64,000 nucleotides of DNA from a phage. The position numbers and the translations under genes are program-made. Where the stretch lies: the NCBI GenBank assembly GCA_011911785.1, contig GCA_011911785.1_4084.1. The stretch is one strand, 5' to 3'. The notes below the pieces were generated by a model that saw only the letters and a program-made list of their open reading frames with translations, was not told the DNA's origin and did no database searches. Shown piece after piece: positions 1 to 64,000 of this stretch. How positions within the stretch are numbered: position 1 is the first letter of the stretch; each line of letters opens with the position of its first letter.

Positions 1-202
1 AATAACAGTACAGAAACGTTGTAAGCCAGTACAACATAGGGGTTTGTTTTGGGTGGAGTTGAGTGCATTAGCATTGAATTCAGAGTTGAGTACTGACTTC
101 TTCTATTCAGATGCGAAGCCAGAAAACTTTGGATATTTGAATGGTAAGTTAGTTAAGCTTGATTATGGAGATTAATATGTACGCATTGTATAATAAAGAA
201 AA

Positions 203-235
203 GGGTTGACTTCAGTCAGCCCTTTTTGCTATAAT
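203..235 (+). promoter_or_regulatory. Type-A terminator/promoter cassette: hairpin GGGTTGACTTCAGTCAGCCC + T-run, -35 TTGACT inside the stem, -10 TATAAT
   Basis: Read directly; near-identical cassette recurs at 931, 2356, 33296, 36728, 40039, 43119 and degenerate at 27554. Confidence 0.6.
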
Positions 236-263
236 TATTTCATCGAAACGAGAGGATGAATAC

Positions 264-701
264 ATGACACGCATTAACTTAGTACACGTTAAAGAACTTG
301 CTGACCAACATCTGATGGCTGAATATCGTGAACTTCCACGTGTGTTTGGTGCTGTACAAAAACATGTTCAAGCACGTAAGCGTGTACGTGATTTCAAAAT
401 TAACAGTACTTATCTGTTAGGTTCAGGTCATGTAACATTCTTCTACGACAAGTTACTGTACTTACAGAAGCGTCATATTGATATTGTTAACGAATGTTTG
501 CGTCGTGGTATGAAGATTCAAAACACTGAAGTAAACGACATTAGCGGCTTCCCTGCTGAGTTTTGTAATGACTACGTACCATCGGAGTCCGAGATTAAAA
601 CATCACGCGAGCGTTTGATTGAGAAGCTTCAGATGAAGCCTAAGTGGTATAAGTTTACTGATGTTGAGCTACCTGTATATTATGTTGATATGATACAATG
701 A
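264..701 (+). CDS. denV: Endonuclease V (pyrimidine dimer DNA glycosylase), phage T4 DenV homolog
   Basis: 145-aa product matches T4 endonuclease V along its length ([37 protein letters not shown]); T4 sequence recalled from memory. Confidence 0.9.
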
Positions 702-925
702 ATGATGAAGAATTCAAAAAATATGCGATTGAGAAGCTTGATTCATACAAGCCACGCGAAACGTATAAATTTAATCCTGATAAAACAAAAGCATCTATAA
801 GATGGTTGATTAATTCACCCAAATATACATTTGATGAAAAATATTCATGGATAGTGCAATGTAGTGATTATGAGGATTTGGTATATAATATTAAACTGTG
901 TTGGTATGAATACAACAATAAATGA
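698..925 (+). CDS. Hypothetical protein (75 aa)
   Basis: ATGA start/stop overlap with denV suggests translational coupling. Confidence 0.45.
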
Positions 926-930
926 TATAA

Positions 931-964
931 GGGGTTGACTTCGGTCAGCCCTTTTTGCTATAAT
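931..964 (+). promoter_or_regulatory. Type-A terminator/promoter cassette (GGGGTTGACTTCGGTCAGCCC + T-run; -10 TATAAT)
   Basis: Hairpin with TTCG loop followed by TTTTT, then TATAAT; read directly. Confidence 0.6.
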
Positions 965-990
965 CATTTCATCAACTCAAGAGGTAACAC

Positions 991-1227
991 ATGAAACTAT
1001 CTTTTATACGTTTAGCAGAATTCTTCGGTACTGATGTAATTACTCTACAACAAATCGCAGATAATACATCATTAACTACGCAAGAAGTACTTGACTTAGA
1101 TGTAATTAAGAGCGATAATACTTCCATTGATTTCAAAGAAGGTCTTGTCGAAAAAGATAAGATTCAAGCTAAGATTCATGGTGCTGGGCGGGTTCAGTAC
1201 TGGAAAGGAGTTTTAAGTAATGTTTGA
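991..1227 (+). CDS. Hypothetical protein (78 aa)
   Basis: ORF after type-A promoter with RBS GAGG. Confidence 0.45.
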   Translation: MKLSFIRLAEFFGTDVITLQQIADNTSLTTQEVLDLDVIKSDNTSIDFKEGLVEKDKIQAKIHGAGRVQYWKGVLSNV

Positions 1228-2347
1228 ACAGTACTATTTTAATGAAGATGGTGAAAAAGTTTATTTTTATGAAGAGCATGGAATGCTTTTTGAGTGGATG
1301 AAAGCCGAAGATATAAATTTTGTAAAAAAATCCAACATTGCTCAAGATCCTATTAGTATTATGGGTGAAATAAATGATCCAAGAGTTCTTGGATTCTATA
1401 TCAATAGATCACAAGATTATATATCTAAATCAAAAACCAAACTTGTAGTGAATAACGATGGTATGTTAGTTATTGGAGCCACCTGCACGAATTTTATTAG
1501 GCAGGGATTTAATGGGAAGATTTTTTACAATATTATTAATATTCCATATTACAGCCTTAATCATATTAGTGTCATCAACAAAAAATATGGTTATGATAAA
1601 TTTACTTATAGTGGAATAACTTCGTTTAACTCTACACTTCCTAGTAGAACTAAAATTGAAGTAGTATGTAATGATTGTGGTGATATAAAAAAACCCACAA
1701 TTACTGACTTAGCTACTGGTAAAATTGGTTGTCAAGAATGCACGAAACAAACTTTAGGTGAATTTATAAAAAAATCACATCTTATACACGGAAATAAGTA
1801 TGATTATTCTTTATATGACTACATTAACAACCAAGTAACCTCTATTATAATATGCAAAGAACATGGTGAATTTCAACAAACACCAAATTCACATCTGTCT
1901 GGTTCTGGTTGTCCCACGTGTGCAGTAAAAGGATTTAAAACTTCCAAGCCTGGAAGATTTTATATTCACAATGATTATGCAAAAAAATCGGATAAAGCTG
2001 GTATTACAAACAAAACTATTAAAGCAAGATTAAGTCCACAAAACTTATCTTATAAAAAAATATATAAAGTAGATAATTTTTGGAGTAATGAAATTTCCAT
2101 TTTATTTCATAAGAATGTGGGTGGGAAACTTGCTAGAGAATTGGAAATAATAATACATACAATTGCGTTATGTGGTAAACTATATAATAAAGGTTATTAT
2201 GAAAAGGGAGATGGTTGCACAGAAACATTCAATAATATCCATCGTCCTAAAGTTAATGAAGCCATTAAAAAATTCTTAGCTGAACATGAAGGAGAATACA
2301 TCATTGAACGTGATATCAATGGTATTTTTGGTGAAGTGATTGTATAA
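1220..2347 (+). CDS. Hypothetical protein with two zinc-ribbon-like Cys/His clusters (375 aa)
   Basis: CNDCG..GCQEC and CKEHG..GCPTC motifs; start overlaps upstream stop. Confidence 0.5.
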   Translation: MFEQYYFNEDGEKVYFYEEHGMLFEWMKAEDINFVKKSNIAQDPISIMGEINDPRVLGFYINRSQDYISKSKTKLVVNNDGMLVIGATCTNFIRQGFNGKIFYNIINIPYYSLNHISVINKKYGYDKFTYSGITSFNSTLPSRTKIEVVCNDCGDIKKPTITDLATGKIGCQECTKQTLGEFIKKSHLIHGNKYDYSLYDYINNQVTSIIICKEHGEFQQTPNSHLSGSGCPTCAVKGFKTSKPGRFYIHNDYAKKSDKAGITNKTIKARLSPQNLSYKKIYKVDNFWSNEISILFHKNVGGKLARELEIIIHTIALCGKLYNKGYYEKGDGCTETFNNIHRPKVNEAIKKFLAEHEGEYIIERDINGIFGEVIV

Positions 2348-2355
2348 AACAAAAA

Positions 2356-2387
2356 GGTTGACTTCGGTCAGCCCTTTTTGCTATAAT
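2356..2387 (+). promoter_or_regulatory. Type-A terminator/promoter cassette
   Basis: GGTTGACTTCGGTCAGCC hairpin + TTTTT + TATAAT upstream of ATPase gene. Confidence 0.6.
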
Positions 2388-2415
2388 CATATCATCAACT
2401 ACAGAGGGTAACGAA

Positions 2416-3189
2416 ATGAACCGTACAGAGAAAGCAATCCAAATCGAAAAGAACTTCAACTCCATGATGGCAGCACTGGAATGTCTTCTTGATACACAAA
2501 CTAACTCTATCAACTCTCTGATCGTTTCTGGCAAGGGTGGTGTTGGTAAAACTTTCAACGTTGACCAACGGTTGCAGAAAGCTGATGACAACTTTGAAAT
2601 CGACTACAAGAAAATCAGTGGCAAAGTAACTACTGTTGGTCTGTACGAAGCACTGTATCGTTCACGTCACGCTGCTTCAGTACTGTTACTTGATGATGTT
2701 GATATCTTCTCTGATGAGACGAATATTGATTTGCTTAAAGCTGTATTGGATACTTCTGAGAAGCGTGTAGTATCTTACGCTACTTCTGCTAAGTACCTGG
2801 AACAGCAGGGTATCCCTAAGCAGTTTGAATTCCGTGGTAAAGTAATCTTCCTGACTAACAAAAACCTGTCACAGATTGCTAAAGGTAAAAGCAGTTTAGC
2901 ACCACACATTGATGCACTGATCACTCGTAGTATCTTTGTTGACCTGCAACTGTTCACCAACGAAGAAGTGATGATTCACATTGAGAACATCATGAACAAA
3001 ACTAACATCCTTGAAAACAATGGTGTTAACAAAAATGGTTGTAAAGCAATCCTGAACTGGATGCTGAGCAATGAAGACCGTCTGCGTAGTCCTTCACTGC
3101 GTATGCCAGTACTGATCGCTGGTCTTTACAATAAATTCCCATACGACTGGGAATCAATGGCTGAAAATATGTTCCTGGAGAAAAATTAA
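2416..3189 (+). CDS. P-loop NTPase, AAA+-like ATPase (257 aa)
   Basis: Walker A GKGGVGKT, Walker B LLLDDVD, sensor-1-like FLTNKN. Confidence 0.6.
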   Translation: MNRTEKAIQIEKNFNSMMAALECLLDTQTNSINSLIVSGKGGVGKTFNVDQRLQKADDNFEIDYKKISGKVTTVGLYEALYRSRHAASVLLLDDVDIFSDETNIDLLKAVLDTSEKRVVSYATSAKYLEQQGIPKQFEFRGKVIFLTNKNLSQIAKGKSSLAPHIDALITRSIFVDLQLFTNEEVMIHIENIMNKTNILENNGVNKNGCKAILNWMLSNEDRLRSPSLRMPVLIAGLYNKFPYDWESMAENMFLEKN

Positions 3190-3216
3190 TTGATAACATA
3201 TAACATCGATAAGGTC

Positions 3217-3408
3217 ATGTTATTATATGCATGTATTAACATGATTGTCGTTTTAGTTAAAGTTTATAGATGGTTTCATACACTTGATATTGATACTGAA
3301 AAGGAGTATAATCCTCAAGAAGCATCTCTTGGATTAAAAATTATTGTTTTAATTAGCGTAGTATCCGTATACATGGTATTACTATCAACTATGATTAAGT
3401 TCACTTAA
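3217..3408 (+). CDS. Small hydrophobic membrane protein (63 aa; track start 3190 is TTG)
   Basis: Hydrophobic ORF; first ATG with AAGG upstream. Confidence 0.3.
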   Translation: MLLYACINMIVVLVKVYRWFHTLDIDTEKEYNPQEASLGLKIIVLISVVSVYMVLLSTMIKFT

Positions 3409-3418
3409 CGAGGAACAT

Positions 3419-3751
3419 ATGATTAATTTATTTTCAACTGAGGTTATGATTAAAATTACATTAGTATACATGTGTCTATTCGTATACTACCACGCTCTCA
3501 TCGGAATCTTGTGGTTCTTTAAGAAAGGTCGTCTTCTTGAGAAATTGTACCCAGACTATATGATATTGTATACAATCGTCCAGGGTGTAGGAATAGTACT
3601 GGGAATTCTAGTGCACTTGATATATTTGTTTGAACCACACCTTCCGTGTATTACACAATACATTGTATTCGGAACTACTATTATGTGGCTTGTAATGATG
3701 GGTGTGTATGGTCTGTATTTGTACAGGAAACGTATAGTGGGAGATTTCTAA
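3419..3751 (+). CDS. Small membrane protein, WFFKxx paralog group (110 aa)
   Basis: RBS GAGGA; hydrophobic; motif LWFFKKGRL. Confidence 0.5.
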   Translation: MINLFSTEVMIKITLVYMCLFVYYHALIGILWFFKKGRLLEKLYPDYMILYTIVQGVGIVLGILVHLIYLFEPHLPCITQYIVFGTTIMWLVMMGVYGLYLYRKRIVGDF

Positions 3752-4104
3752 TGCAAGAGGTTATTAAATGGTTGACAACCAGTGATATTGCTAGTACACT
3801 GAACTATGTACTCATTATCTTATATCCGTTTTTGATGGTTCTAAACTTCATTGGATGGTATTTCAAACGTCCAATTTACTACAAGATTAATAATTCAGAG
3901 TACTATGAAAGTGTTGTAATTGCAACCTCAATCACGTATACTATGGGTGCAGTTCTTACAGTCATAGGATTAGGTCAAGGTGATAATCTTAACTTTATGC
4001 TATGTACCTTTGTTATGATATGTATTCCAACACTAATTGTAATTCTATCGAATATTGTGTGGAAAAAAATGTTATTTGCACGCAACAAAATACCGGAGGC
4101 ATAA
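3751..4104 (+). CDS. Small membrane protein, paralog (117 aa)
   Basis: TAATG overlap with upstream stop; motif GWYFKRPIYY; track start 3646 rejected. Confidence 0.5.
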   Translation: MQEVIKWLTTSDIASTLNYVLIILYPFLMVLNFIGWYFKRPIYYKINNSEYYESVVIATSITYTMGAVLTVIGLGQGDNLNFMLCTFVMICIPTLIVILSNIVWKKMLFARNKIPEA

Positions 4105-4439
4105 TGGAGTACTTTATCAGTTTACTACCGTGGTACTTGAAAGTAAGTACAATTTACTACATCATTTCCGCTGGGTTTTATTTCTTGATGTGGTTCTTTA
4201 AACGTCCAATCAGTGAATTCATCGATAATCATCTGATGAGTTTTAAACTTCACTGCTGGTTTTGGTCATCGTCAGTGATGCCATTCATCCATTACGGAAT
4301 TATCAGTACTGGTAAACGTTCTAATGGTGAAATAATTTCCTTGGGTTTTTACTGGATATCGACTATTGTTTACATTGGTGTGCTTTTGTATCCATTTGTA
4401 GTTAAACTACGAAACTCTATCCCAGATCACAGGAAATAA
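4104..4439 (+). CDS. Small membrane protein, paralog (111 aa)
   Basis: RBS GGAGG; TAATG overlap; motif MWFFKRPISEF. Confidence 0.5.
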   Translation: MEYFISLLPWYLKVSTIYYIISAGFYFLMWFFKRPISEFIDNHLMSFKLHCWFWSSSVMPFIHYGIISTGKRSNGEIISLGFYWISTIVYIGVLLYPFVVKLRNSIPDHRK

Positions 4440-4440
4440 T

Positions 4441-4761
4441 ATGAAGATTGAATTGATTCTTTTCACAGTAAGTGCATTCTACTTTTGGGTTTGCTGGATT
4501 GGTTTTCTCTTTGCACTAAAACCATTTGACTTCTATGCAAAGCAGTGTAAAAATGCTGCTGTTGGTAATGTAGCTTTTACATTGCTTAGTACATTATGGG
4601 TAATACTGCTTATATTCAATCCACCTGATAATGATTTGGAAATGTCATTGTGTACATTATTTGCAGTCCTGTGTGTATTCGCAGCATTCTGTAGTTATAT
4701 TGGAAAGTTATGTTCTTTGGTATCAAATTTCCATCGTAAACAAAAAGATAAGAGGGTATAA
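4441..4761 (+). CDS. Small membrane protein (106 aa)
   Basis: Hydrophobic ORF, coupled in operon. Confidence 0.5.
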   Translation: MKIELILFTVSAFYFWVCWIGFLFALKPFDFYAKQCKNAAVGNVAFTLLSTLWVILLIFNPPDNDLEMSLCTLFAVLCVFAAFCSYIGKLCSLVSNFHRKQKDKRV

Positions 4762-5144
4762 TGTACACAACAATATATGTTATTCTTAATATCCTAAGTG
4801 CATGTCTAACAATAGGTGCATTAATATACATTGGAAAGTTCTTTTGTGTAAAGTTCGTCGAAGATGTGTATGAGGATATTGAATACGACTACGAATCTAA
4901 GTGCTTCTTCCATGTTGGATATATCATTTGCTTAGTAACTACTATCTTCACATGGATTGTATACGTATTCGGGATTGGAATCACTTCAATTGGTGAACCA
5001 GTACTGTGCATTATTGGATTAGTGTTTTCTTCAATATTCGGGTTATTGTTCATGATTATTCTTATGTATAATTTAATCTGTACTGCTATTGTTCCTTTCT
5101 TTTATGAAATTCACAATAACATTAAACGTAAGAAACGAGGTTAA
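4761..5144 (+). CDS. Small membrane protein (127 aa)
   Basis: TAATG overlap; multiple hydrophobic segments. Confidence 0.5.
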   Translation: MYTTIYVILNILSACLTIGALIYIGKFFCVKFVEDVYEDIEYDYESKCFFHVGYIICLVTTIFTWIVYVFGIGITSIGEPVLCIIGLVFSSIFGLLFMIILMYNLICTAIVPFFYEIHNNIKRKKRG

Positions 5145-5146
5145 TT

Positions 5147-5500
5147 ATGTTTTCTCCTGCTGGTCAAGTTATATTCATGTTATGTACACTGGTATTCTTT
5201 ATGTTATCTGTACTACTTGTGATGAAATTCTTTCACATGAAACCATTCAGTACTTGGTATGATAATATTGTGTACTATATTGGTAATGCTATAACACTCT
5301 TTTCAGTTGCATACTATTTCGGTTATTTTGCAATGCTATTTGGGTTATTACTTGAAGCTCGTGCATTGCTTGTAGCTGGTATGGTGGCAGATTTAATGTG
5401 TCTAACACTAGCCTGTATTGGATTTACTGTATGTATGTCGTTAACCATTTTTGACAAATTATGTAAACTACACAAACGTTTAGGTGAGAGGATGAAATAA
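5147..5500 (+). CDS. Small membrane protein (117 aa)
   Basis: Hydrophobic ORF with RBS. Confidence 0.5.
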   Translation: MFSPAGQVIFMLCTLVFFMLSVLLVMKFFHMKPFSTWYDNIVYYIGNAITLFSVAYYFGYFAMLFGLLLEARALLVAGMVADLMCLTLACIGFTVCMSLTIFDKLCKLHKRLGERMK

Positions 5501-5883
5501 TGACTTACCGTGATTACTTTTGTATTTTTGAAATTGCAGTATTCGCTTTAGGTTCAGTCTGGTTACTTCTATACTACTTCTGTATTAATCCAGTATTCAA
5601 TTGGGTTCGTCGTGCTGAACAAAGTAGTGCTGGACAAATAGCAGTTGTTATGGGTATGACATATTATATGTTCGCCGTAGCTTCTGTTGTTATTGAAGTA
5701 ATATTTGGTGGCATGAATGGTGATGATGGGGCAACGTTCTATGGATTCGTAACATTCTTTAGTGTGCTGATTCCGTGTGGTGCTCTTATTATTACTGCGT
5801 TCTATTGGCTATATCGTGGTGTTAAGAAGCTGGAATCAATTCACGTAGATATGCGTTCAAAACGAATGGGGATTGACAAATAA
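5500..5883 (+). CDS. Small membrane protein (127 aa)
   Basis: Start overlaps upstream stop; hydrophobic. Confidence 0.5.
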   Translation: MTYRDYFCIFEIAVFALGSVWLLLYYFCINPVFNWVRRAEQSSAGQIAVVMGMTYYMFAVASVVIEVIFGGMNGDDGATFYGFVTFFSVLIPCGALIITAFYWLYRGVKKLESIHVDMRSKRMGIDK

Positions 5884-6434
5884 TGAAACGAAGTTCTAAT
5901 GTCATTCGTGAACGATTTCGTAAAGTAAAAACTATTAAGTACGGGACTATTGCTCTTGTACTTAGTAGTACTTTTATTATGACAGGATGTGAACGCTCTG
6001 AAGATATTTCTGTATATCAGAATGTGGACCAATGTAAAAGAAGTGGTAGCAATCCGGTACAATGTGAAGATGATTATAAAAAAGCCCTAACTGAATCGGA
6101 AAAGGTAGCACCAAAATATAGTTCACAGAGTGATTGCTCAAGCGATTTTGGTAATCAATGTCAACAACATAGTTCGGGATTCTTTTGGATTCCAATCATG
6201 AGCGGGTTCCATAGTAGTGGTAATGGGTTTGCTAGTCAACCACTATACAACTCTAAAGGGAACTACTATGATGCTGGTGGTAACTCCTACGGTAGCAGTA
6301 CTGCAAAAGGTACAACACGTACTGTATCAAGTTCCGCATTAGCTCCAAAACCTCCTACAACGACCACAATCACCCGCAATGGGTTTGGGTCTTCAATAGC
6401 CAGAAGTGCCGCTCACACGAGTTCTGGTGGATAA
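5883..6434 (+). CDS. Putative lipoprotein (183 aa), possibly YgiB/DUF1190-like
   Basis: Signal peptide + lipobox FIMTGC; Ser/Gly/Thr-rich C-terminus; YgiB resemblance is from memory, unverified. Confidence 0.5.
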   Translation: MKRSSNVIRERFRKVKTIKYGTIALVLSSTFIMTGCERSEDISVYQNVDQCKRSGSNPVQCEDDYKKALTESEKVAPKYSSQSDCSSDFGNQCQQHSSGFFWIPIMSGFHSSGNGFASQPLYNSKGNYYDAGGNSYGSSTAKGTTRTVSSSALAPKPPTTTTITRNGFGSSIARSAAHTSSGG

Positions 6435-6435
6435 T

Positions 6436-6465
6436 AAAAAAGCCCACTTAATGTGGGCTTTTTGT
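6436..6465. terminator. Bidirectional intrinsic terminator between convergent genes
   Basis: AAAAAGCCCAC-ttaat-GTGGGCTTTTT; A-run and T-run flank the hairpin. Confidence 0.75.
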
Positions 6466-9398
6466 TATTTGTGTTTTATGTGTAAAGTATCTAATATTGT
6501 ATTGAACAATGATTTAGCAGAAATCATGATTACTTGATCAAAATCTTTAGTATAAGAAATATTAGCAGTACTGGAAGAATCTTTCACCTCATCCGGTAAT
6601 GCATCAAACTCTTCTTTTTCCATAATCTTTTCAAGTTCTTCACGAGAAATGGCTTTTACGTTTTCAATAGTCCTTAGTTGTATATTATAATCTTTATAAT
6701 ACGAAACTAAGTTCGTTGCGTATGAACCATCTTTAGATGCTGTTCCAGTAAAATCATAACATCCTGTATCAGTACTAACCCAATCGATTTTCCCTGAGCT
6801 ACCACTATATACACCTTTGTTAAATTTAATATTAACAACATCGCCAATAGTTTTCAATATACCACCTTTACATTCATTAAATGCGTTTAATTGATAACTT
6901 GTAGTCATATAGAATTTCGGTTCTAATGTAACAGTATCACCTACAGTTGCTTTCATGTCAGAAACACTTAAGAACAATTCATTAAATCCTTTTGAATAAG
7001 TCTTGGTAATTGTTGTTCCATCCCTGTTAGTTACTGTGTATTCTAAGTCCAATTCACAAATACTATTCAATGATAAGTAAGGGATATCAAATTTATCAGT
7101 ACTAGCATCATAAGGACATCTTGATGATGGTAGTATACCAGTAGGGTTTGGTACGTATTGAACTTTTGTTAACTCATACCCGCTTGCATTCGCTGGTGTA
7201 ACTGTAATAGACGGTGTAGATATTCCTTTCATTCCACAGAAGTATATGTTATCTGGAAAATCATTTATTACGAAGTCAGTGACAGGAATATCATAAGTAT
7301 CTTTATCAGTCCAATTGAGAACAACATTAGAACTGGTTGGATCAACAATATGTTCACTAGAACCACAGAAATATACTGATTTGGTATTAGTAATCATTAG
7401 TAATGTTTTGGATGATGAGTTCAATTCAAGAACATCTTTCACTTCAAGACCAGATGGTAATGTCAATGGTAACTTCGTGAATGATGTTAAATCTTGTTCA
7501 TCTTTAACACCACTAGTCCCCGCCGGAAACTTACCTGAACCATAGAAAACACCTTTATTCGTCATGAAATACATGAACGGGGTTGATGTTCCTTTGTCAA
7601 ATAGTTTAATGTCATCACATGTTAAACCATCAGGTAAACTTACTTTAGATGGAGTTCTATAAACACCAGGCTTAATACCACCTTCACCATTACTTACATC
7701 ACCTAGTACATATAAATCTTTACCTAGTTTCAAGAACATTGATTTATTTTTAGCACACAAGAATGTATCATATGATTTATCATCAATTGGTAGCTTGGTA
7801 TATTCGGTGTATGTAGGTATTGAATCATCAATCCACGAACTATCACCACTAATGTAAATGTGATTGTTTCTGTCAATATAATATGAATACACATCAGTAC
7901 TGTTCATATATAAAGCATTTAGTGCATTTGTTTTCACTAAGTGATTGAACTTAAGAACTTGTTTTCCATCGTACTTATGGGAGTTGACACCAATATCACC
8001 ATTCAGGCTACTACCAAATGAATATATGTGACCACGTGGTAATAGAACTTGAACACCACTTTTGGTTAAATTATATTTGGAGTGCAAGAGATCGTTATAT
8101 ACAACTCTAACTTTCTTAAAGATATCAGTACATTCAATCCACGATTTAGATGGTGTACCATCCATTCCTATTATTGCTGGATCACCATAATAATAAGCTT
8201 TATTTTCATATGATATTTTAAAAGATGATTTACCATCTTTTGTATTAGCACTGAAATACACATCTTTACTATCTTTAATTGGATAAGTACTATTCTCTAC
8301 AAAAGTATTATATGAGATATCGTTGTTAGAACTATTAAGAACAAAAGAAGTAGATGTACTATTGGACTTATAGACTGCTACGGAAGATGTATCACTGAAA
8401 TCAATTTTAGTGAACGTATCTTTGTATGTTTCGTTTAATAATCCTACATAAAAAACATCAGTGCCATCAGTAACGAATATAGCATTTCTATTATTACATA
8501 AAGAAGTAATATTTTTTACTACTTTATTTGAATTATAGTTCGGTAACTTCTTTAATCCACGAACAAAATTATCACAAATAATACCAGTACCATAGAAGTT
8601 ATAATCTTTATCACAGTATATAAATGCTGTATCATATGGTGAAGTACTTAAATTCTTATAGAATGGGAATGGAGTGAATGTGAATTGTAGAACATTACGC
8701 AATTCCCCTACTGTCTCTGTTGGGAATTGTCTGTTTTTATTATTTCCAAGAAAAACAACTCTATCTGTTAGGTATGTGTACATAATTCCATATGGTTTTA
8801 CGTACAAGTCATTATATCCTAATGATAATTTAGTTGGTGATGTTAGTGGACCGGAATTTATTTTATTTTGGTTAAAAGAAAATTCATTTGAATTATAACC
8901 AGCCCCATATGTATTACCATCAGTACTTAAATAATATACAGTAGCTTCCCCTGCTCCAAGAAAAGTCTTTACATCAGTTGCTAACGTTTTTTTGAAAGTT
9001 GGATAAAATTTATTATATGTTCCCGTTCCCATCATCAGTTCACCATTGCGGTTATGACCACGAGCATATAGAATACCTTTGTCTGTATCTAAGAAGAACA
9101 TACCATTATATGTTTTGTAAATCTTACCTTTTGTAATATCGAAATTGGAAAAATCATCACTAATATCAATGAATATCGTCTCAAGGTTATTTTCAAGGGA
9201 GTTTAGAGATTTACCACAATACCATACTGAGTTATCTTTTTTAACAGCAACACAACCACACGGACTGGCATCAAAATATGTTACATCGGAAAGAACCAGA
9301 GATAAGTTCTTTGTACTGCAATAATTATCCATTGCATATAAATCGGAATCTTTAAGTATATATACGGAATTCCCTACCGCTTTAATCGAATTTATCAT
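6465..9398 (-). CDS. Large beta-propeller-like repeat protein, RCC1-like (977 aa), lacks the conserved N-terminus of the downstream paralogs
   Basis: Start moved to ATG with RBS GAGGAT (track start is TTG at 9488); Gly-rich repeats e.g. GHNRNGELMMGTG. Confidence 0.55.
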   Translation of the reverse strand: MINSIKAVGNSVYILKDSDLYAMDNYCSTKNLSLVLSDVTYFDASPCGCVAVKKDNSVWYCGKSLNSLENNLETIFIDISDDFSNFDITKGKIYKTYNGMFFLDTDKGILYARGHNRNGELMMGTGTYNKFYPTFKKTLATDVKTFLGAGEATVYYLSTDGNTYGAGYNSNEFSFNQNKINSGPLTSPTKLSLGYNDLYVKPYGIMYTYLTDRVVFLGNNKNRQFPTETVGELRNVLQFTFTPFPFYKNLSTSPYDTAFIYCDKDYNFYGTGIICDNFVRGLKKLPNYNSNKVVKNITSLCNNRNAIFVTDGTDVFYVGLLNETYKDTFTKIDFSDTSSVAVYKSNSTSTSFVLNSSNNDISYNTFVENSTYPIKDSKDVYFSANTKDGKSSFKISYENKAYYYGDPAIIGMDGTPSKSWIECTDIFKKVRVVYNDLLHSKYNLTKSGVQVLLPRGHIYSFGSSLNGDIGVNSHKYDGKQVLKFNHLVKTNALNALYMNSTDVYSYYIDRNNHIYISGDSSWIDDSIPTYTEYTKLPIDDKSYDTFLCAKNKSMFLKLGKDLYVLGDVSNGEGGIKPGVYRTPSKVSLPDGLTCDDIKLFDKGTSTPFMYFMTNKGVFYGSGKFPAGTSGVKDEQDLTSFTKLPLTLPSGLEVKDVLELNSSSKTLLMITNTKSVYFCGSSEHIVDPTSSNVVLNWTDKDTYDIPVTDFVINDFPDNIYFCGMKGISTPSITVTPANASGYELTKVQYVPNPTGILPSSRCPYDASTDKFDIPYLSLNSICELDLEYTVTNRDGTTITKTYSKGFNELFLSVSDMKATVGDTVTLEPKFYMTTSYQLNAFNECKGGILKTIGDVVNIKFNKGVYSGSSGKIDWVSTDTGCYDFTGTASKDGSYATNLVSYYKDYNIQLRTIENVKAISREELEKIMEKEEFDALPDEVKDSSSTANISYTKDFDQVIMISAKSLFNTILDTLHIKHK

Positions 9399-9618
9399 GT
9401 TTATATCCTCATAAATTGATACCAATTCTAATGTATTTACCCACTTAAAGTACAAAAAATGATCAATTAAATGGGGAATCTTTAACAAATGAATTCATGA
9501 TGTACTTGATGAATTGCCCATACCAACGGATTCCCCAGTCCCAGCATACCACATGGTATTATCGAACTTTTTTATCATTGTAGTATCATAACCACACCAA
9601 ACATCATCAACATTAGTA

Positions 9619-10971
9619 TTACAACAATTGTATTTCTGTGAGTGTTTGATATGTTGTACCGTTGTACACACCTCTCCAATATACCCTACCTTCAGTACTA
9701 ACCACTAATAGTCCATATGTTGTAAACCCAAGAGTACCACCAACATACATAGCATCTTTAATTCGAATACCAATGTCTTCATATGTAAATGAAGCGACTG
9801 CTCCCGCTTGCCACGAAGGACTAGCGTAGTAATCACTATAAACACCATGTGCTTTATATATTGATGTTGTTCCTGGTTCAAAAATTACAGTTCCACAGTA
9901 GTTCATTCGTATTTTAGTACTGGATGAAGTCGGTACATTTATACCTATGCCATCTTTTATCCCTGTAGTTAGGACGTTAAAACCACCCGCCACACGGTTG
10001 ACGTCATTCTCACCGATTAAAAACATACCAACGTTGTAGCCCATATAATATACACTGCTACTGCCATTCCAGAAAGAAAAACCACCACCATTACCACAGC
10101 GATATAGTTGTGAATTTGAGCAGTACATCATACCTTCGTTTGTCGCATCAAATTCATCTGCTGTTCCTATTGTAGCTACAGTAGTCCACGTTTTAATCAC
10201 TTGGTTTGTACTAGCTGGTGTTTGTATACCATATCGTATATTATATCCCTTACCAACGATTGTACCATCTTCTAATTTAGCATAAAGTACAGGTCTATTA
10301 CCAACAAAATACATATTATTGTGTGACATGTCTATTGTGCATCTTAATGAAACTACTTTTTGTGTCAATTGATTATCTTTAGTAAAAGAAGTAAAGTAGT
10401 AATCCGATGTTGAGTTGTTTATTAAACCTTGTATTGACAATCCCATATACCAGATTTCACCATTGCTGTTTAATGCTGCCAAAATACAACTATATTTTGA
10501 AGTGTATGCTGGTGATGTTGTTGAAGTTGCTGGTCCTTTATCATATCCACCACAGAATACCATCTCCACAACTTCACCTACGTTCGCAAAATAAGAAGAT
10601 ACATTGATAAAACCATTTGTTATAAAAGGTGCTGTATTCATACTTGAATGTGTGAATATCCCATTTGCATATACACCACAAAAATGATATGAACCATCAT
10701 TATCTTGGACTATTATTCCATTTGATAGTAACCAAAAATTGTTTACATTTTTTCTTACTAATTCAACTCCTGCACCATTGGTTGGTGTTATACCAAAAGA
10801 AACATATTTTGTTTGACCAATACCATATAAATTTCCATTAGTTGCTAGTATTGCACCAAACCAGTTCCCACCACCATTCCTATCATGACCCATACCAATG
10901 GAGTCGAATTTCTTTACAGTAGGAACTTCAACTTTATTCCCATACTCTAGCATTCTAACAAAAGGTAACAT
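9619..10971 (-). CDS. Beta-propeller-like repeat protein, paralog with N-terminus MLPFVRMLEYGN (450 aa)
   Basis: RBS AAGGAGG 5 nt upstream of ATG; track N-terminal extension rejected. Confidence 0.65.
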   Translation of the reverse strand: MLPFVRMLEYGNKVEVPTVKKFDSIGMGHDRNGGGNWFGAILATNGNLYGIGQTKYVSFGITPTNGAGVELVRKNVNNFWLLSNGIIVQDNDGSYHFCGVYANGIFTHSSMNTAPFITNGFINVSSYFANVGEVVEMVFCGGYDKGPATSTTSPAYTSKYSCILAALNSNGEIWYMGLSIQGLINNSTSDYYFTSFTKDNQLTQKVVSLRCTIDMSHNNMYFVGNRPVLYAKLEDGTIVGKGYNIRYGIQTPASTNQVIKTWTTVATIGTADEFDATNEGMMYCSNSQLYRCGNGGGFSFWNGSSSVYYMGYNVGMFLIGENDVNRVAGGFNVLTTGIKDGIGINVPTSSSTKIRMNYCGTVIFEPGTTSIYKAHGVYSDYYASPSWQAGAVASFTYEDIGIRIKDAMYVGGTLGFTTYGLLVVSTEGRVYWRGVYNGTTYQTLTEIQLL

Positions 10972-11002
10972 ATATCCTCCTTTATTCATTATATTATATT
11001 TA
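10972..11002 (-). promoter_or_regulatory. Conserved leader ATTAAATATAATATAATGAATAAAGGAGG (AT-rich box + RBS)
   Basis: Near-identical leader precedes all nine MLPFVRM paralogs; promoter identity not resolved. Confidence 0.5.
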
Positions 11003-11035
11003 ATCAAAAAAGAAAAGCCAGTACAGAGTACTGGC
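11003..11035 (-). terminator. Intrinsic terminator GCCAGTAC-tct-GTACTGGC + T-run
   Basis: 8-bp stem followed by TTTTCTTTTTT on minus strand. Confidence 0.7.
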
Positions 11036-11046
11036 ATTTAAAATAA

Positions 11047-12222
11047 TCAAAATGTAGGAAGTTTGAATTCTCTCATAACAGATGAACTGCTTGCAGATAC
11101 ATTATCTGGTGATTTCCCTGCGTAGTATAATTTATTATCAATGAACATATACAATGTTGCATCATTTCCTGCTACAAGCGATTCACTTTTCTTAAATTTA
11201 ACACCACTAGGTAAAATTGCTTCAACAAATGAACCTGATTCTCGTGTAGTATTATTTGCCAATTGACCATTGTTATTATAACCAGTACTATAAATTTTAC
11301 CTGAACTATAATATACGAGTCCACGAGTACTAGTGTTTTCTATTCGAATGAATTCACTATCATCTGGAACTGTCGTTGATAGTACTGGGTTTAACTTATA
11401 AGCAGATGATACATTATTATTACCCAATTGACCATAACCTTGAAAGCCTAGTGTATACATAGGACATGATTCTGGTGTACCTTTTGTTATAATACCAATA
11501 TAATTCGTACTACAAAAAATGTCTATTACTTCTGTAATAGGTGTACCCTTATATTGAACCCAAGGGAATACATACGATTGTTGCTTACCATTTCCCAAAG
11601 TACCGGAAGTTGTTGTCCCAGTACGCCACATTGTATCATCAAGTTTAATAATCCAGTTAGCTGTCGTTATCGATGAACAGAATTTTTTAACATTATCCAC
11701 TAAAAATGTAAATTGATTATAATATGATGCAGTGTTTATACCAAACTTAGCACCAGTATTATCACCTAACAAATATAAACTATTATCTGTACCTAAAATC
11801 AAAGCATAATCATAACCCACGTATATATCTTTAATTCTTGAAATTCCAAATTGTGTAAAATAGCTTGTACATTCTGTGAATGTTGTTATATTATTGGTTG
11901 TATTATTACCCAGCCATTTATCTAAACCACTATAAAAGAATCTATCATCATTTGTGCGTATTAGACAAAAAGCGTTCATTGTACTGCACCAAAAATCTTT
12001 AACATTGCTATATATTTTTGTCCATTCAGTTAGTGGATTAGTATGACCTAAACCAAAAATTCCACCATTCTGAAGACCAATAGCCCATATTGAACCATTT
12101 TTATCAAGCATCATTGTACATGTATGTGAATAACCACCCGATGGTGTAACTAATTTAACAAAATTGGGAATATATGGTAAAACTTTATTTCCATAATCCA
12201 ACATTCTAACAAAAGGTAACAT
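11047..12222 (-). CDS. RCC1-like repeat protein, MLPFVRMLDYGN paralog (391 aa)
   Basis: YGQLGNN RCC1-type motif; RBS AAGGAGG. Confidence 0.65.
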   Translation of the reverse strand: MLPFVRMLDYGNKVLPYIPNFVKLVTPSGGYSHTCTMMLDKNGSIWAIGLQNGGIFGLGHTNPLTEWTKIYSNVKDFWCSTMNAFCLIRTNDDRFFYSGLDKWLGNNTTNNITTFTECTSYFTQFGISRIKDIYVGYDYALILGTDNSLYLLGDNTGAKFGINTASYYNQFTFLVDNVKKFCSSITTANWIIKLDDTMWRTGTTTSGTLGNGKQQSYVFPWVQYKGTPITEVIDIFCSTNYIGIITKGTPESCPMYTLGFQGYGQLGNNNVSSAYKLNPVLSTTVPDDSEFIRIENTSTRGLVYYSSGKIYSTGYNNNGQLANNTTRESGSFVEAILPSGVKFKKSESLVAGNDATLYMFIDNKLYYAGKSPDNVSASSSSVMREFKLPTF

Positions 12223-12292
12223 ATTCCCTCCTTTATTCATTATACTATATTTAATCAAAAAGAAATGCCAGCATCAAGTACTGGCGAAATTA

Positions 12293-13483
12293 TTACAATT
12301 GTCTAGGTGTATCCAGAACATATCTATTTGTACTAGGACCACCATCATCATACGTTCCGGTTGAATATATATTTTTCATATCAGCAGTTAAAAATGTACG
12401 ATACGAACCTCTATATATTTTTATTTTATCATACATAGAATATGTTATTTGTGCTGGCAGTGGACATGCAGTAAATCTACCAATAGTAACATTAGAACCA
12501 ACACCCAATGTACCAGCATAACTACTCTCATTTAAACCAGTTGCATATACACCAGTACTCGTAACTAGTATACTAGATTGTGTTGGATATCCAGTATGGA
12601 TTGAATACAACGTGCCAGTTGGTAGAGTAGTACTATTATTTCCTAATACTGCTAGTGCTGTACTAGTCGTAGTGTTATTACCCCATGCACCATTCCTAGC
12701 TAAACCACCCACAAGGAACTGGCGTGCTCCTGTACTTGGATTTTCAACTAAAGCACTGACCGCACCACTTGAACAACCAGTGTATTGTAACGTTTTTGTA
12801 TATGTTGTACTTGGCTGATATAAAGTATATTCATTATAGGGAGTCCATGTGGTACTGGTACTTATACCTGACGTACCACCACCAATATATAAATTATTTT
12901 GTGTATCAAAAAACATTACACAGTTATTTGTTGACTGTATTTGTGCAATATCAACATTAGGCGTGACAGCTTTTACAAATGATCCATCTGTTATTTGTTG
13001 AGTACTACCAGTACCATCAGCGAATTGTCTAGCCCCACTCCAACCAGTACTCCATATTGTATTATTATCCATTAATACCGTAAACCACGTAGTACCTCCA
13101 TACATCTGTTTAATTGAAGTACTTGAACTTTGCGTGTACAAATTTTCAATATATTGGTTATAACTTAAAAACGTAGTAGTACTAGTTGGTAAACCAATAT
13201 GATCACCATATCCACAATAAAAATAATTTGAGTCATTATCTTTTACTAATAAAGTTCCTTGTGTAACCCAGCAATCATTAACGTTTTCTCTAATTAATGT
13301 CCATGATTTTAATGCAGTGTTGTTTCCCCTCCCAAATTTCCCAAAACTATTATCCCCACGTGCATATAGTTGACCATCCGTATACAGAACAACAACATCT
13401 AAATCAGTTGGGATTATTTTCTTAATTTGAAGTGGTACTGGGGTAATATTCCCATAATCAAATAATCTAACAAAAGGTAACAT
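12293..13483 (-). CDS. RCC1-like repeat protein, MLPFVRLFDYGN paralog (396 aa)
   Basis: GDNSFGKFGRGNN motif; conserved leader. Confidence 0.65.
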   Translation of the reverse strand: MLPFVRLFDYGNITPVPLQIKKIIPTDLDVVVLYTDGQLYARGDNSFGKFGRGNNTALKSWTLIRENVNDCWVTQGTLLVKDNDSNYFYCGYGDHIGLPTSTTTFLSYNQYIENLYTQSSSTSIKQMYGGTTWFTVLMDNNTIWSTGWSGARQFADGTGSTQQITDGSFVKAVTPNVDIAQIQSTNNCVMFFDTQNNLYIGGGTSGISTSTTWTPYNEYTLYQPSTTYTKTLQYTGCSSGAVSALVENPSTGARQFLVGGLARNGAWGNNTTTSTALAVLGNNSTTLPTGTLYSIHTGYPTQSSILVTSTGVYATGLNESSYAGTLGVGSNVTIGRFTACPLPAQITYSMYDKIKIYRGSYRTFLTADMKNIYSTGTYDDGGPSTNRYVLDTPRQL

Positions 13484-13516
13484 ATATTCCTCCTTTATTC
13501 ATTATACTATATTTAC

Positions 13517-13548
13517 CCCAAAAAGAAATGCCAGTATCAAGTACTGGC
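13517..13548 (-). terminator. Intrinsic terminator GCCAGTA-cttga-TACTGGC + U-rich tract
   Basis: Read directly on minus strand. Confidence 0.6.
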
Positions 13549-13554
13549 CTATAT

Positions 13555-14724
13555 TTAAACTGGTGAATCTAATACAAATTCTAAACTACTAATGCCACCA
13601 TATGTGACATTTGTCCCTGTGCTATATACAAAATTACCATCAGTTATATAAGTTCGGTTATACCCACCTGCCATCTGCGACTTACTATAATCAAACCCAT
13701 CAGGAACGATTGCTTTGGTATATACTAATGCATTATTAGATGTACCAATACCTAACATACCAGCTTCTGAAGATTTATTGTAGCCGCAACAATATATACC
13801 ATCTGTTGTAGCAATAACTTGGTTATAATATGAAGTAATGTTAGCAATGCTTACTACATCACCGGGTGGCATTAGTGAAGCAGTTTGAACCTCAAATGCT
13901 CTATAATCACTGAGAGAACCATTTATCCCATCTGCTTGTGCACCAAATATTCTCGAACCGCCATTTGCGATGATGGTTTTACCAGTGGGATCAGTACCAA
14001 TTGCCATTGCCATTGAAGTACTATTCTCCATATAGTACTTGATATTAATTGTATTTCTTAAGCTGGTAGGAGCACCATAATATATAGTATATAACTTACC
14101 TCCTGAACTTGTAACTGCATTTACTCTTCCTGTATAAAATAGCCATCCTTGGTTTGTAACATAACCGTGCATTAAATTACTTGCAAACAATTTAACAGGT
14201 AATTGATCTGCTGCGGTCGGAACAGTACTTTTGACGAATTTTCTAGCAACATTGTTAGTTGTTGTCCCATCACCCAACTGACCATCACCCCCTGCTCCAG
14301 TACTCCATATTGTTTGGTCTGTTAGTAATACACTTGTAGTCTGATAACTAACTGCTATATCTAATATTGGTAATGTTAACGTATCGAATGTTGGCATAGC
14401 AGAAGTCCATATTGATACTGCTGCCCCTGGCATACCAACAGTTGTTGAACTTCCACTGTACCATATTTCATCATTGCTTTTCTTAATAACTATCGACGTG
14501 GCTCCCATCCAAAAATCTTGAACATCAGAAGTGCTAAAAGTCCATGTAGTAACAATATTTTTGTGACCTAAACCCAAAAGACCATTTGCATTCTCACCAC
14601 GCACATATAAATCACCACTGTTTGTTAAAACAGCAACATTATAGTTGTTAGCTAGTATTTTTTTAATATTTGGTTTAGCAGGTGCAATATTCCCATACTC
14701 TAACATTCTTACAAAAGGTAACAT
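13555..14724 (-). CDS. RCC1-like repeat protein, MLPFVRMLEYGN paralog (389 aa)
   Basis: GDGQLGDG and GLLGLGH motifs; track start 14856 rejected. Confidence 0.65.
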   Translation of the reverse strand: MLPFVRMLEYGNIAPAKPNIKKILANNYNVAVLTNSGDLYVRGENANGLLGLGHKNIVTTWTFSTSDVQDFWMGATSIVIKKSNDEIWYSGSSTTVGMPGAAVSIWTSAMPTFDTLTLPILDIAVSYQTTSVLLTDQTIWSTGAGGDGQLGDGTTTNNVARKFVKSTVPTAADQLPVKLFASNLMHGYVTNQGWLFYTGRVNAVTSSGGKLYTIYYGAPTSLRNTINIKYYMENSTSMAMAIGTDPTGKTIIANGGSRIFGAQADGINGSLSDYRAFEVQTASLMPPGDVVSIANITSYYNQVIATTDGIYCCGYNKSSEAGMLGIGTSNNALVYTKAIVPDGFDYSKSQMAGGYNRTYITDGNFVYSTGTNVTYGGISSLEFVLDSPV

Positions 14725-14757
14725 AATTCCTCCTTTATTCATTATATTATATTTAAT

Positions 14758-14789
14758 CCAAATAAGAAAGCCAGTATCAAGTACTGGCT
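14758..14789 (-). terminator. Intrinsic terminator AGCCAGTA-cttga-TACTGGCT + U-rich tract
   Basis: Read directly on minus strand. Confidence 0.6.
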
Positions 14790-14794
14790 TTAAT

Positions 14795-15943
14795 TCATTG
14801 TATAAATGACATATCAACTTCGGTATATCTTGTAGTGTACTGCCCAGAACTTCCACCCATTACTAGATTGGAAAAACCAGTATAAAATAACTTACCTTCA
14901 TCTGTGAGAATCAAACTACCGATGTTATTCAGTACTAAACTGTAAGAACTATTAAAATTAGCATAGGACTGGGTATAATAGAACTGATTTGTAAGATTAC
15001 CAACACCCAATTGTCCACCAGTGTTAACCCCAGTTGCAAATATCGTAGTACCAAATCTGCGAATATGCGAGGCCATATTGCCGACGCAACAATGTACATT
15101 CTGAACATCCGAATTCAATAAAGTTGGTGTTGTGTATTGCTTAAGTGTTGTGCCTGTACCGAATTCATTACCATATGATACCCCATACTGTGTACCACAA
15201 GCGTACAATTTATTATCATCTTTAATAAAAAATGTACTCTGATAACTTACATCGACATCTATAACATTAGTCTGTATTCTAACAACTCCAGTACTAGCAG
15301 TTTGATTGCCTGTCCCTAACTGATAGTAAGTGTTAATACCACAACCCCATAATGTATTATCTTCTTTTAGGTATATGTTACCAACAGCTTTTTTTACCGA
15401 TGATATGGCTTCAATCTTAACAAAGGCGTTAAATGAATTTGTATTTGTGCCATTACCAAAAGATGATCTGGTTGATGTGCTGTTTGTTCCGCAGCAATAT
15501 AAAGTACCATCAGTTGTTATCAAATTCACTTTAAGATCACTGTAACTACTCATGTATTTTATATCAGAAACATTAATACCACTGGATGTTATCCATGAAG
15601 TACAATCTGTCCACGTGTTATAATATGCACCTGAACCAGAAAACGCACTCGGACTTCCTGTTATAAACACTTTTCCAGTACCGTCTTCTTCATATAATTG
15701 ACAACCACTACTGTTATTTTCCAAAAGAACTCTTTTAACATTAGTTGCACTAAGAATAAATTTACTTGACGATACACCAGTCCCCGTACCCTGACTGACT
15801 GCTGCTGAAGCATACAAATTTTTAGTGTATGTATCATGAAAATACATAGCACTACCACCGGAATATATTTTAAAACGTGTACTAGGATCTGGTGGAATTG
15901 GTGCAATATTCCCATAATCTAACATTCTTACAAAAGGTAACAT
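14795..15943 (-). CDS. RCC1-like repeat protein, MLPFVRMLDYGN paralog (382 aa)
   Basis: YYQLGTGNQ and GGQLGVGN motifs; track start 16105 rejected. Confidence 0.65.
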   Translation of the reverse strand: MLPFVRMLDYGNIAPIPPDPSTRFKIYSGGSAMYFHDTYTKNLYASAAVSQGTGTGVSSSKFILSATNVKRVLLENNSSGCQLYEEDGTGKVFITGSPSAFSGSGAYYNTWTDCTSWITSSGINVSDIKYMSSYSDLKVNLITTDGTLYCCGTNSTSTRSSFGNGTNTNSFNAFVKIEAISSVKKAVGNIYLKEDNTLWGCGINTYYQLGTGNQTASTGVVRIQTNVIDVDVSYQSTFFIKDDNKLYACGTQYGVSYGNEFGTGTTLKQYTTPTLLNSDVQNVHCCVGNMASHIRRFGTTIFATGVNTGGQLGVGNLTNQFYYTQSYANFNSSYSLVLNNIGSLILTDEGKLFYTGFSNLVMGGSSGQYTTRYTEVDMSFIQ

Positions 15944-16013
15944 AATTCCTCCTTTATTCATTATATTATATTTAATCCAAATAAGAAAGCCAGTATCAAG
16001 TACTGGCATTATG

Positions 16014-17123
16014 TTATTTTGGTAAATCAATTTTAGTAAAGACTGCAACATCCTCGCTTGCACCGGGAATGGCGTAATACGTTCCAGTACTATATACATC
16101 TCCATTTTTGGTTAATATTGAAGTCAAACCATCACTAAAAAGAACATCCCTAATCTCACTAACTTCAACGGGTAATTGTAAATTTGTAGCACTATATATA
16201 GCACCAGTTTGAGAATTGTTTAATCCCAAACCACGGTTCGCCCCAACACCCTTCTGATATGTACTGGTAATTACCATTTGTGTAGCAGTATTTAATGCAG
16301 GTGAATTCGTCATAAACAACGGAGAACTATTAGGAAAAGTACTTGCAGGAACTGCACGGAATGTAGTCGTGCCTGAACTAAGAAAGTTTGGAGTTTGACC
16401 ACATACGAAATATGATGTACCATTATAGTAATTAAATGCATTACCACCAATGGCTGCATCGATTACACCAGAACTACGTAATCCCCAAGTGTTAATTTGT
16501 GTTTGGTCCCCTGTACCATGCTGCCCACTGCTATTCCATCCAGAACTATATAGCTTATTATCTAATGTAATATACATACTATCATTTGCATTAGTCATTA
16601 CTTTACGCACGTTAGTAGCACATTGAGTTAATGTGTAAATCGATGATGAGCCAATACCTAAAGAACCACGATATCCATTATCTCCTGCACCATAGAGTAC
16701 TGAACTAGTGCTAAGTACAAATATTAAACCATTTGTACATACAATATTAGCAATTTCACTCACTGGTATAGCATTGGTAAACCAATTAGTCCTTTCAACT
16801 AATATAGTACTGTAAGAAGTAGTTGTAGAAGATGAGAACCAGTACGTTTCACCCGATGTCCATATCGTATTATCATTTTTAATAATAACAAGTGTACGAC
16901 CACCCACGAAAAAATTAGAAACATCTGAACTTACTAATATCCATGAAGATACCGTGTTGTTATTACCATTTCCAGATTCACCACCTTGATTTCTACCTAT
17001 GTAATATAAATCATGTGAATCAGTCAATAAGAATTGACCTTGTGTAGAAGCACCAACTTTAATTATATTTTTAGGACCAGGTACAATATTCCCATACTCT
17101 AACATTCTAACAAAAGGTAACAT
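16014..17123 (-). CDS. RCC1-like repeat protein, MLPFVRMLEYGN paralog (369 aa)
   Basis: SGQHGTGD motif; conserved leader. Confidence 0.65.
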   Translation of the reverse strand: MLPFVRMLEYGNIVPGPKNIIKVGASTQGQFLLTDSHDLYYIGRNQGGESGNGNNNTVSSWILVSSDVSNFFVGGRTLVIIKNDNTIWTSGETYWFSSSTTTSYSTILVERTNWFTNAIPVSEIANIVCTNGLIFVLSTSSVLYGAGDNGYRGSLGIGSSSIYTLTQCATNVRKVMTNANDSMYITLDNKLYSSGWNSSGQHGTGDQTQINTWGLRSSGVIDAAIGGNAFNYYNGTSYFVCGQTPNFLSSGTTTFRAVPASTFPNSSPLFMTNSPALNTATQMVITSTYQKGVGANRGLGLNNSQTGAIYSATNLQLPVEVSEIRDVLFSDGLTSILTKNGDVYSTGTYYAIPGASEDVAVFTKIDLPK

Positions 17124-17195
17124 AATTCCTCCTTTATTCATTATACTATATTTAATACAAATAAGAAAAGCCAGTACAGAGTACTGGCTATTATA

Positions 17196-18338
17196 TTATT
17201 TCCACGGTAGAAGTGAATCAGGAACTCTGGTTGGTACTCTAACGGCTGGAACATTTCCAAGTTCAGGTAAACCACTCATATACAAATTGTTATTTTCATC
17301 AATTATCATTGAATAGAAATTATCAATTACGAAGCCTGAAATTCGTCTTCCTTCTAATGCATCAAGAACCATTTCGGTGAAAGTTAGTATATTTTCGGAT
17401 GTTTGATTAACACCACATGCACCATAGGTATTTCGACCACAAGTATATAACTTATTATTATTTTTAACAACACATCCATTCCCTTCGTTGTTGGATAAAC
17501 CACCCACCAACTCTATTTCACCTTGGAATGATAAATTGGGAATTAATGTACTCATTGGTACTGCTGATACTCTACCTACACCAGCTTGACCATATGCATT
17601 TGGTGAAGCAACCTTCACTGAACCATCATTAAGAAATATATATGAAGTACGGTATGTATTTACAGCTTGTATAGCATTGGTGATCGTATTGTCTTTTGTA
17701 AAACTTAATATATTTGATGTTGTTGTACTACCAGGAGCAACAGTATTTCCTGCATACCAATAGGAGCCATCATCAAGTACTAACCCAGTACTGAGCAAAG
17801 AACAGCCATAACTTTTAACATTTTCTATAGTGCTGTATCTGAACGATGTGACATTAGCTGTTGACGCGTTACCAAATACACCACCTTCGCCAGCACCACA
17901 GTAGAACCATTTTCCATTTTTTAAAAATACACGCAAATTCTGCCCAACAGCAATACCATCAATATCATCAGCACTGACACCAAAATCAGTGAAGTACTGG
18001 GTTACATCAATCCAAACCCCATTTGTATTTGTTCCGATTTGTGGCATTACTATACTAGCACCTGTGAACCAAATAGTTCCATCATTCTTAATGGCAATGG
18101 AACCAAGAACACCACCCCAGTAACGTTCAATATTATTATTCACACGGGTCCATACGGTGGATGATTGTAATGAACCATTACCACCTTGTCCAAATGAAGA
18201 TGAACCATACCAGTACAAGTCACCATTAACATGCAAATAAAAACGAGTATTATAATTTGCTTGTAATCTATTTTTAAATAGAGGTTTTGGTTCTGGTGCT
18301 TCATTTCCATACTCTAACATTCTAGCAAAAGGTAACAT
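17196..18338 (-). CDS. RCC1-like repeat protein, MLPFARMLEYGN paralog (380 aa)
   Basis: YGQAGVGR motif; close paralog of 18412-19554. Confidence 0.65.
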   Translation of the reverse strand: MLPFARMLEYGNEAPEPKPLFKNRLQANYNTRFYLHVNGDLYWYGSSSFGQGGNGSLQSSTVWTRVNNNIERYWGGVLGSIAIKNDGTIWFTGASIVMPQIGTNTNGVWIDVTQYFTDFGVSADDIDGIAVGQNLRVFLKNGKWFYCGAGEGGVFGNASTANVTSFRYSTIENVKSYGCSLLSTGLVLDDGSYWYAGNTVAPGSTTTSNILSFTKDNTITNAIQAVNTYRTSYIFLNDGSVKVASPNAYGQAGVGRVSAVPMSTLIPNLSFQGEIELVGGLSNNEGNGCVVKNNNKLYTCGRNTYGACGVNQTSENILTFTEMVLDALEGRRISGFVIDNFYSMIIDENNNLYMSGLPELGNVPAVRVPTRVPDSLLPWK

Positions 18339-18411
18339 AATTTCCTCCTTTATTCATTATACTATATTTAATACAAATAAGAAAAGCCAGTACAGAGTAC
18401 TGGCTATTATA

Positions 18412-19554
18412 TTATTTCCACGGTAGAAGTGAATCAGGAACCCTTGTCGGTACATTTGTAGTAGACACCCCATCAAGATTTGGTACACCGCATGTATATA
18501 AATTATCAGCATCGTCAACTAACATCGTATAGTTATATCCCCTACAAAAACTACTAACATTACGACCTTCTAATGCAGTAAGAATCATTTCAGTGAATGT
18601 TGTTATATTTGTCGAGGTTGAACCAACACCACATTGTCCATTTGAATTAAGACCACATAAAAATAACTTATTATCATTTTTAATTATACAGGATGGTCCA
18701 GTAAGGTTTGTACCAAGCTCACCCACTAACTCTATTTCACCTTGGAATGCTAAATTTGGAATTAATGTACTCATAGGGGCTGGTGTTGTATTCCCAGTAC
18801 CTGCTTGACCACGTTCGTTGGAAGATGCAACTTTAACTGTTCCATCACTAAGAAATATATAGGAAGTTTCAATTGTATTGACTGCTTTAATTGCAGTGCT
18901 GATAGAAGTTTCTTGTGTAAATCTTAGCACGTTTTGTGCTGACGTTCCCGATATAAACGTATTACCTGCATACCAATATGTACCATCATTGAGTACTAAT
19001 GCAGTACTTCGAATTGCACAACCAGCACTTCGAACATTTTCTATAGTACTGTACGTGAATTGTGAAACGCTTGCCGATGAACCATTTCCGAATACACCAC
19101 CACTCCCAGCACCACAGAAGAACCACTTTCCATTTTTCAAAAATACACGCATACACGCAGATATAACAATACTATCAATATCATCAGCACTGACACCGAA
19201 ATCAGCAAAGTGCGATGTCACATCAACCCAAACACCGTTAGTGTTTGATGCAATTACTGGAATAACAGAACTTGTACCAGTGTACCAAATAGTACCATCT
19301 TTCTTTATCGCTATTGTTCCTTGAACACCACCCCAATATCGTACAACATTTGTATTGACGAGAGTCCATGCGGTTGAAGAGTTCAATGAACCATTACCAC
19401 CTTGACCATATGATGAAGAACCAAACCAATATAGATTACCATTGGTGTGTAAATAAAATTTGGCATCTGCCGAGCATTGTAACCTATTTTTTAATCGTGG
19501 TGCGGGTTCCGGTGCAATATTCCCGTACTCTAACATTCTTGCAAAAGGTAACAT
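18412..19554 (-). CDS. RCC1-like repeat protein, MLPFARMLEYGN paralog (380 aa)
   Basis: RGQAGTGN motif; RBS directly follows upstream stop, no terminator. Confidence 0.65.
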   Translation of the reverse strand: MLPFARMLEYGNIAPEPAPRLKNRLQCSADAKFYLHTNGNLYWFGSSSYGQGGNGSLNSSTAWTLVNTNVVRYWGGVQGTIAIKKDGTIWYTGTSSVIPVIASNTNGVWVDVTSHFADFGVSADDIDSIVISACMRVFLKNGKWFFCGAGSGGVFGNGSSASVSQFTYSTIENVRSAGCAIRSTALVLNDGTYWYAGNTFISGTSAQNVLRFTQETSISTAIKAVNTIETSYIFLSDGTVKVASSNERGQAGTGNTTPAPMSTLIPNLAFQGEIELVGELGTNLTGPSCIIKNDNKLFLCGLNSNGQCGVGSTSTNITTFTEMILTALEGRNVSSFCRGYNYTMLVDDADNLYTCGVPNLDGVSTTNVPTRVPDSLLPWK

Positions 19555-19566
19555 AATTCCTCCATA

Positions 19567-20463
19567 TTATTTAAAAACATACTGCGTATTAACACGAGTG
19601 CCATTGTCAAAACCAAGTACATAAAATATCTCAGCACTATTCTTAGAACCAAATAACGCACCAGTACTACTACTCAAAGTAGTATTAACCGCTAAGGGAA
19701 TCCATATGTCTTCTTCTGCATCGTATCTCAATAAATTTAATGCACCATACGACACTGCATATATATTTTTATCATATGTACTGTAACATATTTTACTAGG
19801 GTTATTACCACCAACTGGTGCTATGTTAGACCACACCGCACTTTGTATATGATATTTTTGTGCAGTACTAGTACCTTGACCAGTAATATATATGTAAGTA
19901 CCATCCGTACACATATCACCACCTCCATTGTTATTTGTTCCATCACTTGTACCTAATGATGACCATGTATTAGTACTTGGAGTATAACTGTATAACGAAT
20001 TATTAGTAGGCGAACCCCACAAATATATCTTATCCCCAGCAGTAATCATCTTACTATACGCCAGTTGACTAGGCTTCCCAATACTGTTAGTGTTCAGAAT
20101 CCATGTATTTGTACTTATATTATATACATAAAAATTATTACTACTATTACCTGAACCACCAAACAAATATATTTTTCCCTGATAAGCACATAACGCACTA
20201 CCAAATGTAGATACAGGTGCATTGGCTAATTGTGACCACGTTCTTGTAGTTAAATTAAAACTCCATAACTGATTATCCGTCTGCACCGCATTCTGTATAC
20301 CACCAAATATATAAGCAATATTACTTTCCGCATCATACGTATAACCAAAGTTATTTCGTGCTGAAGGTACTGGTGTTGTAGTAAATTGTGTTCGTACTCC
20401 ACCATTTGGGCCAGGTAATGGACCTACATTCCCGAACTCAAACATTCTAACAAAAGGTAACAT
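19567..20463 (-). CDS. Kelch/beta-propeller-like repeat protein with N-terminus MLPFVRMFEFGN (298 aa); first gene of the array
   Basis: Repeated YIFGG / IYLFGG / IYLWG motifs; conserved leader. Confidence 0.6.
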   Translation of the reverse strand: MLPFVRMFEFGNVGPLPGPNGGVRTQFTTTPVPSARNNFGYTYDAESNIAYIFGGIQNAVQTDNQLWSFNLTTRTWSQLANAPVSTFGSALCAYQGKIYLFGGSGNSSNNFYVYNISTNTWILNTNSIGKPSQLAYSKMITAGDKIYLWGSPTNNSLYSYTPSTNTWSSLGTSDGTNNNGGGDMCTDGTYIYITGQGTSTAQKYHIQSAVWSNIAPVGGNNPSKICYSTYDKNIYAVSYGALNLLRYDAEEDIWIPLAVNTTLSSSTGALFGSKNSAEIFYVLGFDNGTRVNTQYVFK

Positions 20464-20511
20464 AATTCCTCCTTTATTCATTATACTATATTTAATCAAA
20501 AAAGAAAACCC

Positions 20512-20540
20512 TTGACACCCTTTCAGTACTGATGTACTAT
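20512..20540 (+). promoter_or_regulatory. Sigma70-type promoter TTGACA-17-TACTAT for the F3 array, in a divergent region
   Basis: Read directly; RBS TAAGGAG follows. Confidence 0.55.
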
Positions 20541-20565
20541 ATGAGAAATCTAAGGAGAATCGTAC

Positions 20566-20793
20566 ATGCCATATGCTCTAAAGTACTACATCAATGAACT
20601 AAATGAACTAGAGTACGCAAAGGTTCTCTCTGACCAATCGTGGCTAATTGAACTAAAAAATCATAAGAGCACAGGGTGTAACCTTATGCTTGGTAGTGCA
20701 CTGAATACCCTTACTGTGAGCATTGTACACAATACACTATTAGGGGATACCCGTAAACAATTTTTAAACATCTTAGTACTAGTGGCTATATGA
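20566..20793 (+). CDS. F3 family small protein (75 aa)
   Basis: First gene after promoter. Confidence 0.5.
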   Translation: MPYALKYYINELNELEYAKVLSDQSWLIELKNHKSTGCNLMLGSALNTLTVSIVHNTLLGDTRKQFLNILVLVAI

Positions 20794-20990
20794 ACATTAA
20801 CCCGTACTACATCAATGCATTGCACCCTGGGCTACAAGATGCAATGAAGAACCAAAAAACAGTACTGAAAAATGCTAAACGCATACCAGGACTCCTGAAC
20901 TCAAACAGGAATAACCTCATATGGAATGCAATAGAAGGTAACGAAAGTATGCAGTACTATTTCATCTTAACACTACTATTGGAGTACTAA
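20790..20990 (+). CDS. F3 family small protein (66 aa)
   Basis: N-term PYYINAL, C-term YYFILTLLLEY; start/stop overlap. Confidence 0.5.
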   Translation: MNINPYYINALHPGLQDAMKNQKTVLKNAKRIPGLLNSNRNNLIWNAIEGNESMQYYFILTLLLEY

Positions 20991-20991
20991 T

Positions 20992-21201
20992 ATGAATACT
21001 GAACATAAAGAATTCTACACCAAATACCTCAGCAACGAAGAACAAATGTTTCTAAGGAGTGTACCACCTGTAAGTATAGACACACCCAACACAAGGAATT
21101 GCTTTAATAATTGTATACGTAGTACTCTAGAAGCTATTGAATGCAATAACAAAAATATGCAGTACTCAAGTTTAATCGGACTAATATACTTCTATGAATA
21201 A
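20992..21201 (+). CDS. F3 family small protein (69 aa)
   Basis: N-term HKEFYTKYL, C-term LIYFYE. Confidence 0.5.
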   Translation: MNTEHKEFYTKYLSNEEQMFLRSVPPVSIDTPNTRNCFNNCIRSTLEAIECNNKNMQYSSLIGLIYFYE

Positions 21202-21385
21202 TCATAAAGATTTCTACTGTAGTAAACTACACGAACAATACAGGGACTCATTCCCTCAAGAACCTATGAGAAAGAATAGTCCCTTTTATAATTACGATTT
21301 CAGGTTGGAGACACGTTATGCAATAGAACAACCATTTACTTCAACTAAGTACCGCTCTATCCTGAACCTCATCTTTAAGTTCTAA
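21194..21385 (+). CDS. F3 family small protein (63 aa)
   Basis: N-term HKDFY, C-term LNLIFKF. Confidence 0.5.
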   Translation: MNNHKDFYCSKLHEQYRDSFPQEPMRKNSPFYNYDFRLETRYAIEQPFTSTKYRSILNLIFKF

Positions 21386-21396
21386 AAAGGTACTAT

Positions 21397-21609
21397 ATGA
21401 AAACTACAAACATTCATCAGTACTACATAGATATTCTCCCTAAAGATATACAGTTCATACTTAAACAAGAATTCAGTACTTTTTAAAAACTTAAAAGAAC
21501 CGCACCGAATGTACTCATCCAGCACCAAAAAAATGTCGTGCGTAATATTCTACAAGGTGCAACAGGGACCGAGTACTTTAATATAGTAAGGCTAATTACA
21601 TTACAATGA
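21397..21609 (+). pseudogene. F3 family member interrupted by in-frame TAA at 21484-21486
   Basis: Reading frame continues in the same frame after the stop and ends ..EYFNIVRLITLQ with family-like C-terminus. Confidence 0.45.
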
Positions 21610-21791
21610 ATCATATAAGCTACTATTACCAAAAACTATCCGACAGAGACAAGTACAGCCACAACTCCCATGTGTGGTACTACAAACGCGGCAGTATAAG
21701 AGACAAACAACATTACTTCTGTACTGCTATAAAAGAAACACTAACAACTAAGTACACGTACAGAGCAGTACTTAAACTTATTGAAATGTAG
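21606..21791 (+). CDS. F3 family small protein (61 aa)
   Basis: ATGA overlap; C-term LKLIEM. Confidence 0.5.
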   Translation: MNHISYYYQKLSDRDKYSHNSHVWYYKRGSIRDKQHYFCTAIKETLTTKYTYRAVLKLIEM

Positions 21792-21799
21792 AGAATACA

Positions 21800-21979
21800 A
21801 TGCTAGAATACTACCTAAGCGTAATTTACCCAGAAGATAGATACGGCTTCAATTACTTCTCAATGAGCTATCATTGTAGTTCGCAAAGAAAACAAAGAAA
21901 ATTACTCCTGAATTGTACTAAATTGGCACAGGACGAAATGTTCACATATAATGAAGTACTGAAACTAATCTCTATATAA
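21800..21979 (+). CDS. F3 family small protein (59 aa), not in ORF track
   Basis: Hand-translated MLEYYLSVIY..LKLISI. Confidence 0.4.
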   Translation: MLEYYLSVIYPEDRYGFNYFSMSYHCSSQRKQRKLLLNCTKLAQDEMFTYNEVLKLISI

Positions 21980-21989
21980 GGAATAAACT

Positions 21990-22169
21990 ATGCTAGAGTA
22001 CTACACCGATAATCTCAGTACTAAGGATCGTTTCATGTACGACACCTTCGTGAAGTACTACAACATAGGAACAAAAAGTACTAAAACTATTAATCTCAAT
22101 AGCTGCATTCATCACGTCCTGACAAAAAATAACCCATACAGAGAAATAATCTCGCTTGTAACAGTATAA
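21990..22169 (+). CDS. F3 family small protein (59 aa), not in ORF track
   Basis: Hand-translated MLEYYTDNL..ISLVTV. Confidence 0.4.
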   Translation: MLEYYTDNLSTKDRFMYDTFVKYYNIGTKSTKTINLNSCIHHVLTKNNPYREIISLVTV

Positions 22170-22197
22170 GCAGTATAAGCAATTTAAGGAGACTAAA

Positions 22198-22869
22198 ATG
22201 AAACTCAATCCACAAAGCAAACGATACCTACAGCACTTTAAGTACCTACAATCAATCCAGGCTGAATCTACCACTAATGCATATACTTATCATCCTAATG
22301 TACTAAAGAACCTAAAGAAAAGTAAAAAAACCAGTACAAATGGAGTTAACGTATCAAAGAACCTTGAATTGTACATGAAGAAAAATAATATAGCTGTTCA
22401 TTATATGAATATCTATAATACTGATTTAAAAGTATTGAGTACTAATACGAGCATGAAGGTACTAAAGAACGCATCCTTCATCATCCATATGCAGTTGGAT
22501 AATACCCCGTGCACTTTAATGCTATACTTCGGGAATACATACTTCTTCGGGAATTGTAACACCTCCCACGATGTCAATACAGCACAATTCCAAATGGGTG
22601 GCATATACAGTATGGGTTCAGAAGAAATACACGATAACATGCATTTCTTCCAACAGCAACGTACAGAAGAAACTAAATCAATTGTAGAATTCCTCAAAGA
22701 ACTACAAGGCAAAGAATTATCAGAAGAAGAACTATTCATGTACAGTACTGTAATCGATAATCCTGTACTGTACAAAAACGCGTACAATCTTACAAAACAT
22801 GTACAGGAACTTATCAGTACTAATAAGAAAATTCATCACCTCATTACATATATTACAAACTATGCATAA
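22198..22869 (+). CDS. F2-like protein (223 aa) sitting inside the F3 array
   Basis: Motif SEEELFMYSTVID matches F2 signature; RBS AAGGAG. Confidence 0.5.
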   Translation: MKLNPQSKRYLQHFKYLQSIQAESTTNAYTYHPNVLKNLKKSKKTSTNGVNVSKNLELYMKKNNIAVHYMNIYNTDLKVLSTNTSMKVLKNASFIIHMQLDNTPCTLMLYFGNTYFFGNCNTSHDVNTAQFQMGGIYSMGSEEIHDNMHFFQQQRTEETKSIVEFLKELQGKELSEEELFMYSTVIDNPVLYKNAYNLTKHVQELISTNKKIHHLITYITNYA

Positions 22870-23044
22870 AGAATACTACGTAAGTAAACTTACAATAGAT
22901 CTCCAAAAACTTATTCCCCAAAAACCTGTAGATTTCAAAGATAAAAGCCAAACTATATTCTACCGATATCAAACAGAATCTGCAATAAATGAAGATGATA
23001 TCTATAACCTGTACAATGTACTAACACTTATATACAGGTACTAA
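22862..23044 (+). CDS. F3 family small protein (60 aa)
   Basis: MHKEYYVSKL; track start 22799 rejected. Confidence 0.5.
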   Translation: MHKEYYVSKLTIDLQKLIPQKPVDFKDKSQTIFYRYQTESAINEDDIYNLYNVLTLIYRY

Positions 23045-23045
23045 T

Positions 23046-23234
23046 ATGCACAAAGAATACTACACAAAATATTTCCCAATGTACCTCAGAACTAATCTAT
23101 TAGATAAACCTCGCGGTATCAATGCACAAAACGATAAAAAGTACTTTACTATGTGCACTAAAGCATGTATACAAGATTATGATAGCTATCATCGAGTACT
23201 GTACCACACCCTGTACCTCGCATTCGTGTACTAA
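23046..23234 (+). CDS. F3 family small protein (62 aa)
   Basis: MHKEYYTKYF..LYLAFVY. Confidence 0.5.
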   Translation: MHKEYYTKYFPMYLRTNLLDKPRGINAQNDKKYFTMCTKACIQDYDSYHRVLYHTLYLAFVY

Positions 23235-23243
23235 GGAAATCAT

Positions 23244-23444
23244 ATGCATAAAGAACACTACATAAAAGAACTACCAAAGTTTCTACAAGGCAATCTATTA
23301 GATGATGAACCTCGCGACATTAACTGTATATACGAAGCTGATTACTTCCGTACATGTACTGAACAAGTACTTAATGAAGAAGTTAATGAAAACAATTCTC
23401 AAGTGCAACTGTACCACACTCTGTATCTCGCGTTCCAGTACTAA
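23244..23444 (+). CDS. F3 family small protein (66 aa)
   Basis: MHKEHYIKEL..LYLAFQY. Confidence 0.5.
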   Translation: MHKEHYIKELPKFLQGNLLDDEPRDINCIYEADYFRTCTEQVLNEEVNENNSQVQLYHTLYLAFQY

Positions 23445-23452
23445 GGACTAAT

Positions 23453-23635
23453 ATGTATAAAGAATTTTATAAAGATCATCTCCCAATGCATCTCCAACAC
23501 CATGTGCCAACAAAACCATTGGGCATAAAAGATCATGCAAAAATAATGTTCCAACAATGTACTAAGTACACCCTAATATACGATGACAATCCATATATGC
23601 TGTACTACATAACAATGCTAATATTCAGGTACTAA
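23453..23635 (+). CDS. F3 family small protein (60 aa)
   Basis: MYKEFYKDHL..MLIFRY. Confidence 0.5.
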   Translation: MYKEFYKDHLPMHLQHHVPTKPLGIKDHAKIMFQQCTKYTLIYDDNPYMLYYITMLIFRY

Positions 23636-23637
23636 TC

Positions 23638-23838
23638 ATGTATAAAGAATACTATATGAGTAAACTATCAAGCACCGAAAGAATCTGGTGCGGAGCCGCC
23701 GCCCCCGTTAATCCAAAAAGTGCATACGCAAAAATGTGCTTTAGGAAAGCTACAACGAACTCAATTGAAGCTCTAGAACAAGATGACACTAAAGCACTAT
23801 ACTCTAACCTAATGTTGCTAGTATATATCTATGGATAA
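23638..23838 (+). CDS. F3 family small protein (66 aa)
   Basis: MYKEYYMSKL..LLVYIYG. Confidence 0.5.
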   Translation: MYKEYYMSKLSSTERIWCGAAAPVNPKSAYAKMCFRKATTNSIEALEQDDTKALYSNLMLLVYIYG

Positions 23839-24022
23839 TTATAAAGAATACTATAAACAATTTGTTAAAGAGAACTACAAAGATGCCGTCCCCGTAATCC
23901 CTTTAAATTCCCATGACCCAAGTTCTATATTCTTGTTTAAGGACGCAATACGTACAGTACTCAATACTAAAGATGAACAGGTGCAGTACGTATTCTTACT
24001 ATTACTTATATACAGACACTAA
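23831..24022 (+). CDS. F3 family small protein (63 aa)
   Basis: MDNYKEYYKQF..LLLIYRH. Confidence 0.5.
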   Translation: MDNYKEYYKQFVKENYKDAVPVIPLNSHDPSSIFLFKDAIRTVLNTKDEQVQYVFLLLLIYRH

Positions 24023-24023
24023 T

Positions 24024-24221
24024 ATGAATGACCATAAAGAATTCTATATAAGTAAACTCAAAGAGAATGAACAAGTATGGATTAACGCTCTAATCCCTCT
24101 ACCAATGACTCGATATGAATTTAATAAATGTACTAATATAGCAATAGACCCTTCTCCTGTTCTAGAGAATGTACAGTACAATCAGTACTACTATATCTTA
24201 ATGCTTATATATAGGAAGTAA
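24024..24221 (+). CDS. F3 family small protein (65 aa)
   Basis: MNDHKEFYISKL..MLIYRK; track start 23913 rejected. Confidence 0.5.
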   Translation: MNDHKEFYISKLKENEQVWINALIPLPMTRYEFNKCTNIAIDPSPVLENVQYNQYYYILMLIYRK

Positions 24222-24339
24222 TTAAACACATATAGCTAGGGGAAGCTCCGTAGTGCAAGCATTATACAGGCTTTAACATATGTTGCATATGTTAAAATTC
24301 AGCCTGGACAAATGCGATCACTAGGATTCTCCCCAGGCT

Positions 24340-24400
24340 AAACCCCGTAATCATAGGTAGTCATAAGTAATCATATATAAACATTTAAGTAATCATTTAT
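24340..24400. repeat. Cluster of direct 8-mer repeats GTAATCAT (4-5 copies)
   Basis: Read directly in non-coding region. Confidence 0.6.
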
Positions 24401-24613
24401 AATCATTGCAGTGAAGAGTATTGAGTACTGTTTCCCCTATATGATTCAGTACTGATATCCCACTAAGTAGGCAAATGAAGTCGCCCAAAATTTACATAAT
24501 TTTACAGTACTGAACAATTGCAAAACAAATCATTTCCAATCAAAAGTAATCACGGAATGACCAGTACTGAAAACTCCCAATCACCTATTCAAAAAAGTTC
24601 AATTTACCCTTTG

Positions 24614-24656
24614 TCAAAAATCCCGAATACCCATTGGGGAAAATTCCGAATACCCC
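24614..24656. repeat. Direct repeat AAAAT(C/T)CCGAATACCC, 2 copies
   Basis: Read directly. Confidence 0.6.
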
Positions 24657-24851
24657 TTGAGGCTCCAGCAAAAAGTTGGTTAGTACTCCATTGTAAATCT
24701 GGATCGTAAAAATTTTGGAGTACCTATGAAATAAAAGTTGGATCTTCGAAAGTTGAAATTTACATTGGGACATATAGGATTAGTGGGATATAATGAGTTT
24801 TGAAGAGATACAGAAGATATGTTTTCAGTACTGAATAATGAAAGAAATCTA

Positions 24852-24879
24852 TTGACATTATGATTCAGTACTGTATAAT
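24852..24879 (+). promoter_or_regulatory. Orphan sigma70 promoter TTGACA-16-TGTATAAT (extended -10)
   Basis: No CDS within 1.2 kb downstream. Confidence 0.5.
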
Positions 24880-25280
24880 GTTCTACATAGAGTGATGGAT
24901 TGCCGCAAACAATTCAGAGCCTTAACCCTCCTGTCGTGAGACAGTACAGAAGAGATTGAATCCTCCTATGCAGTGGTTCATCTTTGACAACCTCTTTTTT
25001 CGTAATATAAACAGTACTGTTATTAACAGAATGGTAGCAGTACTGATATTAATCTAATATAATGTTACCATGCAATGTGGTGAATTTCCCTTAACAGTAT
25101 TCAGTACTACATGATAGTCTTCATCCTCCTAGGGTAACATAGTGAGGGCTATTGTGGCAGTACTGAATACTCCTTTCACAAGATAGATCTATGGTATAGT
25201 ACTGACGGATTTTGGGCGTAGTAACCCTGGGTGGATTTTGGACGTAGAGATGCCTAGCCCTCCAGAAGTCTGGAAGTAAA

Positions 25281-25409
25281 GATGGCTATCCCTCTAGACG
25301 GCTGGATGGCTAGATTTCTAGATGGCTGTACTGCTAGACGTTTGGACGGCTAAACGGCTAAACGGCTAAACGGCTAGATGGTTAAACGTCTGGATGTATA
25401 GACGGCTAA
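25281..25409. repeat. Iteron-like array of 8-bp direct repeats (AAACGGCT x3 tandem plus about 8 degenerate copies), followed by an AT-rich tract
   Basis: GGCTAAACGGCTAAACGGCTAAACGGCTAGATGG and flanking variants read directly. Confidence 0.7.
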
Positions 25410-25566
25410 ATCAAAATTTTTATTTTGTTTTTTCCAATAGTTCCCCTACCGCGTGGGGATGGTTTCCCCGCAGTATCTGGAGTTAGATTTTTCTGAATCT
25501 GGAATCATTATCTAATAAACTGGGGGCAATGTCAACCGCCTGGATGAATATTTTTAAAAATAATCT

Positions 25567-25646
25567 AGTACTGAATTTTGGGCGTAACTATGCACCCGGT
25601 GGGCTAGAGTCTTTCTCGACTTGATGAAATAATTATAGCAGTACTG
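25567..25646. repeat. ~80-bp repeat element (copy 1) containing GCACCCGGTGGGC and TAATTATA, flanked by AGTACTG
   Basis: Related copies at 25786-25868 and 29147-29230. Confidence 0.55.
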
Positions 25647-25785
25647 AATGATAAAAGCAATAGCCTAAGTGTAAAAAGTTTTAATTAATTTGCTTGCCAT
25701 CCTGGGGCGTACTATGGTACTATGATTCAGTACTGAGAAAGTGCTTTTACCTGCTAGGGTGCGGGAGTGTATCCTTTTTAAATTT

Positions 25786-25868
25786 ACTGAATTTTGGGCG
25801 TAGTTCCGCACCCCCTGGGGTATCCGCTTTCTCGCGTCTATGTAGTAATTATACGCTTTTTTAGTACT
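25786..25868. repeat. ~80-bp repeat element (copy 2)
   Basis: Aligns with 25567-25646. Confidence 0.5.
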
Positions 25869-26077
25869 GAGTCAATAGCTAAAAACAAAATAATTGAAAA
25901 TAATTTAACGCGTTTAAATGGCCCGTAAAGCCCTGGATTGTTGGGAGTGGTGCAAATGTATAGCTTAGGTGTATTAATGCGTTAGAATGCGTATGAGGCC
26001 GTTTTAAGGGTATAGTACTGAATAATAGTACTCCTATATAGAAAGAAAACTATTTTAAAAAGTATTTGTAGAAAGTA

Positions 26078-26106
26078 CTTGCAAAGTATTGGGAAAGGTG
26101 TAGAAT
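26078..26106 (+). promoter_or_regulatory. Type-B early promoter CTTGCA-17-TAGAAT; 5' stem-loop at 26120-26138
   Basis: A-rich upstream tract; hairpin AGCGGGAA-cac-TTCCCGCT in the leader. Confidence 0.55.
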
Positions 26107-26161
26107 GTTTTACATCGAGAGCGGGAACACTTCCCGCTACACTTTAAGAGAGATTAAAACG

Positions 26162-26524
26162 ATGGCTACTCAAATCAATAAAATTATTGCTAACCTGGTT
26201 AACTTCCGCGAAGAGATGAAAGGTCTTCCGGCTGAAACTGTAAAGATTCACATTTCAGCTTATCGGGAATTGATTGCGATGTTACCGCTTAAGCGTGAAC
26301 AATACGCCGCTACCGTGATGCTTGATGCGATGATCCACAAGATGATTGCCAGTGATTTAACGATGGCTTATCAGTACATGGGCGAAATGTTTGCGGTGTA
26401 TAGTAAACCAGTACCAGGGATGGAAAGTACCGAAGTATTGCACGGTTTAAACTTAAAACAAGATGCATGGGATAATATGCCTCGTTTCCTGGTATGGGCT
26501 GACAGTGGCAAGATTTACGAATAA
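26162..26524 (+). CDS. Hypothetical small early protein (120 aa)
   Basis: Start moved downstream of leader hairpin; RBS AAGAGAG. Confidence 0.5.
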   Translation: MATQINKIIANLVNFREEMKGLPAETVKIHISAYRELIAMLPLKREQYAATVMLDAMIHKMIASDLTMAYQYMGEMFAVYSKPVPGMESTEVLHGLNLKQDAWDNMPRFLVWADSGKIYE

Positions 26525-26537
26525 GTTTTAAAAAGTA

Positions 26538-26566
26538 CTTGCAAACTAAGTTTAAAAGCGTATAAT
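26538..26566 (+). promoter_or_regulatory. Type-B early promoter AAAAAGTACTTGCA-17-TATAAT; 5' stem-loop at 26579-26597
   Basis: Read directly; hairpin GTGGGGA-atagt-TCCCCAC. Confidence 0.6.
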
Positions 26567-26618
26567 ACTTTCTATCAGGTGGGGAATAGTTCCCCACTAC
26601 AAATAAGAGAATTTAAAA

Positions 26619-26858
26619 ATGGCTACTACTAAAACTTTCAACGGTCACAAAAACAAAACTCAATGGAATGTAAGCCTTTGGATTAATAACGATGAGTCAT
26701 TGTATCGTCTGGCGAAAGAATTTATCGACGCTAATACTAATCGTAATGATGCGGCCCGTCATATGATGCTATTTTTAGAACAAATTGGACAAGATAAAAC
26801 ACCGGACGGATTCAAGTATAGCACTACTGCGATCCGTGCTGCAATGGTTGGCATGTAA
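26619..26858 (+). CDS. Hypothetical small early protein (79 aa)
   Basis: Own promoter cassette; start ATGGCT. Confidence 0.55.
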   Translation: MATTKTFNGHKNKTQWNVSLWINNDESLYRLAKEFIDANTNRNDAARHMMLFLEQIGQDKTPDGFKYSTTAIRAAMVGM

Positions 26859-26939
26859 GAGAATAGATTAAAAGTACTATTGCACGGTGATAGTACTTTA
26901 TAATAGATTTCTTTTATACATCAACGATGGGGTAACAGC

Positions 26940-27206
26940 ATGAATATTATATACTTTGCAACGCGTGAACTAGCTCGGATTGCAGCACGCCAGGACGGGG
27001 CGACGTTTAAAGATATGGGTGTACAATCGGAACGTGGTAAACGTTGGGCCGTAGTAAAGCAAAGTACAGCCCGATCAATTCAGTACTGGTTAGCGGCGTT
27101 AAAAAGTCCTGATAGTGTATCGCGTCGAGTAGTAGAAATAAAGCACGACCGCAAGGGCAACCGTGTTACTGTGTACAGTACTAAAAAGATTGCAGTACTT
27201 GAATAA
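26940..27206 (+). CDS. Hypothetical small early protein (88 aa); paralog of 38093-38488
   Basis: Shared FYATRE..FKDMG..HDRKGNRVTVYS. Confidence 0.55.
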   Translation: MNIIYFATRELARIAARQDGATFKDMGVQSERGKRWAVVKQSTARSIQYWLAALKSPDSVSRRVVEIKHDRKGNRVTVYSTKKIAVLE

Positions 27207-27211
27207 AAGTA

Positions 27212-27240
27212 CTTGCATACTAAGTTTAAAAGCGTATAAT
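27212..27240 (+). promoter_or_regulatory. Type-B early promoter CTTGCA-17-TATAAT; 5' stem-loop at 27253-27271
   Basis: Read directly. Confidence 0.6.
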
Positions 27241-27292
27241 ACTTTATATCAGGTGGGGAATACTTCCCCACTACAATGAAGAGGATTTTAAA

Positions 27293-27523
27293 ATGGCTAT
27301 CATGTATATGACCGAAGTTAAAACCGTAAAAGATACTACCACTAATAAAACTACTTACTTACAGCGGGTATGCGGTGTATGGCAACGTATTAGTAAAGCA
27401 AAGTACTTTAAATTAACATCATATGCTAATCGTTCGGATTCATTCAGTACTGAAATAAAAGGTAATAAATTACACCAATACGGCACTTATTATTATTATA
27501 GCCTGGACGCGATTGCAGTCTAA
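27293..27523 (+). CDS. Hypothetical small early protein (76 aa)
   Basis: RBS GAGGA; promoter cassette. Confidence 0.55.
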   Translation: MAIMYMTEVKTVKDTTTNKTTYLQRVCGVWQRISKAKYFKLTSYANRSDSFSTEIKGNKLHQYGTYYYYSLDAIAV

Positions 27524-27807
27524 GCAGTTTACAAATCTTTACAATTGCCGGTATTGACTTATTTTGTCAGTACTGGCATAATGTATCTATTGAAACGAAC
27601 AATTTGGCCCACGGGGTGCGGGAGTGTATCTATAGAAAAAGTAGTTTAGTACAGTTACAATTGTGCACCCGGTGGGTTAGCTGTTGTCATGGGGTATATT
27701 ATACCAGTACTTGATAATGCTGTCAATACTTTTTTTTACTATTCAGTACTGAAAACTATTTTTAAAAAGTACTTGCAAACTATGTTTAAAGGCGTATAAT
27801 GTTTTAC

Positions 27808-27883
27808 ATCAGGACGGGGAACGAAATAAGTAACTCCCCGTTAAGTAGCCCAGGAGTAAGGCATACGAAAAACTCCCCTGATA
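27808..27883 (+). other. Conserved ~76-nt structured leader element between tandem promoters (candidate small RNA or 5' leader)
   Basis: Second copy at 36895-36970; internal hairpin ACGGGGA..TCCCCGT; outer ATCAGG/CCTGAT; no start codon inside. Confidence 0.35.
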
Positions 27884-27889
27884 AAATAG

Positions 27890-27917
27890 TTTGACAATTG
27901 TTTTTAAAAGCGTATAA
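27890..27917 (+). promoter_or_regulatory. Early promoter TTGACA-16-TATAAT; 5' stem-loop at 27930-27953
   Basis: Read directly. Confidence 0.6.
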
Positions 27918-27973
27918 TACTTTACATCGAGGCGGGGGAATGATTCTCCCGCCTATAACCAGGAGTAAGCATC

Positions 27974-28207
27974 ATGATCGAACAAATCAAAACTACTACA
28001 AGCCGGACTGGAACGAAAGTACATTGCATCGCTGATAACGAAAAAGGCGTACCCTATTGTGCTGTACACGTAAACACAGATGGCGACTATTGGTTAACTG
28101 TATATGGGAGTTATTCGTTTGCTCGACCTGCTCATAGTAAGATCCTGGACGTAGTGAAGCCTACCGGAAAGGATATCACGGTAGAAAAATATTTTACTAA
28201 GCACTAA
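27974..28207 (+). CDS. Hypothetical small early protein (77 aa)
   Basis: RBS AGGAG. Confidence 0.55.
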   Translation: MIEQIKTTTSRTGTKVHCIADNEKGVPYCAVHVNTDGDYWLTVYGSYSFARPAHSKILDVVKPTGKDITVEKYFTKH

Positions 28208-28295
28208 AAAGTACTTGCATACTAAGTTTAAACGAGTATAATACTTTATATCGAGGCGGGGGAATGGTTCCCCTGCATTTACAGAGGATTATCTA

Positions 28296-28583
28296 ATGAG
28301 CAAAGTAATTGACTATAAAGTGTTAACCAAATCATTTTCTATCAGCCAGTGCACCGATGGTTATTGGCTTTATGATGAAACACGCGGCATGAATTTAGCT
28401 ATGCGGGAGAAAACTGCTGAGGCGGCGTATGTGCAAGCCCTGGAATACTACCAGAAACGTTTAAAGGAAGTAGAAGAGGATTATAAAAGCCTCAAAGAGA
28501 AAGTAGATAATTTCGTCGGTCAATTCGTTGACGATGACGAGGAAGACGGGTACTACTGCAACCGCTGCGGATCTTACAATTAA
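28296..28583 (+). CDS. Hypothetical small early protein (95 aa)
   Basis: RBS GAGGA; C-terminal CNRCG. Confidence 0.55.
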   Translation: MSKVIDYKVLTKSFSISQCTDGYWLYDETRGMNLAMREKTAEAAYVQALEYYQKRLKEVEEDYKSLKEKVDNFVGQFVDDDEEDGYYCNRCGSYN

Positions 28584-28600
28584 GTACTGAGGATTATCTA

Positions 28601-28804
28601 ATGAGTGATTTAATCGACCGTATCAAAGAGCTTGAAGAAAAAGAATTGCAGTTAATCGGCTTACAAAATAAAATCTTTCATGATTTGGGGAGTTTTATCA
28701 ATGCCTGGGATAGTGGCGATCCTGCTGCGTTACCTGCTAACCGCGAGGCGATGATCAATGATGTGCGTGGTGTCTTTGAGTATGTTTTAAAGCAATTAAA
28801 TTAA
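28601..28804 (+). CDS. Hypothetical small early protein (67 aa)
   Basis: Same RBS context GAGGATTATCTAATGAG as upstream gene. Confidence 0.55.
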   Translation: MSDLIDRIKELEEKELQLIGLQNKIFHDLGSFINAWDSGDPAALPANREAMINDVRGVFEYVLKQLN

Positions 28805-28811
28805 AAAAGTA

Positions 28812-28840
28812 CTTGCAATTAGTTTTCAGTACTGTATAAT
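28812..28840 (+). promoter_or_regulatory. Type-B early promoter CTTGCA-17-TGTATAAT; 5' stem-loop at 28854-28871
   Basis: Read directly. Confidence 0.6.
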
Positions 28841-28890
28841 AGTTTACATCAAGGGGAGAAATGGTTCTCCCTGGTAATGAGGAAAATAAA

Positions 28891-29112
28891 ATGGCTAATA
28901 TCACTACTCTTTCCCAACTTGAAGCACTGGTTAAATCTATGCGGGAACATGCCGACAATATCGGCGTAAAAGATCCAGCCGTTTGCTTCTGCGACGAATT
29001 GAATGATGATACATTGGTAATAGCAGAAGTCCAGGACGTTTCTAACTATTCATCGCGTTACACTGGCGGCGTAGCAAATAAAGGTGACTTCTGTTTATAC
29101 CTTACAAAATAA
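28891..29112 (+). CDS. Hypothetical small early protein (73 aa)
   Basis: Track start 28861 lies inside the leader hairpin; RBS GAGGA. Confidence 0.55.
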   Translation: MANITTLSQLEALVKSMREHADNIGVKDPAVCFCDELNDDTLVIAEVQDVSNYSSRYTGGVANKGDFCLYLTK

Positions 29113-29116
29113 CAAC

Positions 29117-29146
29117 GAGGGGATCAATTGATCCCCTTTCTTTTTT
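29117..29146 (+). terminator. Intrinsic terminator GGGGATC-aatt-GATCCCC + T-run
   Basis: Read directly. Confidence 0.75.
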
Positions 29147-29230
29147 CAGTACTGAATCATTTAATAGACGGATCTATGCACCCGGTGGGTTAGAGACTGT
29201 TTCGTCTTTATGTAGTAATTATACAGTACT
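29147..29230. repeat. ~80-bp repeat element (copy 3)
   Basis: Aligns with 25567-25646 and 25786-25868. Confidence 0.5.
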
Positions 29231-29357
29231 GGATGCAGTTGTCAAGAACTATTTTTCAAATACTTTTATATTAATGTACTATACAATAGTTTTTAAACGC
29301 GTATAATGTTTTACATCTAGTCGGGAATACTCCCTAGTACTAACAAAGGATATACAA

Positions 29358-29657
29358 ATGAAAACTGCAATCATCGCCCTGGCTTTATCTGTTTCCTCTT
29401 TCGCTGTTAATGCGTCGTTAGATGTACCTGGTGATAAATTCATTCAGTGCACCGTAGCAATGACCGATGAAAGTACTGGCGAGATTGTTTTAAAGGATCT
29501 GGAATTACAGCCAGAAGCATTTAAAAACGGGCCGTTCCATGAAGAAGACGAAAACGGTAGCACAACAATTTATTATGATGCAAAGAAAAAACGCGGTTCG
29601 GTCACTGTTATGGATACTGAGAAAGTAACGCATACAGGCGTTATTAACTGCCTATAA
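29358..29657 (+). CDS. Small secreted protein with signal peptide (99 aa)
   Basis: N-terminus MKTAIIALALSVSSFAVNA. Confidence 0.55.
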   Translation: MKTAIIALALSVSSFAVNASLDVPGDKFIQCTVAMTDESTGEIVLKDLELQPEAFKNGPFHEEDENGSTTIYYDAKKKRGSVTVMDTEKVTHTGVINCL

Positions 29658-29677
29658 TACATCAGTACTGAATCACT

Positions 29678-29705
29678 AGCCCACTATAAGCAGTGGGCTT
29701 TTTTG
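29678..29705 (+). terminator. Intrinsic terminator AGCCCACT-ataagc-AGTGGGCT + T-run
   Basis: Read directly; same module at 30408. Confidence 0.75.
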
Positions 29706-29752
29706 TAGTATCGTAGTACTGGAATACTTTGAAAATAGTTTTAAAAAAGTAG

Positions 29753-29780
29753 TTGACATTACCGCAAAAAGGCGTAGAAT
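29753..29780 (+). promoter_or_regulatory. Early promoter TTGACA-16-TAGAAT with ~120-nt leader
   Basis: Leader is a diverged copy of the 27808-type element. Confidence 0.5.
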
Positions 29781-29903
29781 GTATTACATCAAGACGGGGA
29801 ACACTAAGTAGACCGCCAGTAAGTCGAACGAAAAACTGGACACGTCGAGAAAACTTTGATACACTAACTAACGTAAACTAAACTTTAATTGAGGAATTAC
29901 ATA

Positions 29904-30386
29904 ATGGCTAACGTAAAATCATTCATCAAAGCACTGGTAGCAAATGAAACTAACGTAGCGGCAGAGATCCTGGCCGAACTGGATAGCGATACCATGAAAG
30001 CAGTACGCAACAATTTTAACATTGCGTACAGCGAAGCGAAAGAACTGCAAGCTAATAAAGCGGCAGCACTTGAAGCTGAGAAGGCAGCACGCGAAGCTGA
30101 ATTGCAGAAAACGATTGAAGATATTAACGCCGCCGTCGCTGGGCTTGATCTGGAAGTAGTTACCGAAATGGCACGTAAAGCCCTGGCAGCGAAATACGGG
30201 GAAGACAAGCCAGAAGTAAAAGCTAAAAAATGGATTCAGGAACGCGTGACGGTAGTACTGGATAACGGCGAGGAATACACTGTACCAGTACGCGGTAACT
30301 GCATTGCGGTAGTACTGGATGCTATCAAAGAAAGCGGATTGACTCGCGAGGAATGGATCGAAGCTCATCGCAAAGTTGAAGCATAA
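29904..30386 (+). CDS. Hypothetical Ala/Lys/Glu-rich protein (160 aa)
   Basis: RBS GAGGA; track start 29889 rejected. Confidence 0.55.
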   Translation: MANVKSFIKALVANETNVAAEILAELDSDTMKAVRNNFNIAYSEAKELQANKAAALEAEKAAREAELQKTIEDINAAVAGLDLEVVTEMARKALAAKYGEDKPEVKAKKWIQERVTVVLDNGEEYTVPVRGNCIAVVLDAIKESGLTREEWIEAHRKVEA

Positions 30387-30407
30387 CAATTAAAGTACTG
30401 AATCACT

Positions 30408-30435
30408 AGCCCACCTTAAACAGTGGGCTTTTTTG
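30408..30435 (+). terminator. Intrinsic terminator AGCCCAC..GTGGGCT + T-run
   Basis: Read directly. Confidence 0.7.
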
Positions 30436-30661
30436 TGTCTATCGTTTACCAGGCCAGCAGCACCGCCTAGAATCGATTCTAACGCATTAAACTGATTATC
30501 TGATGCATCGCCCTAGCTGGTGGCGTTAAGGTCGTTAGAATGCGATTGAGGACGTTTAAAGTATTTTGCAAAAAGTAATAAAAAGTACTTGCACGATTAA
30601 GAGATTAGCGTATAATTAATTTCATCAAGGCGAGACACCTTAACTAACTGAGGATATAAAG

Positions 30662-30814
30662 ATGAATACTTATGAACTGGATTGTTTCACTTTACAAGTA
30701 ATGTCAGTATGCAGCAAGAAAGATTGGTCATCAAAGGAATTTAAAGCAGTTATCGCGTGTGCAAAACACGGCAAGACTATCAATGAAACGGCATCAATCA
30801 TTGATAAACTTTAA
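30662..30814 (+). CDS. Hypothetical small protein (50 aa), not in ORF track
   Basis: Promoter CTTGCA-17-TATAAT upstream; RBS GAGGA; hand-translated. Confidence 0.4.
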   Translation: MNTYELDCFTLQVMSVCSKKDWSSKEFKAVIACAKHGKTINETASIIDKL

Positions 30815-30885
30815 AAAATAGTTTGACAATAGTTTTAAGTACTGACATAATACATACATCAACTACTGAATAGGAATTAAAAAAA

Positions 30886-31113
30886 ATGGCTATCGTAATC
30901 ACTCGCGTAACTGGTACTACTGGCAATTCTTCTACTGTTGCTGTAATTACTAACAAGAAAGGTGCGGAACTACATTTTGCAATGTATAACTGGTCAGTTG
31001 ATGAGTTTGGTCAGTACGCTAGTGTAGAATACATTGAAACCTATCAAGTGCCGTCGATTAGTTTAACTGATTTGGGCGTTGAGCGTATCCTTTGCCTGGA
31101 TGAATTAAATTAA
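30886..31113 (+). CDS. Hypothetical small early protein (75 aa)
   Basis: Promoter TTGACA-17-CATAAT upstream. Confidence 0.55.
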   Translation: MAIVITRVTGTTGNSSTVAVITNKKGAELHFAMYNWSVDEFGQYASVEYIETYQVPSISLTDLGVERILCLDELN

Positions 31114-31198
31114 AAAAGTACTTGCAAAGTAAAACGAATAAAGTATAATACATTACATCAAGGGGAGAAATGGTTCTCCCCACTAAGAGGAAACGAAA

Positions 31199-31342
31199 AT
31201 GAAAACTTGTCAATGTGGTAAAAAATCTATTACTGGTTTAAAGCGGGGCGTTGCTCTTTGTCAGTATCACTATAATGCTCAAGTATGGGGTAAAGAGTGG
31301 GCCGACCAGGTTGAAGCAGTAAAGAAAGCAAAAAGTAAGTAA
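31199..31342 (+). CDS. Small Cys-rich protein (47 aa), not in ORF track
   Basis: Promoter + GGGGAGAA hairpin + RBS GAGGAAA; CQCG..CQYH. Confidence 0.4.
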   Translation: MKTCQCGKKSITGLKRGVALCQYHYNAQVWGKEWADQVEAVKKAKSK

Positions 31343-31433
31343 AATTATTATCACAGTACTATTGACATAGATTGATAGTACTGGCATAATAGATTTTATC
31401 AAGACAACACATATTAATTTAAGGAATACTAAA

Positions 31434-31646
31434 ATGGCTATCATTATTAAAAACAAAGTTAACAAGACTATCGTTAAACTGGCAGAAGTGAAAGAAGGTT
31501 ATAAAGTATCTTGGGAGGGTTTTTATAGGATGTTCACAGATATAGACGATGCAATCAAGTACTACACTGATACGGTTGCTGACTTTGTTCGTTCTGATGT
31601 AGTAATGGCAGTTGCACAACATAAAGCATCGAAAGAAAGTAAGTAA
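31434..31646 (+). CDS. Hypothetical small early protein (70 aa)
   Basis: Upstream cassette 31345-31433 duplicated at 31647-31737. Confidence 0.55.
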   Translation: MAIIIKNKVNKTIVKLAEVKEGYKVSWEGFYRMFTDIDDAIKYYTDTVADFVRSDVVMAVAQHKASKESK

Positions 31647-31737
31647 AAATATTATCACAGTACTATTGACATAGTTTGATAGTACTGGCATAATAGATTT
31701 TATCAAGACAACACATATTAATTTAAGGAATACTAAA

Positions 31738-32061
31738 ATGGCTAAAACTATCATTAACACCGTATCCCTGGCTGCAATCCGTGCAATCAATGTTGACGGT
31801 AAACGTTGGACTGATTCATATGGCAATACTTATCATTCTTGTCATGTAAGCGTTGAACTGGATAACGGTGTGAATGATCTGGCGGTTGAATCATTTACTT
31901 ATGGCTATGAAGATGCATATCAACAAACGGCGTTATCTCTCTTAAAGGAATCAGTAGATGGGCTTGATACTGTTGAAACCTCCCTTAATCGTTTGTGCAA
32001 TGATTTGTCTATCCCGTTGCATTGTACTGTACAGAATGTTAAACGCAAAAAAGATCTTTAA
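31738..32061 (+). CDS. Hypothetical small early protein (107 aa); paralog of 37670-37993
   Basis: Shared RWTDSxGNTYHSC..FTYGY. Confidence 0.55.
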   Translation: MAKTIINTVSLAAIRAINVDGKRWTDSYGNTYHSCHVSVELDNGVNDLAVESFTYGYEDAYQQTALSLLKESVDGLDTVETSLNRLCNDLSIPLHCTVQNVKRKKDL

Positions 32062-32141
32062 TTAGCTTTACTTTATGCAGATACTTTGATATAGTGTCTG
32101 CATAGGGGAAAGAAATTAAATTAACTTAAGAGGATAGTATA

Positions 32142-32411
32142 ATGAAAAATATCAGTACTTTAATCGATGCAGGTACGCATGTTCGTCGGTCTATGGTTGC
32201 AACCAGTACTACAAAACAAGTACCAAGCGGTTATCTTGTATTTGTACACGATGGAAAACTCCTGGAACGTTCAATCAATTTTGATGTTAAGAACAATTGT
32301 CGTTTTATTATCTTTAAGCGTGAACAATATAAAATTGATTTGCCAGCGAAGCCCATTAGCGGGGCGTACAACGTGCAATCATTGTTTGAGCGTCAACCAT
32401 ACACCTATTAA
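32142..32411 (+). CDS. Hypothetical small early protein (89 aa)
   Basis: RBS AAGAGGA; inverted repeat TGCAGATACT/AGTGTCTGCA upstream. Confidence 0.5.
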   Translation: MKNISTLIDAGTHVRRSMVATSTTKQVPSGYLVFVHDGKLLERSINFDVKNNCRFIIFKREQYKIDLPAKPISGAYNVQSLFERQPYTY

Positions 32412-32462
32412 TCAAAACATCGTTAGCGGTCGATTTAGGCCGCTAATATTGAGGATAATACC

Positions 32463-32633
32463 ATGAACGTTAATCAAGTACTGAATGAAGTTGAAAGCAT
32501 CATTAAACCTATGCAGCGTAGCGATGCTATTCCTACACCGGAAGAATGCAGACTATACGAACAATACAGCGTAGAACAAGCCCAGGCGATGGCCCGTATT
32601 CGTCCGGTTGCTAGTACTGATAAGGCGGTGTAA
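32463..32633 (+). CDS. Hypothetical small protein (56 aa), not in ORF track
   Basis: RBS GAGGA; coupled to next gene (TAATATG). Confidence 0.4.
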   Translation: MNVNQVLNEVESIIKPMQRSDAIPTPEECRLYEQYSVEQAQAMARIRPVASTDKAV

Positions 32634-32634
32634 T

Positions 32635-32844
32635 ATGCTTACTGTACAGGATAAGATCGACATCTTAAAGGTTAATATGTATGTGATTGATGCCGTACCT
32701 GGTAAAGTATTTGCATACGATGATTCTAATCGTAGTCCTTTCTATTGTAGTCATGTAGTTGGATACGTGCCGTTGGCGTATGTTATCGAAAGAGTGGTTG
32801 ATGCAGCATACAATCATTTTTTAGAAAATAATACTTGCAATTAG
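32635..32844 (+). CDS. Hypothetical small early protein (69 aa)
   Basis: Track start 32608 rejected. Confidence 0.5.
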   Translation: MLTVQDKIDILKVNMYVIDAVPGKVFAYDDSNRSPFYCSHVVGYVPLAYVIERVVDAAYNHFLENNTCN

Positions 32845-32913
32845 TTTTCAGTACTGTATAATTGTTTACATAGAGGGGGGAAATGGTTCTCCCCTGATAC
32901 TAGGAGAATCAAA

Positions 32914-33066
32914 ATGAAACAATACAACGCTCGGTTTGATGTTACTATCGGCAACGGCAAAGGTCAATTTTCTTTCAGTACTCGTCGCAGTTATACAGAA
33001 AACTTCCTGCGTAATTGTGCATTGACCGCCGCACAAATTAAACATTACTTCCAGGCTAAAAAATGA
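32914..33066 (+). CDS. Hypothetical small protein (50 aa), not in ORF track
   Basis: Promoter + hairpin + RBS AGGAG. Confidence 0.4.
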   Translation: MKQYNARFDVTIGNGKGQFSFSTRRSYTENFLRNCALTAAQIKHYFQAKK

Positions 33067-33152
33067 AATCATTGGCTTATTACAGTTCGGCGGTGATCGG
33101 TGCATTGATCGCGGCATTGTTAGTAACCTATCTATTCTTTGTGGTGATTTAA
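33063..33152 (+). CDS. Tiny hydrophobic peptide (29 aa)
   Basis: ATGA overlap with upstream stop; single TM-like segment. Confidence 0.25.
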   Translation: MKSLAYYSSAVIGALIAALLVTYLFFVVI

Positions 33153-33290
33153 ATGAATCCTAACGGTTTAATTTACAGTGCTCCTAAAACGAAAGCAGAT
33201 AAAGCGAAAGCACGTAAAGCGAAAGTAAAGGAGTACATCAAGCAAGGCATGACGCGAAAAGCAGCAGTACTAAAAGCTAAAAATAAATGA
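33153..33290 (+). CDS. Small Lys-rich basic protein (45 aa)
   Basis: TAAATG overlap; hand-translated. Confidence 0.3.
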   Translation: MNPNGLIYSAPKTKADKAKARKAKVKEYIKQGMTRKAAVLKAKNK

Positions 33291-33295
33291 AAAAA

Positions 33296-33329
33296 GTGGT
33301 TGACTTCGGTCAGCCATTTTGCTATTATA
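33296..33329 (+). promoter_or_regulatory. Type-A terminator/promoter cassette
   Basis: GTGGTTGACTTCGGTCAGCCA hairpin; -10 TATTAT; 13-nt motif follows at 33353. Confidence 0.55.
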
Positions 33330-33409
33330 TATTCATTGAGAGATAGCTCACTAGCCCACCGGGTGCGGAAGTGTAAATAAAATATATCAATCTAATAAGG
33401 AGTACTACA

Positions 33410-33592
33410 ATGTTTAAACCAATCGAACTAGCGGCATCACATATCATCGGTAAACCTGCCGTTATCATACGCCAGGAAGACGTAAACCTATGGATCATCT
33501 ATGTAGACATGAAAGAGATTGAGCGTCACGATGATTTCAAATCAGCGTCAATTGCGTATGATATGGCGTTATGTGAGTATCAAAGAGATTAA
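33410..33592 (+). CDS. Hypothetical small early protein (60 aa)
   Basis: RBS AAGGAG. Confidence 0.5.
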   Translation: MFKPIELAASHIIGKPAVIIRQEDVNLWIIYVDMKEIERHDDFKSASIAYDMALCEYQRD

Positions 33593-33691
33593 AAGTATTT
33601 TGCAAAAAGTACTTGCATTGTACTTAGAATCAAGTATAATGTTTTACATAGCAAGGGGAAACGGTTTCCCCTGGTAATAAGGAAACGAATC

Positions 33692-34033
33692 ATGACTATC
33701 TCAATTGCTCAATCTAACTTTGAAAACGAAATCATCGCCCAGGCACTGCGTTTAAATGATGGTCGGGCCGAAATTAATTACGGTTTCAATTCAGGCGGTT
33801 GTGAAAACTATCAGTACTTTGTAACGGCTGATGGCGGTGTCCTGGGAATCAATACAGTTATTGTAAACATTCAGAAAATTAATTTCAATGATCCAGACGA
33901 TAGCCAGTTTTACATTGTCGGCGTAGACGTGAACTATGAGGATGACTCACTAACTGATGATTGCACTGGTGAGAAGTTAGAAAGTGCATACGGTGAAGAT
34001 GATTATCAGTCCGGTCCAGAAGATTTCGAATAA
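33692..34033 (+). CDS. Hypothetical acidic protein (113 aa)
   Basis: Promoter cassette; RBS AAGGAAA. Confidence 0.55.
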   Translation: MTISIAQSNFENEIIAQALRLNDGRAEINYGFNSGGCENYQYFVTADGGVLGINTVIVNIQKINFNDPDDSQFYIVGVDVNYEDDSLTDDCTGEKLESAYGEDDYQSGPEDFE

Positions 34034-34128
34034 TATTAAAAAATAGTTTGACAATAGATTATAGTACTGTATAATAGTTTACATCAAGGGGAGAATAGTT
34101 CTCCCCACTAACAGAGAGAGAAAACAAA

Positions 34129-34341
34129 ATGGCTAATATCCGGTCGAAATTGAAAAATGCAAAACAAGTTTTATTTTCAGACCATGAATACTTTAATAAA
34201 GATATTACAGGAGTTACAAGTATCAAGGAAGTAAAAGAAAAAACTGGCGTTTTGTGTGATGTGCGATTGGTTGGAACATTTGGGAATAACGTGCTATATC
34301 GATGCGGTGATTATAACTTTACATTAACCATTATCGATTAA
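34129..34341 (+). CDS. Hypothetical small early protein (70 aa)
   Basis: Promoter TTGACA..TGTATAAT + hairpin upstream. Confidence 0.55.
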   Translation: MANIRSKLKNAKQVLFSDHEYFNKDITGVTSIKEVKEKTGVLCDVRLVGTFGNNVLYRCGDYNFTLTIID

Positions 34342-34423
34342 AAATATTATCACAGTACTATTGACAAAGATTGATAGTACTGGCATAATAGATTTTATCA
34401 ACTACACTACTAAGGAATTAAAA

Positions 34424-34603
34424 ATGGCTATCATCGCAAAAACTGAAATCGTTGGTCTGGATTCTATCATCATGACGTTTGAAGATCAAAAAGGGATGTA
34501 TGTAGTTTCCTATGGTGATTATGTTCGGGAGTATGAAACGGTAGACGAAGCCTTTGAAAGTTACATTCGCCAGGTGAATAAAGCATACGACGACTACCGC
34601 TAA
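34424..34603 (+). CDS. Hypothetical small early protein (59 aa)
   Basis: Upstream cassette shared with 31434 and 31738; track start 34361 rejected. Confidence 0.5.
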   Translation: MAIIAKTEIVGLDSIIMTFEDQKGMYVVSYGDYVREYETVDEAFESYIRQVNKAYDDYR

Positions 34604-34702
34604 AATATATTACCAGTACTATTAAAGATATTGACATAGTTTGATAGTACTGTATAATAAGTTTTATCAACAGTAGTTAACTTAACCTAAGAGAGAAAGA
34701 AA

Positions 34703-34846
34703 ATGATCGCACTGGATTCATTCATCGAAGCAGTACTGGCAAAAACTGGCGAAGATCTGACCGCAGAACAATACGCAATGATCGAACAATGCCAGCAAGA
34801 CGGTAAATCGGTGAAAGATACTGTTAAGATTATCCGCAAGATGTAA
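34703..34846 (+). CDS. Hypothetical small protein (47 aa), not in ORF track
   Basis: Promoter + RBS AGAGAGAAAG; terminator follows. Confidence 0.4.
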   Translation: MIALDSFIEAVLAKTGEDLTAEQYAMIEQCQQDGKSVKDTVKIIRKM

Positions 34847-34852
34847 GATTAT

Positions 34853-34882
34853 AGCCCACTGGTTAACGCTGGTGGGCTTTTT
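34853..34882 (+). terminator. Intrinsic terminator AGCCCAC..GTGGGCT + TTTT
   Basis: Read directly. Confidence 0.65.
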
Positions 34883-35024
34883 AGTATATACCTATCCGAT
34901 AGTACTACAAAATAGATTAGCTCGTTAGAATGCGTTTGAGAGCGTTTAAATAAGTACTAAAAAGTAATTGACAGTACTGAAAGATAGTATATAATATTTT
35001 ATATCTTAACTGAGGATAGAAATC

Positions 35025-35381
35025 ATGGGAATACAACACATCACGCGTACTACTGACAATGGTGAGATCACTGGTTATCAAGTACAGGGAAAAGCGTCAC
35101 AATTGCAGTACTGGTTTGAAAAACGTGGATTGATTGCACCGGATCTTGATTATGACCGTGTAGCGTTTATTGATTCTCTTTATGTTGATTCTGCTAGTCG
35201 GGGTAATGGTGAAGGCACGGAATTGATGAACGCCTTTATTGATGCCGCCGATGATTCAGATTGTATCATTTTAGAATGCGATACGGGAGAAGATAACGCC
35301 TTTAATCTTAAAGAATGGTACGAAGGTTTCGGATTCGAAGTACTGATCGATAGTGAATATCCTATCATGATTTTATCGTAG
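35025..35381 (+). CDS. Putative GNAT-family N-acetyltransferase (118 aa)
   Basis: Motif A-like VDSASRGNGEGTELM and motif B-like NAFNLKEWYEGFGF. Confidence 0.5.
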   Translation: MGIQHITRTTDNGEITGYQVQGKASQLQYWFEKRGLIAPDLDYDRVAFIDSLYVDSASRGNGEGTELMNAFIDAADDSDCIILECDTGEDNAFNLKEWYEGFGFEVLIDSEYPIMILS

Positions 35382-35469
35382 TACTAAAAAGTAATTGACA
35401 GTACTGATAGATAGTGTATAATGTTTTACATGAAGGGGAAACATCTTCCCCTACTAAGAGGAAATGAAA

Positions 35470-35658
35470 ATGGAAAACTTATCAAGTATTTTAGTACAAG
35501 ATGAATACGGCAATCCAGGAAGTGCTATCATTGTTCGGGGTAATAAGGCAACGTTTGTTATTGCTGGTGGACCTGTACAGCGTAGCATTAAAAACAATGC
35601 CGTTACTATTAATAATGTACGCTATCGCTTAGATAAAGAATTGATTCACAAACTGTAA
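35470..35658 (+). CDS. Hypothetical small early protein (62 aa)
   Basis: RBS AAGAGGA 7 nt upstream; promoter + hairpin. Confidence 0.5.
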   Translation: MENLSSILVQDEYGNPGSAIIVRGNKATFVIAGGPVQRSIKNNAVTINNVRYRLDKELIHKL

Positions 35659-35685
35659 TATTAATTTAATAGAGGATAACAATAA

Positions 35686-36009
35686 ATGTACATTCATACT
35701 ACTATCACAAAGGAAGTCCGTTGCCAGTTCGAAAGTATTCCGGGCGTATGTTTCATCACTGGTACGTTTTCCCCTGGTGATCGTGATAATCCAGTACTGT
35801 TACAATTACGCCATCCATCATGGGATAAAGCATTTGATCTACCGTTGAATGAATTCGCAACTACTGCTGAAAAGTACATTAAAAATATTCGCGAGAATGA
35901 TCGACTATTCATTAATGCTTTTAGTGATTCCGCGTTAAGCGAGATCCACGGCGTATTGGTTGCAATCATGGAATCTATGCAGAAAACTAAATTCAAACAA
36001 GGTGAATAA
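35686..36009 (+). CDS. Hypothetical small early protein (107 aa)
   Basis: RBS AGAGGA. Confidence 0.55.
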   Translation: MYIHTTITKEVRCQFESIPGVCFITGTFSPGDRDNPVLLQLRHPSWDKAFDLPLNEFATTAEKYIKNIRENDRLFINAFSDSALSEIHGVLVAIMESMQKTKFKQGE

Positions 36010-36093
36010 AAACTATTGACAATGCAATCCAGTACTGTATAATAAGTTACATGAAGGGGAGAAATGATTCTCCCCAGTACTGAGGAAAGAAAA

Positions 36094-36306
36094 ATGCAAG
36101 GTCAACTAATCGTTCGTAAATGGTCTGATACTAACGAAAAACCGTGGGATGTACAATACATCGCCCCCAATGGTGAATCCAGATATCAACCAGGTGTAAC
36201 GCATAGTACTGAGCAATTCGCCGCCGCACACCGTGAACGCCTGTTACAATCCATGCAGCAAGGCTTCGGTGAAAAATTCATCCAAGATCATTGGCTGAAA
36301 GATTAA
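36094..36306 (+). CDS. Hypothetical small early protein (70 aa)
   Basis: Track start 36064 lies in the leader hairpin; RBS GAGGAAAG. Confidence 0.55.
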   Translation: MQGQLIVRKWSDTNEKPWDVQYIAPNGESRYQPGVTHSTEQFAAAHRERLLQSMQQGFGEKFIQDHWLKD

Positions 36307-36393
36307 AAAAGTACTTGTGAAGTACTTAGAATCAAGTATAATGTTTTACATAGAGAGGGGAATAGTTCCCCTCCTAACAAAAAGGAAAGTAAC

Positions 36394-36567
36394 ATGATCC
36401 AAGTAGAATTGACAGTACTGAAAGATCTGTTTTATCGGATGGGTACTACTGGCGAATATCCGAAAGGTGATACCGCAAAACTTTACGTATCGCTGGATGT
36501 ATGGCAACGCGAACAATTAGCAACGGCCTGGCGTAAAGGCAAAGCAGATCGCGAGGTGCAAGCATGA
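36394..36567 (+). CDS. Hypothetical small protein (57 aa), not in ORF track
   Basis: Promoter + hairpin + RBS AAAGGAAAG. Confidence 0.4.
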   Translation: MIQVELTVLKDLFYRMGTTGEYPKGDTAKLYVSLDVWQREQLATAWRKGKADREVQA

Positions 36568-36713
36568 AAGAATACTTATTCGAAGTTACATTTTTGGGGC
36601 AAGGTATGCACCAACTAGTAAGATCCAGCGGTTATAGTCTTAACCAGGCATGGAATAACTTAAAGAAAATGTACCCTAACGCTATCACATATCGCAACCC
36701 AAAAGAAGTTTAA
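36564..36713 (+). CDS. Hypothetical small protein (49 aa), not in ORF track
   Basis: ATGA overlap with upstream gene. Confidence 0.35.
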   Translation: MKEYLFEVTFLGQGMHQLVRSSGYSLNQAWNNLKKMYPNAITYRNPKEV

Positions 36714-36727
36714 AAATAATTGAAAAA

Positions 36728-36760
36728 GGGATTGACTCCGGTCAGTCCCTTTGCTATTAT
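36728..36760 (+). promoter_or_regulatory. Type-A terminator/promoter cassette
   Basis: GGGATTGACTCCGGTCAGTCCC hairpin; -10 TATTAT; motif GCCCACAGGGTGC at 36781. Confidence 0.6.
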
Positions 36761-36894
36761 ATACGCATAGAAACAAATCAGCCCACAGGGTGCATAAATG
36801 TATCTATTATATGCTGGTGGACGTATTATCTAGTACTGAAAACTATTATAAAAAAGTACTTGCATTGTACTTAGAATCAAGTATAATGTTTTAC

Positions 36895-36970
36895 ATCAGG
36901 ACGGGGAATGAAACAAGTAACCCCGTTAAGTAGTCCAGGAGTAAGACATAAGAAAACCTCCCCTGATAAA
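36895..36970 (+). other. Conserved ~76-nt structured leader element (copy 2)
   Basis: About 85% identical to 27808-27883; lies between promoter at 36858-36887 and promoter at 36976. Confidence 0.35.
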
Positions 36971-36975
36971 ATAGT

Positions 36976-37003
36976 TTGACAATAGAAAGTAAACGAGTAT
37001 AAT
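36976..37003 (+). promoter_or_regulatory. Early promoter TTGACA-16-TATAAT
   Basis: Read directly. Confidence 0.6.
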
Positions 37004-37035
37004 ACTTACATCAACCACTGATAAGGAAACATAAA

Positions 37036-37311
37036 ATGCGGATTCTACTGACAGCTAACGAAATCGAACAAGTACTGACTACTAACCTGCAAGACTGGAA
37101 ACGTGAAGCAGATATCCAGGCGGTTCAATGGCTTAACGATAAGTTAACGCCGGATGACTTAAGCAAGATTGTAGATCCTCAATTCTATGAAGATATTCAC
37201 GACACCGCGTTAAGCGTCGAGGATGTACTTGATAAGCACTACATTGATATTGATTTGCAGGTTTACGGTCGTAAAAACTTTATCACTATTCACGACATTT
37301 ACAATAATTAA
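37036..37311 (+). CDS. Hypothetical small early protein (91 aa)
   Basis: RBS AAGGAAA. Confidence 0.55.
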   Translation: MRILLTANEIEQVLTTNLQDWKREADIQAVQWLNDKLTPDDLSKIVDPQFYEDIHDTALSVEDVLDKHYIDIDLQVYGRKNFITIHDIYNN

Positions 37312-37314
37312 GTA

Positions 37315-37342
37315 TTGACAAAGTATCTTAGTACTGTATAAT
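37315..37342 (+). promoter_or_regulatory. Early promoter TTGACA-16-TGTATAAT; 5' stem-loop at 37357-37375; cassette duplicated at 37573-37640
   Basis: Read directly. Confidence 0.6.
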
Positions 37343-37398
37343 AGTTTACATCAAGTGAGGGGAATGGTTCCCCTCCTAACTAAAAGAGAGAAATAAAA

Positions 37399-37581
37399 AT
37401 GGCTAAGTGCACTATCTGTAAGAAAGAAATCGTATTAGTTCCAAGTGCCCGTGAACGTGCCGCTCGGTTCGGTGGCAAAGCGTCAGACTATACAAAAATG
37501 TTTACTACCCATGCAGATTGCCAGGTAGCAAAACGTTCACAAGAAAGCGTAGAATTAATGCGTAAACTTTCCAGAAAATAA
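37399..37581 (+). CDS. Small Cys-containing protein (60 aa)
   Basis: CTICKK..HADC; start ATGGCT. Confidence 0.5.
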   Translation: MAKCTICKKEIVLVPSARERAARFGGKASDYTKMFTTHADCQVAKRSQESVELMRKLSRK

Positions 37582-37669
37582 GTATTGACAAAGTATCTTA
37601 GTACTGTATAATAGTTTACATCGAGTGAGGGGAAACGGTTCCCCTCCTAACAAAGAGAGAGAAATAAAA

Positions 37670-37993
37670 ATGGCTATGATCCTCACCCAGAAAGTAGAAC
37701 TGAAAATTGTAACCTCCTTTGACATTAAAGTTAATCGGTGGACTGATTCACACGGCAATACTTACCACTCTTGCTACGTGTCTGCTTTGATTGGTGATCG
37801 CTGGGAGGATTTAGGACATGAAACCTTTACTTACGGTTACGGCACACAAGGCGAATACACAGGCTTGGAGATCATTAAAGAAACCGTTATAGGTTTCAAC
37901 CCGAAAGAAAAAGTTATTCATCAAATAGAAAAAGAGATCAACAAAGAAATAACAGTTCGATACTACGATGTAAAACGTAAGAAAGACATGTAA
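37670..37993 (+). CDS. Hypothetical small early protein (107 aa); paralog of 31738-32061
   Basis: Track start 37625 rejected. Confidence 0.55.
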   Translation: MAMILTQKVELKIVTSFDIKVNRWTDSHGNTYHSCYVSALIGDRWEDLGHETFTYGYGTQGEYTGLEIIKETVIGFNPKEKVIHQIEKEINKEITVRYYDVKRKKDM

Positions 37994-38015
37994 TAGAATC
38001 CATTTAAAGTACTAT

Positions 38016-38044
38016 TTGACATTGCCCAGATAGTACTTTATAAT
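38016..38044 (+). promoter_or_regulatory. Early promoter TTGACA-17-TATAAT
   Basis: Degenerate copy precedes paralog gene at 26940. Confidence 0.55.
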
Positions 38045-38092
38045 AGACTCTAGCTTGTAGTACTAATTAACTTAACTAATAGGATGTATACC

Positions 38093-38488
38093 ATGATTAC
38101 TAAATTCTACGCTACCCGTGAAGCTGCCCGTATTGTTGCACGCGAGGAAGGAGCAGCATTTAAAGACATGGGCACGACCGCACCGAAAGGCCAACGCTGG
38201 GCCGTACAGTTCAAAGAAATCTCTGATATTGTGCATTCACCTGAGCCAGTACTAACAGCAGCAGAACTAAAACGAGCGGATATGCTGGCGGCAGTACTTA
38301 ACGCACAAGATGAGTTTATCGCTGGTTCTGATATCAAAGTACAGGTAAATGCTAATGCATGGACTCACGCGGATCACCTGGCTAACCTGAAGCGTCCAAG
38401 TGAACTGGTTCGCAACCAAAAAGAGATCCGTCATGATCGTAAGGGTAATCGTGTAACAGTATACAGTAAACGCCGCCAGGTTATCTAA
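38093..38488 (+). CDS. Hypothetical early protein (131 aa); paralog of 26940-27206
   Basis: RBS AGGA 8 nt upstream. Confidence 0.55.
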   Translation: MITKFYATREAARIVAREEGAAFKDMGTTAPKGQRWAVQFKEISDIVHSPEPVLTAAELKRADMLAAVLNAQDEFIAGSDIKVQVNANAWTHADHLANLKRPSELVRNQKEIRHDRKGNRVTVYSKRRQVI

Positions 38489-38510
38489 TAACTTGCAGTA
38501 CTAACAACAC

Positions 38511-38535
38511 GGCGGGATCAGTTCCCGCCTTTTTT
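38511..38535 (+). terminator. Intrinsic terminator GGCGGGA-tcagt-TCCCGCC + TTTTTT
   Basis: Read directly. Confidence 0.8.
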
Positions 38536-38550
38536 ATAGGATAAACTAAA

Positions 38551-38805
38551 ATGATTAAGGTTCAACTATCAAAAGATAATATCTTGCGGGTACACTATAA
38601 AGCACCACAGAGAATCATCACAAAGGCCGTACAGCTTGCTAATGAGTTTATTAATGGTAATCTATTGCCCAGGAAGTTAAGCAACGGCAAACTGCGTGTA
38701 ATCGATGTAGACACTAACAACAGAATAGTAATCGAGAATACAGGAAAGATAAACCTATATGAACACCAACAATATAATAAGAAAATAAAACTAATATCAC
38801 GTTGA
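38551..38805 (+). CDS. Hypothetical small early protein (84 aa)
   Basis: RBS AGGA. Confidence 0.5.
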   Translation: MIKVQLSKDNILRVHYKAPQRIITKAVQLANEFINGNLLPRKLSNGKLRVIDVDTNNRIVIENTGKINLYEHQQYNKKIKLISR

Positions 38806-38858
38806 CAGTACTCAATTGTTTTAGTACTATGTATCTATACCAACACGGGAGAAACAAA

Positions 38859-39077
38859 ATGAAATTATCTAAAATCGAAAAGAAAACTATTGATGAAGCA
38901 GTTAAGCACGGTTATACCTTTCGTAATGATTCACATTTTACCAATTTTCAACAAGGGTATCGTACTATTAAAAAACTTATTGACAAAGGTTTATTAGTTG
39001 AAGTCAATAACGGTAACGGTATCGAGTATCAACCAACACAAGACGCATTATCTTTAAAGAAATATGCAATTATCTAA
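38859..39077 (+). CDS. Hypothetical small early protein (72 aa)
   Basis: Promoter TTGACA-17-TACTAT duplicated at 39080; track start 38802 rejected. Confidence 0.5.
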   Translation: MKLSKIEKKTIDEAVKHGYTFRNDSHFTNFQQGYRTIKKLIDKGLLVEVNNGNGIEYQPTQDALSLKKYAII

Positions 39078-39142
39078 TTGACAGTACTCAATTGTTTTAG
39101 TACTATATGTACATACCAACACGGAATAACTGGAGAAACAAA

Positions 39143-39370
39143 ATGATTAATATCTTAGAACGCATCAAAGAAACTACTACGCTGGTGGATCTACTCAATG
39201 TACTGACTTTTAAAGTAACTCGGTTTAGTACTCCTGAATTTATCAACCTCATTGATAGTAAAGGTGAATACCGCATCACTATTGAAAATGGTCGTGCTAA
39301 TGTATTCAGTACTAAATCAGGTAAAACCGCAATTCATTCAGTAATTGCAAATAAAACTGTTGCAATCTAA
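39143..39370 (+). CDS. Hypothetical small early protein (75 aa)
   Basis: RBS GGAG; track start 39107 rejected. Confidence 0.5.
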   Translation: MINILERIKETTTLVDLLNVLTFKVTRFSTPEFINLIDSKGEYRITIENGRANVFSTKSGKTAIHSVIANKTVAI

Positions 39371-39439
39371 TTAGTACTAACATATAATAGTCACATCAAG
39401 GCAGGGAATACCTCCCTGCTATCTTAAAGAGTAAATGCA

Positions 39440-40024
39440 ATGCGTAATTATACTAAATTCATCCGTACACTGGCAGAAATGGAAACTAATAAAGAGATCC
39501 TTACAGCTTGTCGGTTGGCTGGTCTGGAGATCATCGGGGCCGGATCATCCCGTATCGTATTCGCTTTAAATGATCGGTTAGTGATTAAGGTCGCTAATTG
39601 TGACGCTGGCGTAGAACAAAATGAAACAGAATGTAAGGTATGGAATTTTTTAGATTATGACCGCCCTCACCTTAAACAGTACTTTGCTAAGGTGCATATG
39701 CATTTAAGCGATCCTGATAATATGTTTATTGTTATGGATCGTTTGAGTACTGCAAGCAAAGGCAGTGTAAAGCACGTTAACGCTTGCAATGAATTAAAGT
39801 ACAATGTCAAACGTAACACTATTGAACGCCAACACCATTTCGCTGATGCACTACAACACGTTGATGATACCTTATCAACACTAACGATAAGAGATATCAG
39901 AAAGCAGAACATAGGCCAAGATCGCAATGGCCTGATTAAAGTACTTGATTACGGTTTAACCCGCAATATCTGGAATCAGTACTATAAACAACGCGACGTA
40001 AAAGCCGTAACTATAACACGATAA
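39440..40024 (+). CDS. Putative protein kinase-like protein (194 aa)
   Basis: Gly-loop IGAGSSRIV, Lys in VIKV, catalytic-loop-like RDIRKQN, DYG in place of DFG. Confidence 0.5.
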   Translation: MRNYTKFIRTLAEMETNKEILTACRLAGLEIIGAGSSRIVFALNDRLVIKVANCDAGVEQNETECKVWNFLDYDRPHLKQYFAKVHMHLSDPDNMFIVMDRLSTASKGSVKHVNACNELKYNVKRNTIERQHHFADALQHVDDTLSTLTIRDIRKQNIGQDRNGLIKVLDYGLTRNIWNQYYKQRDVKAVTITR

Positions 40025-40038
40025 AAAAGATTAAAAAA

Positions 40039-40071
40039 GGGATTGACTCCAGTCAGTCCCTTTGCTATTAT
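40039..40071 (+). promoter_or_regulatory. Type-A terminator/promoter cassette
   Basis: GGGATTGACTCCAGTCAGTCCC hairpin; -10 TATTAT; motif variant at 40097. Confidence 0.6.
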
Positions 40072-40248
40072 ATAGTCATTGAGAGATAACTCACTGACCC
40101 ATAGGGTGCATAAGTGTATCTATAATATAAGTATTGTCAGTACTGAAAACTATTTTTAAAAAGTACTTGCATTGTACTTAGATTCAAGTATAATGTTTTA
40201 CATAGAGAGGGGGAAATAGTTCTCCCTCAAAGAATAAGGAATAAAATC

Positions 40249-40470
40249 ATGACTACAATGACTTGCATTTACGCTTCCAATCTTCTGAATGATGCGGCCT
40301 TTAATGTTGATTCAGAATATCAATGTTATCGGGATGAAAATAAAAAAGTTTTTGTAGTTGATAATAATGGTTTCCATATTGAATTACAATCCGGCTTCAC
40401 TGGTGTTGATGGTAAATCAGTATGGGGCGTTCAGGATGATAAAGGCACATATCATTTTAAACGTAATTAA
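40249..40470 (+). CDS. Hypothetical small early protein (73 aa)
   Basis: Promoter + hairpin + RBS AAGGAAT. Confidence 0.55.
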   Translation: MTTMTCIYASNLLNDAAFNVDSEYQCYRDENKKVFVVDNNGFHIELQSGFTGVDGKSVWGVQDDKGTYHFKRN

Positions 40471-40553
40471 GTATTGACAAAGTATATCAGTACTGTATAA
40501 TAGTTTACATCAAGGGGAGAATAGTTCTCCCCGATACTAAAAGGAATAAAATC

Positions 40554-40961
40554 ATGACTACTACTAATCAAGCTCGGTCCATCACCAACGATAAAAATCA
40601 TGCTGCAATGGTCGCTGGTTACATTGAAGCTATGCAATTCAGTACTGTACACAATGAGAACGGCGACTACCTGGAAGATTATGAATTATCAGAGCAAGCC
40701 CATCAAGCGGCAGTGATTGCATGTTCTCGTTTCCTTGAGAAGTTTAGTAATGAAATGGAAGCAGTACAAAAACACCATAATCCTGATTATACTTATAGTC
40801 ATGCAGGTCATGATCTCTTTCTTACCCGCGAAGGTCACGGTACTGGCTTTTGGGATCGTGATATCGGTCACTATGACGATGTATTCACTAAGTACTGCGA
40901 AGAAATCAACGTTTGCGATCCCTATGTAGGCGATGATAATCTAATCTATATGGGCGAATAA
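40554..40961 (+). CDS. Hypothetical His-rich early protein (135 aa)
   Basis: HAGHDLFLTREGHGTGFWDRDIGH; promoter cassette. Confidence 0.55.
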   Translation: MTTTNQARSITNDKNHAAMVAGYIEAMQFSTVHNENGDYLEDYELSEQAHQAAVIACSRFLEKFSNEMEAVQKHHNPDYTYSHAGHDLFLTREGHGTGFWDRDIGHYDDVFTKYCEEINVCDPYVGDDNLIYMGE

Positions 40962-41048
40962 AAGTATTTGACAAAGCATATCAGTACTGTATAATAGTTT
41001 ACATCAAGGGGAGAATAGTTCTCCCCACTACTAAAAGGAAACAAAATT

Positions 41049-41321
41049 ATGTCTAGCTACTCCGCTACTATGATCATCAAAGATATGAACGGTAATCCTA
41101 CTTCCGCTGGTGGATCATTTGGAAACATTAACTTAGATGGTCGGTTATCAATGGAATCAGCCATCAATGCAGCGAAAGAAGTTTTTAAGAATGAATGTAC
41201 TGTAAGCAAGCTGGATTATATGGGCTTCGCTATCGAGAAAACTAAACGTTTTGTGGACTACAAAAATCCACTGATGATTGATACTAACCTGAAAGCTAAC
41301 GAAGTGGAATACTTATTATGA
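41049..41321 (+). CDS. Hypothetical small early protein (90 aa)
   Basis: Promoter cassette; RBS AAGGAAA. Confidence 0.55.
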   Translation: MSSYSATMIIKDMNGNPTSAGGSFGNINLDGRLSMESAINAAKEVFKNECTVSKLDYMGFAIEKTKRFVDYKNPLMIDTNLKANEVEYLL

Positions 41322-41509
41322 CAGTTGATGAAGTTAAAAAAGTACTGGCAGTACTACGCTATCATAATCATTGTAAGGTTAAGAATGATCCTGATTATGT
41401 TGATTCATCCCTGGAGGAAGACACCTTAAACGCGATAAGCCATATGCAAACATTAGCAAAGCGTATGACCGAAAAGAATAGGCCGGACTATATCGGAAAT
41501 AAAATTTAA
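41318..41509 (+). CDS. Hypothetical small early protein (63 aa)
   Basis: ATGA overlap. Confidence 0.5.
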   Translation: MTVDEVKKVLAVLRYHNHCKVKNDPDYVDSSLEEDTLNAISHMQTLAKRMTEKNRPDYIGNKI

Positions 41510-41596
41510 AAAGTACTTGCATTGTAGTTAGATTAACGTATAATGTTTTATATCGAGAGGGGGAAATGGTTTCCCCTCAAGTCCAGGAGATACACC

Positions 41597-41863
41597 ATGA
41601 ACACTATCGAAATCACTATCAATGCTCACGTATACGACAACGTAGTACTGCAAACTACTATGACCGCTAACGATACCAGTACTTTGCGGAATACTGTTAT
41701 AAGTGCTGTATGTGCCGCTATCGGTGATGTATCCCTGGAAAACGCAGAACACATCAATAACGGTTTCACTATGTGCAAACGTGATAACGCAAAACATATC
41801 ATCGTAGAAGGTTACGGCGGTGTAGAATATAATCTTTATATGAAAAAAGTACTTGCATCGTAA
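41597..41863 (+). CDS. Hypothetical small early protein (88 aa)
   Basis: Track start 41543 lies in promoter/leader; RBS AGGAG. Confidence 0.55.
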   Translation: MNTIEITINAHVYDNVVLQTTMTANDTSTLRNTVISAVCAAIGDVSLENAEHINNGFTMCKRDNAKHIIVEGYGGVEYNLYMKKVLAS

Positions 41864-41928
41864 GTAAAACAAAGTATAATGTTTTGCATAGGGGGAGATA
41901 TCCTCCCCCACTAATAAGGAGTACTACG

Positions 41929-42153
41929 ATGGCTAATCATGATGAACTGATTCGGGAAGTAGCTAACCTGGCGGCAGAAAAGAAATCATTTGATTCTATC
42001 TATAACACCGCTCACCGTGATTCAGTACTGGCATGTAATCAGGATCAAAAAGATGAACTGATCGCAACCTATCATGAAGCGTGGAAGTATTACCGTCAAT
42101 GGGAGAAAGAAGAAAAAGCATCAACCATAAGAGGATTAAATAATCTAGTATAA
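41929..42153 (+). CDS. Hypothetical small early protein (74 aa)
   Basis: Track start 41884 rejected; RBS AAGGAG. Confidence 0.55.
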   Translation: MANHDELIREVANLAAEKKSFDSIYNTAHRDSVLACNQDQKDELIATYHEAWKYYRQWEKEEKASTIRGLNNLV

Positions 42154-42205
42154 CAATAAAAGGGGATGATAATATCCCCTTAATAATTTCTATAATAGGT
42201 TAACA

Positions 42206-42472
42206 ATGAAAAAGAAAACAACATATCGCTATAATAAAAATTATCAATCCGTTGTATTAGATCACTCTATGCTCCCGCTCGTTGTCCCTGCCGTTGGTGT
42301 AGTCTATCAATCCATATACTGGTCAAGGAAACAACAAAAGTACTTAAAAGGCCCAATAGCACGCTATGAGGGTAATGGTGTATGGTCCGATCCGTTACAT
42401 CCAATCACTACGCGTTATATTGAATATTTTCCTTATTGTGACTACATTGAAATACATCCTAAATTTAATTGA
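42206..42472 (+). CDS. Hypothetical small protein (88 aa); paralog of 42553-42810
   Basis: Shared ..GNG(V/E)W(S/F)DP.. Confidence 0.5.
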   Translation: MKKKTTYRYNKNYQSVVLDHSMLPLVVPAVGVVYQSIYWSRKQQKYLKGPIARYEGNGVWSDPLHPITTRYIEYFPYCDYIEIHPKFN

Positions 42473-42552
42473 TAGTATTGACAGTACTAACTGATAGTGT
42501 ATAATGTTTTGCATAGGGGGAATACTCCCCCAATATTAAAAGGGGAAACATC

Positions 42553-42810
42553 ATGGAACAATTCACACAATATCGGGTAAATCCTCAAGCTATGGCCTAC
42601 GTAGAAGACCATAAAACGTTACCAGTACTGCAACCAGTTAAAGGCCGTATCTATCGTGGCCTTGCATGGAATACGGCCCAGGATGGATATAAAACCGTTG
42701 CCGTGGGGATGTATTGCGGTAATGGTGAATGGTTTGATCCAAATAATCCGGTAGCTATTGACAGTACTGAAAAAATGAAATGGGCCGACTATATCGAGGA
42801 TATCTCATAA
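42553..42810 (+). CDS. Hypothetical small protein (85 aa); paralog of 42206-42472
   Basis: Promoter + hairpin; RBS AAGGGGAAA. Confidence 0.55.
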   Translation: MEQFTQYRVNPQAMAYVEDHKTLPVLQPVKGRIYRGLAWNTAQDGYKTVAVGMYCGNGEWFDPNNPVAIDSTEKMKWADYIEDIS

Positions 42811-42899
42811 AACTATTTGACAGTACTATCATATAGTGTATAATGTTTTACATAGAGCGGGGGAATAGTTCTCCCGCCAATAGTTTGGAGTAAAACATT

Positions 42900-43100
42900 A
42901 TGTCAATCGCTAACGAAATGATCGCAGTACTGAAAGAAGCTAAAGCCAACCTGATCGACGTAAAGATCCAGGAACTACAATCCGGCTTAATCGGCTGTAC
43001 TTGTACCGCTGGTGGGGCGACAGATTATCGTGAATTCGAATCACTCGAATCGATGGTTCGGTATCTTACAATGATCGTGGAAGATTGGAAGATCATCTAA
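42900..43100 (+). CDS. Hypothetical small early protein (66 aa)
   Basis: Promoter + hairpin. Confidence 0.5.
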   Translation: MSIANEMIAVLKEAKANLIDVKIQELQSGLIGCTCTAGGATDYREFESLESMVRYLTMIVEDWKII

Positions 43101-43118
43101 CAAAAAAGAATAAAAAAA

Positions 43119-43151
43119 GGGATTGACTCCGGTCAGTCCCTTTGCTATTAT
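43119..43151 (+). promoter_or_regulatory. Type-A terminator/promoter cassette
   Basis: GGGATTGACTCCGGTCAGTCCC; -10 TATTAT; motif GCCCACAGGGTGC at 43172. Confidence 0.6.
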
Positions 43152-43347
43152 ATACGCATAGACAAAAACTAGCCCACAGGGTGCATAAGTGTATCCAAAA
43201 TATATAGTTAATAACGGTGAGTAACTATCTGCTGGTGGAGTGAAAACTATTAATAAAAAAAGTATTGACAAAGTATATCAGTACTGCAATAATGTATCTC
43301 GTAGGGCGGCAATGGTGCGACGGCCCACAAAGTTAGGAGATTCACAA

Positions 43348-43680
43348 ATGAGTACTTCAATCGCCATCGTTAATGCTTTCATCCGTACCAATGTTTCTTC
43401 TGTATTCATCGACGGACTGGATCGGGAAGTAGAATACTCAATCATTATCGCACAGACTGCAAACGGTGCTCGGTATATCCTCAATGATAGCGAAGCAAAT
43501 CACTACTACTACACTAAAGCTACTGGCTTTAAACGCATCGATGCGGACGTAGTATACGCTAAGATGAATAAGCTGGTAGACAAGATTAACGCTAAAGGTA
43601 CTATCGATTTACAGTACTGGACCGAAACCGATCCAGAATATGGATCTCACCGCTACCTGAATCCAGGTATTAAAATGTAA
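43348..43680 (+). CDS. Hypothetical early protein (110 aa)
   Basis: RBS AGGAGA; track start 43240 rejected. Confidence 0.55.
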   Translation: MSTSIAIVNAFIRTNVSSVFIDGLDREVEYSIIIAQTANGARYILNDSEANHYYYTKATGFKRIDADVVYAKMNKLVDKINAKGTIDLQYWTETDPEYGSHRYLNPGIKM

Positions 43681-43769
43681 AAAGTACTTGCATAGTACTT
43701 AGTAAAGTGTATAATGTTTTACATAGAGAGGGGGAAATGGTTCTCCCTCCTAAATTAAGGAGTACTACC

Positions 43770-44171
43770 ATGACTTTCTCAATCACTTCCTACGCTGACG
43801 TTTTAGTACTGGCTCGGACTTTTGGTAAAGCTGGCATGGAGTATGCTGTAAACAATGGTCACATGCACCCTGAATATTGCCGCATCATTGGAAGCTGTAA
43901 ACGTTGGGCAACTAACAATACGATTGAACTGGAAAACTTCAATGATGGTAACAATGAATATACTGTTGATGCAGTATTTGAAGCCGTTGATCTCGGCGGT
44001 ATCTATAACACTAACCTGAATGATGTGCGTATCGTTCGCACGGGGTTCGGTGCTTATGATGTATCCATCCGTGAAGCTATGGACACGGGATACATTAGTA
44101 AGGACTTGCTCGCTTACATCATGCAGCAGACTAAGGAGCGTAACGAAGCACGCACTATCTTAGGACTGTAA
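43770..44171 (+). CDS. Hypothetical early protein (133 aa)
   Basis: Track start 43707 rejected; RBS AAGGAG. Confidence 0.55.
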   Translation: MTFSITSYADVLVLARTFGKAGMEYAVNNGHMHPEYCRIIGSCKRWATNNTIELENFNDGNNEYTVDAVFEAVDLGGIYNTNLNDVRIVRTGFGAYDVSIREAMDTGYISKDLLAYIMQQTKERNEARTILGL

Positions 44172-44239
44172 GCATTACACATCACCAAACATCATAGGCC
44201 GCTCTCTAGCGGCCTTAACTATATCAGGAGTACACACAC

Positions 44240-44449
44240 ATGATCTATACAGTATACAGCGTTCTAGGTACTATTGCAGGCGTACATGATAACGTCGATG
44301 ATGCTATGCGTACAGTACTGCAACAGGTTCCACTAAAGCCTAAGACTATTAAGCAGATGACAGCACGACTAACCAGGGCAAAGGCTGGCGGTGAAGTCTG
44401 GCAGGACTACGCGGATACGCAGATTATCATTGCAGTAAGTAATGATTAA
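44240..44449 (+). CDS. Hypothetical small protein (69 aa)
   Basis: RBS CAGGAG. Confidence 0.5.
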   Translation: MIYTVYSVLGTIAGVHDNVDDAMRTVLQQVPLKPKTIKQMTARLTRAKAGGEVWQDYADTQIIIAVSND

Positions 44450-44493
44450 TGAATTAAATGATTCAGTACTAAAACTATTAGTCAGAAAATAAT

Positions 44494-44527
44494 CGGTGCA
44501 TTTTAAAAATGCATCGTTTTTTATTTT
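44494..44527 (+). terminator. Intrinsic terminator TGCATTTT-a-AAAATGCA + T-run
   Basis: Read directly; closes the early small-gene region. Confidence 0.65.
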
Positions 44528-44684
44528 AACCAGTACACTATAACGTATGAAATAGTTTCGACCTGTGATTATATTCTTAGGCAACTAGGGGCAGGTAATG
44601 CTTAGCTGCGTGTATAGGGGTTCATAGGTGGGACAAAATTGTTTCGTATGCTACAATCATAACAAATAACATAAGGAGAAACCA

Positions 44685-45107
44685 ATGATTAAATTTAAAG
44701 TTGATTATAATTCTAATATACAAATGGATGCAAATGTTCAATTTCCAAAAAACTTACTAAAAATGTCATTCAGTTATCATATACCATCGAATTCTATGTT
44801 GATTGATTGTGTTAATAAGAATGAAGATGTTATGCGTTCAAGTGTTTATTTCATAAGTGATGATTCTGAAATATTTAACATTGAATATTCAGATTATAAA
44901 GGTCAATTTGTTTTAGATACACCCAGTAACCAATATAAATTCAACATTCTTGATGTATCAAATACAGTAATTAGTTCGTTTGATGTGGGTAATTTATCTG
45001 TTCCACATGACAACGGTGTATCTGGGGATTTATATGAAAACACCATGCCATATACTAAACAAGAAAATATGAGTATTAACGATATATGTAATTATTTGAA
45101 AAAATAA
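44685..45107 (+). CDS. Hypothetical protein (140 aa)
   Basis: RBS AAGGAGA. Confidence 0.55.
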   Translation: MIKFKVDYNSNIQMDANVQFPKNLLKMSFSYHIPSNSMLIDCVNKNEDVMRSSVYFISDDSEIFNIEYSDYKGQFVLDTPSNQYKFNILDVSNTVISSFDVGNLSVPHDNGVSGDLYENTMPYTKQENMSINDICNYLKK

Positions 45108-45114
45108 GTTCTAC

Positions 45115-45143
45115 TTGACATCATGCCTCGTATGGGGTATGAT
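45115..45143 (+). promoter_or_regulatory. Sigma70-type promoter TTGACA-17-TATGAT at head of F1 array
   Basis: Read directly. Confidence 0.55.
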
Positions 45144-45177
45144 GTTTTTTCATATATGAACCTATGGAATTTGCCCT

Positions 45178-45375
45178 ATGCGTATTTTAACCCAAGAAGA
45201 GCATCACGAAAGACTTATCAATAACATGGCTATGATAATGTATAAGTCACATAAACGTGGTAATGCCTATAAACGTGAATTAGTTATGGAACTATTCTTA
45301 GGAACTAACTTACAAAATGAATATGTTAAACTATATGTAAAAGAGTTATGTTTAGAGATAAATGGTAAACTATGA
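45178..45375 (+). CDS. F1 family small protein (65 aa)
   Basis: Motif FLGTNLQNEY. Confidence 0.5.
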   Translation: MRILTQEEHHERLINNMAMIMYKSHKRGNAYKRELVMELFLGTNLQNEYVKLYVKELCLEINGKL

Positions 45376-45572
45376 AAATGCGTACATTAACTCAAGATGA
45401 ATATCATCATATACTACGTAAAAACACGGCAAGGATTTACCAAAGCAATGTGCACTTAGAAAGAGTTGAGTTGTACCTTTTGATTACGATGGGAACAAAC
45501 TATCAGGAAGTGTGGATAACTCACTATTTGGAATCTTTGAAAGCTGACATACGAGCGAGGTGCAAACATTGA
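45372..45572 (+). CDS. F1 family small protein (66 aa)
   Basis: Motif MGTNYQEVW; ATGA overlap. Confidence 0.5.
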   Translation: MKMRTLTQDEYHHILRKNTARIYQSNVHLERVELYLLITMGTNYQEVWITHYLESLKADIRARCKH

Positions 45573-45778
45573 AAATCATAACACAGACACAAGCATTTGG
45601 TCGTATATTGAAATACCTTGATGACATGATAGATATACATAGTGACCTCCCTAAAACTGTAATCGACGCCAAAAGAGCAGAATATCGCATGATGGCTGTA
45701 CTGGACACAAACTTTCAGGAAGAGTATGTCAATGATTGGATTGGATTTTTAATTGAAGATATAAAGAGTAAACTATGA
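45560..45778 (+). CDS. F1 family small protein (72 aa; non-ATG start, alternative TTG at 45569)
   Basis: Motif LDTNFQEEY. Confidence 0.45.
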   Translation: MQTLKIITQTQAFGRILKYLDDMIDIHSDLPKTVIDAKRAEYRMMAVLDTNFQEEYVNDWIGFLIEDIKSKL

Positions 45779-45987
45779 TTATATTAACACCAGAGCAATA
45801 TAGGAAACGTTACAATTCTAAGCAGATTGAAATCTTGCTGATATATGCAGACAGGGATGATGTATACTTATCAAAAGTTATGGAAAAAGAATTACTTATG
45901 GGTGTCTTCTTAGGAACTGACCACCAGAAATCTTATGTCCAAGAGTATCTAATAGCTCTTGAGAAATACATCAGGAGTAAACTATGA
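45775..45987 (+). CDS. F1 family small protein (70 aa)
   Basis: Motif FLGTDHQKSY; ATGA overlap. Confidence 0.5.
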   Translation: MIILTPEQYRKRYNSKQIEILLIYADRDDVYLSKVMEKELLMGVFLGTDHQKSYVQEYLIALEKYIRSKL

Positions 45988-46208
45988 ACTGCATTAATAA
46001 CTTTGAATACGAGGCTCGCTCAAGGTGTGCATCTCAAAAAGAGAACCACATTTACTTCACTATGATGTACTTATCTTGGAATGAAATTGAAGAAATGGTT
46101 GCTGAAGTATGGCTGTTTGAATTCATGGGGACGCAGTATCAGAATAGGTTTGTGGGTGAGTATCTTAATGTTCTTATGAAACATATAGAAAGAAAGGGAA
46201 TGAACTAA
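45984..46208 (+). CDS. F1 family small protein (74 aa)
   Basis: Motif FMGTQYQNRF. Confidence 0.5.
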   Translation: MNCINNFEYEARSRCASQKENHIYFTMMYLSWNEIEEMVAEVWLFEFMGTQYQNRFVGEYLNVLMKHIERKGMN

Positions 46209-46459
46209 TGAAAGTATTATCAAGCACTGAGTATCAATCTGCCCTATTCTCTCTTATCAATACCCTTCGCAAGAACAATGAACTTTATCCTTCCCCTGAG
46301 AATGATGTAGTTAATGGTGACGTGTTTCTACTTAAATTCGTTGGGACTAATAAACAAGTTATCTTCACTGATCGTTATATCAATGCACTAAGAAACCTTG
46401 TAGCGTATAAAACCCGCCAGGCCAAAAGAGAATGGAAGAGACAATGCGATCCAGAATAA
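46208..46459 (+). CDS. F1 family small protein (83 aa)
   Basis: Motif FVGTNKQVIF. Confidence 0.5.
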   Translation: MKVLSSTEYQSALFSLINTLRKNNELYPSPENDVVNGDVFLLKFVGTNKQVIFTDRYINALRNLVAYKTRQAKREWKRQCDPE

Positions 46460-46692
46460 ATCACATCATGTACGTTAAACTATTTCAGAAACTAATCCAC
46501 AAACACTATGATACAGTATCTGATAAACTCACTAATGATATCAGCAGACTTATTCACTGTGAAGCAGAGATGCTTGTACTGATGACGGGAGACGATACAC
46601 AAACAATCGCTAAGGCAATAGAGAACTATCTGGAAGCATATCAACAACATATAAGAACGGAAGTCTGGAGACGAGAGAATGAAAATCCTTAG
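46432..46692 (+). CDS. F1-like small protein, degenerate motif (86 aa; start uncertain)
   Basis: LMTGDDTQTIAKAIENYLEAY in the motif position. Confidence 0.4.
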   Translation: MEETMRSRINHIMYVKLFQKLIHKHYDTVSDKLTNDISRLIHCEAEMLVLMTGDDTQTIAKAIENYLEAYQQHIRTEVWRRENENP

Positions 46693-46894
46693 TGGGTATG
46701 AATATTACAGGCTGTTGCGAACTATACAAGCAAAAGTTTCTAGTATTTCTTTAAACAAATCTATTGCACAAGTGGACAAATGTGTTATAATAACTGAAAT
46801 GAAGCTATCTATCTTCATTGGGACAAACTATCAAAGCATCTACACTGACGCATGGTTAGCAAGTCTACGTAACAAGGTGATATCCAGAGAATGA
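46679..46894 (+). CDS. F1 family small protein (71 aa)
   Basis: Motif FIGTNYQSIY. Confidence 0.5.
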   Translation: MKILSGYEYYRLLRTIQAKVSSISLNKSIAQVDKCVIITEMKLSIFIGTNYQSIYTDAWLASLRNKVISRE

Positions 46895-47109
46895 AAAATT
46901 TACAAGGTTTTGAATATATTAAGCTTCTGCAAACCTGTGAAATCCAAAGAAGAAAGATTCAAAAGGCTAAAAGAATTACCGCAGAACGAAAGTTTACACT
47001 GATAACTGAAGTCTATGTAGAGGCACTCTTAGGCACAAACTATCAACAAACGTATATAGACCTATGGATCGATGCACTCCAGAAAGAGGTTAAAAGTAAA
47101 TGCAAATGA
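46891..47109 (+). CDS. F1 family small protein (72 aa)
   Basis: Motif LLGTNYQQTY. Confidence 0.5.
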   Translation: MKNLQGFEYIKLLQTCEIQRRKIQKAKRITAERKFTLITEVYVEALLGTNYQQTYIDLWIDALQKEVKSKCK

Positions 47110-47324
47110 TTAATTTAAGTAAAGATGAATATTATGTACGTCTTGCAAAAACTTATTCATTACGCAAGGCCATTTATGAAAGTCACATTATTGAACAATC
47201 AAATAAGTGGATTGTAGTAAATGAGATCAAGATGCTTTCAGTCTTAGGAACAAACTATCAAGCGAGTGCTGTACTGAAGGTCATTAATGCACTTCAAAAT
47301 GAGGTCCAAAGTAAATGCAAATGA
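47100..47324 (+). CDS. F1 family small protein (74 aa)
   Basis: Motif VLGTNYQASA. Confidence 0.5.
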   Translation: MQMINLSKDEYYVRLAKTYSLRKAIYESHIIEQSNKWIVVNEIKMLSVLGTNYQASAVLKVINALQNEVQSKCK

Positions 47325-47578
47325 TTAATTTAAGTCAAGATGAATATAACGAGCGACTTGCAAAAATCTCACCTAAACGTAATGCAATCTATCACAGCCA
47401 AGAAATTCAACACAGTAAGAAGATGATTATGTTTCGTGAGTTAAAGATGGGTGTCTTCTTAGGAACAAACTATCAAGAGACAGAAGTAAATCGCGTCATA
47501 ACCGAGTTACTCATGGAAATCAGAGGTAAGCTGTACTTTCATCAAATGACCCAACCACTGAGGTGTAATGAGAAATGA
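47315..47578 (+). CDS. F1 family small protein (87 aa)
   Basis: Motif FLGTNYQETE. Confidence 0.5.
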   Translation: MQMINLSQDEYNERLAKISPKRNAIYHSQEIQHSKKMIMFRELKMGVFLGTNYQETEVNRVITELLMEIRGKLYFHQMTQPLRCNEK

Positions 47579-47811
47579 ATAAAATTAATAACATCAACTT
47601 AGCAGAAAGATTTGATAGAATTGGGGAAGCTCTGAGAAGATACGATAAAGCATATGGTCATTTAAGCTTTACCATAGAAACGAGATATGCCCTTGAAGAA
47701 GAGTTTAAAATGCATAGTCTCTTAGGCACACAGTATCAAAATCAATATGTTCAAAATTGGATTGAACTTTTAATCCAAACAATTCATGTGAGGAACATAA
47801 AATGCAAATGA
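47575..47811 (+). CDS. F1 family small protein (78 aa)
   Basis: Motif LLGTQYQNQY. Confidence 0.5.
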   Translation: MNKINNINLAERFDRIGEALRRYDKAYGHLSFTIETRYALEEEFKMHSLLGTQYQNQYVQNWIELLIQTIHVRNIKCK

Positions 47812-48056
47812 TATACTTAACAGACGATGAAATAAAAGAAAGAATAATTAAATCCAGAAAACATACAAATCAACTTCCAAAAGACCCAAATCAAACCCCT
47901 GCTGAAAGGAGTGCAGAAGTATTATATCAACAACTCCTGTACTTTCTTGGGACTGATAGACAGGATTATTATGTTCGATCGATTCTTAGATATCTTAAAA
48001 TGACTATTCAGGAAAAGATACATGACCAAATATATAAAAATCTTAACAGTCAATGA
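47802..48056 (+). CDS. F1 family small protein (84 aa)
   Basis: Motif FLGTDRQDYY. Confidence 0.5.
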   Translation: MQMIYLTDDEIKERIIKSRKHTNQLPKDPNQTPAERSAEVLYQQLLYFLGTDRQDYYVRSILRYLKMTIQEKIHDQIYKNLNSQ

Positions 48057-48279
48057 ATATCATAAGATTATCATGAAGACTAATATTGAGAATTCTAAAA
48101 AATCAAATACCAAGTACATTCTGGAACACACATTTGAAGAACGACAATTAGCTTTAGTTGAAGCAAAACTTCTTGCACTATTAGGGACTAACTATCAAGA
48201 CGAGTACGTAAGAAAACTAATATACCTTTTAACTAAACATATAAGAAAAAGAAAAGCACATGAAACACTTGACAGATGA
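48022..48279 (+). CDS. F1 family small protein (85 aa)
   Basis: Motif LLGTNYQDEY; overlaps upstream gene by 35 nt. Confidence 0.45.
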   Translation: MTKYIKILTVNEYHKIIMKTNIENSKKSNTKYILEHTFEERQLALVEAKLLALLGTNYQDEYVRKLIYLLTKHIRKRKAHETLDR

Positions 48280-48490
48280 CGAATACGGTGTTATCATCCT
48301 TGATGTTATCAATAAAGAATACCATAGGAAACAACGATACGCTTGTTATGAAGATAAACAGCTTTCTATAGCTGAACAACAATTAGTTCATTTATTAGGA
48401 ACAAACTATCAAGAACAATGCACTGAACGTTACCTGTATCTACTGTCGAGGAAAGCAAAAAGAGATTATGAAAATTTTAAACGAAGGTGA
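48260..48490 (+). CDS. F1 family small protein (76 aa)
   Basis: Motif LLGTNYQEQC. Confidence 0.5.
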   Translation: MKHLTDDEYGVIILDVINKEYHRKQRYACYEDKQLSIAEQQLVHLLGTNYQEQCTERYLYLLSRKAKRDYENFKRR

Positions 48491-48683
48491 TGAAGTAATA
48501 TTACTTATAGAGAATTCAAGTAAATTCTTAAACATATCACTGTCTGATATAGATGAAGATGACAAAGAAGTACTGAGAGCAGATTTAAGAGTACTGTTAC
48601 ATCTCGGAACAAACCTACAAGAGCAATTCGTTGAGGACTACATCGATGAACTTAAAGAATCAGTACTGAGAAGATGCAAATGA
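48468..48683 (+). CDS. F1 family small protein (71 aa)
   Basis: Motif HLGTNLQEQF. Confidence 0.5.
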   Translation: MKILNEGDEVILLIENSSKFLNISLSDIDEDDKEVLRADLRVLLHLGTNLQEQFVEDYIDELKESVLRRCK

Positions 48684-48925
48684 AAATCCTTTCACCAAGT
48701 GAATACCACGAACTATTAAGTAGTTTAATTCCAAAGTTACATCGTAGCTGGTCAGCAGAATTATCACAGGATGAAAAAAATATTCTAATAAGTGAAATCT
48801 ATGTTCTAGCTACTATAGGAACTAACTATCAAGAACACATCATCGTGGATTATATTAATACACTTCAAAGGTCTATCCAATGCAAATGCGAATCATTACC
48901 GGAGAAGAATACCGAACAATCATAA
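48674..48925 (+). CDS. F1 family small protein (83 aa)
   Basis: Motif TIGTNYQEHI. Confidence 0.5.
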   Translation: MQMKILSPSEYHELLSSLIPKLHRSWSAELSQDEKNILISEIYVLATIGTNYQEHIIVDYINTLQRSIQCKCESLPEKNTEQS

Positions 48926-49122
48926 ATGGACTGTTTTTGAAGTTATTTGCCATTAACACATCAAAACTACCAGACACGGATAAAATTATTAAGTTAAATG
49001 AAATCTACGTTCAAGCAACTCTAGGAACTAACTATCAAGAAGCCAATGTTTATAATTACATTAATACACTTAAAAGGGTAATACAATTAAAATGCACAGA
49101 CAGCACATACACAAACCCCTAG
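48880..49122 (+). CDS. F1 family small protein (80 aa)
   Basis: Motif TLGTNYQEAN. Confidence 0.5.
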   Translation: MQMRIITGEEYRTIINGLFLKLFAINTSKLPDTDKIIKLNEIYVQATLGTNYQEANVYNYINTLKRVIQLKCTDSTYTNP

Positions 49123-49322
49123 GAACAGCAGAATACCTTGAACTAATGGCAGCAAACTTCTCATCCTTTCAGAAACTGATGCAAGAATCAAATAATGATT
49201 TAGAATATCATATCAAAAGTTCAGATTTAAGATTGTTACTCACTCTAGGAACAGACAGTCAGTACCAATTCGTACAGGAGCATATTAGAGCACTTTTAAA
49301 TGGCATCAGGAATAAACTATGA
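49092..49322 (+). CDS. F1 family small protein (76 aa)
   Basis: Motif TLGTDSQYQF. Confidence 0.5.
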   Translation: MHRQHIHKPLGTAEYLELMAANFSSFQKLMQESNNDLEYHIKSSDLRLLLTLGTDSQYQFVQEHIRALLNGIRNKL

Positions 49323-49534
49323 AGACAATATCTAATCAAGAGTACTTAGAACTATTCAGAAAGAATAATCACAAATTTTTAGTACTTGATACAAGAACTG
49401 ATATAGGGGAACTTGAAAAAAATCTTTTGCGTTCAGAGATGATAGTACTGACACTCTTAGGAACACAGCACCAAGAGAGAACTGTTAATTCACACATAGG
49501 GATTCTTATACAGATAGTACAGGAAAAGATATGA
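49319..49534 (+). CDS. F1 family small protein (71 aa)
   Basis: Motif LLGTQHQERT. Confidence 0.5.
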   Translation: MKTISNQEYLELFRKNNHKFLVLDTRTDIGELEKNLLRSEMIVLTLLGTQHQERTVNSHIGILIQIVQEKI

Positions 49535-49752
49535 GAATCATAACACAACAAGATATTCTTAAGTTCACAAGGGTTCATGCATCTGAATTTGATGCTATAT
49601 TATCAAAAAGTTACAACAACCCTTATACAGAAGATGTACACTACAGTGAATTATGGGTGTATATACTTTTAGATACAAATTATCAAGAGCAAGCAGTACA
49701 GAAGTATTTGACAGCTTTAAGTACTGCTATTGCTAATGGAATAGGTGTTTAA
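49531..49752 (+). CDS. F1 family small protein (73 aa)
   Basis: Motif LLDTNYQEQA. Confidence 0.5.
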   Translation: MRIITQQDILKFTRVHASEFDAILSKSYNNPYTEDVHYSELWVYILLDTNYQEQAVQKYLTALSTAIANGIGV

Positions 49753-49754
49753 AA

Positions 49755-50096
49755 ATGAAAACTAATATTCAACTTAAGGTTTATAAATCATTTGCAAGTA
49801 CATATATCAAATGCAGTCTATGTAAAGATGTAATGGACTACAAAGGTAAGCCATTCACGATTACTTACGATTCTACAAGAGGTTTTTATATATCTTTTGC
49901 TGATTACAAATATAACATGTACGAACACATTGACATTAAAGATTTAAGTACTTTATCTGAAGAAGAATACTTTCAAGAATCATTAGTATGGGATTTAGAG
50001 TTTCCTATGCCATTGGTACATAAGATGATAGTACTAATAAAAGAAACTAAACAGGAGCCTAATAGTGCTTATGAAGAACACATTATTGAGTACTGA
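49755..50096 (+). CDS. F2 family protein (113 aa)
   Basis: Motif SEEEYFQESLVWD. Confidence 0.5.
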   Translation: MKTNIQLKVYKSFASTYIKCSLCKDVMDYKGKPFTITYDSTRGFYISFADYKYNMYEHIDIKDLSTLSEEEYFQESLVWDLEFPMPLVHKMIVLIKETKQEPNSAYEEHIIEY

Positions 50097-50099
50097 ACC

Positions 50100-50330
50100 A
50101 TGAAAAGATTATCATTCGAAGAGTACTGCAAGCTTATTAATACTTTACAACCACAAATAAAACAAATAAATTCTCTTCCTATATCCCAAGAAGAACGTGC
50201 AGTACTGAAAGATGAGTTAATTTTAAAATGCACAGTAGGTACTAACTATCAAGCTGATAGTGTTCGTTATCTAATTTGGGGTTTAATGTGCATAATAGAG
50301 AACAAAGCAGTTGACAGTACTCTAATGTAG
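50100..50330 (+). CDS. F1 family small protein (76 aa)
   Basis: Motif TVGTNYQADS. Confidence 0.5.
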   Translation: MKRLSFEEYCKLINTLQPQIKQINSLPISQEERAVLKDELILKCTVGTNYQADSVRYLIWGLMCIIENKAVDSTLM

Positions 50331-50378
50331 TGCTATAGTACTTGTACTTTTCGAGCGTTCTAATAGAGGGTACAGATT

Positions 50379-50624
50379 ATGTTAAAATTTTTAAATTTTC
50401 TTATCGTCTTGTGTATTGTTCTTGGGATTGCACCGTTTGTATTAGCGTATCTGGATTCAGATGAAATGCACAAGATGAATTGCACAAAGACAGGACAGAG
50501 TAGAAAAGAGACGGTTATGATGCCCGTAACGGTTATTGTGAATAACATGCCGATTACAAACATGGTCCCTACCCTAACGACAACGTACCAGTACTCTTGC
50601 GATGACGGAGAGAGATGGAGATGA
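50379..50624 (+). CDS. Small protein with N-terminal hydrophobic segment (81 aa)
   Basis: MLKFLNFLIVLCIVLGIAPFVLA. Confidence 0.45.
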   Translation: MLKFLNFLIVLCIVLGIAPFVLAYLDSDEMHKMNCTKTGQSRKETVMMPVTVIVNNMPITNMVPTLTTTYQYSCDDGERWR

Positions 50625-50958
50625 TGCGATAATGCGTAAGATCAATTGTATAAAAAGAGCGAATACATGTTTCATTGCGTTGACCAATGTACCGGGTGGG
50701 TCTGGTGTTAAGATATTTGAGTACAATAAAGTTGATAATTGTTTCTATTGGGTAGAAGGTATCAAATCATATGAAAATACGATAGCAGTACCGAATCTAG
50801 TTGATATCTCTGAAGAAGAAGAGTTTCAGTACATGTTAGTACACGATGATTCTTTTGGGTTGACATACAAAGAGATGAAGGAAGTACAAAGGCAGATGAT
50901 ATCATGTATGAATATTTCTAAGCATTTCCTTCAAAATATTCATCCAATTTACGTATAA
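50602..50958 (+). CDS. F2 family protein (118 aa; start may be 50632)
   Basis: Motif SEEEEFQYMLVHD. Confidence 0.45.
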   Translation: MTERDGDDAIMRKINCIKRANTCFIALTNVPGGSGVKIFEYNKVDNCFYWVEGIKSYENTIAVPNLVDISEEEEFQYMLVHDDSFGLTYKEMKEVQRQMISCMNISKHFLQNIHPIYV

Positions 50959-50967
50959 GAGATTAAT

Positions 50968-51303
50968 ATGAAATTCAACATTCATAGAATTAATTCCGGT
51001 TGTATATTTGCTTATACGCATGAGAATTACAAGAAGTACATGAATCATGAAGTACATTATGTTTTTGAGGACGGTAAAGAATATTTTGCTTATTTGAGTC
51101 CCAGGAGTTTAGGTAAGTACGAGTTGCTTCAGGATCTTTCTCTTATGCAGGAAGATGAATTATTTCAGTACAGTCTAATTCATGACCCTTATATGTTTGA
51201 TATAGATATTATGTGCAGTTTACAGAAGAGGATGAAAGAAGTTTGGGATTCGATTAAAAGAGGTGATTGTATAGAATATGATAGTATACAAGAAGATGCC
51301 TAA
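50968..51303 (+). CDS. F2 family protein (111 aa)
   Basis: Motif QEDELFQYSLIHD. Confidence 0.5.
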   Translation: MKFNIHRINSGCIFAYTHENYKKYMNHEVHYVFEDGKEYFAYLSPRSLGKYELLQDLSLMQEDELFQYSLIHDPYMFDIDIMCSLQKRMKEVWDSIKRGDCIEYDSIQEDA

Positions 51304-51496
51304 CGGATATGAATTGAAGTACAGACAGTTTATTCGAAATGTAGATTCAGATCCTTTTAATGTTAAAATGGCAGAGTTTGATTTATTATTTTATCTAGGA
51401 ACGAGAGCACAGCCACAATTCGTTGATGCATACATAAGGGCTTTACGAACAGAGATAGTATGCACACCAAAGGAGTCTAAATGTACAAAAATGTAA
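51278..51496 (+). CDS. F1 family small protein (72 aa)
   Basis: Motif YLGTRAQPQF. Confidence 0.5.
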   Translation: MIVYKKMPNGYELKYRQFIRNVDSDPFNVKMAEFDLLFYLGTRAQPQFVDAYIRALRTEIVCTPKESKCTKM

Positions 51497-51738
51497 ACCA
51501 TCATTTGTACGCATCGAAGTACAGGGATTTTTGTTTACAAGGGGGCGATGAAGATTTTGCTCTGCGATTATCGGAATTTAATATGTTATTTTATCTTGGT
51601 ACATCAGTACAAGAAGAAATGGTACAGAAATTTATCAAGCACCTTGAGCGAAAAATTCATACGCAAATTTTGGTTGTTAAGTTACAGAATGAGATAAATG
51701 AATACAATGCAGAATCTAACAATAGTACAGGATCTTAG
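51481..51738 (+). CDS. F1 family small protein (85 aa)
   Basis: Motif YLGTSVQEEM. Confidence 0.5.
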   Translation: MYKNVNHHLYASKYRDFCLQGGDEDFALRLSEFNMLFYLGTSVQEEMVQKFIKHLERKIHTQILVVKLQNEINEYNAESNNSTGS

Positions 51739-52099
51739 ACCAGTAATAATGATGTTAAATGCAAGACGAGATTTATGGCACGAAATGCATAACAAGAAGG
51801 ATTCATTTGCACAAATCAATTTAGTCTTTCAGGAGTTAATCCAGAGTGCATTGGGTGTTATCGAACCAAAATACAAAGATGGTATATTCTGTGTAAAGAA
51901 TGCAGTTCGTCCTCATGCAATTCCAAGGAAAATTAAGTTAGCCAGATTAACATTTGACGAGAGGGATTTCTTCAGTTATAATCCCAGTACAGCTTTATAT
52001 TTTATTCCTGATTCAGACAAATATCATCCTATCCATTACGGATGGATTATGTCTTATATAGTAAATGAAACGGAATACCCTATTAAATGGGAAAGATGA
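51698..52099 (+). CDS. Hypothetical protein (133 aa)
   Basis: ORF track; overlaps neighbours. Confidence 0.4.
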   Translation: MNTMQNLTIVQDLRPVIMMLNARRDLWHEMHNKKDSFAQINLVFQELIQSALGVIEPKYKDGIFCVKNAVRPHAIPRKIKLARLTFDERDFFSYNPSTALYFIPDSDKYHPIHYGWIMSYIVNETEYPIKWER

Positions 52100-52275
52100 T
52101 GATAGATACAAAGACATTAAATGCATTACAGGATTCATTATTAGATAGTATTAAGCTGTATTACAATATGCATTTGAGGGGTGGTATCAATGATTACAAT
52201 TATTATTTGAGTGTAATTATATTTGAGCATCTTTCAGTACAGGATAGAATTTTACACAAGTACAAACATTATTGA
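52087..52275 (+). CDS. Hypothetical small protein (62 aa)
   Basis: ORF track; ATG start. Confidence 0.35.
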   Translation: MGKMMIDTKTLNALQDSLLDSIKLYYNMHLRGGINDYNYYLSVIIFEHLSVQDRILHKYKHY

Positions 52276-52286
52276 GGAAACAAAAT

Positions 52287-52646
52287 ATGTTCAATAAAAT
52301 CATGTTCATTTTAACATTTGTGTTTTTATCATTCACAAACACCGCTCATGCAGCACAGGCAGTACAGGCATCATCGGATGTACCGTTATATGAAACATAC
52401 AAATTTGATTGCAGATTACAGAATAATGAAATAATCAATATCTTTTTACACAATACAGAAGTACCTTATTTGCAGATTGAAGCAACGAAGTACATGTATT
52501 ATGGTACGAATTCGGTACAGGAATTTTTATTTAAACACACAGAACAGGATGTAATTATATCATTGCAGTACGTTGATAGTTCATTGTCTTTAATGCATTT
52601 CAAGAATGCAGAGGGATTAGTTACAGTGCTCAAATGCTATAGGTAA
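52287..52646 (+). CDS. Small secreted protein with signal peptide (119 aa)
   Basis: MFNKIMFILTFVFLSFTNTAHA; RBS GAGGA; track TTG start 52272 rejected. Confidence 0.5.
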   Translation: MFNKIMFILTFVFLSFTNTAHAAQAVQASSDVPLYETYKFDCRLQNNEIINIFLHNTEVPYLQIEATKYMYYGTNSVQEFLFKHTEQDVIISLQYVDSSLSLMHFKNAEGLVTVLKCYR

Positions 52647-52652
52647 TAATAT

Positions 52653-53168
52653 ATGAATGAAATTGAATTATTAACGCACAAGATTAGTACAATAATGCTT
52701 ATGCTCAAAAATAATCATCCTATACATAAGTACATTGATATAGATGAATTACGCATAGAAGATAGGCATGGTAAATTATCGTTTATGTTTCACAATGCAA
52801 ATAATGCAGGGAATGTTAACGTTTGTTTTGCAGCATTTACCCAAGCCAATCCAGTACAAACATCTCCTGTTGTATACGAAAATAAAGAAGGGTATTTGTG
52901 GGTAAACACAAACGATTATTTCTTTTATGATTTGAAACAAGATGATGAAGTAGAAGAACGAATTGATTTAATTGATATTAGTACAGATTGTAGTGCTGAA
53001 TTATTTCAGAAATCGTTATTATATAGTCCTCGTCAAATGCATTATCTAAAGTTATTCAGTTCATTGTACGCGAATCCTTTAATTAAGGGTTTTAAATTTT
53101 ATATAAAAGTTCCTGACATTCAAGCAGTTTATGATATTTTGATGCAAGGATATAGTTATGAAGTATAG
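52653..53168 (+). CDS. F2 family protein (171 aa)
   Basis: Motif SAELFQKSLLYS. Confidence 0.5.
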   Translation: MNEIELLTHKISTIMLMLKNNHPIHKYIDIDELRIEDRHGKLSFMFHNANNAGNVNVCFAAFTQANPVQTSPVVYENKEGYLWVNTNDYFFYDLKQDDEVEERIDLIDISTDCSAELFQKSLLYSPRQMHYLKLFSSLYANPLIKGFKFYIKVPDIQAVYDILMQGYSYEV

Positions 53169-53466
53169 AATGCTCTATACCAAAGATATGATTTATGTTG
53201 AATTAGAAGGCGATGAAGACGGTTGGAATTTGATTTATTCATGTAGTTCAGGTTGGTACATGGCACATTTAAATGATAACGAAGTCACAGATTATTTTGT
53301 AGATTTCAATACATTATCCGACGAAGAATTGTTTCAACAGCAATTAGTGATTGACACAGGTGGATATGATGTGTTATTATTAAAAAAGATACAGAAAGCT
53401 GTTATGAATTTTAATGCACATGTATCCGAATGGGAAAGGAAATATTATGACCTCGAAGTACAATAA
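53158..53466 (+). CDS. F2 family protein (102 aa)
   Basis: Motif SDEELFQQQLVID. Confidence 0.5.
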   Translation: MKYRMLYTKDMIYVELEGDEDGWNLIYSCSSGWYMAHLNDNEVTDYFVDFNTLSDEELFQQQLVIDTGGYDVLLLKKIQKAVMNFNAHVSEWERKYYDLEVQ

Positions 53467-53815
53467 TACATTTGATATTAATAAGTTAACAGAATGGTTT
53501 TATAATATTGAAATTGAAGCTATTCCGTATCACAAGTACGAACAACGTGATTTACGTAGTATAGATATTCGTGAGTTGTACGAGTATTATCAGAGTGCAT
53601 TAGAGATGCATAAGATATTTTTGAGTACAGAATACATGACACGTTGTAAGGATGCGTTTGATGAATTCAAGAAGAATGATAATTTAGTACAGAAATATGT
53701 AATAGCAAAGTACATGTACCTTCAGGGAATTACAAGTACAGTGCAATTCAATACAGTTCTTGCTTTAGTTGAGATTATTTTATTATGCAAAAATGTAAAG
53801 TGGAATTTAGTTTAG
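53447..53815 (+). CDS. Hypothetical protein (122 aa)
   Basis: No family motif; track start 53414 rejected. Confidence 0.4.
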   Translation: MTSKYNNTFDINKLTEWFYNIEIEAIPYHKYEQRDLRSIDIRELYEYYQSALEMHKIFLSTEYMTRCKDAFDEFKKNDNLVQKYVIAKYMYLQGITSTVQFNTVLALVEIILLCKNVKWNLV

Positions 53816-54282
53816 AGAGTGCTGTGCAGTACGTTAAGTACATTGAAGGTGTATACAATATAATGAAAGCATATGAAGGAAAAGGATATGCTTCAATAAA
53901 TCACAAATATGATTATATTAACAATCAGTTAGAAGAATCAAATTCAGGTAAAGTGCTTTTTAGTTTTTTATATTTTGCTCCTGACAATGTATATCCTGAT
54001 GAAAATGATCTTCGTCTGGAAAGAGATGACCTTTGGTATATGTATCCAGGACGTGATAAGCCAATGGATGATGCTTTGTTGGAAATCAAATACAGTCCAG
54101 AACCCTTGACACCGGAGTTGTGGTTCCAGTACAGTACAATACATGAAGAAATTGATATCTTTTTCTACGCAATATACAAGATGCTTTATGAGAATGGTGT
54201 GCTTAAGAATCATGTATATTTTTATTTCCAGCAAATGAAAAATGTATATGAGTCCTTTTACCCAACCGAGCCTGTATCGTAA
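53785..54282 (+). CDS. F2 family protein (165 aa)
   Basis: Motif TPELWFQYSTIHEE. Confidence 0.5.
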   Translation: MQKCKVEFSLESAVQYVKYIEGVYNIMKAYEGKGYASINHKYDYINNQLEESNSGKVLFSFLYFAPDNVYPDENDLRLERDDLWYMYPGRDKPMDDALLEIKYSPEPLTPELWFQYSTIHEEIDIFFYAIYKMLYENGVLKNHVYFYFQQMKNVYESFYPTEPVS

Positions 54283-54308
54283 GATATGGGCTTTTTTTCG
54301 TTTTGGTA

Positions 54309-54337
54309 TTGACACAGTACAGAATCGGTGCTAATAT
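54309..54337 (+). promoter_or_regulatory. Sigma70-type promoter TTGACA-17-TAATAT inside the F2 array
   Basis: Preceded by a weak hairpin + T7 run. Confidence 0.5.
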
Positions 54338-54363
54338 ACCTGAACATTTTTAAGGAGAACCCC

Positions 54364-54897
54364 ATGCAAACATCGCAAAAATCGCAAGTACAGAAAGCAA
54401 TGTCATTCAATGAAATTGGTGCATTTAAAGATAAGATTATTGATTGTATTGAATACGCGATTTGTAGTAATATCAAAAGTATAGAGGTATTTAACAAGTC
54501 AAATCGCTCTTACCATATGATGTACATTGCAAACAATAATGGTATCATTCCATTTGTTTCGGATAGTACAATATGGTTCGCTTGCGATGTGAAAAAATAC
54601 ACAATAGGTTCATATGTCTTCGGTAAACATGGTGATCTAATTATTCCTGAGCATTGTATGCAAGAAGAAGAATATTTTCAAAAGCAATGTGTACATGAAC
54701 CATTAGAGATGGTTGCTTTATATATGATACCTTATATCTCTAAATGTGTTCATGAGAATAAAGCTCCGTGGAATCATGAATTTGTATCGTTGAAGTTATT
54801 GTATAATGTTTTAGTACAATATTATGATTACAGACACGAGGGTACAATCAGCGATGTATGGGATTTCGAAAATTTAAGGGTAAAAACATATGAATAA
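54364..54897 (+). CDS. F2 family protein (177 aa)
   Basis: Motif QEEEYFQKQCVHE; RBS AAGGAG; track start 54328 rejected. Confidence 0.5.
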   Translation: MQTSQKSQVQKAMSFNEIGAFKDKIIDCIEYAICSNIKSIEVFNKSNRSYHMMYIANNNGIIPFVSDSTIWFACDVKKYTIGSYVFGKHGDLIIPEHCMQEEEYFQKQCVHEPLEMVALYMIPYISKCVHENKAPWNHEFVSLKLLYNVLVQYYDYRHEGTISDVWDFENLRVKTYE

Positions 54898-55528
54898 TTT
54901 TCCAAGAAATGCTTCACCGTATGAGGTGATGAAGTTCATGGAGCCTCATGTTCCTTATATGTTTGAAATGCTAAAGAAGTTCAATGCTATTTTCCCTGAG
55001 AATTCAAAATTGGAGATTCCATTTGATTCCGCATCCAGATACAGTGCATCCTGTGGTAAATTAGTTTTAGTTATCGGTAGTGACAGAATAGGTTTCAGGG
55101 AAGTATTTGACACGTCATTAGCATTTGGTATATTCGATAACAACAATAACATCACATACATTGACAAGTACATTTGCGACATAGCAGGTTCCTCTAAGCC
55201 GGATTCCTTTGTGGATTCAGTTGCAGATTATGGTGTTTCAAAAGATGGTAATGTAATAAGTACAAAGACGTTCATATCATTATCGTTAGAAGATGACATA
55301 TGTTACATTGCAGGGCAAGAGTACGAGGGTGTAGAGGAAGTGCTTTTTCAAATGTCCTTAGTACAGAAGGATATGGTGGACCCTACCGAAATCCTGAAGT
55401 TGTGCAAATATGCGAATGAGTACAAGAAATTGATTGAACCTGGGTTTAGTTTCAGTGCACAGAGTCCGCATTTTCAGATAAAAGTATATGAAGATTTCAT
55501 TTTGAAGTTAAAAGAGATTGTGTTATAA
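54890..55528 (+). CDS. F2 family protein (212 aa)
   Basis: Motif VEEVLFQMSLVQKD. Confidence 0.5.
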   Translation: MNNFPRNASPYEVMKFMEPHVPYMFEMLKKFNAIFPENSKLEIPFDSASRYSASCGKLVLVIGSDRIGFREVFDTSLAFGIFDNNNNITYIDKYICDIAGSSKPDSFVDSVADYGVSKDGNVISTKTFISLSLEDDICYIAGQEYEGVEEVLFQMSLVQKDMVDPTEILKLCKYANEYKKLIEPGFSFSAQSPHFQIKVYEDFILKLKEIVL

Positions 55529-55580
55529 TACGCAATAACATGCAATAACACACAATACAACAAAGACGGGAGTGATTTAG

Positions 55581-56117
55581 ATGATCCAGCACAAACATTT
55601 TGAGTACGAGTTCGCTGACAATTTAGTAAAAATCGTACAGGCGTTTGAGGCTGGGGATTTTGACCACATCTATCCTAAGCACAAGGAAGGATGGCTTGAG
55701 CCTAAGAGCGATATTGAAAAGTATCCATCTATTGTGTATTACAGGAGAGATACGGTAATGCACGCTGTAGGTGAGAAGATGCAGTTAGAGTATTGTCTTT
55801 TGTTCAATGCTATTACATCGGCTACATCAGCATCTGAAGAGTTCGCTCCAGTGAATTGGATTCGTTATTTGGATATGAGCAAGAGAGAGGAAGAAACCTT
55901 TTTTGGTTTAACAAAGCACGTTGATATTGCAACCTTGAATCCTAACATCCTGAGTCCTGAAGAATATTTTCAGGAGTCCTTAGTACAAGATCCTTATATT
56001 TTACAGGTGCAGCAAGTATATAATGTATTACGTGCTAATGTGAAAACGAATTTCTTTTTAGCTTTAACGTGGTACGATAGGTTAGTAAAAGATCTCAAAG
56101 AGATTAAGGGGGAGTAA
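55581..56117 (+). CDS. F2 family protein (178 aa)
   Basis: Motif SPEEYFQESLVQD. Confidence 0.5.
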   Translation: MIQHKHFEYEFADNLVKIVQAFEAGDFDHIYPKHKEGWLEPKSDIEKYPSIVYYRRDTVMHAVGEKMQLEYCLLFNAITSATSASEEFAPVNWIRYLDMSKREEETFFGLTKHVDIATLNPNILSPEEYFQESLVQDPYILQVQQVYNVLRANVKTNFFLALTWYDRLVKDLKEIKGE

Positions 56118-56683
56118 TGCTGGACCTTCAGGACATAGAAAGTACATGCAAAGCGATAGAAGATGATTTAGAATACATCAAGGGGTTGTATTTAATTGTA
56201 GATAGGATTTACAAAAATCCGAATGCGTTTCAGGAAACGTACCAGCATGATAAATTTCGACACGAACCAATCATTACGCTTATGTCGGATTTATCGATTT
56301 ACGAAAGAAAATCCAACAAATCACATAGTGTATTATTTGTGAGTACAGATAGATTTTACAGTACAACATCAATTTGTTCAGATGTATCATGTGCATGGTT
56401 CAGTTCAAATGAATATATAACAGTTAAAAATAATGGCGAAAATGAGAAATTAAAAGTAAGTGAGCTTATTGATTTGATGCCATATAGTCCTGATGTAGTG
56501 TTTCAGTACAGTACATTGCACGATTATAATTCAATACGATATCGTTATTTTGTTAAGCATTATTATGATACCTTCGGGGAGTTAACGGAGAAGTTAACGT
56601 TGAGATTTGACCGTGATATTGATCTCGTTGCAATGCTTCAGTACATACAGTACGTGTTTGATAAGGACGCGGAAAAGGGGTAA
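56117..56683 (+). CDS. F2 family protein (188 aa)
   Basis: Motif SPDVVFQYSTLHD. Confidence 0.5.
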   Translation: MLDLQDIESTCKAIEDDLEYIKGLYLIVDRIYKNPNAFQETYQHDKFRHEPIITLMSDLSIYERKSNKSHSVLFVSTDRFYSTTSICSDVSCAWFSSNEYITVKNNGENEKLKVSELIDLMPYSPDVVFQYSTLHDYNSIRYRYFVKHYYDTFGELTEKLTLRFDRDIDLVAMLQYIQYVFDKDAEKG

Positions 56684-56895
56684 TTTTAAAATGATAAATA
56701 TAGGCTTGTTTTTGGGGGCGTTTTGGGGGGTCAAAAAAATTTTCGCTGAAAAACATGTTAAGGTATATGTTTAATATAAAATTTTATATTGTGTTTTTCA
56801 GAGTACAGTTCATGTTTCCTTAAACAAAAAATACCCCGCCGCCGAACGTGCTCCTTATATTGTAGTTTACCTTATTAATTATAGTAGAGGTTATT

Positions 56896-57252
56896 ATGAG
56901 CAATGATTTTGCTATTCACAGTTTTTTCTACAAAAAGGTTGAGTTCTATTGTAATCTCGTTAAGGGTGATACCAATCATTCGTTGGACCAATATATTAAG
57001 TACACCTCAAATGGATTTTCTTTTATTGATTACGGTCGAGTGGGTGGTGGTGTTAATGAACCTATGCTGGACTATACAGAAATGGATGAGGCTACACTAT
57101 TTCAGGAATCATTAGTGTTCGATAAGAAATATATTTGTACACTAGATGAAGTTATTGGTATTCAGAATATCATGAAAGAACACTCTGCGAAGTGCATGAT
57201 AGAATTAACTCAAGATAAGCACAAGACTGTTCAGTACCATTTCAATCTTTAG
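56896..57252 (+). CDS. F2 family protein (118 aa)
   Basis: Motif DEATLFQESLVFD. Confidence 0.5.
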   Translation: MSNDFAIHSFFYKKVEFYCNLVKGDTNHSLDQYIKYTSNGFSFIDYGRVGGGVNEPMLDYTEMDEATLFQESLVFDKKYICTLDEVIGIQNIMKEHSAKCMIELTQDKHKTVQYHFNL

Positions 57253-57263
57253 GGGTCTTAACT

Positions 57264-57608
57264 ATGACATACAATGAATACCGTGAAATAGATCTTCTCC
57301 AGAATACATTATATGAAATTGAAGATTTAATGCACGGATGGACAAGTCTTTCTTTCTTTAATGAAATGTTCGAAGAAATAAAAGTAGTACTACAGAAAAA
57401 ACATAATGGTACTAAAATTAAAATAAAGACTTTCACTGGAGAAGTCTGGTGCGGAGAAATTGTGAAATACATTATAACTCGCAATAACGCATCATTCTGT
57501 TTGAATACTGGTCATTACAGAAATCATTTCAACAATAGCAGTACTCAAGTTATTTCCGAGGAAGAATACAATGAGCACTGTAATAAACTTCTTAAGAGTA
57601 GATTCTAA
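57264..57608 (+). CDS. F2-like protein, degenerate motif (114 aa)
   Basis: ISEEEYNEHCNKL in the motif position. Confidence 0.4.
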   Translation: MTYNEYREIDLLQNTLYEIEDLMHGWTSLSFFNEMFEEIKVVLQKKHNGTKIKIKTFTGEVWCGEIVKYIITRNNASFCLNTGHYRNHFNNSSTQVISEEEYNEHCNKLLKSRF

Positions 57609-57934
57609 TGAATACTAAAATATATGTTTCTTCAAGTACAATGGGAAGTGGTTTTACTTATACGTGCTTTTTTACTACATTGAATAAAACACCTATATTG
57701 ATTATTCGTGATTTCAATGAATGTAATATAGAGTACGTATCCAAAACAGATAAGCTTCCTAATTACATCGAATGCGAATACATGGAGAACTATGAAAGTT
57801 TTATATTTCAGGAATCATTAGTATGGGATAAAGAAATCGATTTCTTTATGTACCTTGCATTACAAAAGTACTACAGAGATAACAAGGACCAAATAGTTCG
57901 TTCTTGCATTTATTCTATTAATCTGGAGTACTGA
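57608..57934 (+). CDS. F2 family protein (108 aa)
   Basis: Motif ESFIFQESLVWD. Confidence 0.5.
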   Translation: MNTKIYVSSSTMGSGFTYTCFFTTLNKTPILIIRDFNECNIEYVSKTDKLPNYIECEYMENYESFIFQESLVWDKEIDFFMYLALQKYYRDNKDQIVRSCIYSINLEY

Positions 57935-58104
57935 TGCTTAAAAAAGAACAAATGGAATCATTAATGAATGCAGTTATTCGTCGTTTTGTTAAAGACATTA
58001 GTCATAAAAACTGTATTACAAATGACAGGTACGGTATAGAATTGTATATAGCTAATATTCACATGGCGTACAGAGAATATATTAAGACACGTCACAGGGG
58101 TTGA
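57934..58104 (+). CDS. Small ORF (56 aa), likely 3' remnant of an F2 copy
   Basis: Ends ..KTRHRG + GGTTGAAATGAG junction identical to the end of 58106-58588. Confidence 0.3.
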   Translation: MLKKEQMESLMNAVIRRFVKDISHKNCITNDRYGIELYIANIHMAYREYIKTRHRG

Positions 58105-58105
58105 A

Positions 58106-58588
58106 ATGAGTTTAGAAAGTGCATTGAAAGAAGCAAAGAAGATTCATGAGTACATGAATATGGCAAAAGAAGGTTCAGTTTACGGTATTTTCAAAGACAC
58201 AAGTACTCAATATTATGTCTCTGATAACCTCATTGATAATGACTTCCCAGATACAGAAACGTGCGTACTAGATACCGACCCTAATGATTATGAATGTTTC
58301 ATTGATATGCATAATGAGTACATGGTCTATGTTAATGATGGAGATATTACCATCTACAGTACTGTCCACGATACCGATGACATTATAATTCCGTGTGCAG
58401 TACTGGAAGGTCCGTGGGATAGTGAAGAGTATTACTTCCAACAAAGTACTGTATACAATGAAGAAGAACTTGATTGTATTGTAATTATGTGGTACTTTAA
58501 AAGTATTGGTTCTGAGAACTTCTATTTCGATTACAGATACGTAAAGAAAACTGTAGATAACGGTATTAATAAACTTCACAGGGGTTGA
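58106..58588 (+). CDS. F2 family protein (160 aa), one of a recently duplicated triplet
   Basis: Motif SEEYYFQQSTVYN; N-term MSLESALKEAKKIHEYM. Confidence 0.55.
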   Translation: MSLESALKEAKKIHEYMNMAKEGSVYGIFKDTSTQYYVSDNLIDNDFPDTETCVLDTDPNDYECFIDMHNEYMVYVNDGDITIYSTVHDTDDIIIPCAVLEGPWDSEEYYFQQSTVYNEEELDCIVIMWYFKSIGSENFYFDYRYVKKTVDNGINKLHRG

Positions 58589-58589
58589 A

Positions 58590-59033
58590 ATGAGTTTAGA
58601 AAGAGCACTAGAACTAGCCAACAAAATACATCACTTCCACGATAACATAAAAAGTGGGTTCTATGGTGATAAAGTAAGTGCATTTGGTAATGAGTATTAT
58701 CTATCAGGTATAAAGACATACTCTGCTGATATTTTACTTATGGGTCATGATAAAGACAATACTATACAGTACTCTTCATGTAGTCAATATACTAGTTTTA
58801 TGGTATATATTCCAGGTACTAAGATTACTTTTGACACATCAAATTCACCTGTTGACTTCGGGGTACTTGATGGCCCGTGGGGTACTGAAGAGTATTACTT
58901 CCAACAGAGTCTCATTTTTAACCAAGAAATGCTTGATTCCTTGGTTGTGTTGTGGTACTTTAAGGAATTGAATTTTGAACCATTCTTTCTTGACTGGGGA
59001 GCATGTGAATATTTAAGTACAGGGGATTTGTAA
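58590..59033 (+). CDS. F2 family protein (147 aa), triplet member
   Basis: Motif TEEYYFQQSLIFN. Confidence 0.55.
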   Translation: MSLERALELANKIHHFHDNIKSGFYGDKVSAFGNEYYLSGIKTYSADILLMGHDKDNTIQYSSCSQYTSFMVYIPGTKITFDTSNSPVDFGVLDGPWGTEEYYFQQSLIFNQEMLDSLVVLWYFKELNFEPFFLDWGACEYLSTGDL

Positions 59034-59488
59034 TGTCGTTACAAAGTGCATTGAAAGAAGCAAAGAAGATTCATGAGTACATGATTAAGGTCAAAGGTGG
59101 AGAAATTCCAGGTATCTTCAAAATGTCAGAGACTGAATATTGCACGAAGAATATTGAGGATTTTGATGGTTCTGATACATTAGTACTGCAATGTGATGAT
59201 TATGATCATGATAATTGTGGTTATAACCCTTTGTACTACTTTATCAATTACTACCCAGGGTCAGATATAACCGTATACAACCCTGATTATTATGCTAAAG
59301 ATTTGACAATTCCGTTTTCAGTACTGGATGGTCCGTGGGATAGTGAAGAGTATTACTTTCAGCAAAGTACTGTATATACTGAACATGAACTCGATACTCT
59401 GGTCATTATGTGGTACTTTAAAAGTATAGATTCAACATGTTTCTATATGGATTATGAATACATAGAGACACAGAAATATAAGAGGTAA
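59033..59488 (+). CDS. F2 family protein (151 aa), triplet member
   Basis: Motif SEEYYFQQSTVYT; 5' ~40 nt identical to 58106 gene. Confidence 0.55.
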   Translation: MSLQSALKEAKKIHEYMIKVKGGEIPGIFKMSETEYCTKNIEDFDGSDTLVLQCDDYDHDNCGYNPLYYFINYYPGSDITVYNPDYYAKDLTIPFSVLDGPWDSEEYYFQQSTVYTEHELDTLVIMWYFKSIDSTCFYMDYEYIETQKYKR

Positions 59489-59493
59489 TTGTA

Positions 59494-59940
59494 ATGTTTT
59501 TTTATTATTATGAAGTAAATGATAAGTTGGTTCAGGATATTGTACAAATAATCAAGTACTTCAATGATAATCCTAAAGTATTGGGTAGTGAACTTGAATA
59601 CGAGAAAGGTGGGTGTGTATATTTTACTTTCTGCGGTGGGTGCTCTGATGAGCAATCATTTTTCAATTCTTATTCAAATTACATCTCCTATAATGCACTT
59701 GCAGACGAGTTGATTGTGGTACGTGACAGTAGTGATGACCGTACAGTGTATACCAGAGAGACAATACAAAGTGTAGGTAATGAAGAAGGATACTTTCAAT
59801 TGAGTACAGTACTTAATCATGAAGAACTACATGTATTACGTTTGTTTTATCTTATTAGTACTATGAACTTGAAGCACGATCAGGTATACATTGATTTAGA
59901 TTACTTTGAGTACTTACGTAAGATTAGTTCTAAAAAATAA
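59494..59940 (+). CDS. F2 family protein (148 aa)
   Basis: Motif NEEGYFQLSTVLN. Confidence 0.5.
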   Translation: MFFYYYEVNDKLVQDIVQIIKYFNDNPKVLGSELEYEKGGCVYFTFCGGCSDEQSFFNSYSNYISYNALADELIVVRDSSDDRTVYTRETIQSVGNEEGYFQLSTVLNHEELHVLRLFYLISTMNLKHDQVYIDLDYFEYLRKISSKK

Positions 59941-59950
59941 GTTCATGCTA

Positions 59951-59978
59951 TTGACAAGAGCCTGTACTGTGTTACAAT
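59951..59978 (+). promoter_or_regulatory. Sigma70-type promoter TTGACA-16-TACAAT
   Basis: Read directly. Confidence 0.5.
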
Positions 59979-60012
59979 GCACAGTAATATTAATTCAAAA
60001 GGTGCACATTAA

Positions 60013-60546
60013 ATGATTATTGATGCTTACAATGCTGAGGAAATGCAGGAATTATCTCGTAAAATCAACATTATAGTTCCTTTGCTTAAGGATTGCAGTA
60101 CTGGTTTGATTCCATCACGAGACATTATTAAAGAAGGATACTACCTACAGGCAGTCTATAAGGGTGGTACATTTCATCGTTGTCGTGTATTACGTGATGG
60201 CCTTCCTGCACTTACACTTATTGGTATTGGTATTGCCGTATGCGGCACGAACCGTTTGTACTTGAATGAAAAAAATCAAATCATGAATTTGTTTTATACA
60301 GGAAAAAGTACTGAATTATATTTTGGTATTCAGAACTGGTGGGATACAGTAAAGAGTAGTACTATTGAAATCCCAAAATACAATTACAACACATTTGAAG
60401 AGCAGATGTTTCAATTGTCATGTACAGATGACATGTACATGATTCTACGTCTCTATATGGAGATGCAAATGAACTTCAGAAGTAATTTATACATTGATAC
60501 TTCAACATTTGAATTCGAAGATGTATTCGTTGATGGTATATTATGA
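60013..60546 (+). CDS. F2 family protein (177 aa)
   Basis: Motif FEEQMFQLSCTDD. Confidence 0.5.
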   Translation: MIIDAYNAEEMQELSRKINIIVPLLKDCSTGLIPSRDIIKEGYYLQAVYKGGTFHRCRVLRDGLPALTLIGIGIAVCGTNRLYLNEKNQIMNLFYTGKSTELYFGIQNWWDTVKSSTIEIPKYNYNTFEEQMFQLSCTDDMYMILRLYMEMQMNFRSNLYIDTSTFEFEDVFVDGIL

Positions 60547-60770
60547 AGTATATTCCAAAACACCAGTACTACAGGATGTGTTCTGACATTTACACAAAAT
60601 GGAATACATTTCATCCCCTTTTGAAGAAGAGGCGTCCATATCATGATTACAAGTTGAATCATTTTCTTGGAACTAATTATCAAGAGGTTGTGATGAAAGA
60701 TTACATTTTTAACCTTCAGAAATTAATTCAGAATAAAGTTCAAGGAAAGGGGGAGTCACCGTGGGTATAA
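60543..60770 (+). CDS. F1 family small protein (75 aa)
   Basis: Motif FLGTNYQEVV. Confidence 0.5.
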   Translation: MKYIPKHQYYRMCSDIYTKWNTFHPLLKKRRPYHDYKLNHFLGTNYQEVVMKDYIFNLQKLIQNKVQGKGESPWV

Positions 60771-60967
60771 GACACAGAGACATGCAAGATATTCTTAACC
60801 AATACAGTGCTCAAATGTTCACTGCAATCAGGTCTTCCAATCAAAATGACGTGTCGGAATTACAGTTACTGATGTACATAGGGACACAATACCAGGAGGC
60901 TTCAGTTGAGACGTATATTAAGTACCTATTGGGTATTATAAGGATGAAAAATGGACAATACTTTTGA
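60761..60967 (+). CDS. F1 family small protein (68 aa)
   Basis: Motif YIGTQYQEAS. Confidence 0.5.
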   Translation: MGIRHRDMQDILNQYSAQMFTAIRSSNQNDVSELQLLMYIGTQYQEASVETYIKYLLGIIRMKNGQYF

Positions 60968-61187
60968 ACAAGCACCAGCATCGGATTTTAGTTATGGGTT
61001 TATTATAGATATATTTTCTGGTACTGAAGAATCGGATATACCTCTTTATATCTTTGCTAATATGCGTTATATTTTTCGTATTGCAGAGGACAGTGACAAA
61101 TCTGATATGTCTTTTATGATTAAAAAAATCATATACTTATCGTGCTATGAATATATGAATGAAATGAGCGAACACTATGACCTATGA
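60951..61187 (+). CDS. Hypothetical small protein (78 aa)
   Basis: No family motif. Confidence 0.4.
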   Translation: MDNTFEQAPASDFSYGFIIDIFSGTEESDIPLYIFANMRYIFRIAEDSDKSDMSFMIKKIIYLSCYEYMNEMSEHYDL

Positions 61188-61725
61188 TGAGATAATTTCT
61201 TTTGCAAATAAGTTAAGTACACTAACCAAATTGACGGAAGTAGTACTGCAAGATGAGCGTATACTTTCTAGGAGTGAGCTAATTGTTTCACAACACGATT
61301 ACATGACGTATATGTCTTTCAGATCGTCAGGCCGAACAATTATTAAGTTCGGTTCTGTTCCTGAAACAAATGGAAAATTATCTATGTGCACCCATAACAA
61401 TGGGGAATTGTATGGATTAGTGTACAGAAAAGATTCGACAGTACTGAATACTTTTAATGCAGGTGCGAGTGCAGTTGATGTTACATCATTAAGCGATGTT
61501 GACAAACACATAGATTTACCACACATTGAAATTAATGAAGAAAGTGTTTTTCAGTTAAGTACTTTGTACAATGATATTGAAGTGTTTGGTATTTCTTTAT
61601 GGAATATCCTTCGTTTAAGGGATGATGCTCCTGTATTTGTATATGCAAATTATGAAGACATTGATACTTGTATTGATGAAATGGAGAAATACATTGATCA
61701 ATTTAAACAAAACTTCCACATTTGA
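61177..61725 (+). CDS. F2 family protein (182 aa)
   Basis: Motif NEESVFQLSTLYND. Confidence 0.5.
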   Translation: MTYDEIISFANKLSTLTKLTEVVLQDERILSRSELIVSQHDYMTYMSFRSSGRTIIKFGSVPETNGKLSMCTHNNGELYGLVYRKDSTVLNTFNAGASAVDVTSLSDVDKHIDLPHIEINEESVFQLSTLYNDIEVFGISLWNILRLRDDAPVFVYANYEDIDTCIDEMEKYIDQFKQNFHI

Positions 61726-62284
61726 TATTCACGAGAAAGCTAAGCTACTCATCAGTACTGCTGAATATTATTACGATACAGTACTGAGTCAATCACCTTC
61801 TACATTTCGTGATTTAGTTAAATCATTTAATAAAACACAAAAAGACTGTGAGCTTTCATATAATGGTGTGAACTTTATGTATATTAAACCATATATGTCA
61901 AAGCGTGATTTGATTAAATGCAATGATGATTTCAAGATTGATCGTGATTTAAATCGTTTCTTCTACGATGTAAGAAGCAATCTGTATCAACTTACATTAA
62001 ATTCCAGTACTTCTTTCATTATTGGATTGGGTAAGAATTTAGGCACAGGTACTTCATTTTATAATAAAGGTGCAGTACAAGATGTGGATCTCAATCCAAG
62101 TACTGATGTTGCATTCCAACAGGATTTGATTATGAATGTGGATTCAGCATCAGTATACAGTTCTAATGTTCTGTGTAAGGAATTTCAGAATTCCAAAATT
62201 CTTGAGTTATTGTACATTGCGGATTGCAATATACTGTACAAATTTTGTACTCATCTGAAGGAGATTTATGAAAAAAGAAATTAG
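61676..62284 (+). CDS. F2-like protein (~202 aa; start uncertain, overlaps upstream gene)
   Basis: VAFQQDLIMN in the motif position; first in-frame ATG after track start region. Confidence 0.35.
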   Translation: MKWRNTLINLNKTSTFDIHEKAKLLISTAEYYYDTVLSQSPSTFRDLVKSFNKTQKDCELSYNGVNFMYIKPYMSKRDLIKCNDDFKIDRDLNRFFYDVRSNLYQLTLNSSTSFIIGLGKNLGTGTSFYNKGAVQDVDLNPSTDVAFQQDLIMNVDSASVYSSNVLCKEFQNSKILELLYIADCNILYKFCTHLKEIYEKRN

Positions 62285-62636
62285 AATCCAATTCGGTATG
62301 AGGAAAAAAGAGGTCATTTGTACACTGAATCATGCGGTCGTGGAAAGGTTTGATGCATTACAAAAATTCTCCCATTTTGTTCTTGTACTATATGAAAATG
62401 GGTCTTTTAAAATCTTCACATATGATGATTCAAAAAATTATCGTAATGATTTTGTAAATCTTACAGTACTGTCAGAAGAGGAATTCTTTCAGGAAAGTAC
62501 AGTCTGGGATTTACCAGGAGCACCAATTGAATACGTCCGTGCTACACAGGCAGAAATGATCAAAGCAATGCAGAACTATCCAGAAGATCATATGACTAAG
62601 TTTCCTGAATCTATTCATGTAGAGGTTGAGTACTGA
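62268..62636 (+). CDS. F2 family protein (122 aa)
   Basis: Motif SEEEFFQESTVWD. Confidence 0.5.
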   Translation: MKKEIRIQFGMRKKEVICTLNHAVVERFDALQKFSHFVLVLYENGSFKIFTYDDSKNYRNDFVNLTVLSEEEFFQESTVWDLPGAPIEYVRATQAEMIKAMQNYPEDHMTKFPESIHVEVEY

Positions 62637-62974
62637 TGGATTTAGTAAAAGTTACTATAGCCAAACATCAGTACTATGTAATGATTGAGTTAGGTTATAA
62701 CCACAAGAAAGAACATTTTTATTATCTTACATATGAAAAGAATATGTTCAAGATAATCACTAATAATTTAGCACGAGATGTATTTCATATTTTTGATTAC
62801 AGTGATTATAGTGAAGAAGAGTTATTTCAGGAATCATTAGTATGGGAGTACAATAGAATTGTAGATATTGAAAAGTTATTTAAGTATCAACAACTAATGA
62901 AAGATATAATGAATAACTATCCATGTGAACTACAAAGAGAACTGGAATTTATTGTCCAATACAAAGAGGTTTAA
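62636..62974 (+). CDS. F2 family protein (112 aa)
   Basis: Motif SEEELFQESLVWE. Confidence 0.5.
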   Translation: MDLVKVTIAKHQYYVMIELGYNHKKEHFYYLTYEKNMFKIITNNLARDVFHIFDYSDYSEEELFQESLVWEYNRIVDIEKLFKYQQLMKDIMNNYPCELQRELEFIVQYKEV

Positions 62975-62976
62975 TT

Positions 62977-63513
62977 ATGTTAGATTATGACAGAATAGAG
63001 AAAGATGATTGGGACGGTACTCACCATTTAAAGGTTGACACTTTTGAACACGCTCGCAGTACTGCTCAAGATCTTATGCAAATCCATGAGTTCATTTGTA
63101 ATAACAGAGAGACTTCTATTTGGACAAAATCTGACAGATTTATTGATTCAAGTTATGATTACTTCAGTATTCGTTCAAATCATCTAGATGATGACGGGTA
63201 CAGTGTTGATATGTTCAATATCAACAAATTTAATGACCCTGAATATGATCCAAAATACAGCGGTGGATTTTTAAGTTATTCCCCTAACTATGACAGAATA
63301 AAGTTCTTTTACGTAGATACTGACATTGTTCTTCCATTTATCGAAGAAGAACTTACCGAAGAACTGTTCTTTCAGATGAGTACTGTTGACGACCCGTACA
63401 TAGTTGGTGTACAATTCATGTTCTCTTGGCTTAAACAGAATAACTTCCCTCCTTTTTATGTTGACCTTACTTTTTACGATTTGATTTGGAATTTTGTTCG
63501 TAATCCATCTTGA
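62977..63513 (+). CDS. F2 family protein (178 aa)
   Basis: Motif TEELFFQMSTVDD. Confidence 0.5.
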   Translation: MLDYDRIEKDDWDGTHHLKVDTFEHARSTAQDLMQIHEFICNNRETSIWTKSDRFIDSSYDYFSIRSNHLDDDGYSVDMFNINKFNDPEYDPKYSGGFLSYSPNYDRIKFFYVDTDIVLPFIEEELTEELFFQMSTVDDPYIVGVQFMFSWLKQNNFPPFYVDLTFYDLIWNFVRNPS

Positions 63514-63538
63514 CACCTCCTTCTGTGCATGATATAAT
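63510..63538 (+). promoter_or_regulatory. Sigma70-type promoter TTGACA-17-TATAAT
   Basis: Read directly. Confidence 0.55.
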
Positions 63539-63569
63539 CTTTTTCATCTAATACGAAAAGGATCATATC

Positions 63570-64000
63570 ATGCAATTCAATCCTGAACTCTCATACAGTA
63601 ATGCTATAACTTTTGCAGACAATTTAATTCGCATTCATAACTTTTTAAGAGATGTTGAAACTAATTTTGACGTTACATATGTGGACCCCAAAAGTGGAGA
63701 GATGTTTACCGATACAGTACAGGTATCCAGTATTCTGTCATTTCGTATGCATATGTTATACAGCAAAGTTGAAGCACATAATAATGTAAGAATTCTTGGT
63801 TCGTCATTCTTTGGATTCAATGCGAAAGCGAAAGGTACTCTTCGTTTTTATAAAGAATTTTTGGAGTACGAAGATATAGAATATATAGATCTCATTGATA
63901 TCAATGATGAGTGTGAATACTTTCAGTACTGCACAATCTATTCAGAAGATGTGGTTTTTGCATTAACTGCAATATCTGAATTGCATAAAAAATTACCACC
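63570..64000 (+). CDS. F2 family protein, 3'-truncated by window end
   Basis: Not in ORF track (no stop); hand-translated MQFNPELSY..; motif ECEYFQYCTIYSED; RBS AAAAGGA. Confidence 0.45.
   Translation, partial: MQFNPELSYSNAITFADNLIRIHNFLRDVETNFDVTYVDPKSGEMFTDTVQVSSILSFRMHMLYSKVEAHNNVRILGSSFFGFNAKAKGTLRFYKEFLEYEDIEYIDLIDINDECEYFQYCTIYSEDVVFALTAISELHKKLP

What the first reader, a model, noticed from the sequence alone, without database searches (positions are those of the whole stretch)
45178..60967. Tandem array of 26 small paralogous genes with a conserved C-terminal LGTNYQ motif (family F1)
Twenty-one consecutive genes (45178-49752) plus five more (50100, 51278, 51481, 60543, 60761) encode 65-87 aa proteins. 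They share an N-terminal M(K/R)I(L/I)(T/S)xxEY pattern and a C-terminal h-L-G-T-N-Y-Q-x-x-Y-V-x-x-Y-I-x-x-L block, while the middle varies. Nearly all are translationally coupled by ATGA or TAATG overlaps and sit behind a single sigma70 promoter at 45115. I do not recognise the motif from any characterised phage protein family. A diversified small-protein repertoire of this size in an early-type transcription unit could be host-takeover or anti-defence effectors.
Basis: seen in the sequence. Interest (0 to 1): 0.8.

Follow-up and report, generated by a model that had tools for sequence, protein, structure and literature searches.

The report
Jumbo-phage array of small helical paralogs
A giant E. 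coli phage carries 26 diverged copies of a tiny three-helix protein of unknown function, 21 of them in one overlapping operon right after the genome's terminal repeat; the family is real and uncharacterised, and it looks like an early-expressed set of binding proteins, though that role is untested.

Summary
All 26 ORFs (65-87 aa, + strand) belong to one protein family: 25 pass a leave-one-out HMM test, and the 26th is found by a profile that excludes it. Conservation is at the protein level. Conserved residues use mixed synonymous codons, and positional orthologues have dN/dS of about 0.3.

AlphaFold2 gives a very confident three-helix bundle (pLDDT 97). The LGTNYQ block is the helix 2-helix 3 connection, bridged to the N-terminal strand. 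So the motif looks like scaffold, while exposed positions and charge (pI 4.4-9.7) vary.

The array is the first transcription unit after the roughly 21-kb left terminal repeat, behind a sigma-70-like promoter, and all 20 internal junctions overlap. Copy number ranges from 25 to 31 among relatives. RaK2-like Klebsiella phages and uncultured relatives also carry the family.

An early-expressed, diversified binder repertoire (host takeover or anti-defence) is the best reading, but neither expression timing nor targets have been tested.

This is a new, uncharacterised family of a known kind: a lineage-specific paralogue expansion in a jumbo phage. Interest is moderate.

The parts
45115..45143 (+). 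Sigma-70-like promoter (TTGACA-17-TATGAT) in the 70-nt gap before gene 1.
   Evidence: scores it 11/12. A sigma-70-like site (TTGACT-16-TATTAT or TAAAAT) sits at the same place in fEgEco12, 121Q and Sharanji (read by eye). Activity is not tested.
45117..45146 (+). 13-pair hairpin plus T-run overlapping the promoter spacer. It may be the terminator of the upstream 140-aa ORF.
   Evidence: It is present only in the window/A4 lineage.
45178..45375 (+). F1 gene 1 (65 aa).
   Evidence: Leave-one-out (LOO) HMM E=5e-11. PHROG 4148 E=6e-15. 100% aa identity to phage A4.
45372..45572 (+). F1 gene 2 (66 aa).
   Evidence: LOO E=2e-16. ATGA overlap with gene 1.
45560..45778 (+). F1 gene 3 (72 aa from GTG). 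An alternative TTG start at 45569 gives a 4-nt overlap. The motif is DTNFQ.
   Evidence: LOO E=9e-12..
45775..45987 (+). F1 gene 4 (70 aa).
   Evidence: LOO E=3e-13.
45984..46208 (+). F1 gene 5 (74 aa).
   Evidence: LOO E=7e-12.
46208..46459 (+). F1 gene 6 (83 aa). TAATG junction with gene 5.
   Evidence: LOO E=3e-8..
46432..46692 (+). F1 gene 7 (86 aa), the most divergent member (TGDDTQ).
   Evidence: It fails the LOO test. The 119-sequence profile that lacks it finds it at E=2e-11. Orthologues are 65-67% identical in four other genomes.
46679..46894 (+). F1 gene 8 (71 aa), the member that was modelled.
   Evidence: LOO E=7e-16. AF2 pLDDT 97.4.
46891..47109 (+). F1 gene 9 (72 aa).
   Evidence: LOO E=8e-19.
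47100..47324 (+). F1 gene 10 (74 aa; alternative ATG at 47106).
   Evidence: LOO E=6e-20. Its closest paralogue is gene 11, at 53% aa identity.
47315..47578 (+). F1 gene 11 (87 aa; alternative ATG at 47321).
   Evidence: LOO E=5e-21.
47575..47811 (+). F1 gene 12 (78 aa).
   Evidence: LOO E=5e-13.
47802..48056 (+). F1 gene 13 (84 aa; alternative ATG at 47808).
   Evidence: LOO E=1e-9.
48022..48279 (+). F1 gene 14 (85 aa).
   Evidence: LOO E=9e-16. No reciprocal orthologue in 121Q.
48260..48490 (+). F1 gene 15 (76 aa).
   Evidence: LOO E=1e-12.
48468..48683 (+). F1 gene 16 (71 aa; the most acidic member, pI 4.4).
   Evidence: LOO E=2e-16..
48674..48925 (+). F1 gene 17 (83 aa; alternative ATG at 48680). 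The stop at the ancestral junction is lost (TGA to TGC), which gives a 46-nt overlap.
   Evidence: LOO E=1e-20..
48880..49122 (+). F1 gene 18 (80 aa; alternative ATG at 48886). It is absent from phage A4 and 92% identical to its fEgEco12 counterpart.
   Evidence: LOO E=5e-17..
49092..49322 (+). F1 gene 19 (76 aa).
   Evidence: LOO E=8e-13.
49319..49534 (+). F1 gene 20 (71 aa).
   Evidence: LOO E=5e-17.
49531..49752 (+). F1 gene 21 (73 aa), the last of the uninterrupted run.
   Evidence: LOO E=5e-15.
50100..50330 (+). F1 gene 22 (76 aa). It follows one F2-family gene (49755-50096).
   Evidence: LOO E=3e-13.
51278..51496 (+). F1 gene 23 (72 aa), from a subfamily with a different N-terminus.
   Evidence: LOO E=5e-10. 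It is the best window match of a member in the distant contig L007.
51481..51738 (+). F1 gene 24 (85 aa).
   Evidence: LOO E=4e-10. It is the best window match of RaK2 and L007 members.
60543..60770 (+). F1 gene 25 (75 aa), embedded in the F2 array.
   Evidence: LOO E=5e-12.
60761..60967 (+). F1 gene 26 (68 aa, GTG start).
   Evidence: LOO E=1e-10. Strong SD-like site, -10.7 kcal/mol.

Best explanation
F1 is a real, lineage-specific multigene family of small soluble proteins found in Rak2-like jumbo phages. Each member folds into the same compact unit: an N-terminal strand followed by three helices. The conserved residues build that unit. They include the M-K-I-L strand, the E-Y at the start of helix 1, a Glu in helix 2, the L-G-T-N-Y-Q connection between helices 2 and 3, and the heptad-spaced hydrophobic residues of helix 3. 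The exposed positions, the helix 1-helix 2 loop, the C-terminal tails and the net charge differ from paralogue to paralogue.

The 21-gene run is read as one polycistronic message. It starts at a host-type (sigma-70-like) promoter at the junction between the left terminal repeat and the unique region. The overlapping reading frames couple translation of neighbouring genes.

I infer two further steps that are not shown. First, the operon is expressed early, directly after the terminal-repeat genes. Second, the proteins act as a repertoire of binding modules, each recognising a different host (or competing-phage or defence) macromolecule.

The array evolves by gain and loss of single units, by stop-codon loss at junctions, and by recombination between related phages. 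Individual units are kept under moderate purifying selection.
For: Shown:
- Family membership and protein-level conservation.
- Collinear reciprocal-best orthologues in A4, 121Q, Sharanji, fEgEco12 and a metagenome relative. Orthologue identity is 50-100%, against 28-53% for the best paralogue. Over 77 pairs, median dN/dS is 0.35 and pooled dN/dS is 0.32.
- AF2 gives pLDDT 97.4 and pTM 0.81, with helices at residues 6-25, 31-46 and 52-70 and a beta-bridge between residue 2 and residue 49, the T of the motif. Independently predicted BFVD models of family members superpose on it at TM 0.73-0.90.
- pI ranges from 4.4 to 9.7, with 8 acidic and 14 basic members. GRAVY is negative in 25 of 26 members (one is +0.09).
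- Among orthologues, the least conserved columns (identity 0.46-0.58) are the non-heptad positions of helix 3 and parts of helix 1. The scaffold columns are the most conserved.
- All 20 internal junctions overlap. There is no strong + strand terminator-like site between 45146 and 52029. 12 of 26 starts have an SD-like site of -5 kcal/mol or better, against 12% of random positions.
- In fEgEco12, whose 20,993-bp terminal repeats were confirmed by restriction mapping (PMC13070987), the repeat ends 97 nt before the first F1 start codon, with the promoter-like site in between.
- The same layout (promoter-cassette region, then a sigma-70-like promoter, then 12 consecutive F1 genes) recurs in the divergent metagenome contig L013.
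- Copy number is 25-31 in the loci fetched. A4 lacks gene 18, while genes 18-19 are fEgEco12-like.

By analogy:
- In PA5oct, a clade relative, terminal-repeat genes are highly transcribed early and the phage relies on host RNA polymerase (PMC7318152).
- No F1 gene product (gp464c-gp484c) appears in the phAPEC6 virion proteome table.
Against: - There is no expression, interaction or phenotype data for any member.
- The array lies just outside the terminal repeat and lacks the strong per-gene promoter cassettes of the repeat region. It could therefore be delayed-early or middle rather than early.
- dN/dS of about 0.3 shows constraint, not positive selection. I could not run site-wise tests.
- A three-helix bundle is compatible with many functions, and the fold search gave no informative neighbour.
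- The single promoter is only a consensus match. The region as a whole has no more promoter-like sites than shuffled sequence (97 found against 100 expected).
Confidence: 0.5

Rival explanations
1. The F1 proteins are parts of a phage-internal assembly. They associate with each other, or with one phage partner, through the conserved helix-3 face. Translational coupling would then serve to make them in fixed proportions, for example for organising phage DNA or a replication or assembly structure inside the cell.
For: All junctions overlap, which suits stoichiometric co-production. Helix 3 has a conserved heptad-like hydrophobic pattern. F1 genes 22-26 are interspersed with a second paralogous family, F2, hinting at a shared context.
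Against: The conserved hydrophobic residues are accounted for by the monomer's own core in a very confident model. Gene-by-gene presence/absence between close relatives fits poorly with a fixed multi-subunit structure. No F1 product was detected in phAPEC6 virions. I could not run multimer prediction.
Confidence: 0.15
2. The F1 proteins are small DNA-binding regulators, with helix-turn-helix-like use of helices 2 and 3, that tune the phage's temporal transcription programme or silence host genes.
For: From my own knowledge, the pattern hydrophobic-L-G-(T/V)-x-x-Q resembles the turn and the start of the recognition helix in Cro/cI-type helix-turn-helix (HTH) motifs (lambda Cro: D-L-G-V-Y-Q-S). 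The proteins have three helices, and 14 of 26 members are basic.
Confidence: 0.1
3. The array is a dosage amplification. All copies do the same job and the array exists to make a lot of one activity.
For: Tandem arrangement and a single operon.
Against: Paralogues share only 24% amino-acid identity on average, and synonymous sites are saturated. Each has its own conserved positional orthologue. Charge differs widely between members.
Confidence: 0.07
4. The array is evolutionary filler: selfish or neutral duplications with no function, possibly tolerated because a headful-packaging jumbo genome has room.
For: Copy number varies between isolates. No function is known.
Against: All 26 reading frames are intact. 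dN/dS is about 0.3. Order is conserved across the genus. The family is retained in RaK2-like phages and in uncultured relatives at 30-40% identity.
Confidence: 0.05
5. The apparent family is an artefact of a nucleotide-level tandem repeat or of chance ORFs.
For: None found.
Against: Nucleotide identity is 41% and third-position identity is near the compositional expectation. Conserved residues use multiple synonymous codons. HMM E-values reach 1e-21 in the leave-one-out test. The fold prediction is confident.
Confidence: 0.01

Closest known systems
PHROG 4148 (phage orthologous group, 'unknown function')
   Same: 25 of 26 members match it, best E=2.8e-27. The RaK2 homologue and the P0124 fusion protein match it too. 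This is the same family.
   Different: PHROG 4148 carries no annotation, structure or function. Its tandem-array organisation and its position next to the terminal repeat are not recorded there.
Terminal-repeat early gene sets of large virulent phages (PA5oct DTR genes; from my own knowledge, T5 pre-early genes and the SPO1 host-takeover module)
   Same: Many small genes of unknown function on one strand at the leading end of the genome, with host-type promoters. In PA5oct the terminal-repeat genes are transcribed early by host RNA polymerase (PMC7318152).
   Different: The F1 array lies just outside the repeat, 97 nt past its end in fEgEco12. It has one promoter for 21 or more genes, not one per gene. 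All its genes are paralogues, unlike those modules. There is no sequence similarity.
[quoted passage not shown]
   Same: A large, lineage-restricted expansion of a small domain in a jumbo phage, with function unknown.
   Different: A different fold and family. I found no description of this particular family in those papers.
Terminal multigene families of large eukaryotic DNA viruses (ASFV MGF families, poxvirus 'genomic accordions'; from my own knowledge)
   Same: Tandem paralogues next to the genome termini, with copy-number differences between isolates and unit gain and loss.
   Different: No homology. The immune-evasion and host-range role of those families is only an analogy here. The hosts are bacteria.

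Membership tests
PHROG 4148 | Significant match to the PHROG profile HMM. | tested here: met
   25 of 26 members match at E<=0.01, best 2.8e-27. The 26th (gene 7) joins through the extended family profile at E=2e-11.
Any curated domain family (Pfam-A, NCBIfam) | Match above the family's gathering score. | tested here: not met
   Pfam gave only single-member hits with E>=0.001 to 22 unrelated families. NCBIfam gave none.
Cro/cI-type helix-turn-helix regulators | Profile match to an HTH family. | tested here: not met
   No HTH family among the Pfam hits even at E<=1. The PDB sequence profile search gave nothing significant.
Cro/cI-type helix-turn-helix regulators | HTH geometry of helices 2 and 3, and structural neighbours that are DNA-binding domains. 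| tested here: not met
   [not shown]
Terminal-repeat (pre-)early host-takeover modules (T5 / SPO1 / PA5oct type) | Genes located inside the direct terminal repeat. | tested here: not met
   The fEgEco12 repeat ends at record position 20,993. The first F1 start codon is at 21,091.
Terminal-repeat (pre-)early host-takeover modules (T5 / SPO1 / PA5oct type) | Strong host-type promoter in front of most genes. | tested here: not met
   The repeat-homologous region has at least 30 promoter cassettes. The F1 run has one promoter-like site upstream and no intergenic space.
Terminal-repeat (pre-)early host-takeover modules (T5 / SPO1 / PA5oct type) | Transcription in the first minutes of infection by host RNA polymerase. 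| not testable with these tools
   No Asteriusvirus transcriptome is in the searchable literature. The only support is the analogy to PA5oct.
Terminal multigene families with copy-number plasticity (ASFV MGF / poxvirus accordion type), as a way of working rather than homology | Tandem paralogues adjacent to a genome terminus or terminal repeat. | tested here: met
Terminal multigene families with copy-number plasticity (ASFV MGF / poxvirus accordion type), as a way of working rather than homology | Copy number differs between related isolates. | tested here: met
   25 copies (A4), 26 (window), 27 (121Q), 29, 30 (fEgEco12, partial locus) and 31 (Sharanji, partial locus), with unit presence/absence.
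Terminal multigene families with copy-number plasticity (ASFV MGF / poxvirus accordion type), as a way of working rather than homology | Members counteract host defences or set host range. | not testable with these tools
   This needs deletion mutants and host panels.
Virion-packaged internal or ejected proteins (T4 IP-like) | Detected in purified virions. | tested here: not met
   The phAPEC6 F1 genes are gp464c-gp484c. No gp46x, gp47x or gp48x is in the 62-protein virion table of PMC7247149. Caveat: very small proteins are easily missed by MS.
Known anti-defence proteins (anti-CRISPR, anti-restriction and similar) | Homology to a characterised anti-defence family. | not testable with these tools
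   No anti-defence library was available. PDB sequence and fold searches found no such protein. PADLOC, which holds defence proteins rather than anti-defence proteins, gave only five single-member weak hits.

The most novel reading that the evidence does not exclude
The F1 array is a phage 'counter-immunity library'. It would be a scaffold-plus-variable-surface family, expanded next to the genome end. Each paralogue would neutralise a different host defence or host-factor variant. Copy-number turnover and recombination between co-infecting relatives would re-sort the repertoire. That would make it a bacterial-virus counterpart of the terminal multigene families of poxviruses and ASFV.
Probability: 0.25. 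Interest if true: 0.8.

Novelty: new member of a known kind. Interest (0 to 1): 0.5.

Why it matters
Jumbo phages devote hundreds of genes to small proteins of unknown function, and what these genes do is a standing question. This family makes up about 5% of the genes of a 350-kb phage. It has a simple, confidently predicted scaffold and sits in one compact operon that could be deleted or transplanted as a block. It also shows natural copy-number variation across more than 30 sequenced relatives. These features make it a practical entry point for asking whether such expansions are host-takeover or anti-defence repertoires. If they are, the 26-31 natural variants on one scaffold would be a ready-made set of binders with mappable specificity determinants.

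Tried and rejected
- Nucleotide-repeat origin: rejected.
- Chance ORFs: rejected.
- Pfam, NCBIfam, PADLOC and PDB sequence searches: no meaningful hit.
- A 269-aa protein in some relatives (P0124) fuses an F1 domain to a 200-aa C-terminal domain, which I hoped would act as a 'Rosetta stone'. That domain has no homologue other than itself, no Pfam or PHROG match, and is not an F2 domain.
- The search for related loci with the 119-sequence alignment failed because no stretch was conserved enough.
- The distant contig L007 has no nucleotide match among deposited phages.
- Rfam found nothing in the window, and there are no tRNAs.
- I used the minus-strand genes at 6465-20499 as a 'core gene' comparator for evolutionary rate. 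They turned out to be another variable paralogous array (RCC1-like), so I dropped the comparison.
- The literature mentions paralogues in RaK2, CBB and phAPEC6 only generically and has no Asteriusvirus transcriptome.

Full report
**Source and setting.** The window matches Asteriusvirus jumbo coliphages (the PBECO4/121Q/phAPEC6 group). The array region is 97.8% identical to phage A4 over its first 3.8 kb and about 82% identical to some thirty other members. Every gene under the match is annotated 'hypothetical protein'. Gene 1's protein is identical to one found on about 359-kb contigs labelled E. coli, which are evidently phage genomes within bacterial assemblies.

**Window layout.**
- A minus-strand block of large genes lies up to about 20.5 kb.
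- Plus-strand small genes run from about 24 kb to the end.
- Window 24.0-44.5 kb is homologous to the direct terminal repeat (DTR) of fEgEco12. Window 24,031 aligns to record position 353,248, about 0.5 kb before the right repeat copy starts. Window 43,106-44,518 aligns at 90% to the last 1.4 kb before the repeat's end.

**The observation.** All 26 ORFs exist as described. An HMM of the 26 finds exactly those ORFs in a six-frame scan of the window. Leave-one-out profiles recover 25 of them, with E from 5e-21 to 3e-8. The exception is gene 7. It lacks the canonical motif, but a 119-sequence profile that excludes it recovers it at E=2e-11, and it has 65-67% identical orthologues in four other genomes.

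The family is conserved as protein, not as DNA:
- Mean pairwise identity is 41% for nucleotides and 24% for amino acids.
- Third-position identity is 0.33, against 0.29 expected from composition.
- The conserved Leu, Gly, Thr and Gln are each encoded by several synonymous codons.

**Junctions and signals.** All 20 junctions in the 21-gene run overlap.
- Seven are ATGA and one is TAATG.
- Four are ATGCAAATGA. The same bases read as '...K-C-K-stop' in one frame and 'M-Q-M' in the next.
- One is TTGA if the TTG start is used.
- Seven overlap by 14-46 nt. At junction 17-18, the ancestral TGA is TGC, a stop loss that produced the 46-nt overlap.

Twelve of 26 starts have an SD-like site of -5 kcal/mol or better, against 12% of random positions in the array. 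Gene 1's site is weak.

The promoter-like site TTGACA-17-TATGAT at 45115 lies in the 70-nt gap before gene 1. It overlaps a 13-pair hairpin followed by a T-run. In fEgEco12, 121Q and Sharanji the sequence differs, but a TTGACT-16-TATTAT or TAAAAT site sits at the same place (read by eye). Between 45146 and 52029 the only + strand terminator-like site is a weak 5-pair stem. These are consensus matches, and the region has no excess of promoter-like sites overall (97 found, 100 expected from shuffles).

**Position in the genome.** fEgEco12 has 20,993-bp direct terminal repeats that were confirmed by restriction mapping (PMC13070987). I verified that the last 834 bp of its record equal positions 20,160-20,993. 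I also verified that the first F1 start codon is 97 nt further on, with the promoter-like site in those 97 nt. The F1 array is therefore the first transcription unit of the unique region after the left repeat.

In the window, the corresponding 184 bp are replaced by 655 bp (44,519-45,173) carrying a 140-aa orphan ORF. The exact repeat boundary of this phage is therefore not known.

The repeat-homologous region is organised very differently from the array. It holds at least 30 copies of a roughly 90-nt cassette, one in front of nearly every small gene. The cassette reads AAAAAGTACTTGCA or TTGACA, then 17 nt, then (T)GTATAAT, then a GC-rich hairpin, an SD and the ATG. In PA5oct, a member of the same clade, terminal-repeat genes are highly transcribed early and the phage depends on host RNA polymerase (PMC7318152). 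No transcriptome exists for an Asteriusvirus in the searchable literature.

**What the proteins are.** There is no consistent Pfam hit, no NCBIfam hit and no meaningful PADLOC hit. The PDB sequence search gave nothing significant. 25 of 26 members match PHROG 4148, 'unknown function'.

An exhaustive HMM search of 1.84 billion cluster representatives found only 95 clusters. Nearly all are 52-121 aa long, apart from one 269-aa fusion. The family is narrow.

I read the conserved positions as scaffold. These are the strand, E-Y at the start of helix 1, a Glu in helix 2, L-G-T-N-Y-Q at the helix 2-helix 3 connection, and hydrophobic residues spaced i, i+3/4, i+7, i+11, i+15 along helix 3.

Surfaces vary. 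pI ranges from 4.4 to 9.7, and loop length and C-terminal tails differ between members.

**Evolution.** Each window paralogue has a collinear reciprocal-best orthologue in most relatives. Identity is 50-100% to orthologues but only 28-53% to the best paralogue. Over 77 orthologue pairs, median dN is 0.20 and median dS is 0.46. Median dN/dS is 0.35 and pooled dN/dS is 0.32. The genes are therefore individually maintained, but they evolve fast for phage proteins.

Among orthologues, the least conserved columns are the non-heptad positions of helix 3 and parts of helix 1. The scaffold columns are the most conserved.

Copy number in the loci fetched:
- 25 in A4
- 26 in the window
- 27 in 121Q
- 29 in three others
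- 30 in fEgEco12 (partial locus)
- 31 in Sharanji (partial locus)

The window's array is mosaic. Genes 1-16 are 90-100% identical to A4. A4 lacks gene 18. Genes 18-19 are 91-92% identical to fEgEco12, which points to unit gain and loss and to recombination.

The family is older than the genus:
- RaK2 and K64-1 (Alcyoneusvirus) carry about 10-13 members in small clusters, the first at the equivalent position after a cassette-type region.
- The uncultured contig L007 has 6 members.
- The uncultured contig L013 has 16, of which 12 are consecutive and follow a sigma-70-like promoter and a cassette-type region.
- Between genera, identities are 30-40% and relationships are unresolved.

**Interpretation.** The shown facts fit a conserved scaffold carrying diversified surfaces, produced from one operon at the leading unique end of the genome. 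The step from there to 'early-expressed binders of host or defence factors' is inference from context and from analogy. The analogues are PA5oct and, from my own knowledge, T5 pre-early genes, the SPO1 host-takeover module and the terminal multigene families of poxviruses and ASFV.

Rivals are not excluded. They are an internal hetero-oligomeric assembly, small DNA-binding regulators, dosage amplification and neutral filler. Each is disfavoured by specific results:
- Presence/absence of single units between close relatives.
- No helix-turn-helix (HTH) match by profile or fold search.
- Saturated divergence with conserved orthologues.
- dN/dS well below 1.

F1 products are absent from the phAPEC6 virion proteome table. 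This argues against packaged internal proteins, with the caveat that small proteins are easily missed by mass spectrometry.

**Novelty and score.** The genes are public as 'hypothetical proteins' and are clustered as a PHROG. I found no description of the family, its fold, its array structure or its position at the repeat boundary. Paralogue expansions in jumbo phages are a known phenomenon (PMC3622015, PMC7824862, PMC7247149). I therefore file this as a new, uncharacterised member of a known kind. Interest is moderate (0.5) because it is a compact and tractable test case for what jumbo-phage small-gene expansions do.

Noticed in passing
window 24000-44520 (+ strand): This region is homologous to the roughly 21-kb direct terminal repeat of fEgEco12. 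It carries at least 30 copies of a roughly 90-nt intergenic cassette: an A-tract, then TTGCA/TTGACA, 17 nt, (T)GTATAAT, a GC-rich 5'UTR hairpin, an SD and the ATG. That amounts to one strong sigma-70-like promoter per small gene.
   Followed up: partly
[not shown]
   Followed up: partly
window 9619-20499 (- strand): A third array has about ten 310-472-aa paralogues, annotated in relatives as RCC1-like 'regulator of chromosome condensation / DNA condensation protein'. The phAPEC6 counterparts (gp003-gp010) are virion proteins. Both flanks of the terminal repeat therefore carry paralogue arrays.
   Followed up: no
window 44519-45173: A 655-bp segment replaces the 184 bp that contain the repeat/unique boundary in fEgEco12. 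It carries a 140-aa orphan ORF (44685-45107; no significant Pfam hit and no PHROG hit) and the window/A4-specific version of the array promoter.
   Followed up: partly
window 45115-45146: The -35 and -10 hexamers of the array promoter pair with each other in a 13-pair hairpin followed by TTTTTT. The same bases could act as the terminator for the upstream ORF and as the promoter for the array.
   Followed up: no
window 47097-47109, 47312-47324, 47799-47811, 48671-48683, 48877-48889: The junction sequence AAATGCAAATGA recurs. It is read as K-C-K-stop by one gene and as M-Q-M by the next. At 48877-48889 the TGA has become TGC and the upstream gene runs on for 46 nt. This looks like a footprint of unit duplication followed by stop loss.
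   Followed up: partly
window 50379-50624: An 81-aa ORF with a hydrophobic N-terminal stretch (PHROG 8826, unknown function) lies just after a TTGACA-17-TATAGT promoter-like site at 50311. It may start a new transcription unit between F1 gene 22 and the F2 genes.
   Followed up: no
L004-L006 8001-8810 (relatives of the window phage): In some Asteriusvirus genomes, an F1 domain (residues 1-63) is fused to a roughly 200-aa C-terminal domain. That domain has no homologue other than itself in 5.8 billion proteins.
   Followed up: yes
L013 3046-3297; window about 38588-38799: In the cassette-type early region of the uncultured relative L013, one small gene carries a precomputed Pfam ParE_like hit. 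Its DNA is 75% identical to window 38588-38799, so the window's terminal-repeat region may encode a ParE-like toxin-fold protein.
   Followed up: no

What the first reader, a model, noticed from the sequence alone, without database searches (positions are those of the whole stretch)
49755..64000. Second interleaved paralog family of about 25 genes with an acidic-x-(Y/F/L)-F-Q-(E/Q/Y)-S-(L/T)-(V/L)-x-D motif (family F2)
Proteins of 102-223 aa share a motif such as SEEEYFQESLVWD, EEYYFQQSTVYN or SPDVVFQYSTLHD in their C-terminal third; N-terminal parts diverge strongly. F2 genes intermix with F1 genes, continue past the window end, and one copy (22198-22869) lies inside the unrelated F3 array. 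The core E-x-x-Y-F-Q-S resembles the TEV-protease site ENLYFQ/S, which is most likely coincidence but could be tested as a processing site.
Basis: seen in the sequence. Interest (0 to 1): 0.8.

Follow-up and report, generated by a model that had tools for sequence, protein, structure and literature searches.

The report
Giant paralog gene family in jumbo phages
The window end holds 23 tandem copies (plus one outlier) of an uncharacterised small acidic protein family that fills about 8% of the genes of RaK2/121Q-like jumbo phages, shares one invariant Phe-Gln helix, matches no known domain, and is probably an early, non-virion host-interaction repertoire rather than a set of protease substrates.

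Summary
The window is from an Asteriusvirus (121Q/PBECO4-like jumbo coliphage; closest record is phage A4, 97% identity). It holds 22 complete family members at 49755-63513, one cut by the window end (63570-64000), and one marginal outlier (22198-22869).

The corrected motif is [ST]-E-E-x-[YLH]-F-Q-x-S-[LT]-[VIL]-[YH]-[DN]. Phe is 100% and Gln 98% conserved in 295 sequences. Ser lies two residues after Gln, so the TEV-site likeness is inexact.

The array continues about 13 kb beyond the window. Phage A4 has 49 copies and phAPEC6 has 45. Syntenic arrays occur in Klebsiella phage RaK2, Erwinia phage Kaldavass and two metagenomic contigs.

The genes lie among near-consensus sigma-70 promoters, are absent from the phAPEC6 virion proteome, and show dN/dS of 0.3-0.4 with high turnover within the genus.

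Best reading: an early cytoplasmic multigene family of diversified protein binders for host takeover or counter-defence. The function is inferred, not shown.

The parts
49755..50096 (+). F2 member, short form (113 aa), motif SEEEYFQESLVWD; signature helix is coded at about 49956-49994
   Evidence: HMM E 1.9e-23. AF2 short-form model has pLDDT 82.8 and puts the motif in helix 69-78.
50602..50958 (+). F2 member, short form (118 aa), SEEEEFQYMLVHD
   Evidence: HMM E 6.9e-16
50968..51303 (+). F2 member, short form (111 aa), QEDELFQYSLIHD
   Evidence: HMM E 6.1e-20
52653..53168 (+). F2 member, long form (171 aa), CSAELFQKSLLYS
   Evidence: HMM E 5.4e-27; phrog_19795, unknown function
53158..53466 (+). 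F2 member, short form (102 aa), SDEELFQQQLVID
   Evidence: HMM E 1.9e-21
53785..54282 (+). F2 member, long form (165 aa), TPELWFQYSTIHE; followed by a terminator-like hairpin at 54268-54293
   Evidence: HMM E 6.4e-31; hairpin
54328..54897 (+). F2 member, long form (189 aa from the GTG; the likely ATG start is at 54364), QEEEYFQKQCVHE
   Evidence: HMM E 1.3e-35. A4 annotates a shorter product. Promoter-like site at 54309-54337.
54890..55528 (+). F2 member, long form (212 aa), VEEVLFQMSLVQK
   Evidence: HMM E 3.1e-17
55581..56117 (+). F2 member, long form (178 aa), SPEEYFQESLVQD; its A4 ortholog is labelled 'DNA ligase'
   Evidence: HMM E 1.5e-24. A4_348 carries the label. A Pfam scan of all members found no ligase domain.
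56117..56683 (+). F2 member, long form (188 aa), SPDVVFQYSTLHD
   Evidence: HMM E 7e-31
56896..57252 (+). F2 member, short form (118 aa), DEATLFQESLVFD
   Evidence: HMM E 6e-22
57608..57934 (+). F2 member, short form (108 aa), YESFIFQESLVWD
   Evidence: HMM E 2.1e-10
58106..58588 (+). F2 member, long form (160 aa), SEEYYFQQSTVYN; first of the only closely related trio (36-53% identity)
   Evidence: HMM E 9e-34; within-window identities
58590..59033 (+). F2 member, long form (147 aa), TEEYYFQQSLIFN
   Evidence: HMM E 1.7e-30
59033..59488 (+). F2 member, long form (151 aa), SEEYYFQQSTVYT; the modelled representative
   Evidence: HMM E 2e-37. AF2 model has pLDDT 78.5 and pTM 0.75, with the motif in helix 105-111 where block pLDDT is 94-97.
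59494..59940 (+). F2 member, long form (148 aa), NEEGYFQLSTVLN
   Evidence: HMM E 1.2e-23
60013..60546 (+). F2 member, long form (177 aa), FEEQMFQLSCTDD; preceded by a promoter-like site at 59951-59978 (11/12)
   Evidence: HMM E 6e-20; promoter
61177..61725 (+). F2 member, long form (182 aa), NEESVFQLSTLYN
   Evidence: HMM E 1.4e-24
61622..62284 (+). F2 member, divergent (220 aa as a maximal ORF; the A4-equivalent start is near 61694), STDVAFQQDLIMN
   Evidence: HMM E 9.1e-18; start position discussed
62268..62636 (+). F2 member, short form (122 aa), SEEEFFQESTVWD
   Evidence: HMM E 5.7e-21
62636..62974 (+). F2 member, short form (112 aa), SEEELFQESLVWE
   Evidence: HMM E 5.9e-25
62977..63513 (+). 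F2 member, long form (178 aa), TEELFFQMSTVDD
   Evidence: HMM E 4e-31
63510..63538 (+). Perfect sigma-70 consensus promoter (TTGACA-17-TATAAT with TG) in the gap before the next F2 gene
63570..64000 (+). F2 member cut by the window end (143 aa seen; 165 aa in phage A4), DECEYFQYCTIYS
22198..22869 (+). Probable divergent outlier (223 aa, basic pI 9.0), SEEELFMYSTVID, with Q replaced by M
   Evidence: An HMM built without it gives E 4.8e-4. It matches phrog_29152. pI.
50311..50339 (+). Near-consensus sigma-70 promoter (11/12, TG) in an intergenic gap inside the array
45115..45143 (+). Near-consensus sigma-70 promoter (11/12) at the head of the F1 array that leads into F2

Best explanation
F2 is a lineage-specific multigene family of small, mostly acidic, cytoplasmic, non-virion proteins of RaK2/121Q-like jumbo phages. 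It was built by ancient tandem duplication and is kept as a 25-50 gene array upstream of the dam / cytidyltransferase / RNA ligase / polynucleotide kinase block.

Each protein is one compact alpha/beta domain: a variable 5-6 stranded beta-meander (long forms add an N-terminal helix), then a conserved C-terminal core. The core is the signature helix [ST]-E-E-x-aromatic-F-Q-x-S-[LT]-[VIL], a second helix and a terminal strand. The motif reads as a Ser/Thr N-cap, an acidic first turn and a hydrophobic face. It is therefore a structural helix of the scaffold, not a linear cleavage site.

The inferred mechanism is as follows. The array is transcribed early by host sigma-70 RNA polymerase. The paralogs then act as a diversified set of protein binders against host factors or defence systems. 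Specificity would reside in the hypervariable sheet and N-terminal surfaces, and members would be gained, lost and replaced between closely related phages.

Shown here: the family, motif, copy numbers, synteny, predicted shared architecture, promoter enrichment, purifying selection with high turnover, and absence from a published virion proteome. Inferred: early timing, binding function and the counter-defence role.
For: Family and motif:
- HMM E 2e-37 to 2e-10 for 22 genes.
- Phe is 100% and Gln 98% conserved in 295 sequences.
- 169 of 174 database relatives carry the motif.

Copy number and synteny:
- A4 has 49 members, 47 of them in 30 kb.
- phAPEC6 has 45.
- The RaK2 array spans ORF412-436 and is followed by dam, cytidyltransferase, rnlA and pseT, as in A4.
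- tblastn links RaK2 and Asteriusvirus members.
- Erwinia phage Kaldavass has the same synteny with a variant FQxLT motif.
- Metagenomic arrays hold 25 and at least 33 consecutive members.

Fold:
- Two independent AF2 models have pTM 0.75 and 0.79. Both put the motif in a helix at pLDDT above 90 and show the same order of elements.
- Foldseek against BFVD finds only other family members, including RaK2 proteins at 12-24% identity with probability 0.84-1.0.

Not in the virion: none of phAPEC6 gp404c-gp466c is among the 62 virion proteins (PMC7247149).

Host-RNAP promoters:
- 31 sites of at least 11/12 on the + strand versus 4 on the - strand in 20.5-64 kb, with 1.7 expected.
- 8 versus 0 in 45-64 kb, with 1.2 expected. 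Several lie in the few intergenic gaps of the array.
- In the related phage PA5oct, small uncharacterised genes of the terminal repeat are the early class and depend on host RNAP (PMC7318152).

Selection and turnover:
- Pooled dN/dS is 0.30 against A4 and 0.43 against phAPEC6.
- 12 of 22 genes have no ortholog of at least 45% identity in phAPEC6. The others are 50-94% identical.

Composition and neighbourhood:
- pI is 4.2-5.2 for 21 of 24 members.
- The neighbourhood carries counter-defence-type genes: Dam, RNA ligase and PNK, plus a Gad2-family hit in the metagenomic relative.
Against: - No expression, interaction or phenotype data exist for any member.
- Promoter calls are consensus matches only. 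The total count of weaker matches is not above chance.
- dN/dS below 1 shows constraint, not an arms race. I ran no site-wise test for positive selection.
- The AF2 alignments are shallow (38-48 paralogs). The N-terminal halves have pLDDT 53-76.
- I could not inspect coordinates, so burial of Phe and Gln is inferred from helical periodicity.
- Strong conservation of polar residues (E, E, Q, S) is more than a pure folding core usually needs. It could instead mark a shared binding site (see rival 1).
- The counter-defence role rests on guilt by association.
Confidence: 0.5

Rival explanations
1. Adaptor or hub model. The invariant helix (E-E, F-Q, S) is a docking surface for one common partner, such as a host protease, chaperone, RNA polymerase or a phage enzyme. 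The variable parts would recruit different substrates, as in the F-box or BTB families of large eukaryotic viruses.
For: - Identity-level conservation of polar residues (E 76%, E 74%, Q 98%, S 87%) persists across genera while the rest of the protein diverges to 11-15% identity.
- The short forms carry a second nearly invariant Gln in helix 2.
Against: - No partner is identified.
- S/T-E-E-E is also the ordinary signature of a helix N-terminus.
- Phe, Leu/Thr and Val/Ile have the spacing of a buried face.
Confidence: 0.2
2. Neutral or selfish expansion. The array is filler DNA from tandem duplication that let the genome grow to fit a larger capsid, with no specific function for individual copies (the idea raised for 121Q by Hua et al. 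2017).
For: [quoted passage not shown]
- There is high gene turnover within the genus.
- No function is known.
Against: - All copies keep intact ORFs and the invariant motif.
- Pooled dN/dS is 0.30-0.43.
- Paralogs are ancient, mostly below 30% identical.
- Arrays are retained at the same locus in Escherichia, Klebsiella and Erwinia phages and in metagenomic relatives.
Confidence: 0.1
3. Processing-site model. E-E-x-Y-F-Q is a cleavage site for a TEV/3C-like or phage maturation protease that releases a C-terminal peptide of about 40 aa or activates the proteins.
For: There is a superficial match to the TEV rule E-x-x-Y-x-Q: Glu at P6 in 76% and Gln at P1 in 98% of sequences.
Against: - Ser/Gly is required at P1' in the canonical site, but here Ser is at P2' and P1' is variable. 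Tyr at P3 occurs in only 37%.
- The segment is helical and is the most confident part of both models.
- The proteins are not in the virion, where phage maturation proteases act.
- Residues after the putative scissile bond (S, L/T, V/I, Y/H, D/N) are as conserved as those before it. That pattern fits a folded element.
Confidence: 0.03
4. Packaged internal or ejected proteins. The family would be a set of capsid-internal proteins injected with the DNA, like the paralogous inner-body proteins of phiKZ-like phages.
For: phAPEC6 has an inner body, and other paralog families of this phage (the 'DNA condensation' proteins) are virion-associated.
Against: No member of gp404c-gp466c was detected among the 62 virion proteins of phAPEC6. 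The genes sit behind sigma-70 type promoters in the small-gene region, not among the late structural genes.
Confidence: 0.03

Closest known systems
Tandem paralog arrays of jumbo phages (121Q and phage G arrays noted by Hua et al. 2017, PMC5646251; about 35 zinc-ribbon copies in phage G, Iyer et al. 2021, PMC7824862)
   Same: Dozens of head-to-tail paralogous small genes in one jumbo-phage genome, attributed to tandem duplication. The 121Q array mentioned in one sentence may be this family or the neighbouring F1 family.
   Different: Neither paper describes the sequence signature, fold, distribution or expression context. F2 members are not 'very similar' (mostly below 30% identity) and carry no recognisable domain such as a zinc ribbon.
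Multigene families of large eukaryotic DNA viruses (ASFV MGF360/505; poxvirus ankyrin, BTB-kelch and Bcl-2-like families)
   Same: Large, terminally located, fast-turning-over paralog families of non-structural proteins on a conserved scaffold. In those viruses they are used for host-range and immune evasion. This comparison rests on general knowledge, not on a test done here.
   Different: There is no sequence or fold relationship. The function of F2 is untested and the host is a bacterium.
Early host-takeover modules in or next to long terminal repeats (SPO1 terminal-redundancy module, T5 pre-early region; PA5oct DTR early genes, PMC7318152)
   Same: Dense small genes of unknown function, host-RNAP consensus promoters, a location near the genome terminus, and non-virion products.
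   Different: Those modules are collections of unrelated genes, not about 50 paralogs. Early timing of F2 is inferred, not measured. The exact position of the Asteriusvirus terminal repeat relative to the array is not established.
Polo-box domain and RNA polymerase beta-lobe subdomain (fold analogues)
TEV protease site ENLYFQ/S
   Same: Glu six residues and an aromatic residue three residues before a Gln, with Phe just before the Gln.
   Different: Ser is two residues after Gln. Tyr occurs in only 37% of sequences. The segment is predicted helical and well packed. No cognate protease is known in these phages.

Membership tests
Any curated protein family (Pfam-A, NCBIfam, PDB sequences) | Significant profile match above the curated cut-off | tested here: not met
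   Pfam gave no family for 8 of 10 members, and the two weak hits were below cut-off. Across all 48 members no family was hit by more than one member. NCBIfam gave nothing recurrent. PDB profile searches had a best E of 0.27-0.47.
PHROGs phage orthologous groups | Match to a PHROG with an assigned function | tested here: not met
   Members match more than 10 different phrogs (for example 9317, 12674, 13866, 33775, 19795, 29152), all labelled 'unknown function'.
TEV/NIa-type cleavage site | E at P6, Y at P3, Q at P1 | tested here: inconclusive
   E 76% and Q 98%, but Y only 37% (L 20%, H 11%).
TEV/NIa-type cleavage site | Small residue (S/G) at P1' immediately after Q | tested here: not met
   P1' is Y24/L16/N15/Q13/E9 %. 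The conserved Ser (87%) is at P2'.
TEV/NIa-type cleavage site | Site lies in an exposed, extended segment | tested here: not met
   The motif is helical (residues 105-111 and 69-78) in the blocks with pLDDT 90-97 of both models. This is prediction only.
TEV/NIa-type cleavage site | A cognate chymotrypsin-like cysteine protease is encoded or present | not tested
   Only part of the genome is in hand. The annotated proteases of relatives are ClpP-like or T4 gp21-like head maturation proteases.
Tandem-duplication multigene family | Many homologous genes, same strand, contiguous, at a conserved locus in related genomes | tested here: met
   Synteny with dam, cytidyltransferase, rnlA and pseT is shown.
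Phage early / host-takeover genes | Host sigma-70 type promoters upstream | tested here: met
   There are 31 sites of at least 11/12 on the coding strand against 1.7 expected. Sites at 50311, 59951 and 63510 lie in array gaps. These are consensus matches only.
Phage early / host-takeover genes | Transcribed in the first minutes of infection; product not in the virion | tested here: inconclusive
   The family is absent from the phAPEC6 virion proteome. Timing is not testable with these tools; there is only an analogy to PA5oct.
Polo-box fold | Six-stranded antiparallel sheet plus helix with a significant structural superposition | tested here: inconclusive
Known anti-defence protein families | Homology to a characterised anti-defence protein or experimental inhibition of a defence system | not testable with these tools
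   No anti-defence library was available. The single-member Pfam hit to ArdA (E 0.074) is noise.

The most novel reading that the evidence does not exclude
F2 is a previously undescribed protein fold family that serves RaK2/121Q-like jumbo phages as a repertoire of about 50 diversified inhibitors. Each paralog would neutralise a different host defence or housekeeping protein. This would be a bacterial-virus counterpart of the immune-evasion multigene families of poxviruses and ASFV. These nucleus-less jumbo phages would then cope with diverse host immunity through breadth of binders rather than by shielding their DNA.
Probability: 0.25. Interest if true: 0.8.

Novelty: new variant of a known kind. 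Interest (0 to 1): 0.5.

Why it matters
About one gene in twelve of these 350-kb phages belongs to this single family, yet it has no Pfam entry, no name and no function. It is conserved as an array at the same locus in phages of Escherichia, Salmonella, Klebsiella and Erwinia and in uncultured relatives. It is therefore a hallmark of the clade, not an oddity of one genome.

If the paralogs are diversified binders of host proteins, they offer three things: a ready-made library of small inhibitors of bacterial functions or defence systems, an explanation for part of the genome expansion of jumbo phages, and a tractable case of birth-and-death evolution in a virus. Asteriusvirus phages are being proposed for therapy, so knowing what 8% of their genes do also has practical weight.

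If the family turns out to be mere filler, that would support the duplication-driven genome-growth idea of Hua et al. with a concrete example.

Tried and rejected
1. Known-domain searches were all negative: Pfam on 10 members and on all 48, NCBIfam on 24, PHROGs, and PDB sequence profiles for the long and short alignments.
3. I tested homology between the interleaved F1 family and F2 with hhalign. Probability was 0.2%, so I rejected it.
4. The A2-versus-A3 profile comparison is not independent because members are shared. I repeated it with disjoint long-only and short-only sets: probability 95%, E 2e-8, but over only 29 columns around the motif.
5. The search for related loci with the family alignment failed because no stretch is conserved enough for back-translation.
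6. I tried a 'conserved control region' for hypervariability (window 6465-20499). It is itself a variable paralog family, so the control is uninformative.
7. The RaK2 genome ends held only one marginal member, ORF003. The real array was at 262-275 kb.
8. I tried to place the Asteriusvirus terminal repeat relative to the array. The Sharanji record starts inside the array and the paper reports a 20.7-kb repeat but no coordinates, so this stays suggestive only.
9. tRNA and Rfam scans of the window found nothing.
10. The 'DNA ligase' label on the A4 ortholog of 55581-56117 and the 'amidohydrolase 3' label in phAPEC6 have no support from domain scans.

Full report
**What the window is.** The region 49755-64000 matches 34 phage records by megablast, all Escherichia or Salmonella jumbo phages of the genus Asteriusvirus (121Q, PBECO4, phAPEC6, Sharanji and others). 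The closest is Escherichia phage A4 (ON286972.1): 97% identity over 62% of the region. The other records align over only 21-36% at about 85% identity. The window has about 34% G+C and, from about 20.5 kb onward, consists of densely packed small + strand genes.

**Checking the observation.**
- A simple pattern for F-Q-x-[S..]-[LT..] hits 22 + strand ORFs between 49755 and 63513, and only three or four unrelated ORFs among the other roughly 280.
- An HMM built from the 22 scores them at E 2e-37 to 2e-10. The next hits are 22198-22869 (E 4.8e-4; SEEELFMYSTVID, Gln replaced by Met) and the ORF cut by the window end at 63570 (ECEYFQYCTIYSE). Everything else is noise.
- The window therefore holds 24 members: 22 complete, one truncated and one marginal outlier.
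- A logo from 295 distinct family sequences gives [ST]-E-E-x-[Y37/L20/H11]-F(100%)-Q(98%)-x-S(87%)-[L47/T44]-[V43/I25/L24]-[Y42/H17]-[D37/N17]. The Phe lies at a median 0.68 of protein length.
The conserved Ser is two residues after Gln, and the residue in between is free.

**Extent of the family.**
- In phage A4 the array runs on for about 13 kb past the point where the window ends. A4 has 49 HMM members, 47 of them between 30.7 and 60.9 kb. That is about 8% of its 596 annotated genes.
- phAPEC6 has 45 members in 29 kb (gp404c-gp466c).
- An exhaustive profile search of 1.84 billion representative proteins finds 163 clusters at E up to 1e-3. All are 65-229 aa long and none is fused to another domain. 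Of the 174 proteins retrieved, 169 carry the motif.
- The family is not confined to Asteriusvirus. Klebsiella phage RaK2 (Alcyoneusvirus) has an array at ORF412-ORF436 with motifs such as TEEGYFQYSTIFD. It is followed by dam, cytidyltransferase, rnlA and pseT, exactly as in A4.
- A RaK2 member finds Asteriusvirus members by tblastn (31% identity, E 1e-4).
- Erwinia phage Kaldavass has the same synteny and an array with a variant motif (EExYFQxLT).
- Two metagenomic contigs with no nucleotide match to known phages carry 25 and at least 33 consecutive members. The second array ends before a Dam gene and a Gad2-family hit.

**Known domains.** None was found.
- Pfam finds nothing recurrent in 48 members, and NCBIfam finds nothing.
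- PDB sequence profiles have a best E of 0.27-0.47.
- PHROGs splits the family over more than ten groups, all of unknown function.
- The F1 family interleaved with F2 is not detectably related (hhalign probability 0.2%).
- Long and short F2 forms are linked by hhalign at 95% probability (E 2e-8), but only over 29 columns around the motif.

**Structure.**
- I modelled a long form (59033-59488, 151 aa; pLDDT 78.5, pTM 0.75). Its order of elements is N-terminal helix, six short strands, a short helix, signature helix 105-111, helix 117-131, strand 137-140 and a terminal helix.
- I modelled a short form (49755-50096, 113 aa; pLDDT 82.8, pTM 0.79). Its order is five strands, signature helix 69-78, helix 85-100 and strand 106-112.
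- The two share the plan beta-meander, signature helix, second helix, terminal strand. In both, the motif lies in the blocks of highest confidence (pLDDT 90-97).
- The sequence reads as a classical short helix: Ser/Thr N-cap, two or three Glu in the first turn, then Phe, Leu/Thr and Val/Ile spaced for a packed face. This is inference from periodicity, because I could not inspect coordinates.
- Foldseek against BFVD returns only other members of the family. These include RaK2 proteins of 124, 140 and 131 aa at 14-22% identity with probability 0.84-1.0, which correspond to HMM-positive ORF412, ORF415 and ORF416.

**Context and expression signals.**
- The + strand of 20.5-64 kb carries 31 sigma-70 promoter matches of at least 11/12, 16 of them perfect TTGACA-N16/17-TATAAT. 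The other strand has 4, and about 1.7 are expected per strand.
- Within 45-64 kb the numbers are 8, 0 and 1.2.
- Inside the F2 array, genes mostly abut or overlap. The few gaps contain such promoters (50311, 54309, 55502, 59951 and a perfect one at 63510) and one hairpin-plus-T terminator (54268). This points to operons read by host RNA polymerase.
- None of the phAPEC6 genes gp404c-gp466c is among the 62 virion proteins found by mass spectrometry (PMC7247149).
- In the related phage PA5oct, which depends on host RNA polymerase, the small uncharacterised genes of the long terminal repeat are the early class (PMC7318152). The CBB paper makes a similar suggestion for its RpoD-like promoter region.
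- The Sharanji record begins inside the F2 array and the paper reports a 20.7-kb terminal repeat. No coordinates are given, so a link between the array and the terminus remains only suggestive.
- Twenty-one of 24 window members have pI 4.2-5.2.

**Evolution.**
- Within the window the paralogs are ancient. Apart from the trio 58106/58590/59033 (36-53% identity), similarity is confined to the motif region.
- Orthologs against A4 give pooled dN/dS of 0.30 (3344 codons). Those against phAPEC6 give 0.43.
- 12 of 22 window genes have no ortholog of at least 45% identity in phAPEC6. Ten others are 50-94% identical.
- These are therefore constrained protein-coding genes in a locus with heavy replacement and divergence between congeneric phages.

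**What it most likely is.** I read F2 as an early-expressed, cytoplasmic, non-structural multigene family. A conserved C-terminal core, of which the motif is the central helix, carries hypervariable sheet and N-terminal surfaces. The most economical function for roughly 50 such variants is binding of different host or defence proteins during takeover.
- Shown: the family, motif, copy number, synteny, predicted architecture, promoter enrichment, non-virion status in one relative, and selection pattern.
- Inferred: timing, binding, and the host-takeover or counter-defence role. I give the whole statement 0.5.
- Main rival (0.2): the unusually strict conservation of polar residues marks a common docking site, which would make the proteins adaptors to one shared partner.
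- Filler DNA (0.1) is contradicted by intact ORFs, the invariant motif, dN/dS well below 1 and retention across genera.
- A protease site (0.03) is contradicted by the position of Ser, the variable P1', the minority Tyr and the helical, well-packed prediction.
- Packaged internal proteins (0.03) are contradicted by the virion proteome.

**Prior knowledge and novelty.**
- The only mention I found is one sentence in Hua et al. 2017. [quoted passage not shown] The sentence is repeated in a 2026 review. It does not say which family is meant, and F1 is an equally good candidate.
- The RaK2 paper notes only that about 10% of its products are paralogues.
- Genome papers on Asteriusvirus phages (Sharanji, fEgEco12, CBB, phAPEC6) do not describe the family.
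- The phenomenon (paralog arrays in jumbo phages, multigene families in large viruses) is therefore known. This family, its signature helix, its predicted fold without a clear match, its size and its clade-wide conservation are not described.
- I rate it a new variant of a known kind, with interest 0.5. It is striking in scale and conservation and directly testable, but no function can be assigned from sequence.

Noticed in passing
window 24852-42844, + strand: There are sixteen perfect sigma-70 consensus promoters (TTGACA-N16/17-TATAAT). Most sit 13-57 nt upstream of a single small ORF, giving a series of one-gene units with maximal-strength host promoters. In 20.5-64 kb there are 31 sites of at least 11/12 on + versus 4 on -, with about 1.7 expected per strand.
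   Followed up: partly
window 24221-26105: This is an ORF-poor stretch of about 1.9 kb (no ORF of 64 aa or more) with two consensus promoters (24852, 24984). It has no tRNA and no Rfam match. It may encode a non-coding RNA, as reported for the terminal repeat of PA5oct, or be a regulatory region. The GC skew changes sign here.
   Followed up: partly
window 45178-49752, 50100-50330, 51278-51738, 60543-60967: The F1 family has 26 members of 65-87 aa with the motif L-G-T-N-Y-Q-x3-V-x2-Y-I-x2-L (Thr invariant, Gln above 90%). It is not detectably related to F2 (hhalign probability 0.2%).
   Followed up: partly
L002 7131-8543 (phage A4 51130-52542, beyond the window end): A 470-aa protein with a real methyl-accepting chemotaxis signalling domain (Pfam MCPsignal, E 4e-37) and N-terminal hydrophobic segments sits in the middle of the F2 array of phage A4. 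This is an unusual gene for a phage.
   Followed up: partly
window 11047-19554, - strand: A paralog family of 375-436 aa proteins is annotated in relatives as 'DNA condensation / regulator of chromosome condensation' proteins. The phAPEC6 proteins annotated as 'DNA condensation protein' (gp003-010, gp549, gp551) are virion-associated.
   Followed up: no
L012 18201-20558 (metagenome contig SRR26954460_1203): In an uncultured relative, an array of at least 33 F2 genes is followed by Dam (PF05869) and a gene with a Gad2 (anti-Gabija family, PF26128) Pfam hit. This hints that the neighbourhood holds counter-defence genes.
   Followed up: no
window 55581-56117; L001 18328-18864: The A4 ortholog of this F2 member is annotated 'DNA ligase', and a neighbouring small gene in phAPEC6 (gp447c) is annotated 'amidohydrolase 3'. 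The Pfam scan of the F2 members found no ligase domain; the phAPEC6 gene itself was not scanned. The ligase label looks like an annotation error.
   Followed up: partly
window 50379-50624 and 52272-52646: Two non-family ORFs lie inside the array. One is an 81-aa protein with an N-terminal hydrophobic segment. The other is a 124-aa protein with a signal-peptide-like N-terminus (…FLSFTNTAHAAQA). Neither has a Pfam match.
   Followed up: partly
L011 1-9334 (Sharanji record start) and Sharanji 347 kb: The Sharanji GenBank record begins in the middle of the F2 array. The paper reports a 20.7-kb direct terminal repeat found with PhageTerm. If the record starts at the terminus, part of the F2 array and the F1 array would lie in the repeat.
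   Followed up: partly

What the first reader, a model, noticed from the sequence alone, without database searches (positions are those of the whole stretch)
57934..59488. Footprints of recent unequal recombination inside the F2 array
Three adjacent F2 genes (58106, 58590, 59033) begin MSL(E/Q)(S/R)AL..AKKIH.. with long stretches of nucleotide identity, and the junction CACAGGGGTTGAAATGAGTTTAGAAAG occurs at both 58087-58113 and 58570-58596. The short ORF 57934-58104 ends with the same ..HRG + junction sequence, which looks like the 3' remnant of a deleted copy. The array is therefore actively expanding and contracting.
Basis: seen in the sequence. Interest (0 to 1): 0.5.

Follow-up and report, generated by a model that had tools for sequence, protein, structure and literature searches.

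The report
Gene-cassette loss in a jumbo-phage array
Three neighbouring copies of an uncharacterised gene family in a giant E. coli phage carry real recombination scars, and relatives show that one whole gene was cleanly cut out here; this is an ordinary way for tandem gene arrays to change, with loss documented but no recent gain.

Summary
The window comes from an Asteriusvirus, a 121Q/PBECO4-like jumbo coliphage. Genes 1 and 3 share a 42-nt exact run plus 51-94-nt blocks of 76-85% identity.

Comparison with relatives gives what the window alone cannot:
- All 34 database relatives carry one more paralogue, the 121Q gene-371 homologue, between gene 1 and gene 2.
- The window lacks exactly that unit (467 bp).
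- Gene 2 is therefore a hybrid. Its ribosome-binding region and first 18 nt come from the lost gene.
- The same junction appears in four other independent assemblies, so it is real and inherited.
- Eight other phages lack gene 1 instead. Their layout equals A4's with the segment between the two junction repeats removed; the A4 repeats start 484 bp apart.

The array does lose and swap whole cassettes by recombination at the short conserved gene-start boxes.

The short ORF is not shown to be a remnant: only its last ~31 nt resemble gene 1's tail. There are also no young duplicates, since the closest paralogues are 53% identical.

The repeated 27-mer predates the window's deletion. The family (phrog_9317) has no known function. 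This is a known kind of process, shown here with precise breakpoints.

The parts
57934..58104 (+). Short ORF 'S' (56 aa, basic, ends ..YIKTRHRG). Its stop codon lies 1 nt before the gene 1 start.
   Evidence: ORF list. It is found in only 9 phage records: A4 at 100%, and eight 'type II' phages at ~64% aa, once in each. It shows no significant similarity to the family. pI is 9.7.
58080..58119 (+). Junction repeat, copy 1. It comprises the tail of S, GGGG (a likely Shine-Dalgarno), TGA, A, ATG and the first 14 nt of gene 1. The exact 27-mer is 58093-58119.
   Evidence: It is 37/40 identical to copy 2. Bases 2-27 of the 27-mer (26 nt) equal the 370|371 junction of G17, BF17 and UE-S1; JP4, Ecwhy_1 and 121Q each differ at one base.
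58106..58588 (+). Gene 1, the orthologue of 121Q gene 370, with a mosaic 5' end. Nt 1-14 are 371-type, nt 7-52 are 373-type, and the rest is 370-type at ~91% nt to 121Q-type phages.
   Evidence: phrog_9317, E = 7e-61.
58564..58603 (+). Junction repeat, copy 2. It comprises the tail of gene 1, the same RBS/stop/start string and 14 nt of coding sequence. The exact 27-mer is 58577-58603. It is inherited from the gene 1|371 junction seen in A4.
58604..58607 (+). Inferred crossover interval (AGCA) of the one-gene deletion. Sequence up to 58603 is 371-type and sequence from 58608 is 372-type.
   Evidence: Alignment of gene starts. A 467-nt gap sits at this place in the four-genome alignment. The interval assumes a parental 372 allele with a 121Q-like 5' end, which is an inference.
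58590..59033 (+). Gene 2, a 371/372 hybrid. The upstream region and first 18 nt come from the lost 371 homologue. The body is the 372 orthologue, 100% identical to A4 from about nt 180 of the alignment.
   Evidence: The exact protein is encoded in three other assemblies.
59033..59488 (+). Gene 3, a divergent 373-type paralogue (~70% nt to other phages' 373). Its first ~55 nt are 93% identical to 373 elsewhere, and it shares a 42-nt exact run with gene 1.
58116..58157 (+). 42-nt exact repeat shared with 59043-59084 (codons SALKEAKKIHEYM). Codon 2 just upstream encodes Ser as AGT in gene 1 and TCG in gene 3.
   Evidence: dS between genes 1 and 3 is 0.18 in the first 20 codons and saturated in the middle.
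59043..59084 (+). Second copy of the 42-nt exact repeat.
58382..58516 (+). Motif-region block (..VLEGPWDSEEYYFQQSTVY..IMWYFKSI), 76-85% identical to 59303-59437 in gene 3 and 79% identical to 58862-58917 in gene 2.
   Evidence: dS between genes 1 and 3 is 0.50 here.

Best explanation
The three genes are what remains of a four- to five-member tandem sub-array (121Q genes 370-374) of a jumbo-phage-specific family of small acidic proteins.

Each gene begins with nearly the same short string: a ribosome-binding site, the stop codon of the preceding gene, ATG, and the codons for MSLE(S/R)AL. These 20-40-nt direct repeats lie one gene length apart. They act as substrates for short-homology recombination, meaning unequal crossover or copy-choice during the phage's replication.

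In the window's lineage, an exchange between the starts of the adjacent 371 and 372 genes removed exactly one gene unit (467 bp). It fused the 371 upstream region and first 18 nt to the body of 372. Reading frame and translational coupling were kept.

The same kind of exchange between the two 27-40-nt junction repeats accounts for the presence or absence of gene 1 in other phages. It also accounts for the mosaic 5' end of gene 1, and for the 370-372 block being far more similar to other lineages than its flanks are.

Shown: the repeats, the one-unit deletion, the hybrid junction, its presence in independent assemblies, the gene 1 polymorphism, and the uneven synonymous divergence.

Inferred: the direction of the gene 1 event, the exact crossover interval, the enzymology, and any function of the proteins. 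They are probably early, non-essential host-interaction genes.
For: 1. Identity of the phage. The best match is Escherichia phage A4 (Asteriusvirus). All 34 matching records are Asteriusvirus-type coliphages or Salmonella phages.

2. The deletion.
- A4 has S-354-355-356-357 where the window has S-gene 1-gene 2-gene 3.
- The window is colinear with A4 over 56000-58612 at 98.7%, then jumps.
- A four-genome alignment places one 467-nt gap at window 58610.
- The other six phages sampled outside the type II group (121Q, G17, JP4, BF17, Ecwhy_1, UE-S1) also have the 471-nt gene between the gene 1 and gene 2 homologues. The type II phages WPEC3 and fEgEco12 have it directly upstream of the gene 2 homologue.
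- None of the 34 records has the window's gene 1|gene 2 junction as one contiguous match.

3. The hybrid junction. The window's gene 2 starts ATGAGTTTAGAAAGAGCA, preceded by cacaggggttgaa. That equals the start of 371. It continues CTAGAACTAGCCAAC.., which is 372-type and identical to 121Q gene 372.

4. Not an artefact. The identical junction occurs in GCA_025677605.1 (98.6% to the window), in GCA_036253495.1 (99.3%) and in two short Logan contigs. Parsimony-informative sites fit the tree (A4,(L010,(window,L013))), which needs only one event.

5. A second polymorphism. Eight records have S' directly followed by 371. This equals A4 with the segment between its two junction repeats removed; the repeats start 484 bp apart in A4.

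6. Mosaicism. Gene 1's 5' end is 371-type, then 373-type, then 370-type. L010 has a different patch at the same junction. dS between genes 1 and 3 is 0.18, saturated and 0.50 along the gene.

7. A similarity island. The 370/371/372 genes are 90-96% nt identical to other lineages. Gene 3 is 70%, and flanking genes are 28-53% aa identical.

8. Concerted junction evolution. Turkey5 has its own junction string, ctagaggata.gtaATGAGTTTAGAAAG, at two family genes.
Against: - Every Asteriusvirus genome examined here is a consensus assembly. No within-population copy-number variation has been seen, so 'ongoing' turnover is not shown.
- The 5' coding box ATGAGTTTAGAAAG(A/T)GCATTAGAA is conserved even in Turkey5, whose proteins are only 31-57% identical. 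Part of the identity is therefore due to selection on the N-terminus and translation start plus codon bias, not to recent exchange.
- The excess of shared synonymous codons between genes 1 and 3 (53 of 72 against 31.9 expected) is spread over the gene. By my own back-of-envelope estimate, not a tool result, the 14-codon run is not remarkable against that gene-wide rate.
- The crossover interval depends on assuming a parental 372 allele with a 121Q-like 5' end. With an A4-like allele, four more substitutions are needed.
- Unequal crossover and replication slippage give the same product and cannot be told apart.
- Whether a 371 homologue sits elsewhere in the ~350-kb genome could not be checked. 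None is present in the 64-kb window.
Confidence: 0.8

Rival explanations
1. The repeated junction and 5' box are kept alike by selection alone. The constraints would be the Shine-Dalgarno sequence, the stop-start coupling TGAAATG, and the conserved N-terminal MSLE(S/R)AL helix under AT-rich codon bias. On this view they say nothing about recombination.
For: The coding part of the box is almost identical in the distant phage Turkey5. ACAGGGG precedes three of the gene starts. The N-terminal helix is modelled with pLDDT around 90.
Against: - The non-coding or upstream part differs completely between orthologous junctions of different lineages: cacaggggttgaa, aaagaggatat and ctagaggatatgta. Yet it is shared by paralogous junctions within one genome.
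- The 27-mer has no third copy even at 3 mismatches, so it is not a general regulatory motif.
- Deletion breakpoints map to these boxes.
- dS drops in the boxes.
Confidence: 0.1
2. The polarity is reversed. The window shows the ancestral three-gene state, and A4 and the other phages gained the 371 gene by insertion or duplication.
For: Presence or absence alone does not give a direction. The family clearly grew by duplication at some time in the past.
Against: - 371 is present in all 34 records. A 57%-identical orthologue is also present in the distant Turkey5.
- 371 is only 30-34% identical in protein to its neighbours, so it is not a young duplicate.
- The window's gene 2 carries 371-specific bases at its start.
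- The genomes lacking 371 form one shallow group next to A4.
Confidence: 0.04
3. The short ORF 57934-58104 is the leftover 3' part of a deleted family copy.
For: Its last 31 nt match the tail of gene 1 at 26 of 31, including the HRG-stop. The 10 of 13 matches upstream of the exact 27-mer are more than chance would give. The dN/dS between S and its type II homologue is high: 17 non-synonymous against 7 synonymous codon differences.
Against: - The other ~140 nt show no similarity to any family member. Local alignment z-scores are at most 1.8, apart from one unreplicated z = 4.3 among 32 tests.
- The ORF is intact in nine records from two lineages.
- The protein is basic while the family is acidic.
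- The shared tail is equally well explained if the exchanged cassette starts ~31 nt before the gene start.
Confidence: 0.15
4. The missing gene is an assembly artefact, a collapse between the repeated junctions.
For: Repeats are present at the breakpoint.
Against: The shared stretch at the crossover is only ~18 nt, shorter than usual assembly k-mers. The identical junction is found in five independent assemblies from different samples, including two ~352-kb contigs that differ from the window by 0.7-1.4%.
Confidence: 0.01

Closest known systems
PeSL-mediated modular shuffling in the hyperplastic regions of T4-type phages (Arbiol et al. 2010, PMC2839356; Comeau et al. 2014, PMC4122927)
   Same: Short conserved sequences repeated between small non-essential genes of a large lytic myovirus serve as recombination sites. 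Closely related phages differ by clean insertion, deletion or replacement of single gene cassettes bounded by those repeats.
   Different: A PeSL is an intergenic early promoter plus a stem-loop terminator. Here the repeat is the translational junction: the tail of one gene, the RBS, a stop/start and the first ~5 codons of homologous genes in one operon. No promoter or terminator is predicted at it. PeSL-like cassettes do occur elsewhere in this window. Mini-circles have not been looked for.
Unequal crossing-over, gene conversion and 'genomic accordions' in tandem gene families, for example poxvirus K3L amplification and globin or R-gene clusters (from my own knowledge, not checked here)
   Same: Paralogues sit head to tail. 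Copy number changes by exactly one repeat unit, a hybrid gene forms at the breakpoint, and homogenised patches lie between otherwise diverged copies.
   Different: Accordions involve near-identical young copies and rapid expansion under selection. Here the copies are old (30-53% aa), the homology used is only ~20-40 nt, and only contraction and replacement are documented.
Spontaneous deletions between short direct repeats in phage T4, the classical rII deletion studies (from my own knowledge, not checked here)
   Same: The deletion end points lie in direct repeats of one to two dozen bases in a large virulent phage.
   Different: Those were laboratory mutants at arbitrary repeats. Here the repeats are a regular feature of every gene boundary in a paralogue array, and the product is an in-frame functional hybrid fixed in nature.
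Paralogue families of RaK2-like jumbo phages. [quoted passage not shown]
   Same: The phage group is the same. The family's only structural neighbours are uncharacterised proteins of 121Q, RaK2, GAP32, SP27 and Serratia phage BF.
   Different: Where I searched the RaK2 and CBB papers for paralogues and duplication, they only list paralogues. I found no description of breakpoints, copy-number variation or this family's junction repeats in them or in the other papers I searched.

Membership tests
Tandem array changing by unequal / short-homology recombination | Paralogues head to tail on one strand | tested here: met
   Genes at 58106, 58590 and 59033 are all on the + strand, spaced by 1 nt or overlapping by 1 nt. 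Mutual identity is 31-53% aa, and all three match phrog_9317.
Tandem array changing by unequal / short-homology recombination | Direct repeats at equivalent positions of neighbouring units | tested here: met
   A 27-nt exact and 40-nt 37/40 repeat lies 484 nt apart. The 371 and 372 starts share ATGAGTTTAGAAA.AGCA.
Tandem array changing by unequal / short-homology recombination | Close relatives differ by whole units, with breakpoints in the repeats | tested here: met
   A 467-bp unit is missing in the window against A4 and all 34 records. The gene 1 unit is missing in eight phages; the junction repeats that bracket it start 484 bp apart in A4.
Tandem array changing by unequal / short-homology recombination | Hybrid gene at the breakpoint | tested here: met
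   Gene 2 has a 371-type upstream region and first 18 nt, then a 372-type body.
Tandem array changing by unequal / short-homology recombination | Young, near-identical duplicates (evidence of current expansion) | tested here: not met
   The best paralogue pair in the trio is 53% aa. The best anywhere in the window is 65%. No examined genome has more than five members of the sub-array.
Tandem array changing by unequal / short-homology recombination | Copy-number variants within one phage population | not testable with these tools
   Only consensus assemblies are available.
PeSL regulatory cassettes of T4-type phages | Sigma-70-like early promoter combined with a stem-loop terminator in an intergenic spacer | tested here: not met
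   There is no spacer, since stop and start are 1 nt apart. No promoter or terminator is predicted at 58080-58120 or 58560-58610. The nearest PeSL-like element is at 59951-59986.
PeSL regulatory cassettes of T4-type phages | Insertions, deletions or replacements between close relatives are bounded by the cassette | tested here: met
   This holds for the junction boxes as an analogous behaviour.
PHROG family phrog_9317 (unknown function) | Full-length profile match | tested here: met
   E-values are 7e-61, 4.7e-55 and 3.8e-47 for genes 1-3, and 7.4e-55 for A4_355, covering about 1-155 of 160 profile positions. No Pfam family matches at E up to 0.1.

The most novel reading that the evidence does not exclude
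The junction box (tail, RBS, stop/start and the first five codons) is not merely an accidental homology. On this reading it is a maintained cassette-exchange signal, the operon-internal counterpart of T4 PeSLs. It would let co-infecting jumbo phages swap, drop or re-insert individual members of a repertoire of acidic early proteins with a hypervariable middle region, possibly through excised circles. The array would then behave as a shuffling counter-defence library. The window's hybrid gene 2, the similarity island bounded by boxes, and the lineage-specific but within-genome-uniform junctions would all be products of that system.
Probability: 0.1. Interest if true: 0.6.

Novelty: new member of a known kind. 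Interest (0 to 1): 0.3.

Why it matters
This gives a base-pair-resolved natural example of how the large paralogue arrays of RaK2/121Q-like jumbo phages turn over. Those arrays make up about a tenth of the genes in such phages, and their function is unknown.

Whole genes are lost or exchanged at the conserved translational junctions, and the products stay in frame and remain translationally coupled.

Three practical points follow:
- The 371 homologue is dispensable in nature.
- The 370-372 block moves between lineages.
- The junction boxes are the places to look for copy-number variants in lysates.

It does not reveal a new mechanism or the function of the family.

Tried and rejected
- **Wider distribution.** A profile search of 1.84 billion representatives found only 85 clusters. 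All were single-domain and 39-212 aa long, so no fusion partner gives a clue.
- **Is S a family fragment?** BLASTP and shuffled local alignments against 16 family members gave nothing reproducible.
- **Is gene 3 a 373/374 crossover hybrid?** A sliding-window comparison shows it closest to 373 throughout, so this was rejected.
- **Gene-conversion test by shared synonymous codons.** There is an excess over the codon-usage expectation (z = 5.2). It is not clearly clustered once the gene-wide rate is taken as baseline. Region-wise dS was more informative.
- **E. coli complete genomes.** A search for the deletion junction found no match.
- **Literature.** Searches for a prior description of this family or of array dynamics in Asteriusvirus or RaK2-like phages found only general statements about paralogues.
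- **Protease-site idea.** The invariant E-x-x-F-Q-x-S motif resembles a TEV/3C protease site. The motif lies in a confidently modelled helix-turn-helix, and nothing else supports the idea, so I did not pursue it.
Full report
**1. What the window is**

The region 57400-60000 matches only Asteriusvirus-type jumbo phages (121Q, PBECO4, slurp01, G17, phAPEC6 and others). That is 34 records, and the closest is Escherichia phage A4, ON286972.

The window is not identical to any record I could fetch. Over about 6.4 kb around the finding:
- A4 is about 97-99% identical.
- Two ~352-kb contigs filed under E. coli assemblies are 98.6% (GCA_025677605.1) and 99.3% (GCA_036253495.1) identical.

**2. The observation**

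The 27-mer CACAGGGGTTGAAATGAGTTTAGAAAG is present exactly twice, at 58093-58119 and 58577-58603. Shuffles gave no copies.

The repeat extends to 40 nt at 37/40, covering 58080-58119 and 58564-58603. It comprises:
- the last eight codons of the preceding ORF (..HRG),
- a GGGG that probably serves as Shine-Dalgarno,
- TGA, one A, then ATG,
- the first 14 nt of the next gene.

A self dot-plot of 57.5-59.6 kb gives six off-diagonal segments of 51-94 nt at 76-85%. None appeared in shuffles. The longest exact run between genes 1 and 3 is 42 nt, at 58116-58157 and 59043-59084.

Between these blocks the genes are 33-56% identical in nucleotides. The blocks are short, though, and confined to the 5' box and the C-terminal motif.

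**3. What relatives show: a one-gene deletion**

| Genome | Arrangement |
|---|---|
| A4 | S (171 nt) - 354 (483) - 355 (471) - 356 (444) - 357 (456) |
| Window | S (171) - gene 1 (483) - gene 2 (444) - gene 3 (456) |

The window is colinear with A4 up to 58612 and then skips the 471-nt gene. A four-genome alignment puts one 467-nt gap at window position 58610.

The missing gene is the homologue of 121Q gene 371. In 121Q, G17, JP4, BF17, Ecwhy_1 and UE-S1 it lies between the gene 1 (370) and gene 2 (372) homologues. In WPEC3 and fEgEco12, which lack 370, it lies directly upstream of 372.

A 301-nt probe across the window's gene 1|gene 2 junction matches all 34 records only as two or more pieces. 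No deposited phage has this junction. The 64-kb window holds no other 371 homologue.

**4. The breakpoint**

| Sequence | Upstream | Start of gene |
|---|---|---|
| 371 in the non-type II phages sampled | (a/c)acaggggttgaa (one-base variants in 121Q, JP4, Ecwhy_1) | ATGAGTTTAGAAAGAGCATTAGAG.. |
| 372 | aaagaggatat | ATGAGTTTAG.AA..GCAC.. |
| Window gene 2 | cacaggggttgaa | ATGAGTTTAGAAAGAGCA then CTAGAACTAGCCAACAAAATACATCA.. |

The window's gene 2 therefore has the 371 upstream region and the first 18 nt of 371. It then continues as 372. That continuation is identical to the 121Q allele of 372 and differs at six of its first 31 nt from A4's allele. After that it is 100% A4-like.

If the parental 372 had the 121Q-like 5' end, the crossover lies in AGCA (58604-58607). 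That sits inside a 23-nt stretch with two mismatches. This step is an inference.

The product keeps the reading frame and the TGAAATG coupling to gene 1.

**5. The deletion is real and inherited**

Exactly the same junction occurs in GCA_025677605.1, in GCA_036253495.1, and in two short Logan contigs from other runs, SRR9693738 and ERR7425836.

Informative sites in the flanks favour grouping window + L013 against A4 + L010: 21 sites against 8 and 3. This fits the rooted tree (A4,(L010,(window,L013))) and a single event.

The lineage has since diverged by 0.7-1.4% from the window over this stretch. The event is recent on the scale of the genus, but it is not evidence of turnover in a present population.

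**6. The repeated 27-mer itself**

The pair of 27-mers already exists in A4, which still has 371. It is therefore not the scar of the window's deletion.

It brackets gene 1. Eight records have the S homologue directly followed by 371: WPEC3, WPEC5, TH47, fEgEco12, vB_Ec-M-J, Turkey3, CMSTMSU and ph0011. That arrangement is A4's with the segment between the two junction repeats removed. The A4 repeats start 484 bp apart, and spacing and coupling are preserved.

In 25 records (121Q type) gene 1 is preceded by an unrelated gene, 369, and begins ATGACATTACAGAG...

In A4 and the window, the start of gene 1 is a mosaic:
- ATGAGTTTAGAAAG is 371-type.
- TTAGAAAGTGCATTGAAAGAAGCAAAGAAGATTCATGAGTACATGA is 373-type, and exact in WPEC3's 373.
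- The remainder is 370-type, 91% nt identical to 121Q-type phages.

GCA_025677605.1 carries a different patch at this same junction, with a longer 371-like tract.

The two junction copies are identical within the genome. The orthologous S|371 junction of type II phages differs from them at 4 of 27 positions. The distant phage Turkey5 has its own junction string shared by two family genes.

So junctions are more alike within a genome than between orthologues. That is what concerted evolution by exchange between paralogous junctions gives.

**7. Other signs of exchange**

Synonymous divergence between genes 1 and 3, by region:

| Region | dS |
|---|---|
| First 20 codons | 0.18 |
| Middle | saturated |
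| Motif region | 0.50 |

In the same two genes, codon 2 (Ser) is AGT in one and TCG in the other, directly before the 42-nt identical run.

The 370, 371 and 372 genes of the A4/window lineage are 90-96% nt identical to those of the other lineages. Gene 3 is 70% identical, and flanking genes are only 28-53% identical in protein. The edges of this island lie at the gene 1 start and in the first ~55 nt of gene 3. This suggests the block was exchanged between lineages through the same boxes.

Caveat: the coding part of the box is conserved even in Turkey5. Some of the identity is therefore due to selection and codon bias.

**8. The short ORF**

S is present only in A4 and the eight type II phages, once in each. 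It is intact and 64% identical in protein between the two lineages.

It is basic (pI 9.7), whereas the family is acidic at pI 4.2-5.2.

Apart from its last ~31 nt, which match the gene 1 tail at 26/31, it shows no reproducible similarity to any family member. Its dN/dS looks high, with 17 non-synonymous against 7 synonymous codon changes, so it may not be under strong constraint.

'Remnant of a deleted copy' is therefore unproven. The shared tail is equally well explained if the exchanged cassette begins ~31 nt upstream of the start codon.

The 9-nt-longer tail (..INKLHRG) also exists in a 121Q-type context, in Logan contig L015.

**9. No sign of expansion**

The closest pair in the trio is 53% identical in protein. 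No examined genome has more than five members of this sub-array.

Only loss, replacement and patchy conversion are documented.

**10. What the genes are**

All three genes, and the lost one, belong to phrog_9317, which has unknown function. They have no Pfam match.

They are part of a wider set of about 20 proteins at 49.7-63.5 kb. These share an N-terminal helix and an invariant F-Q in the motif E-x-x-F-Q-x-S-x-V.

The profile finds only 85 clusters in 1.84 billion representative proteins, all short and single-domain.

The genes sit in a tightly coupled same-strand block with sigma-70-like promoters nearby, one of them directly downstream at 59951-59986. This would fit early expression. I infer, with low confidence, that they are non-essential host-interaction proteins. 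The natural loss of 371 and of 370 shows that individual members are dispensable.

**11. Comparison with what is known**

The behaviour is that of tandem gene families changing by unequal or short-homology recombination. Within phages it is closest to PeSL-mediated modular shuffling in T4-type hyperplastic regions (PMC2839356, PMC4122927).

It is not a PeSL. There is no intergenic spacer, promoter or terminator at the junction.

RaK2-like phages are known to have many paralogues (PMC3622015, PMC5259590). I found no description of these breakpoints in the papers I searched.

**12. Verdict**

Contraction and cassette exchange through junction repeats hold up. The remnant ORF, current expansion and ongoing activity do not.
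- This is a new example of a known process, with modest interest.

Noticed in passing
window 206, 935, 2358; and ~27891, 34048, 35395, 36016, 37315, 37585, 40474, 40968, 42478, 42817: Repeated composite cassettes that look like T4 PeSLs. Type (a) is GGTTGACTTCGGTCAGCCCTTTTTGCTATAAT, a hairpin plus T-run overlapping a promoter. Type (b) is TTGACA-N17-TATAAT followed by the hairpin GGGGAGAATAGTTCTCCCC. Both occur upstream of many small ORFs.
   Followed up: partly
window 59951-59986: A strong sigma-70-like promoter (TTGACA-16-TACAAT, with TG) overlaps the hairpin TACTGTG..CACAGTA. It lies directly after the gene at 59494-59940 and so marks the end of the block that holds the three genes. It is unique in the window.
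   Followed up: partly
window 45178-51496 (+ 60543-60967); 6465-20481 (minus strand); 20992-24221: Other large paralogue families occur in the window: 21 members of 60-90 aa, nine members of 304-977 aa on the minus strand (best pair 65% identical), and six small members.
   Followed up: no
window 49755-63513: About 20 proteins share an invariant F-Q within E-x-x-F-Q-x-S-x-V, for example EEYYFQQSTV, EEVLFQMSLV and EEELFQESLV. The motif resembles TEV/3C protease recognition sites, but in the model it lies in a confidently folded helix-turn-helix.
   Followed up: partly
window 62268-62636 vs L002 1913-2281 (121Q gene 367): This gene is 90-93% identical in protein to 121Q/G17/BF17 gene 367. In those phages gene 367 lies upstream of 368-370. 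In the window and A4 the gene lies about 3.7 kb downstream of gene 1, and JP4 and Ecwhy_1 lack it at that place. This is another cassette that changes position or presence.
   Followed up: partly
L002 ~3003-3497 (121Q gene 370); also cluster representatives P0003 and P0007: An internal 21-nt tandem duplication (DTETCVL twice) is present in the gene 1 orthologue of some phages and absent from the window's copy.
   Followed up: no
L009 1409-2137 (UE-S1): One 729-nt ORF matches the window's 56896-57252 protein twice. It appears to be a fusion of two neighbouring short family genes.
   Followed up: no
window 57993-58008, 56645-56666, 61267-61283, 61688-61692: Differences among the four closest genomes are clustered in short patches, for example 8 L010-specific sites within 16 nt of the S ORF. 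This suggests that divergence arises largely by short imported tracts.
   Followed up: no
L001 500-1036 (A4_348) = window 55581-56117: A4 annotates this array member as 'DNA ligase'. The protein has no Pfam hit, and it matches phrog_28680, phrog_12674 and phrog_9317, all of unknown function. The annotation looks wrong.
   Followed up: partly
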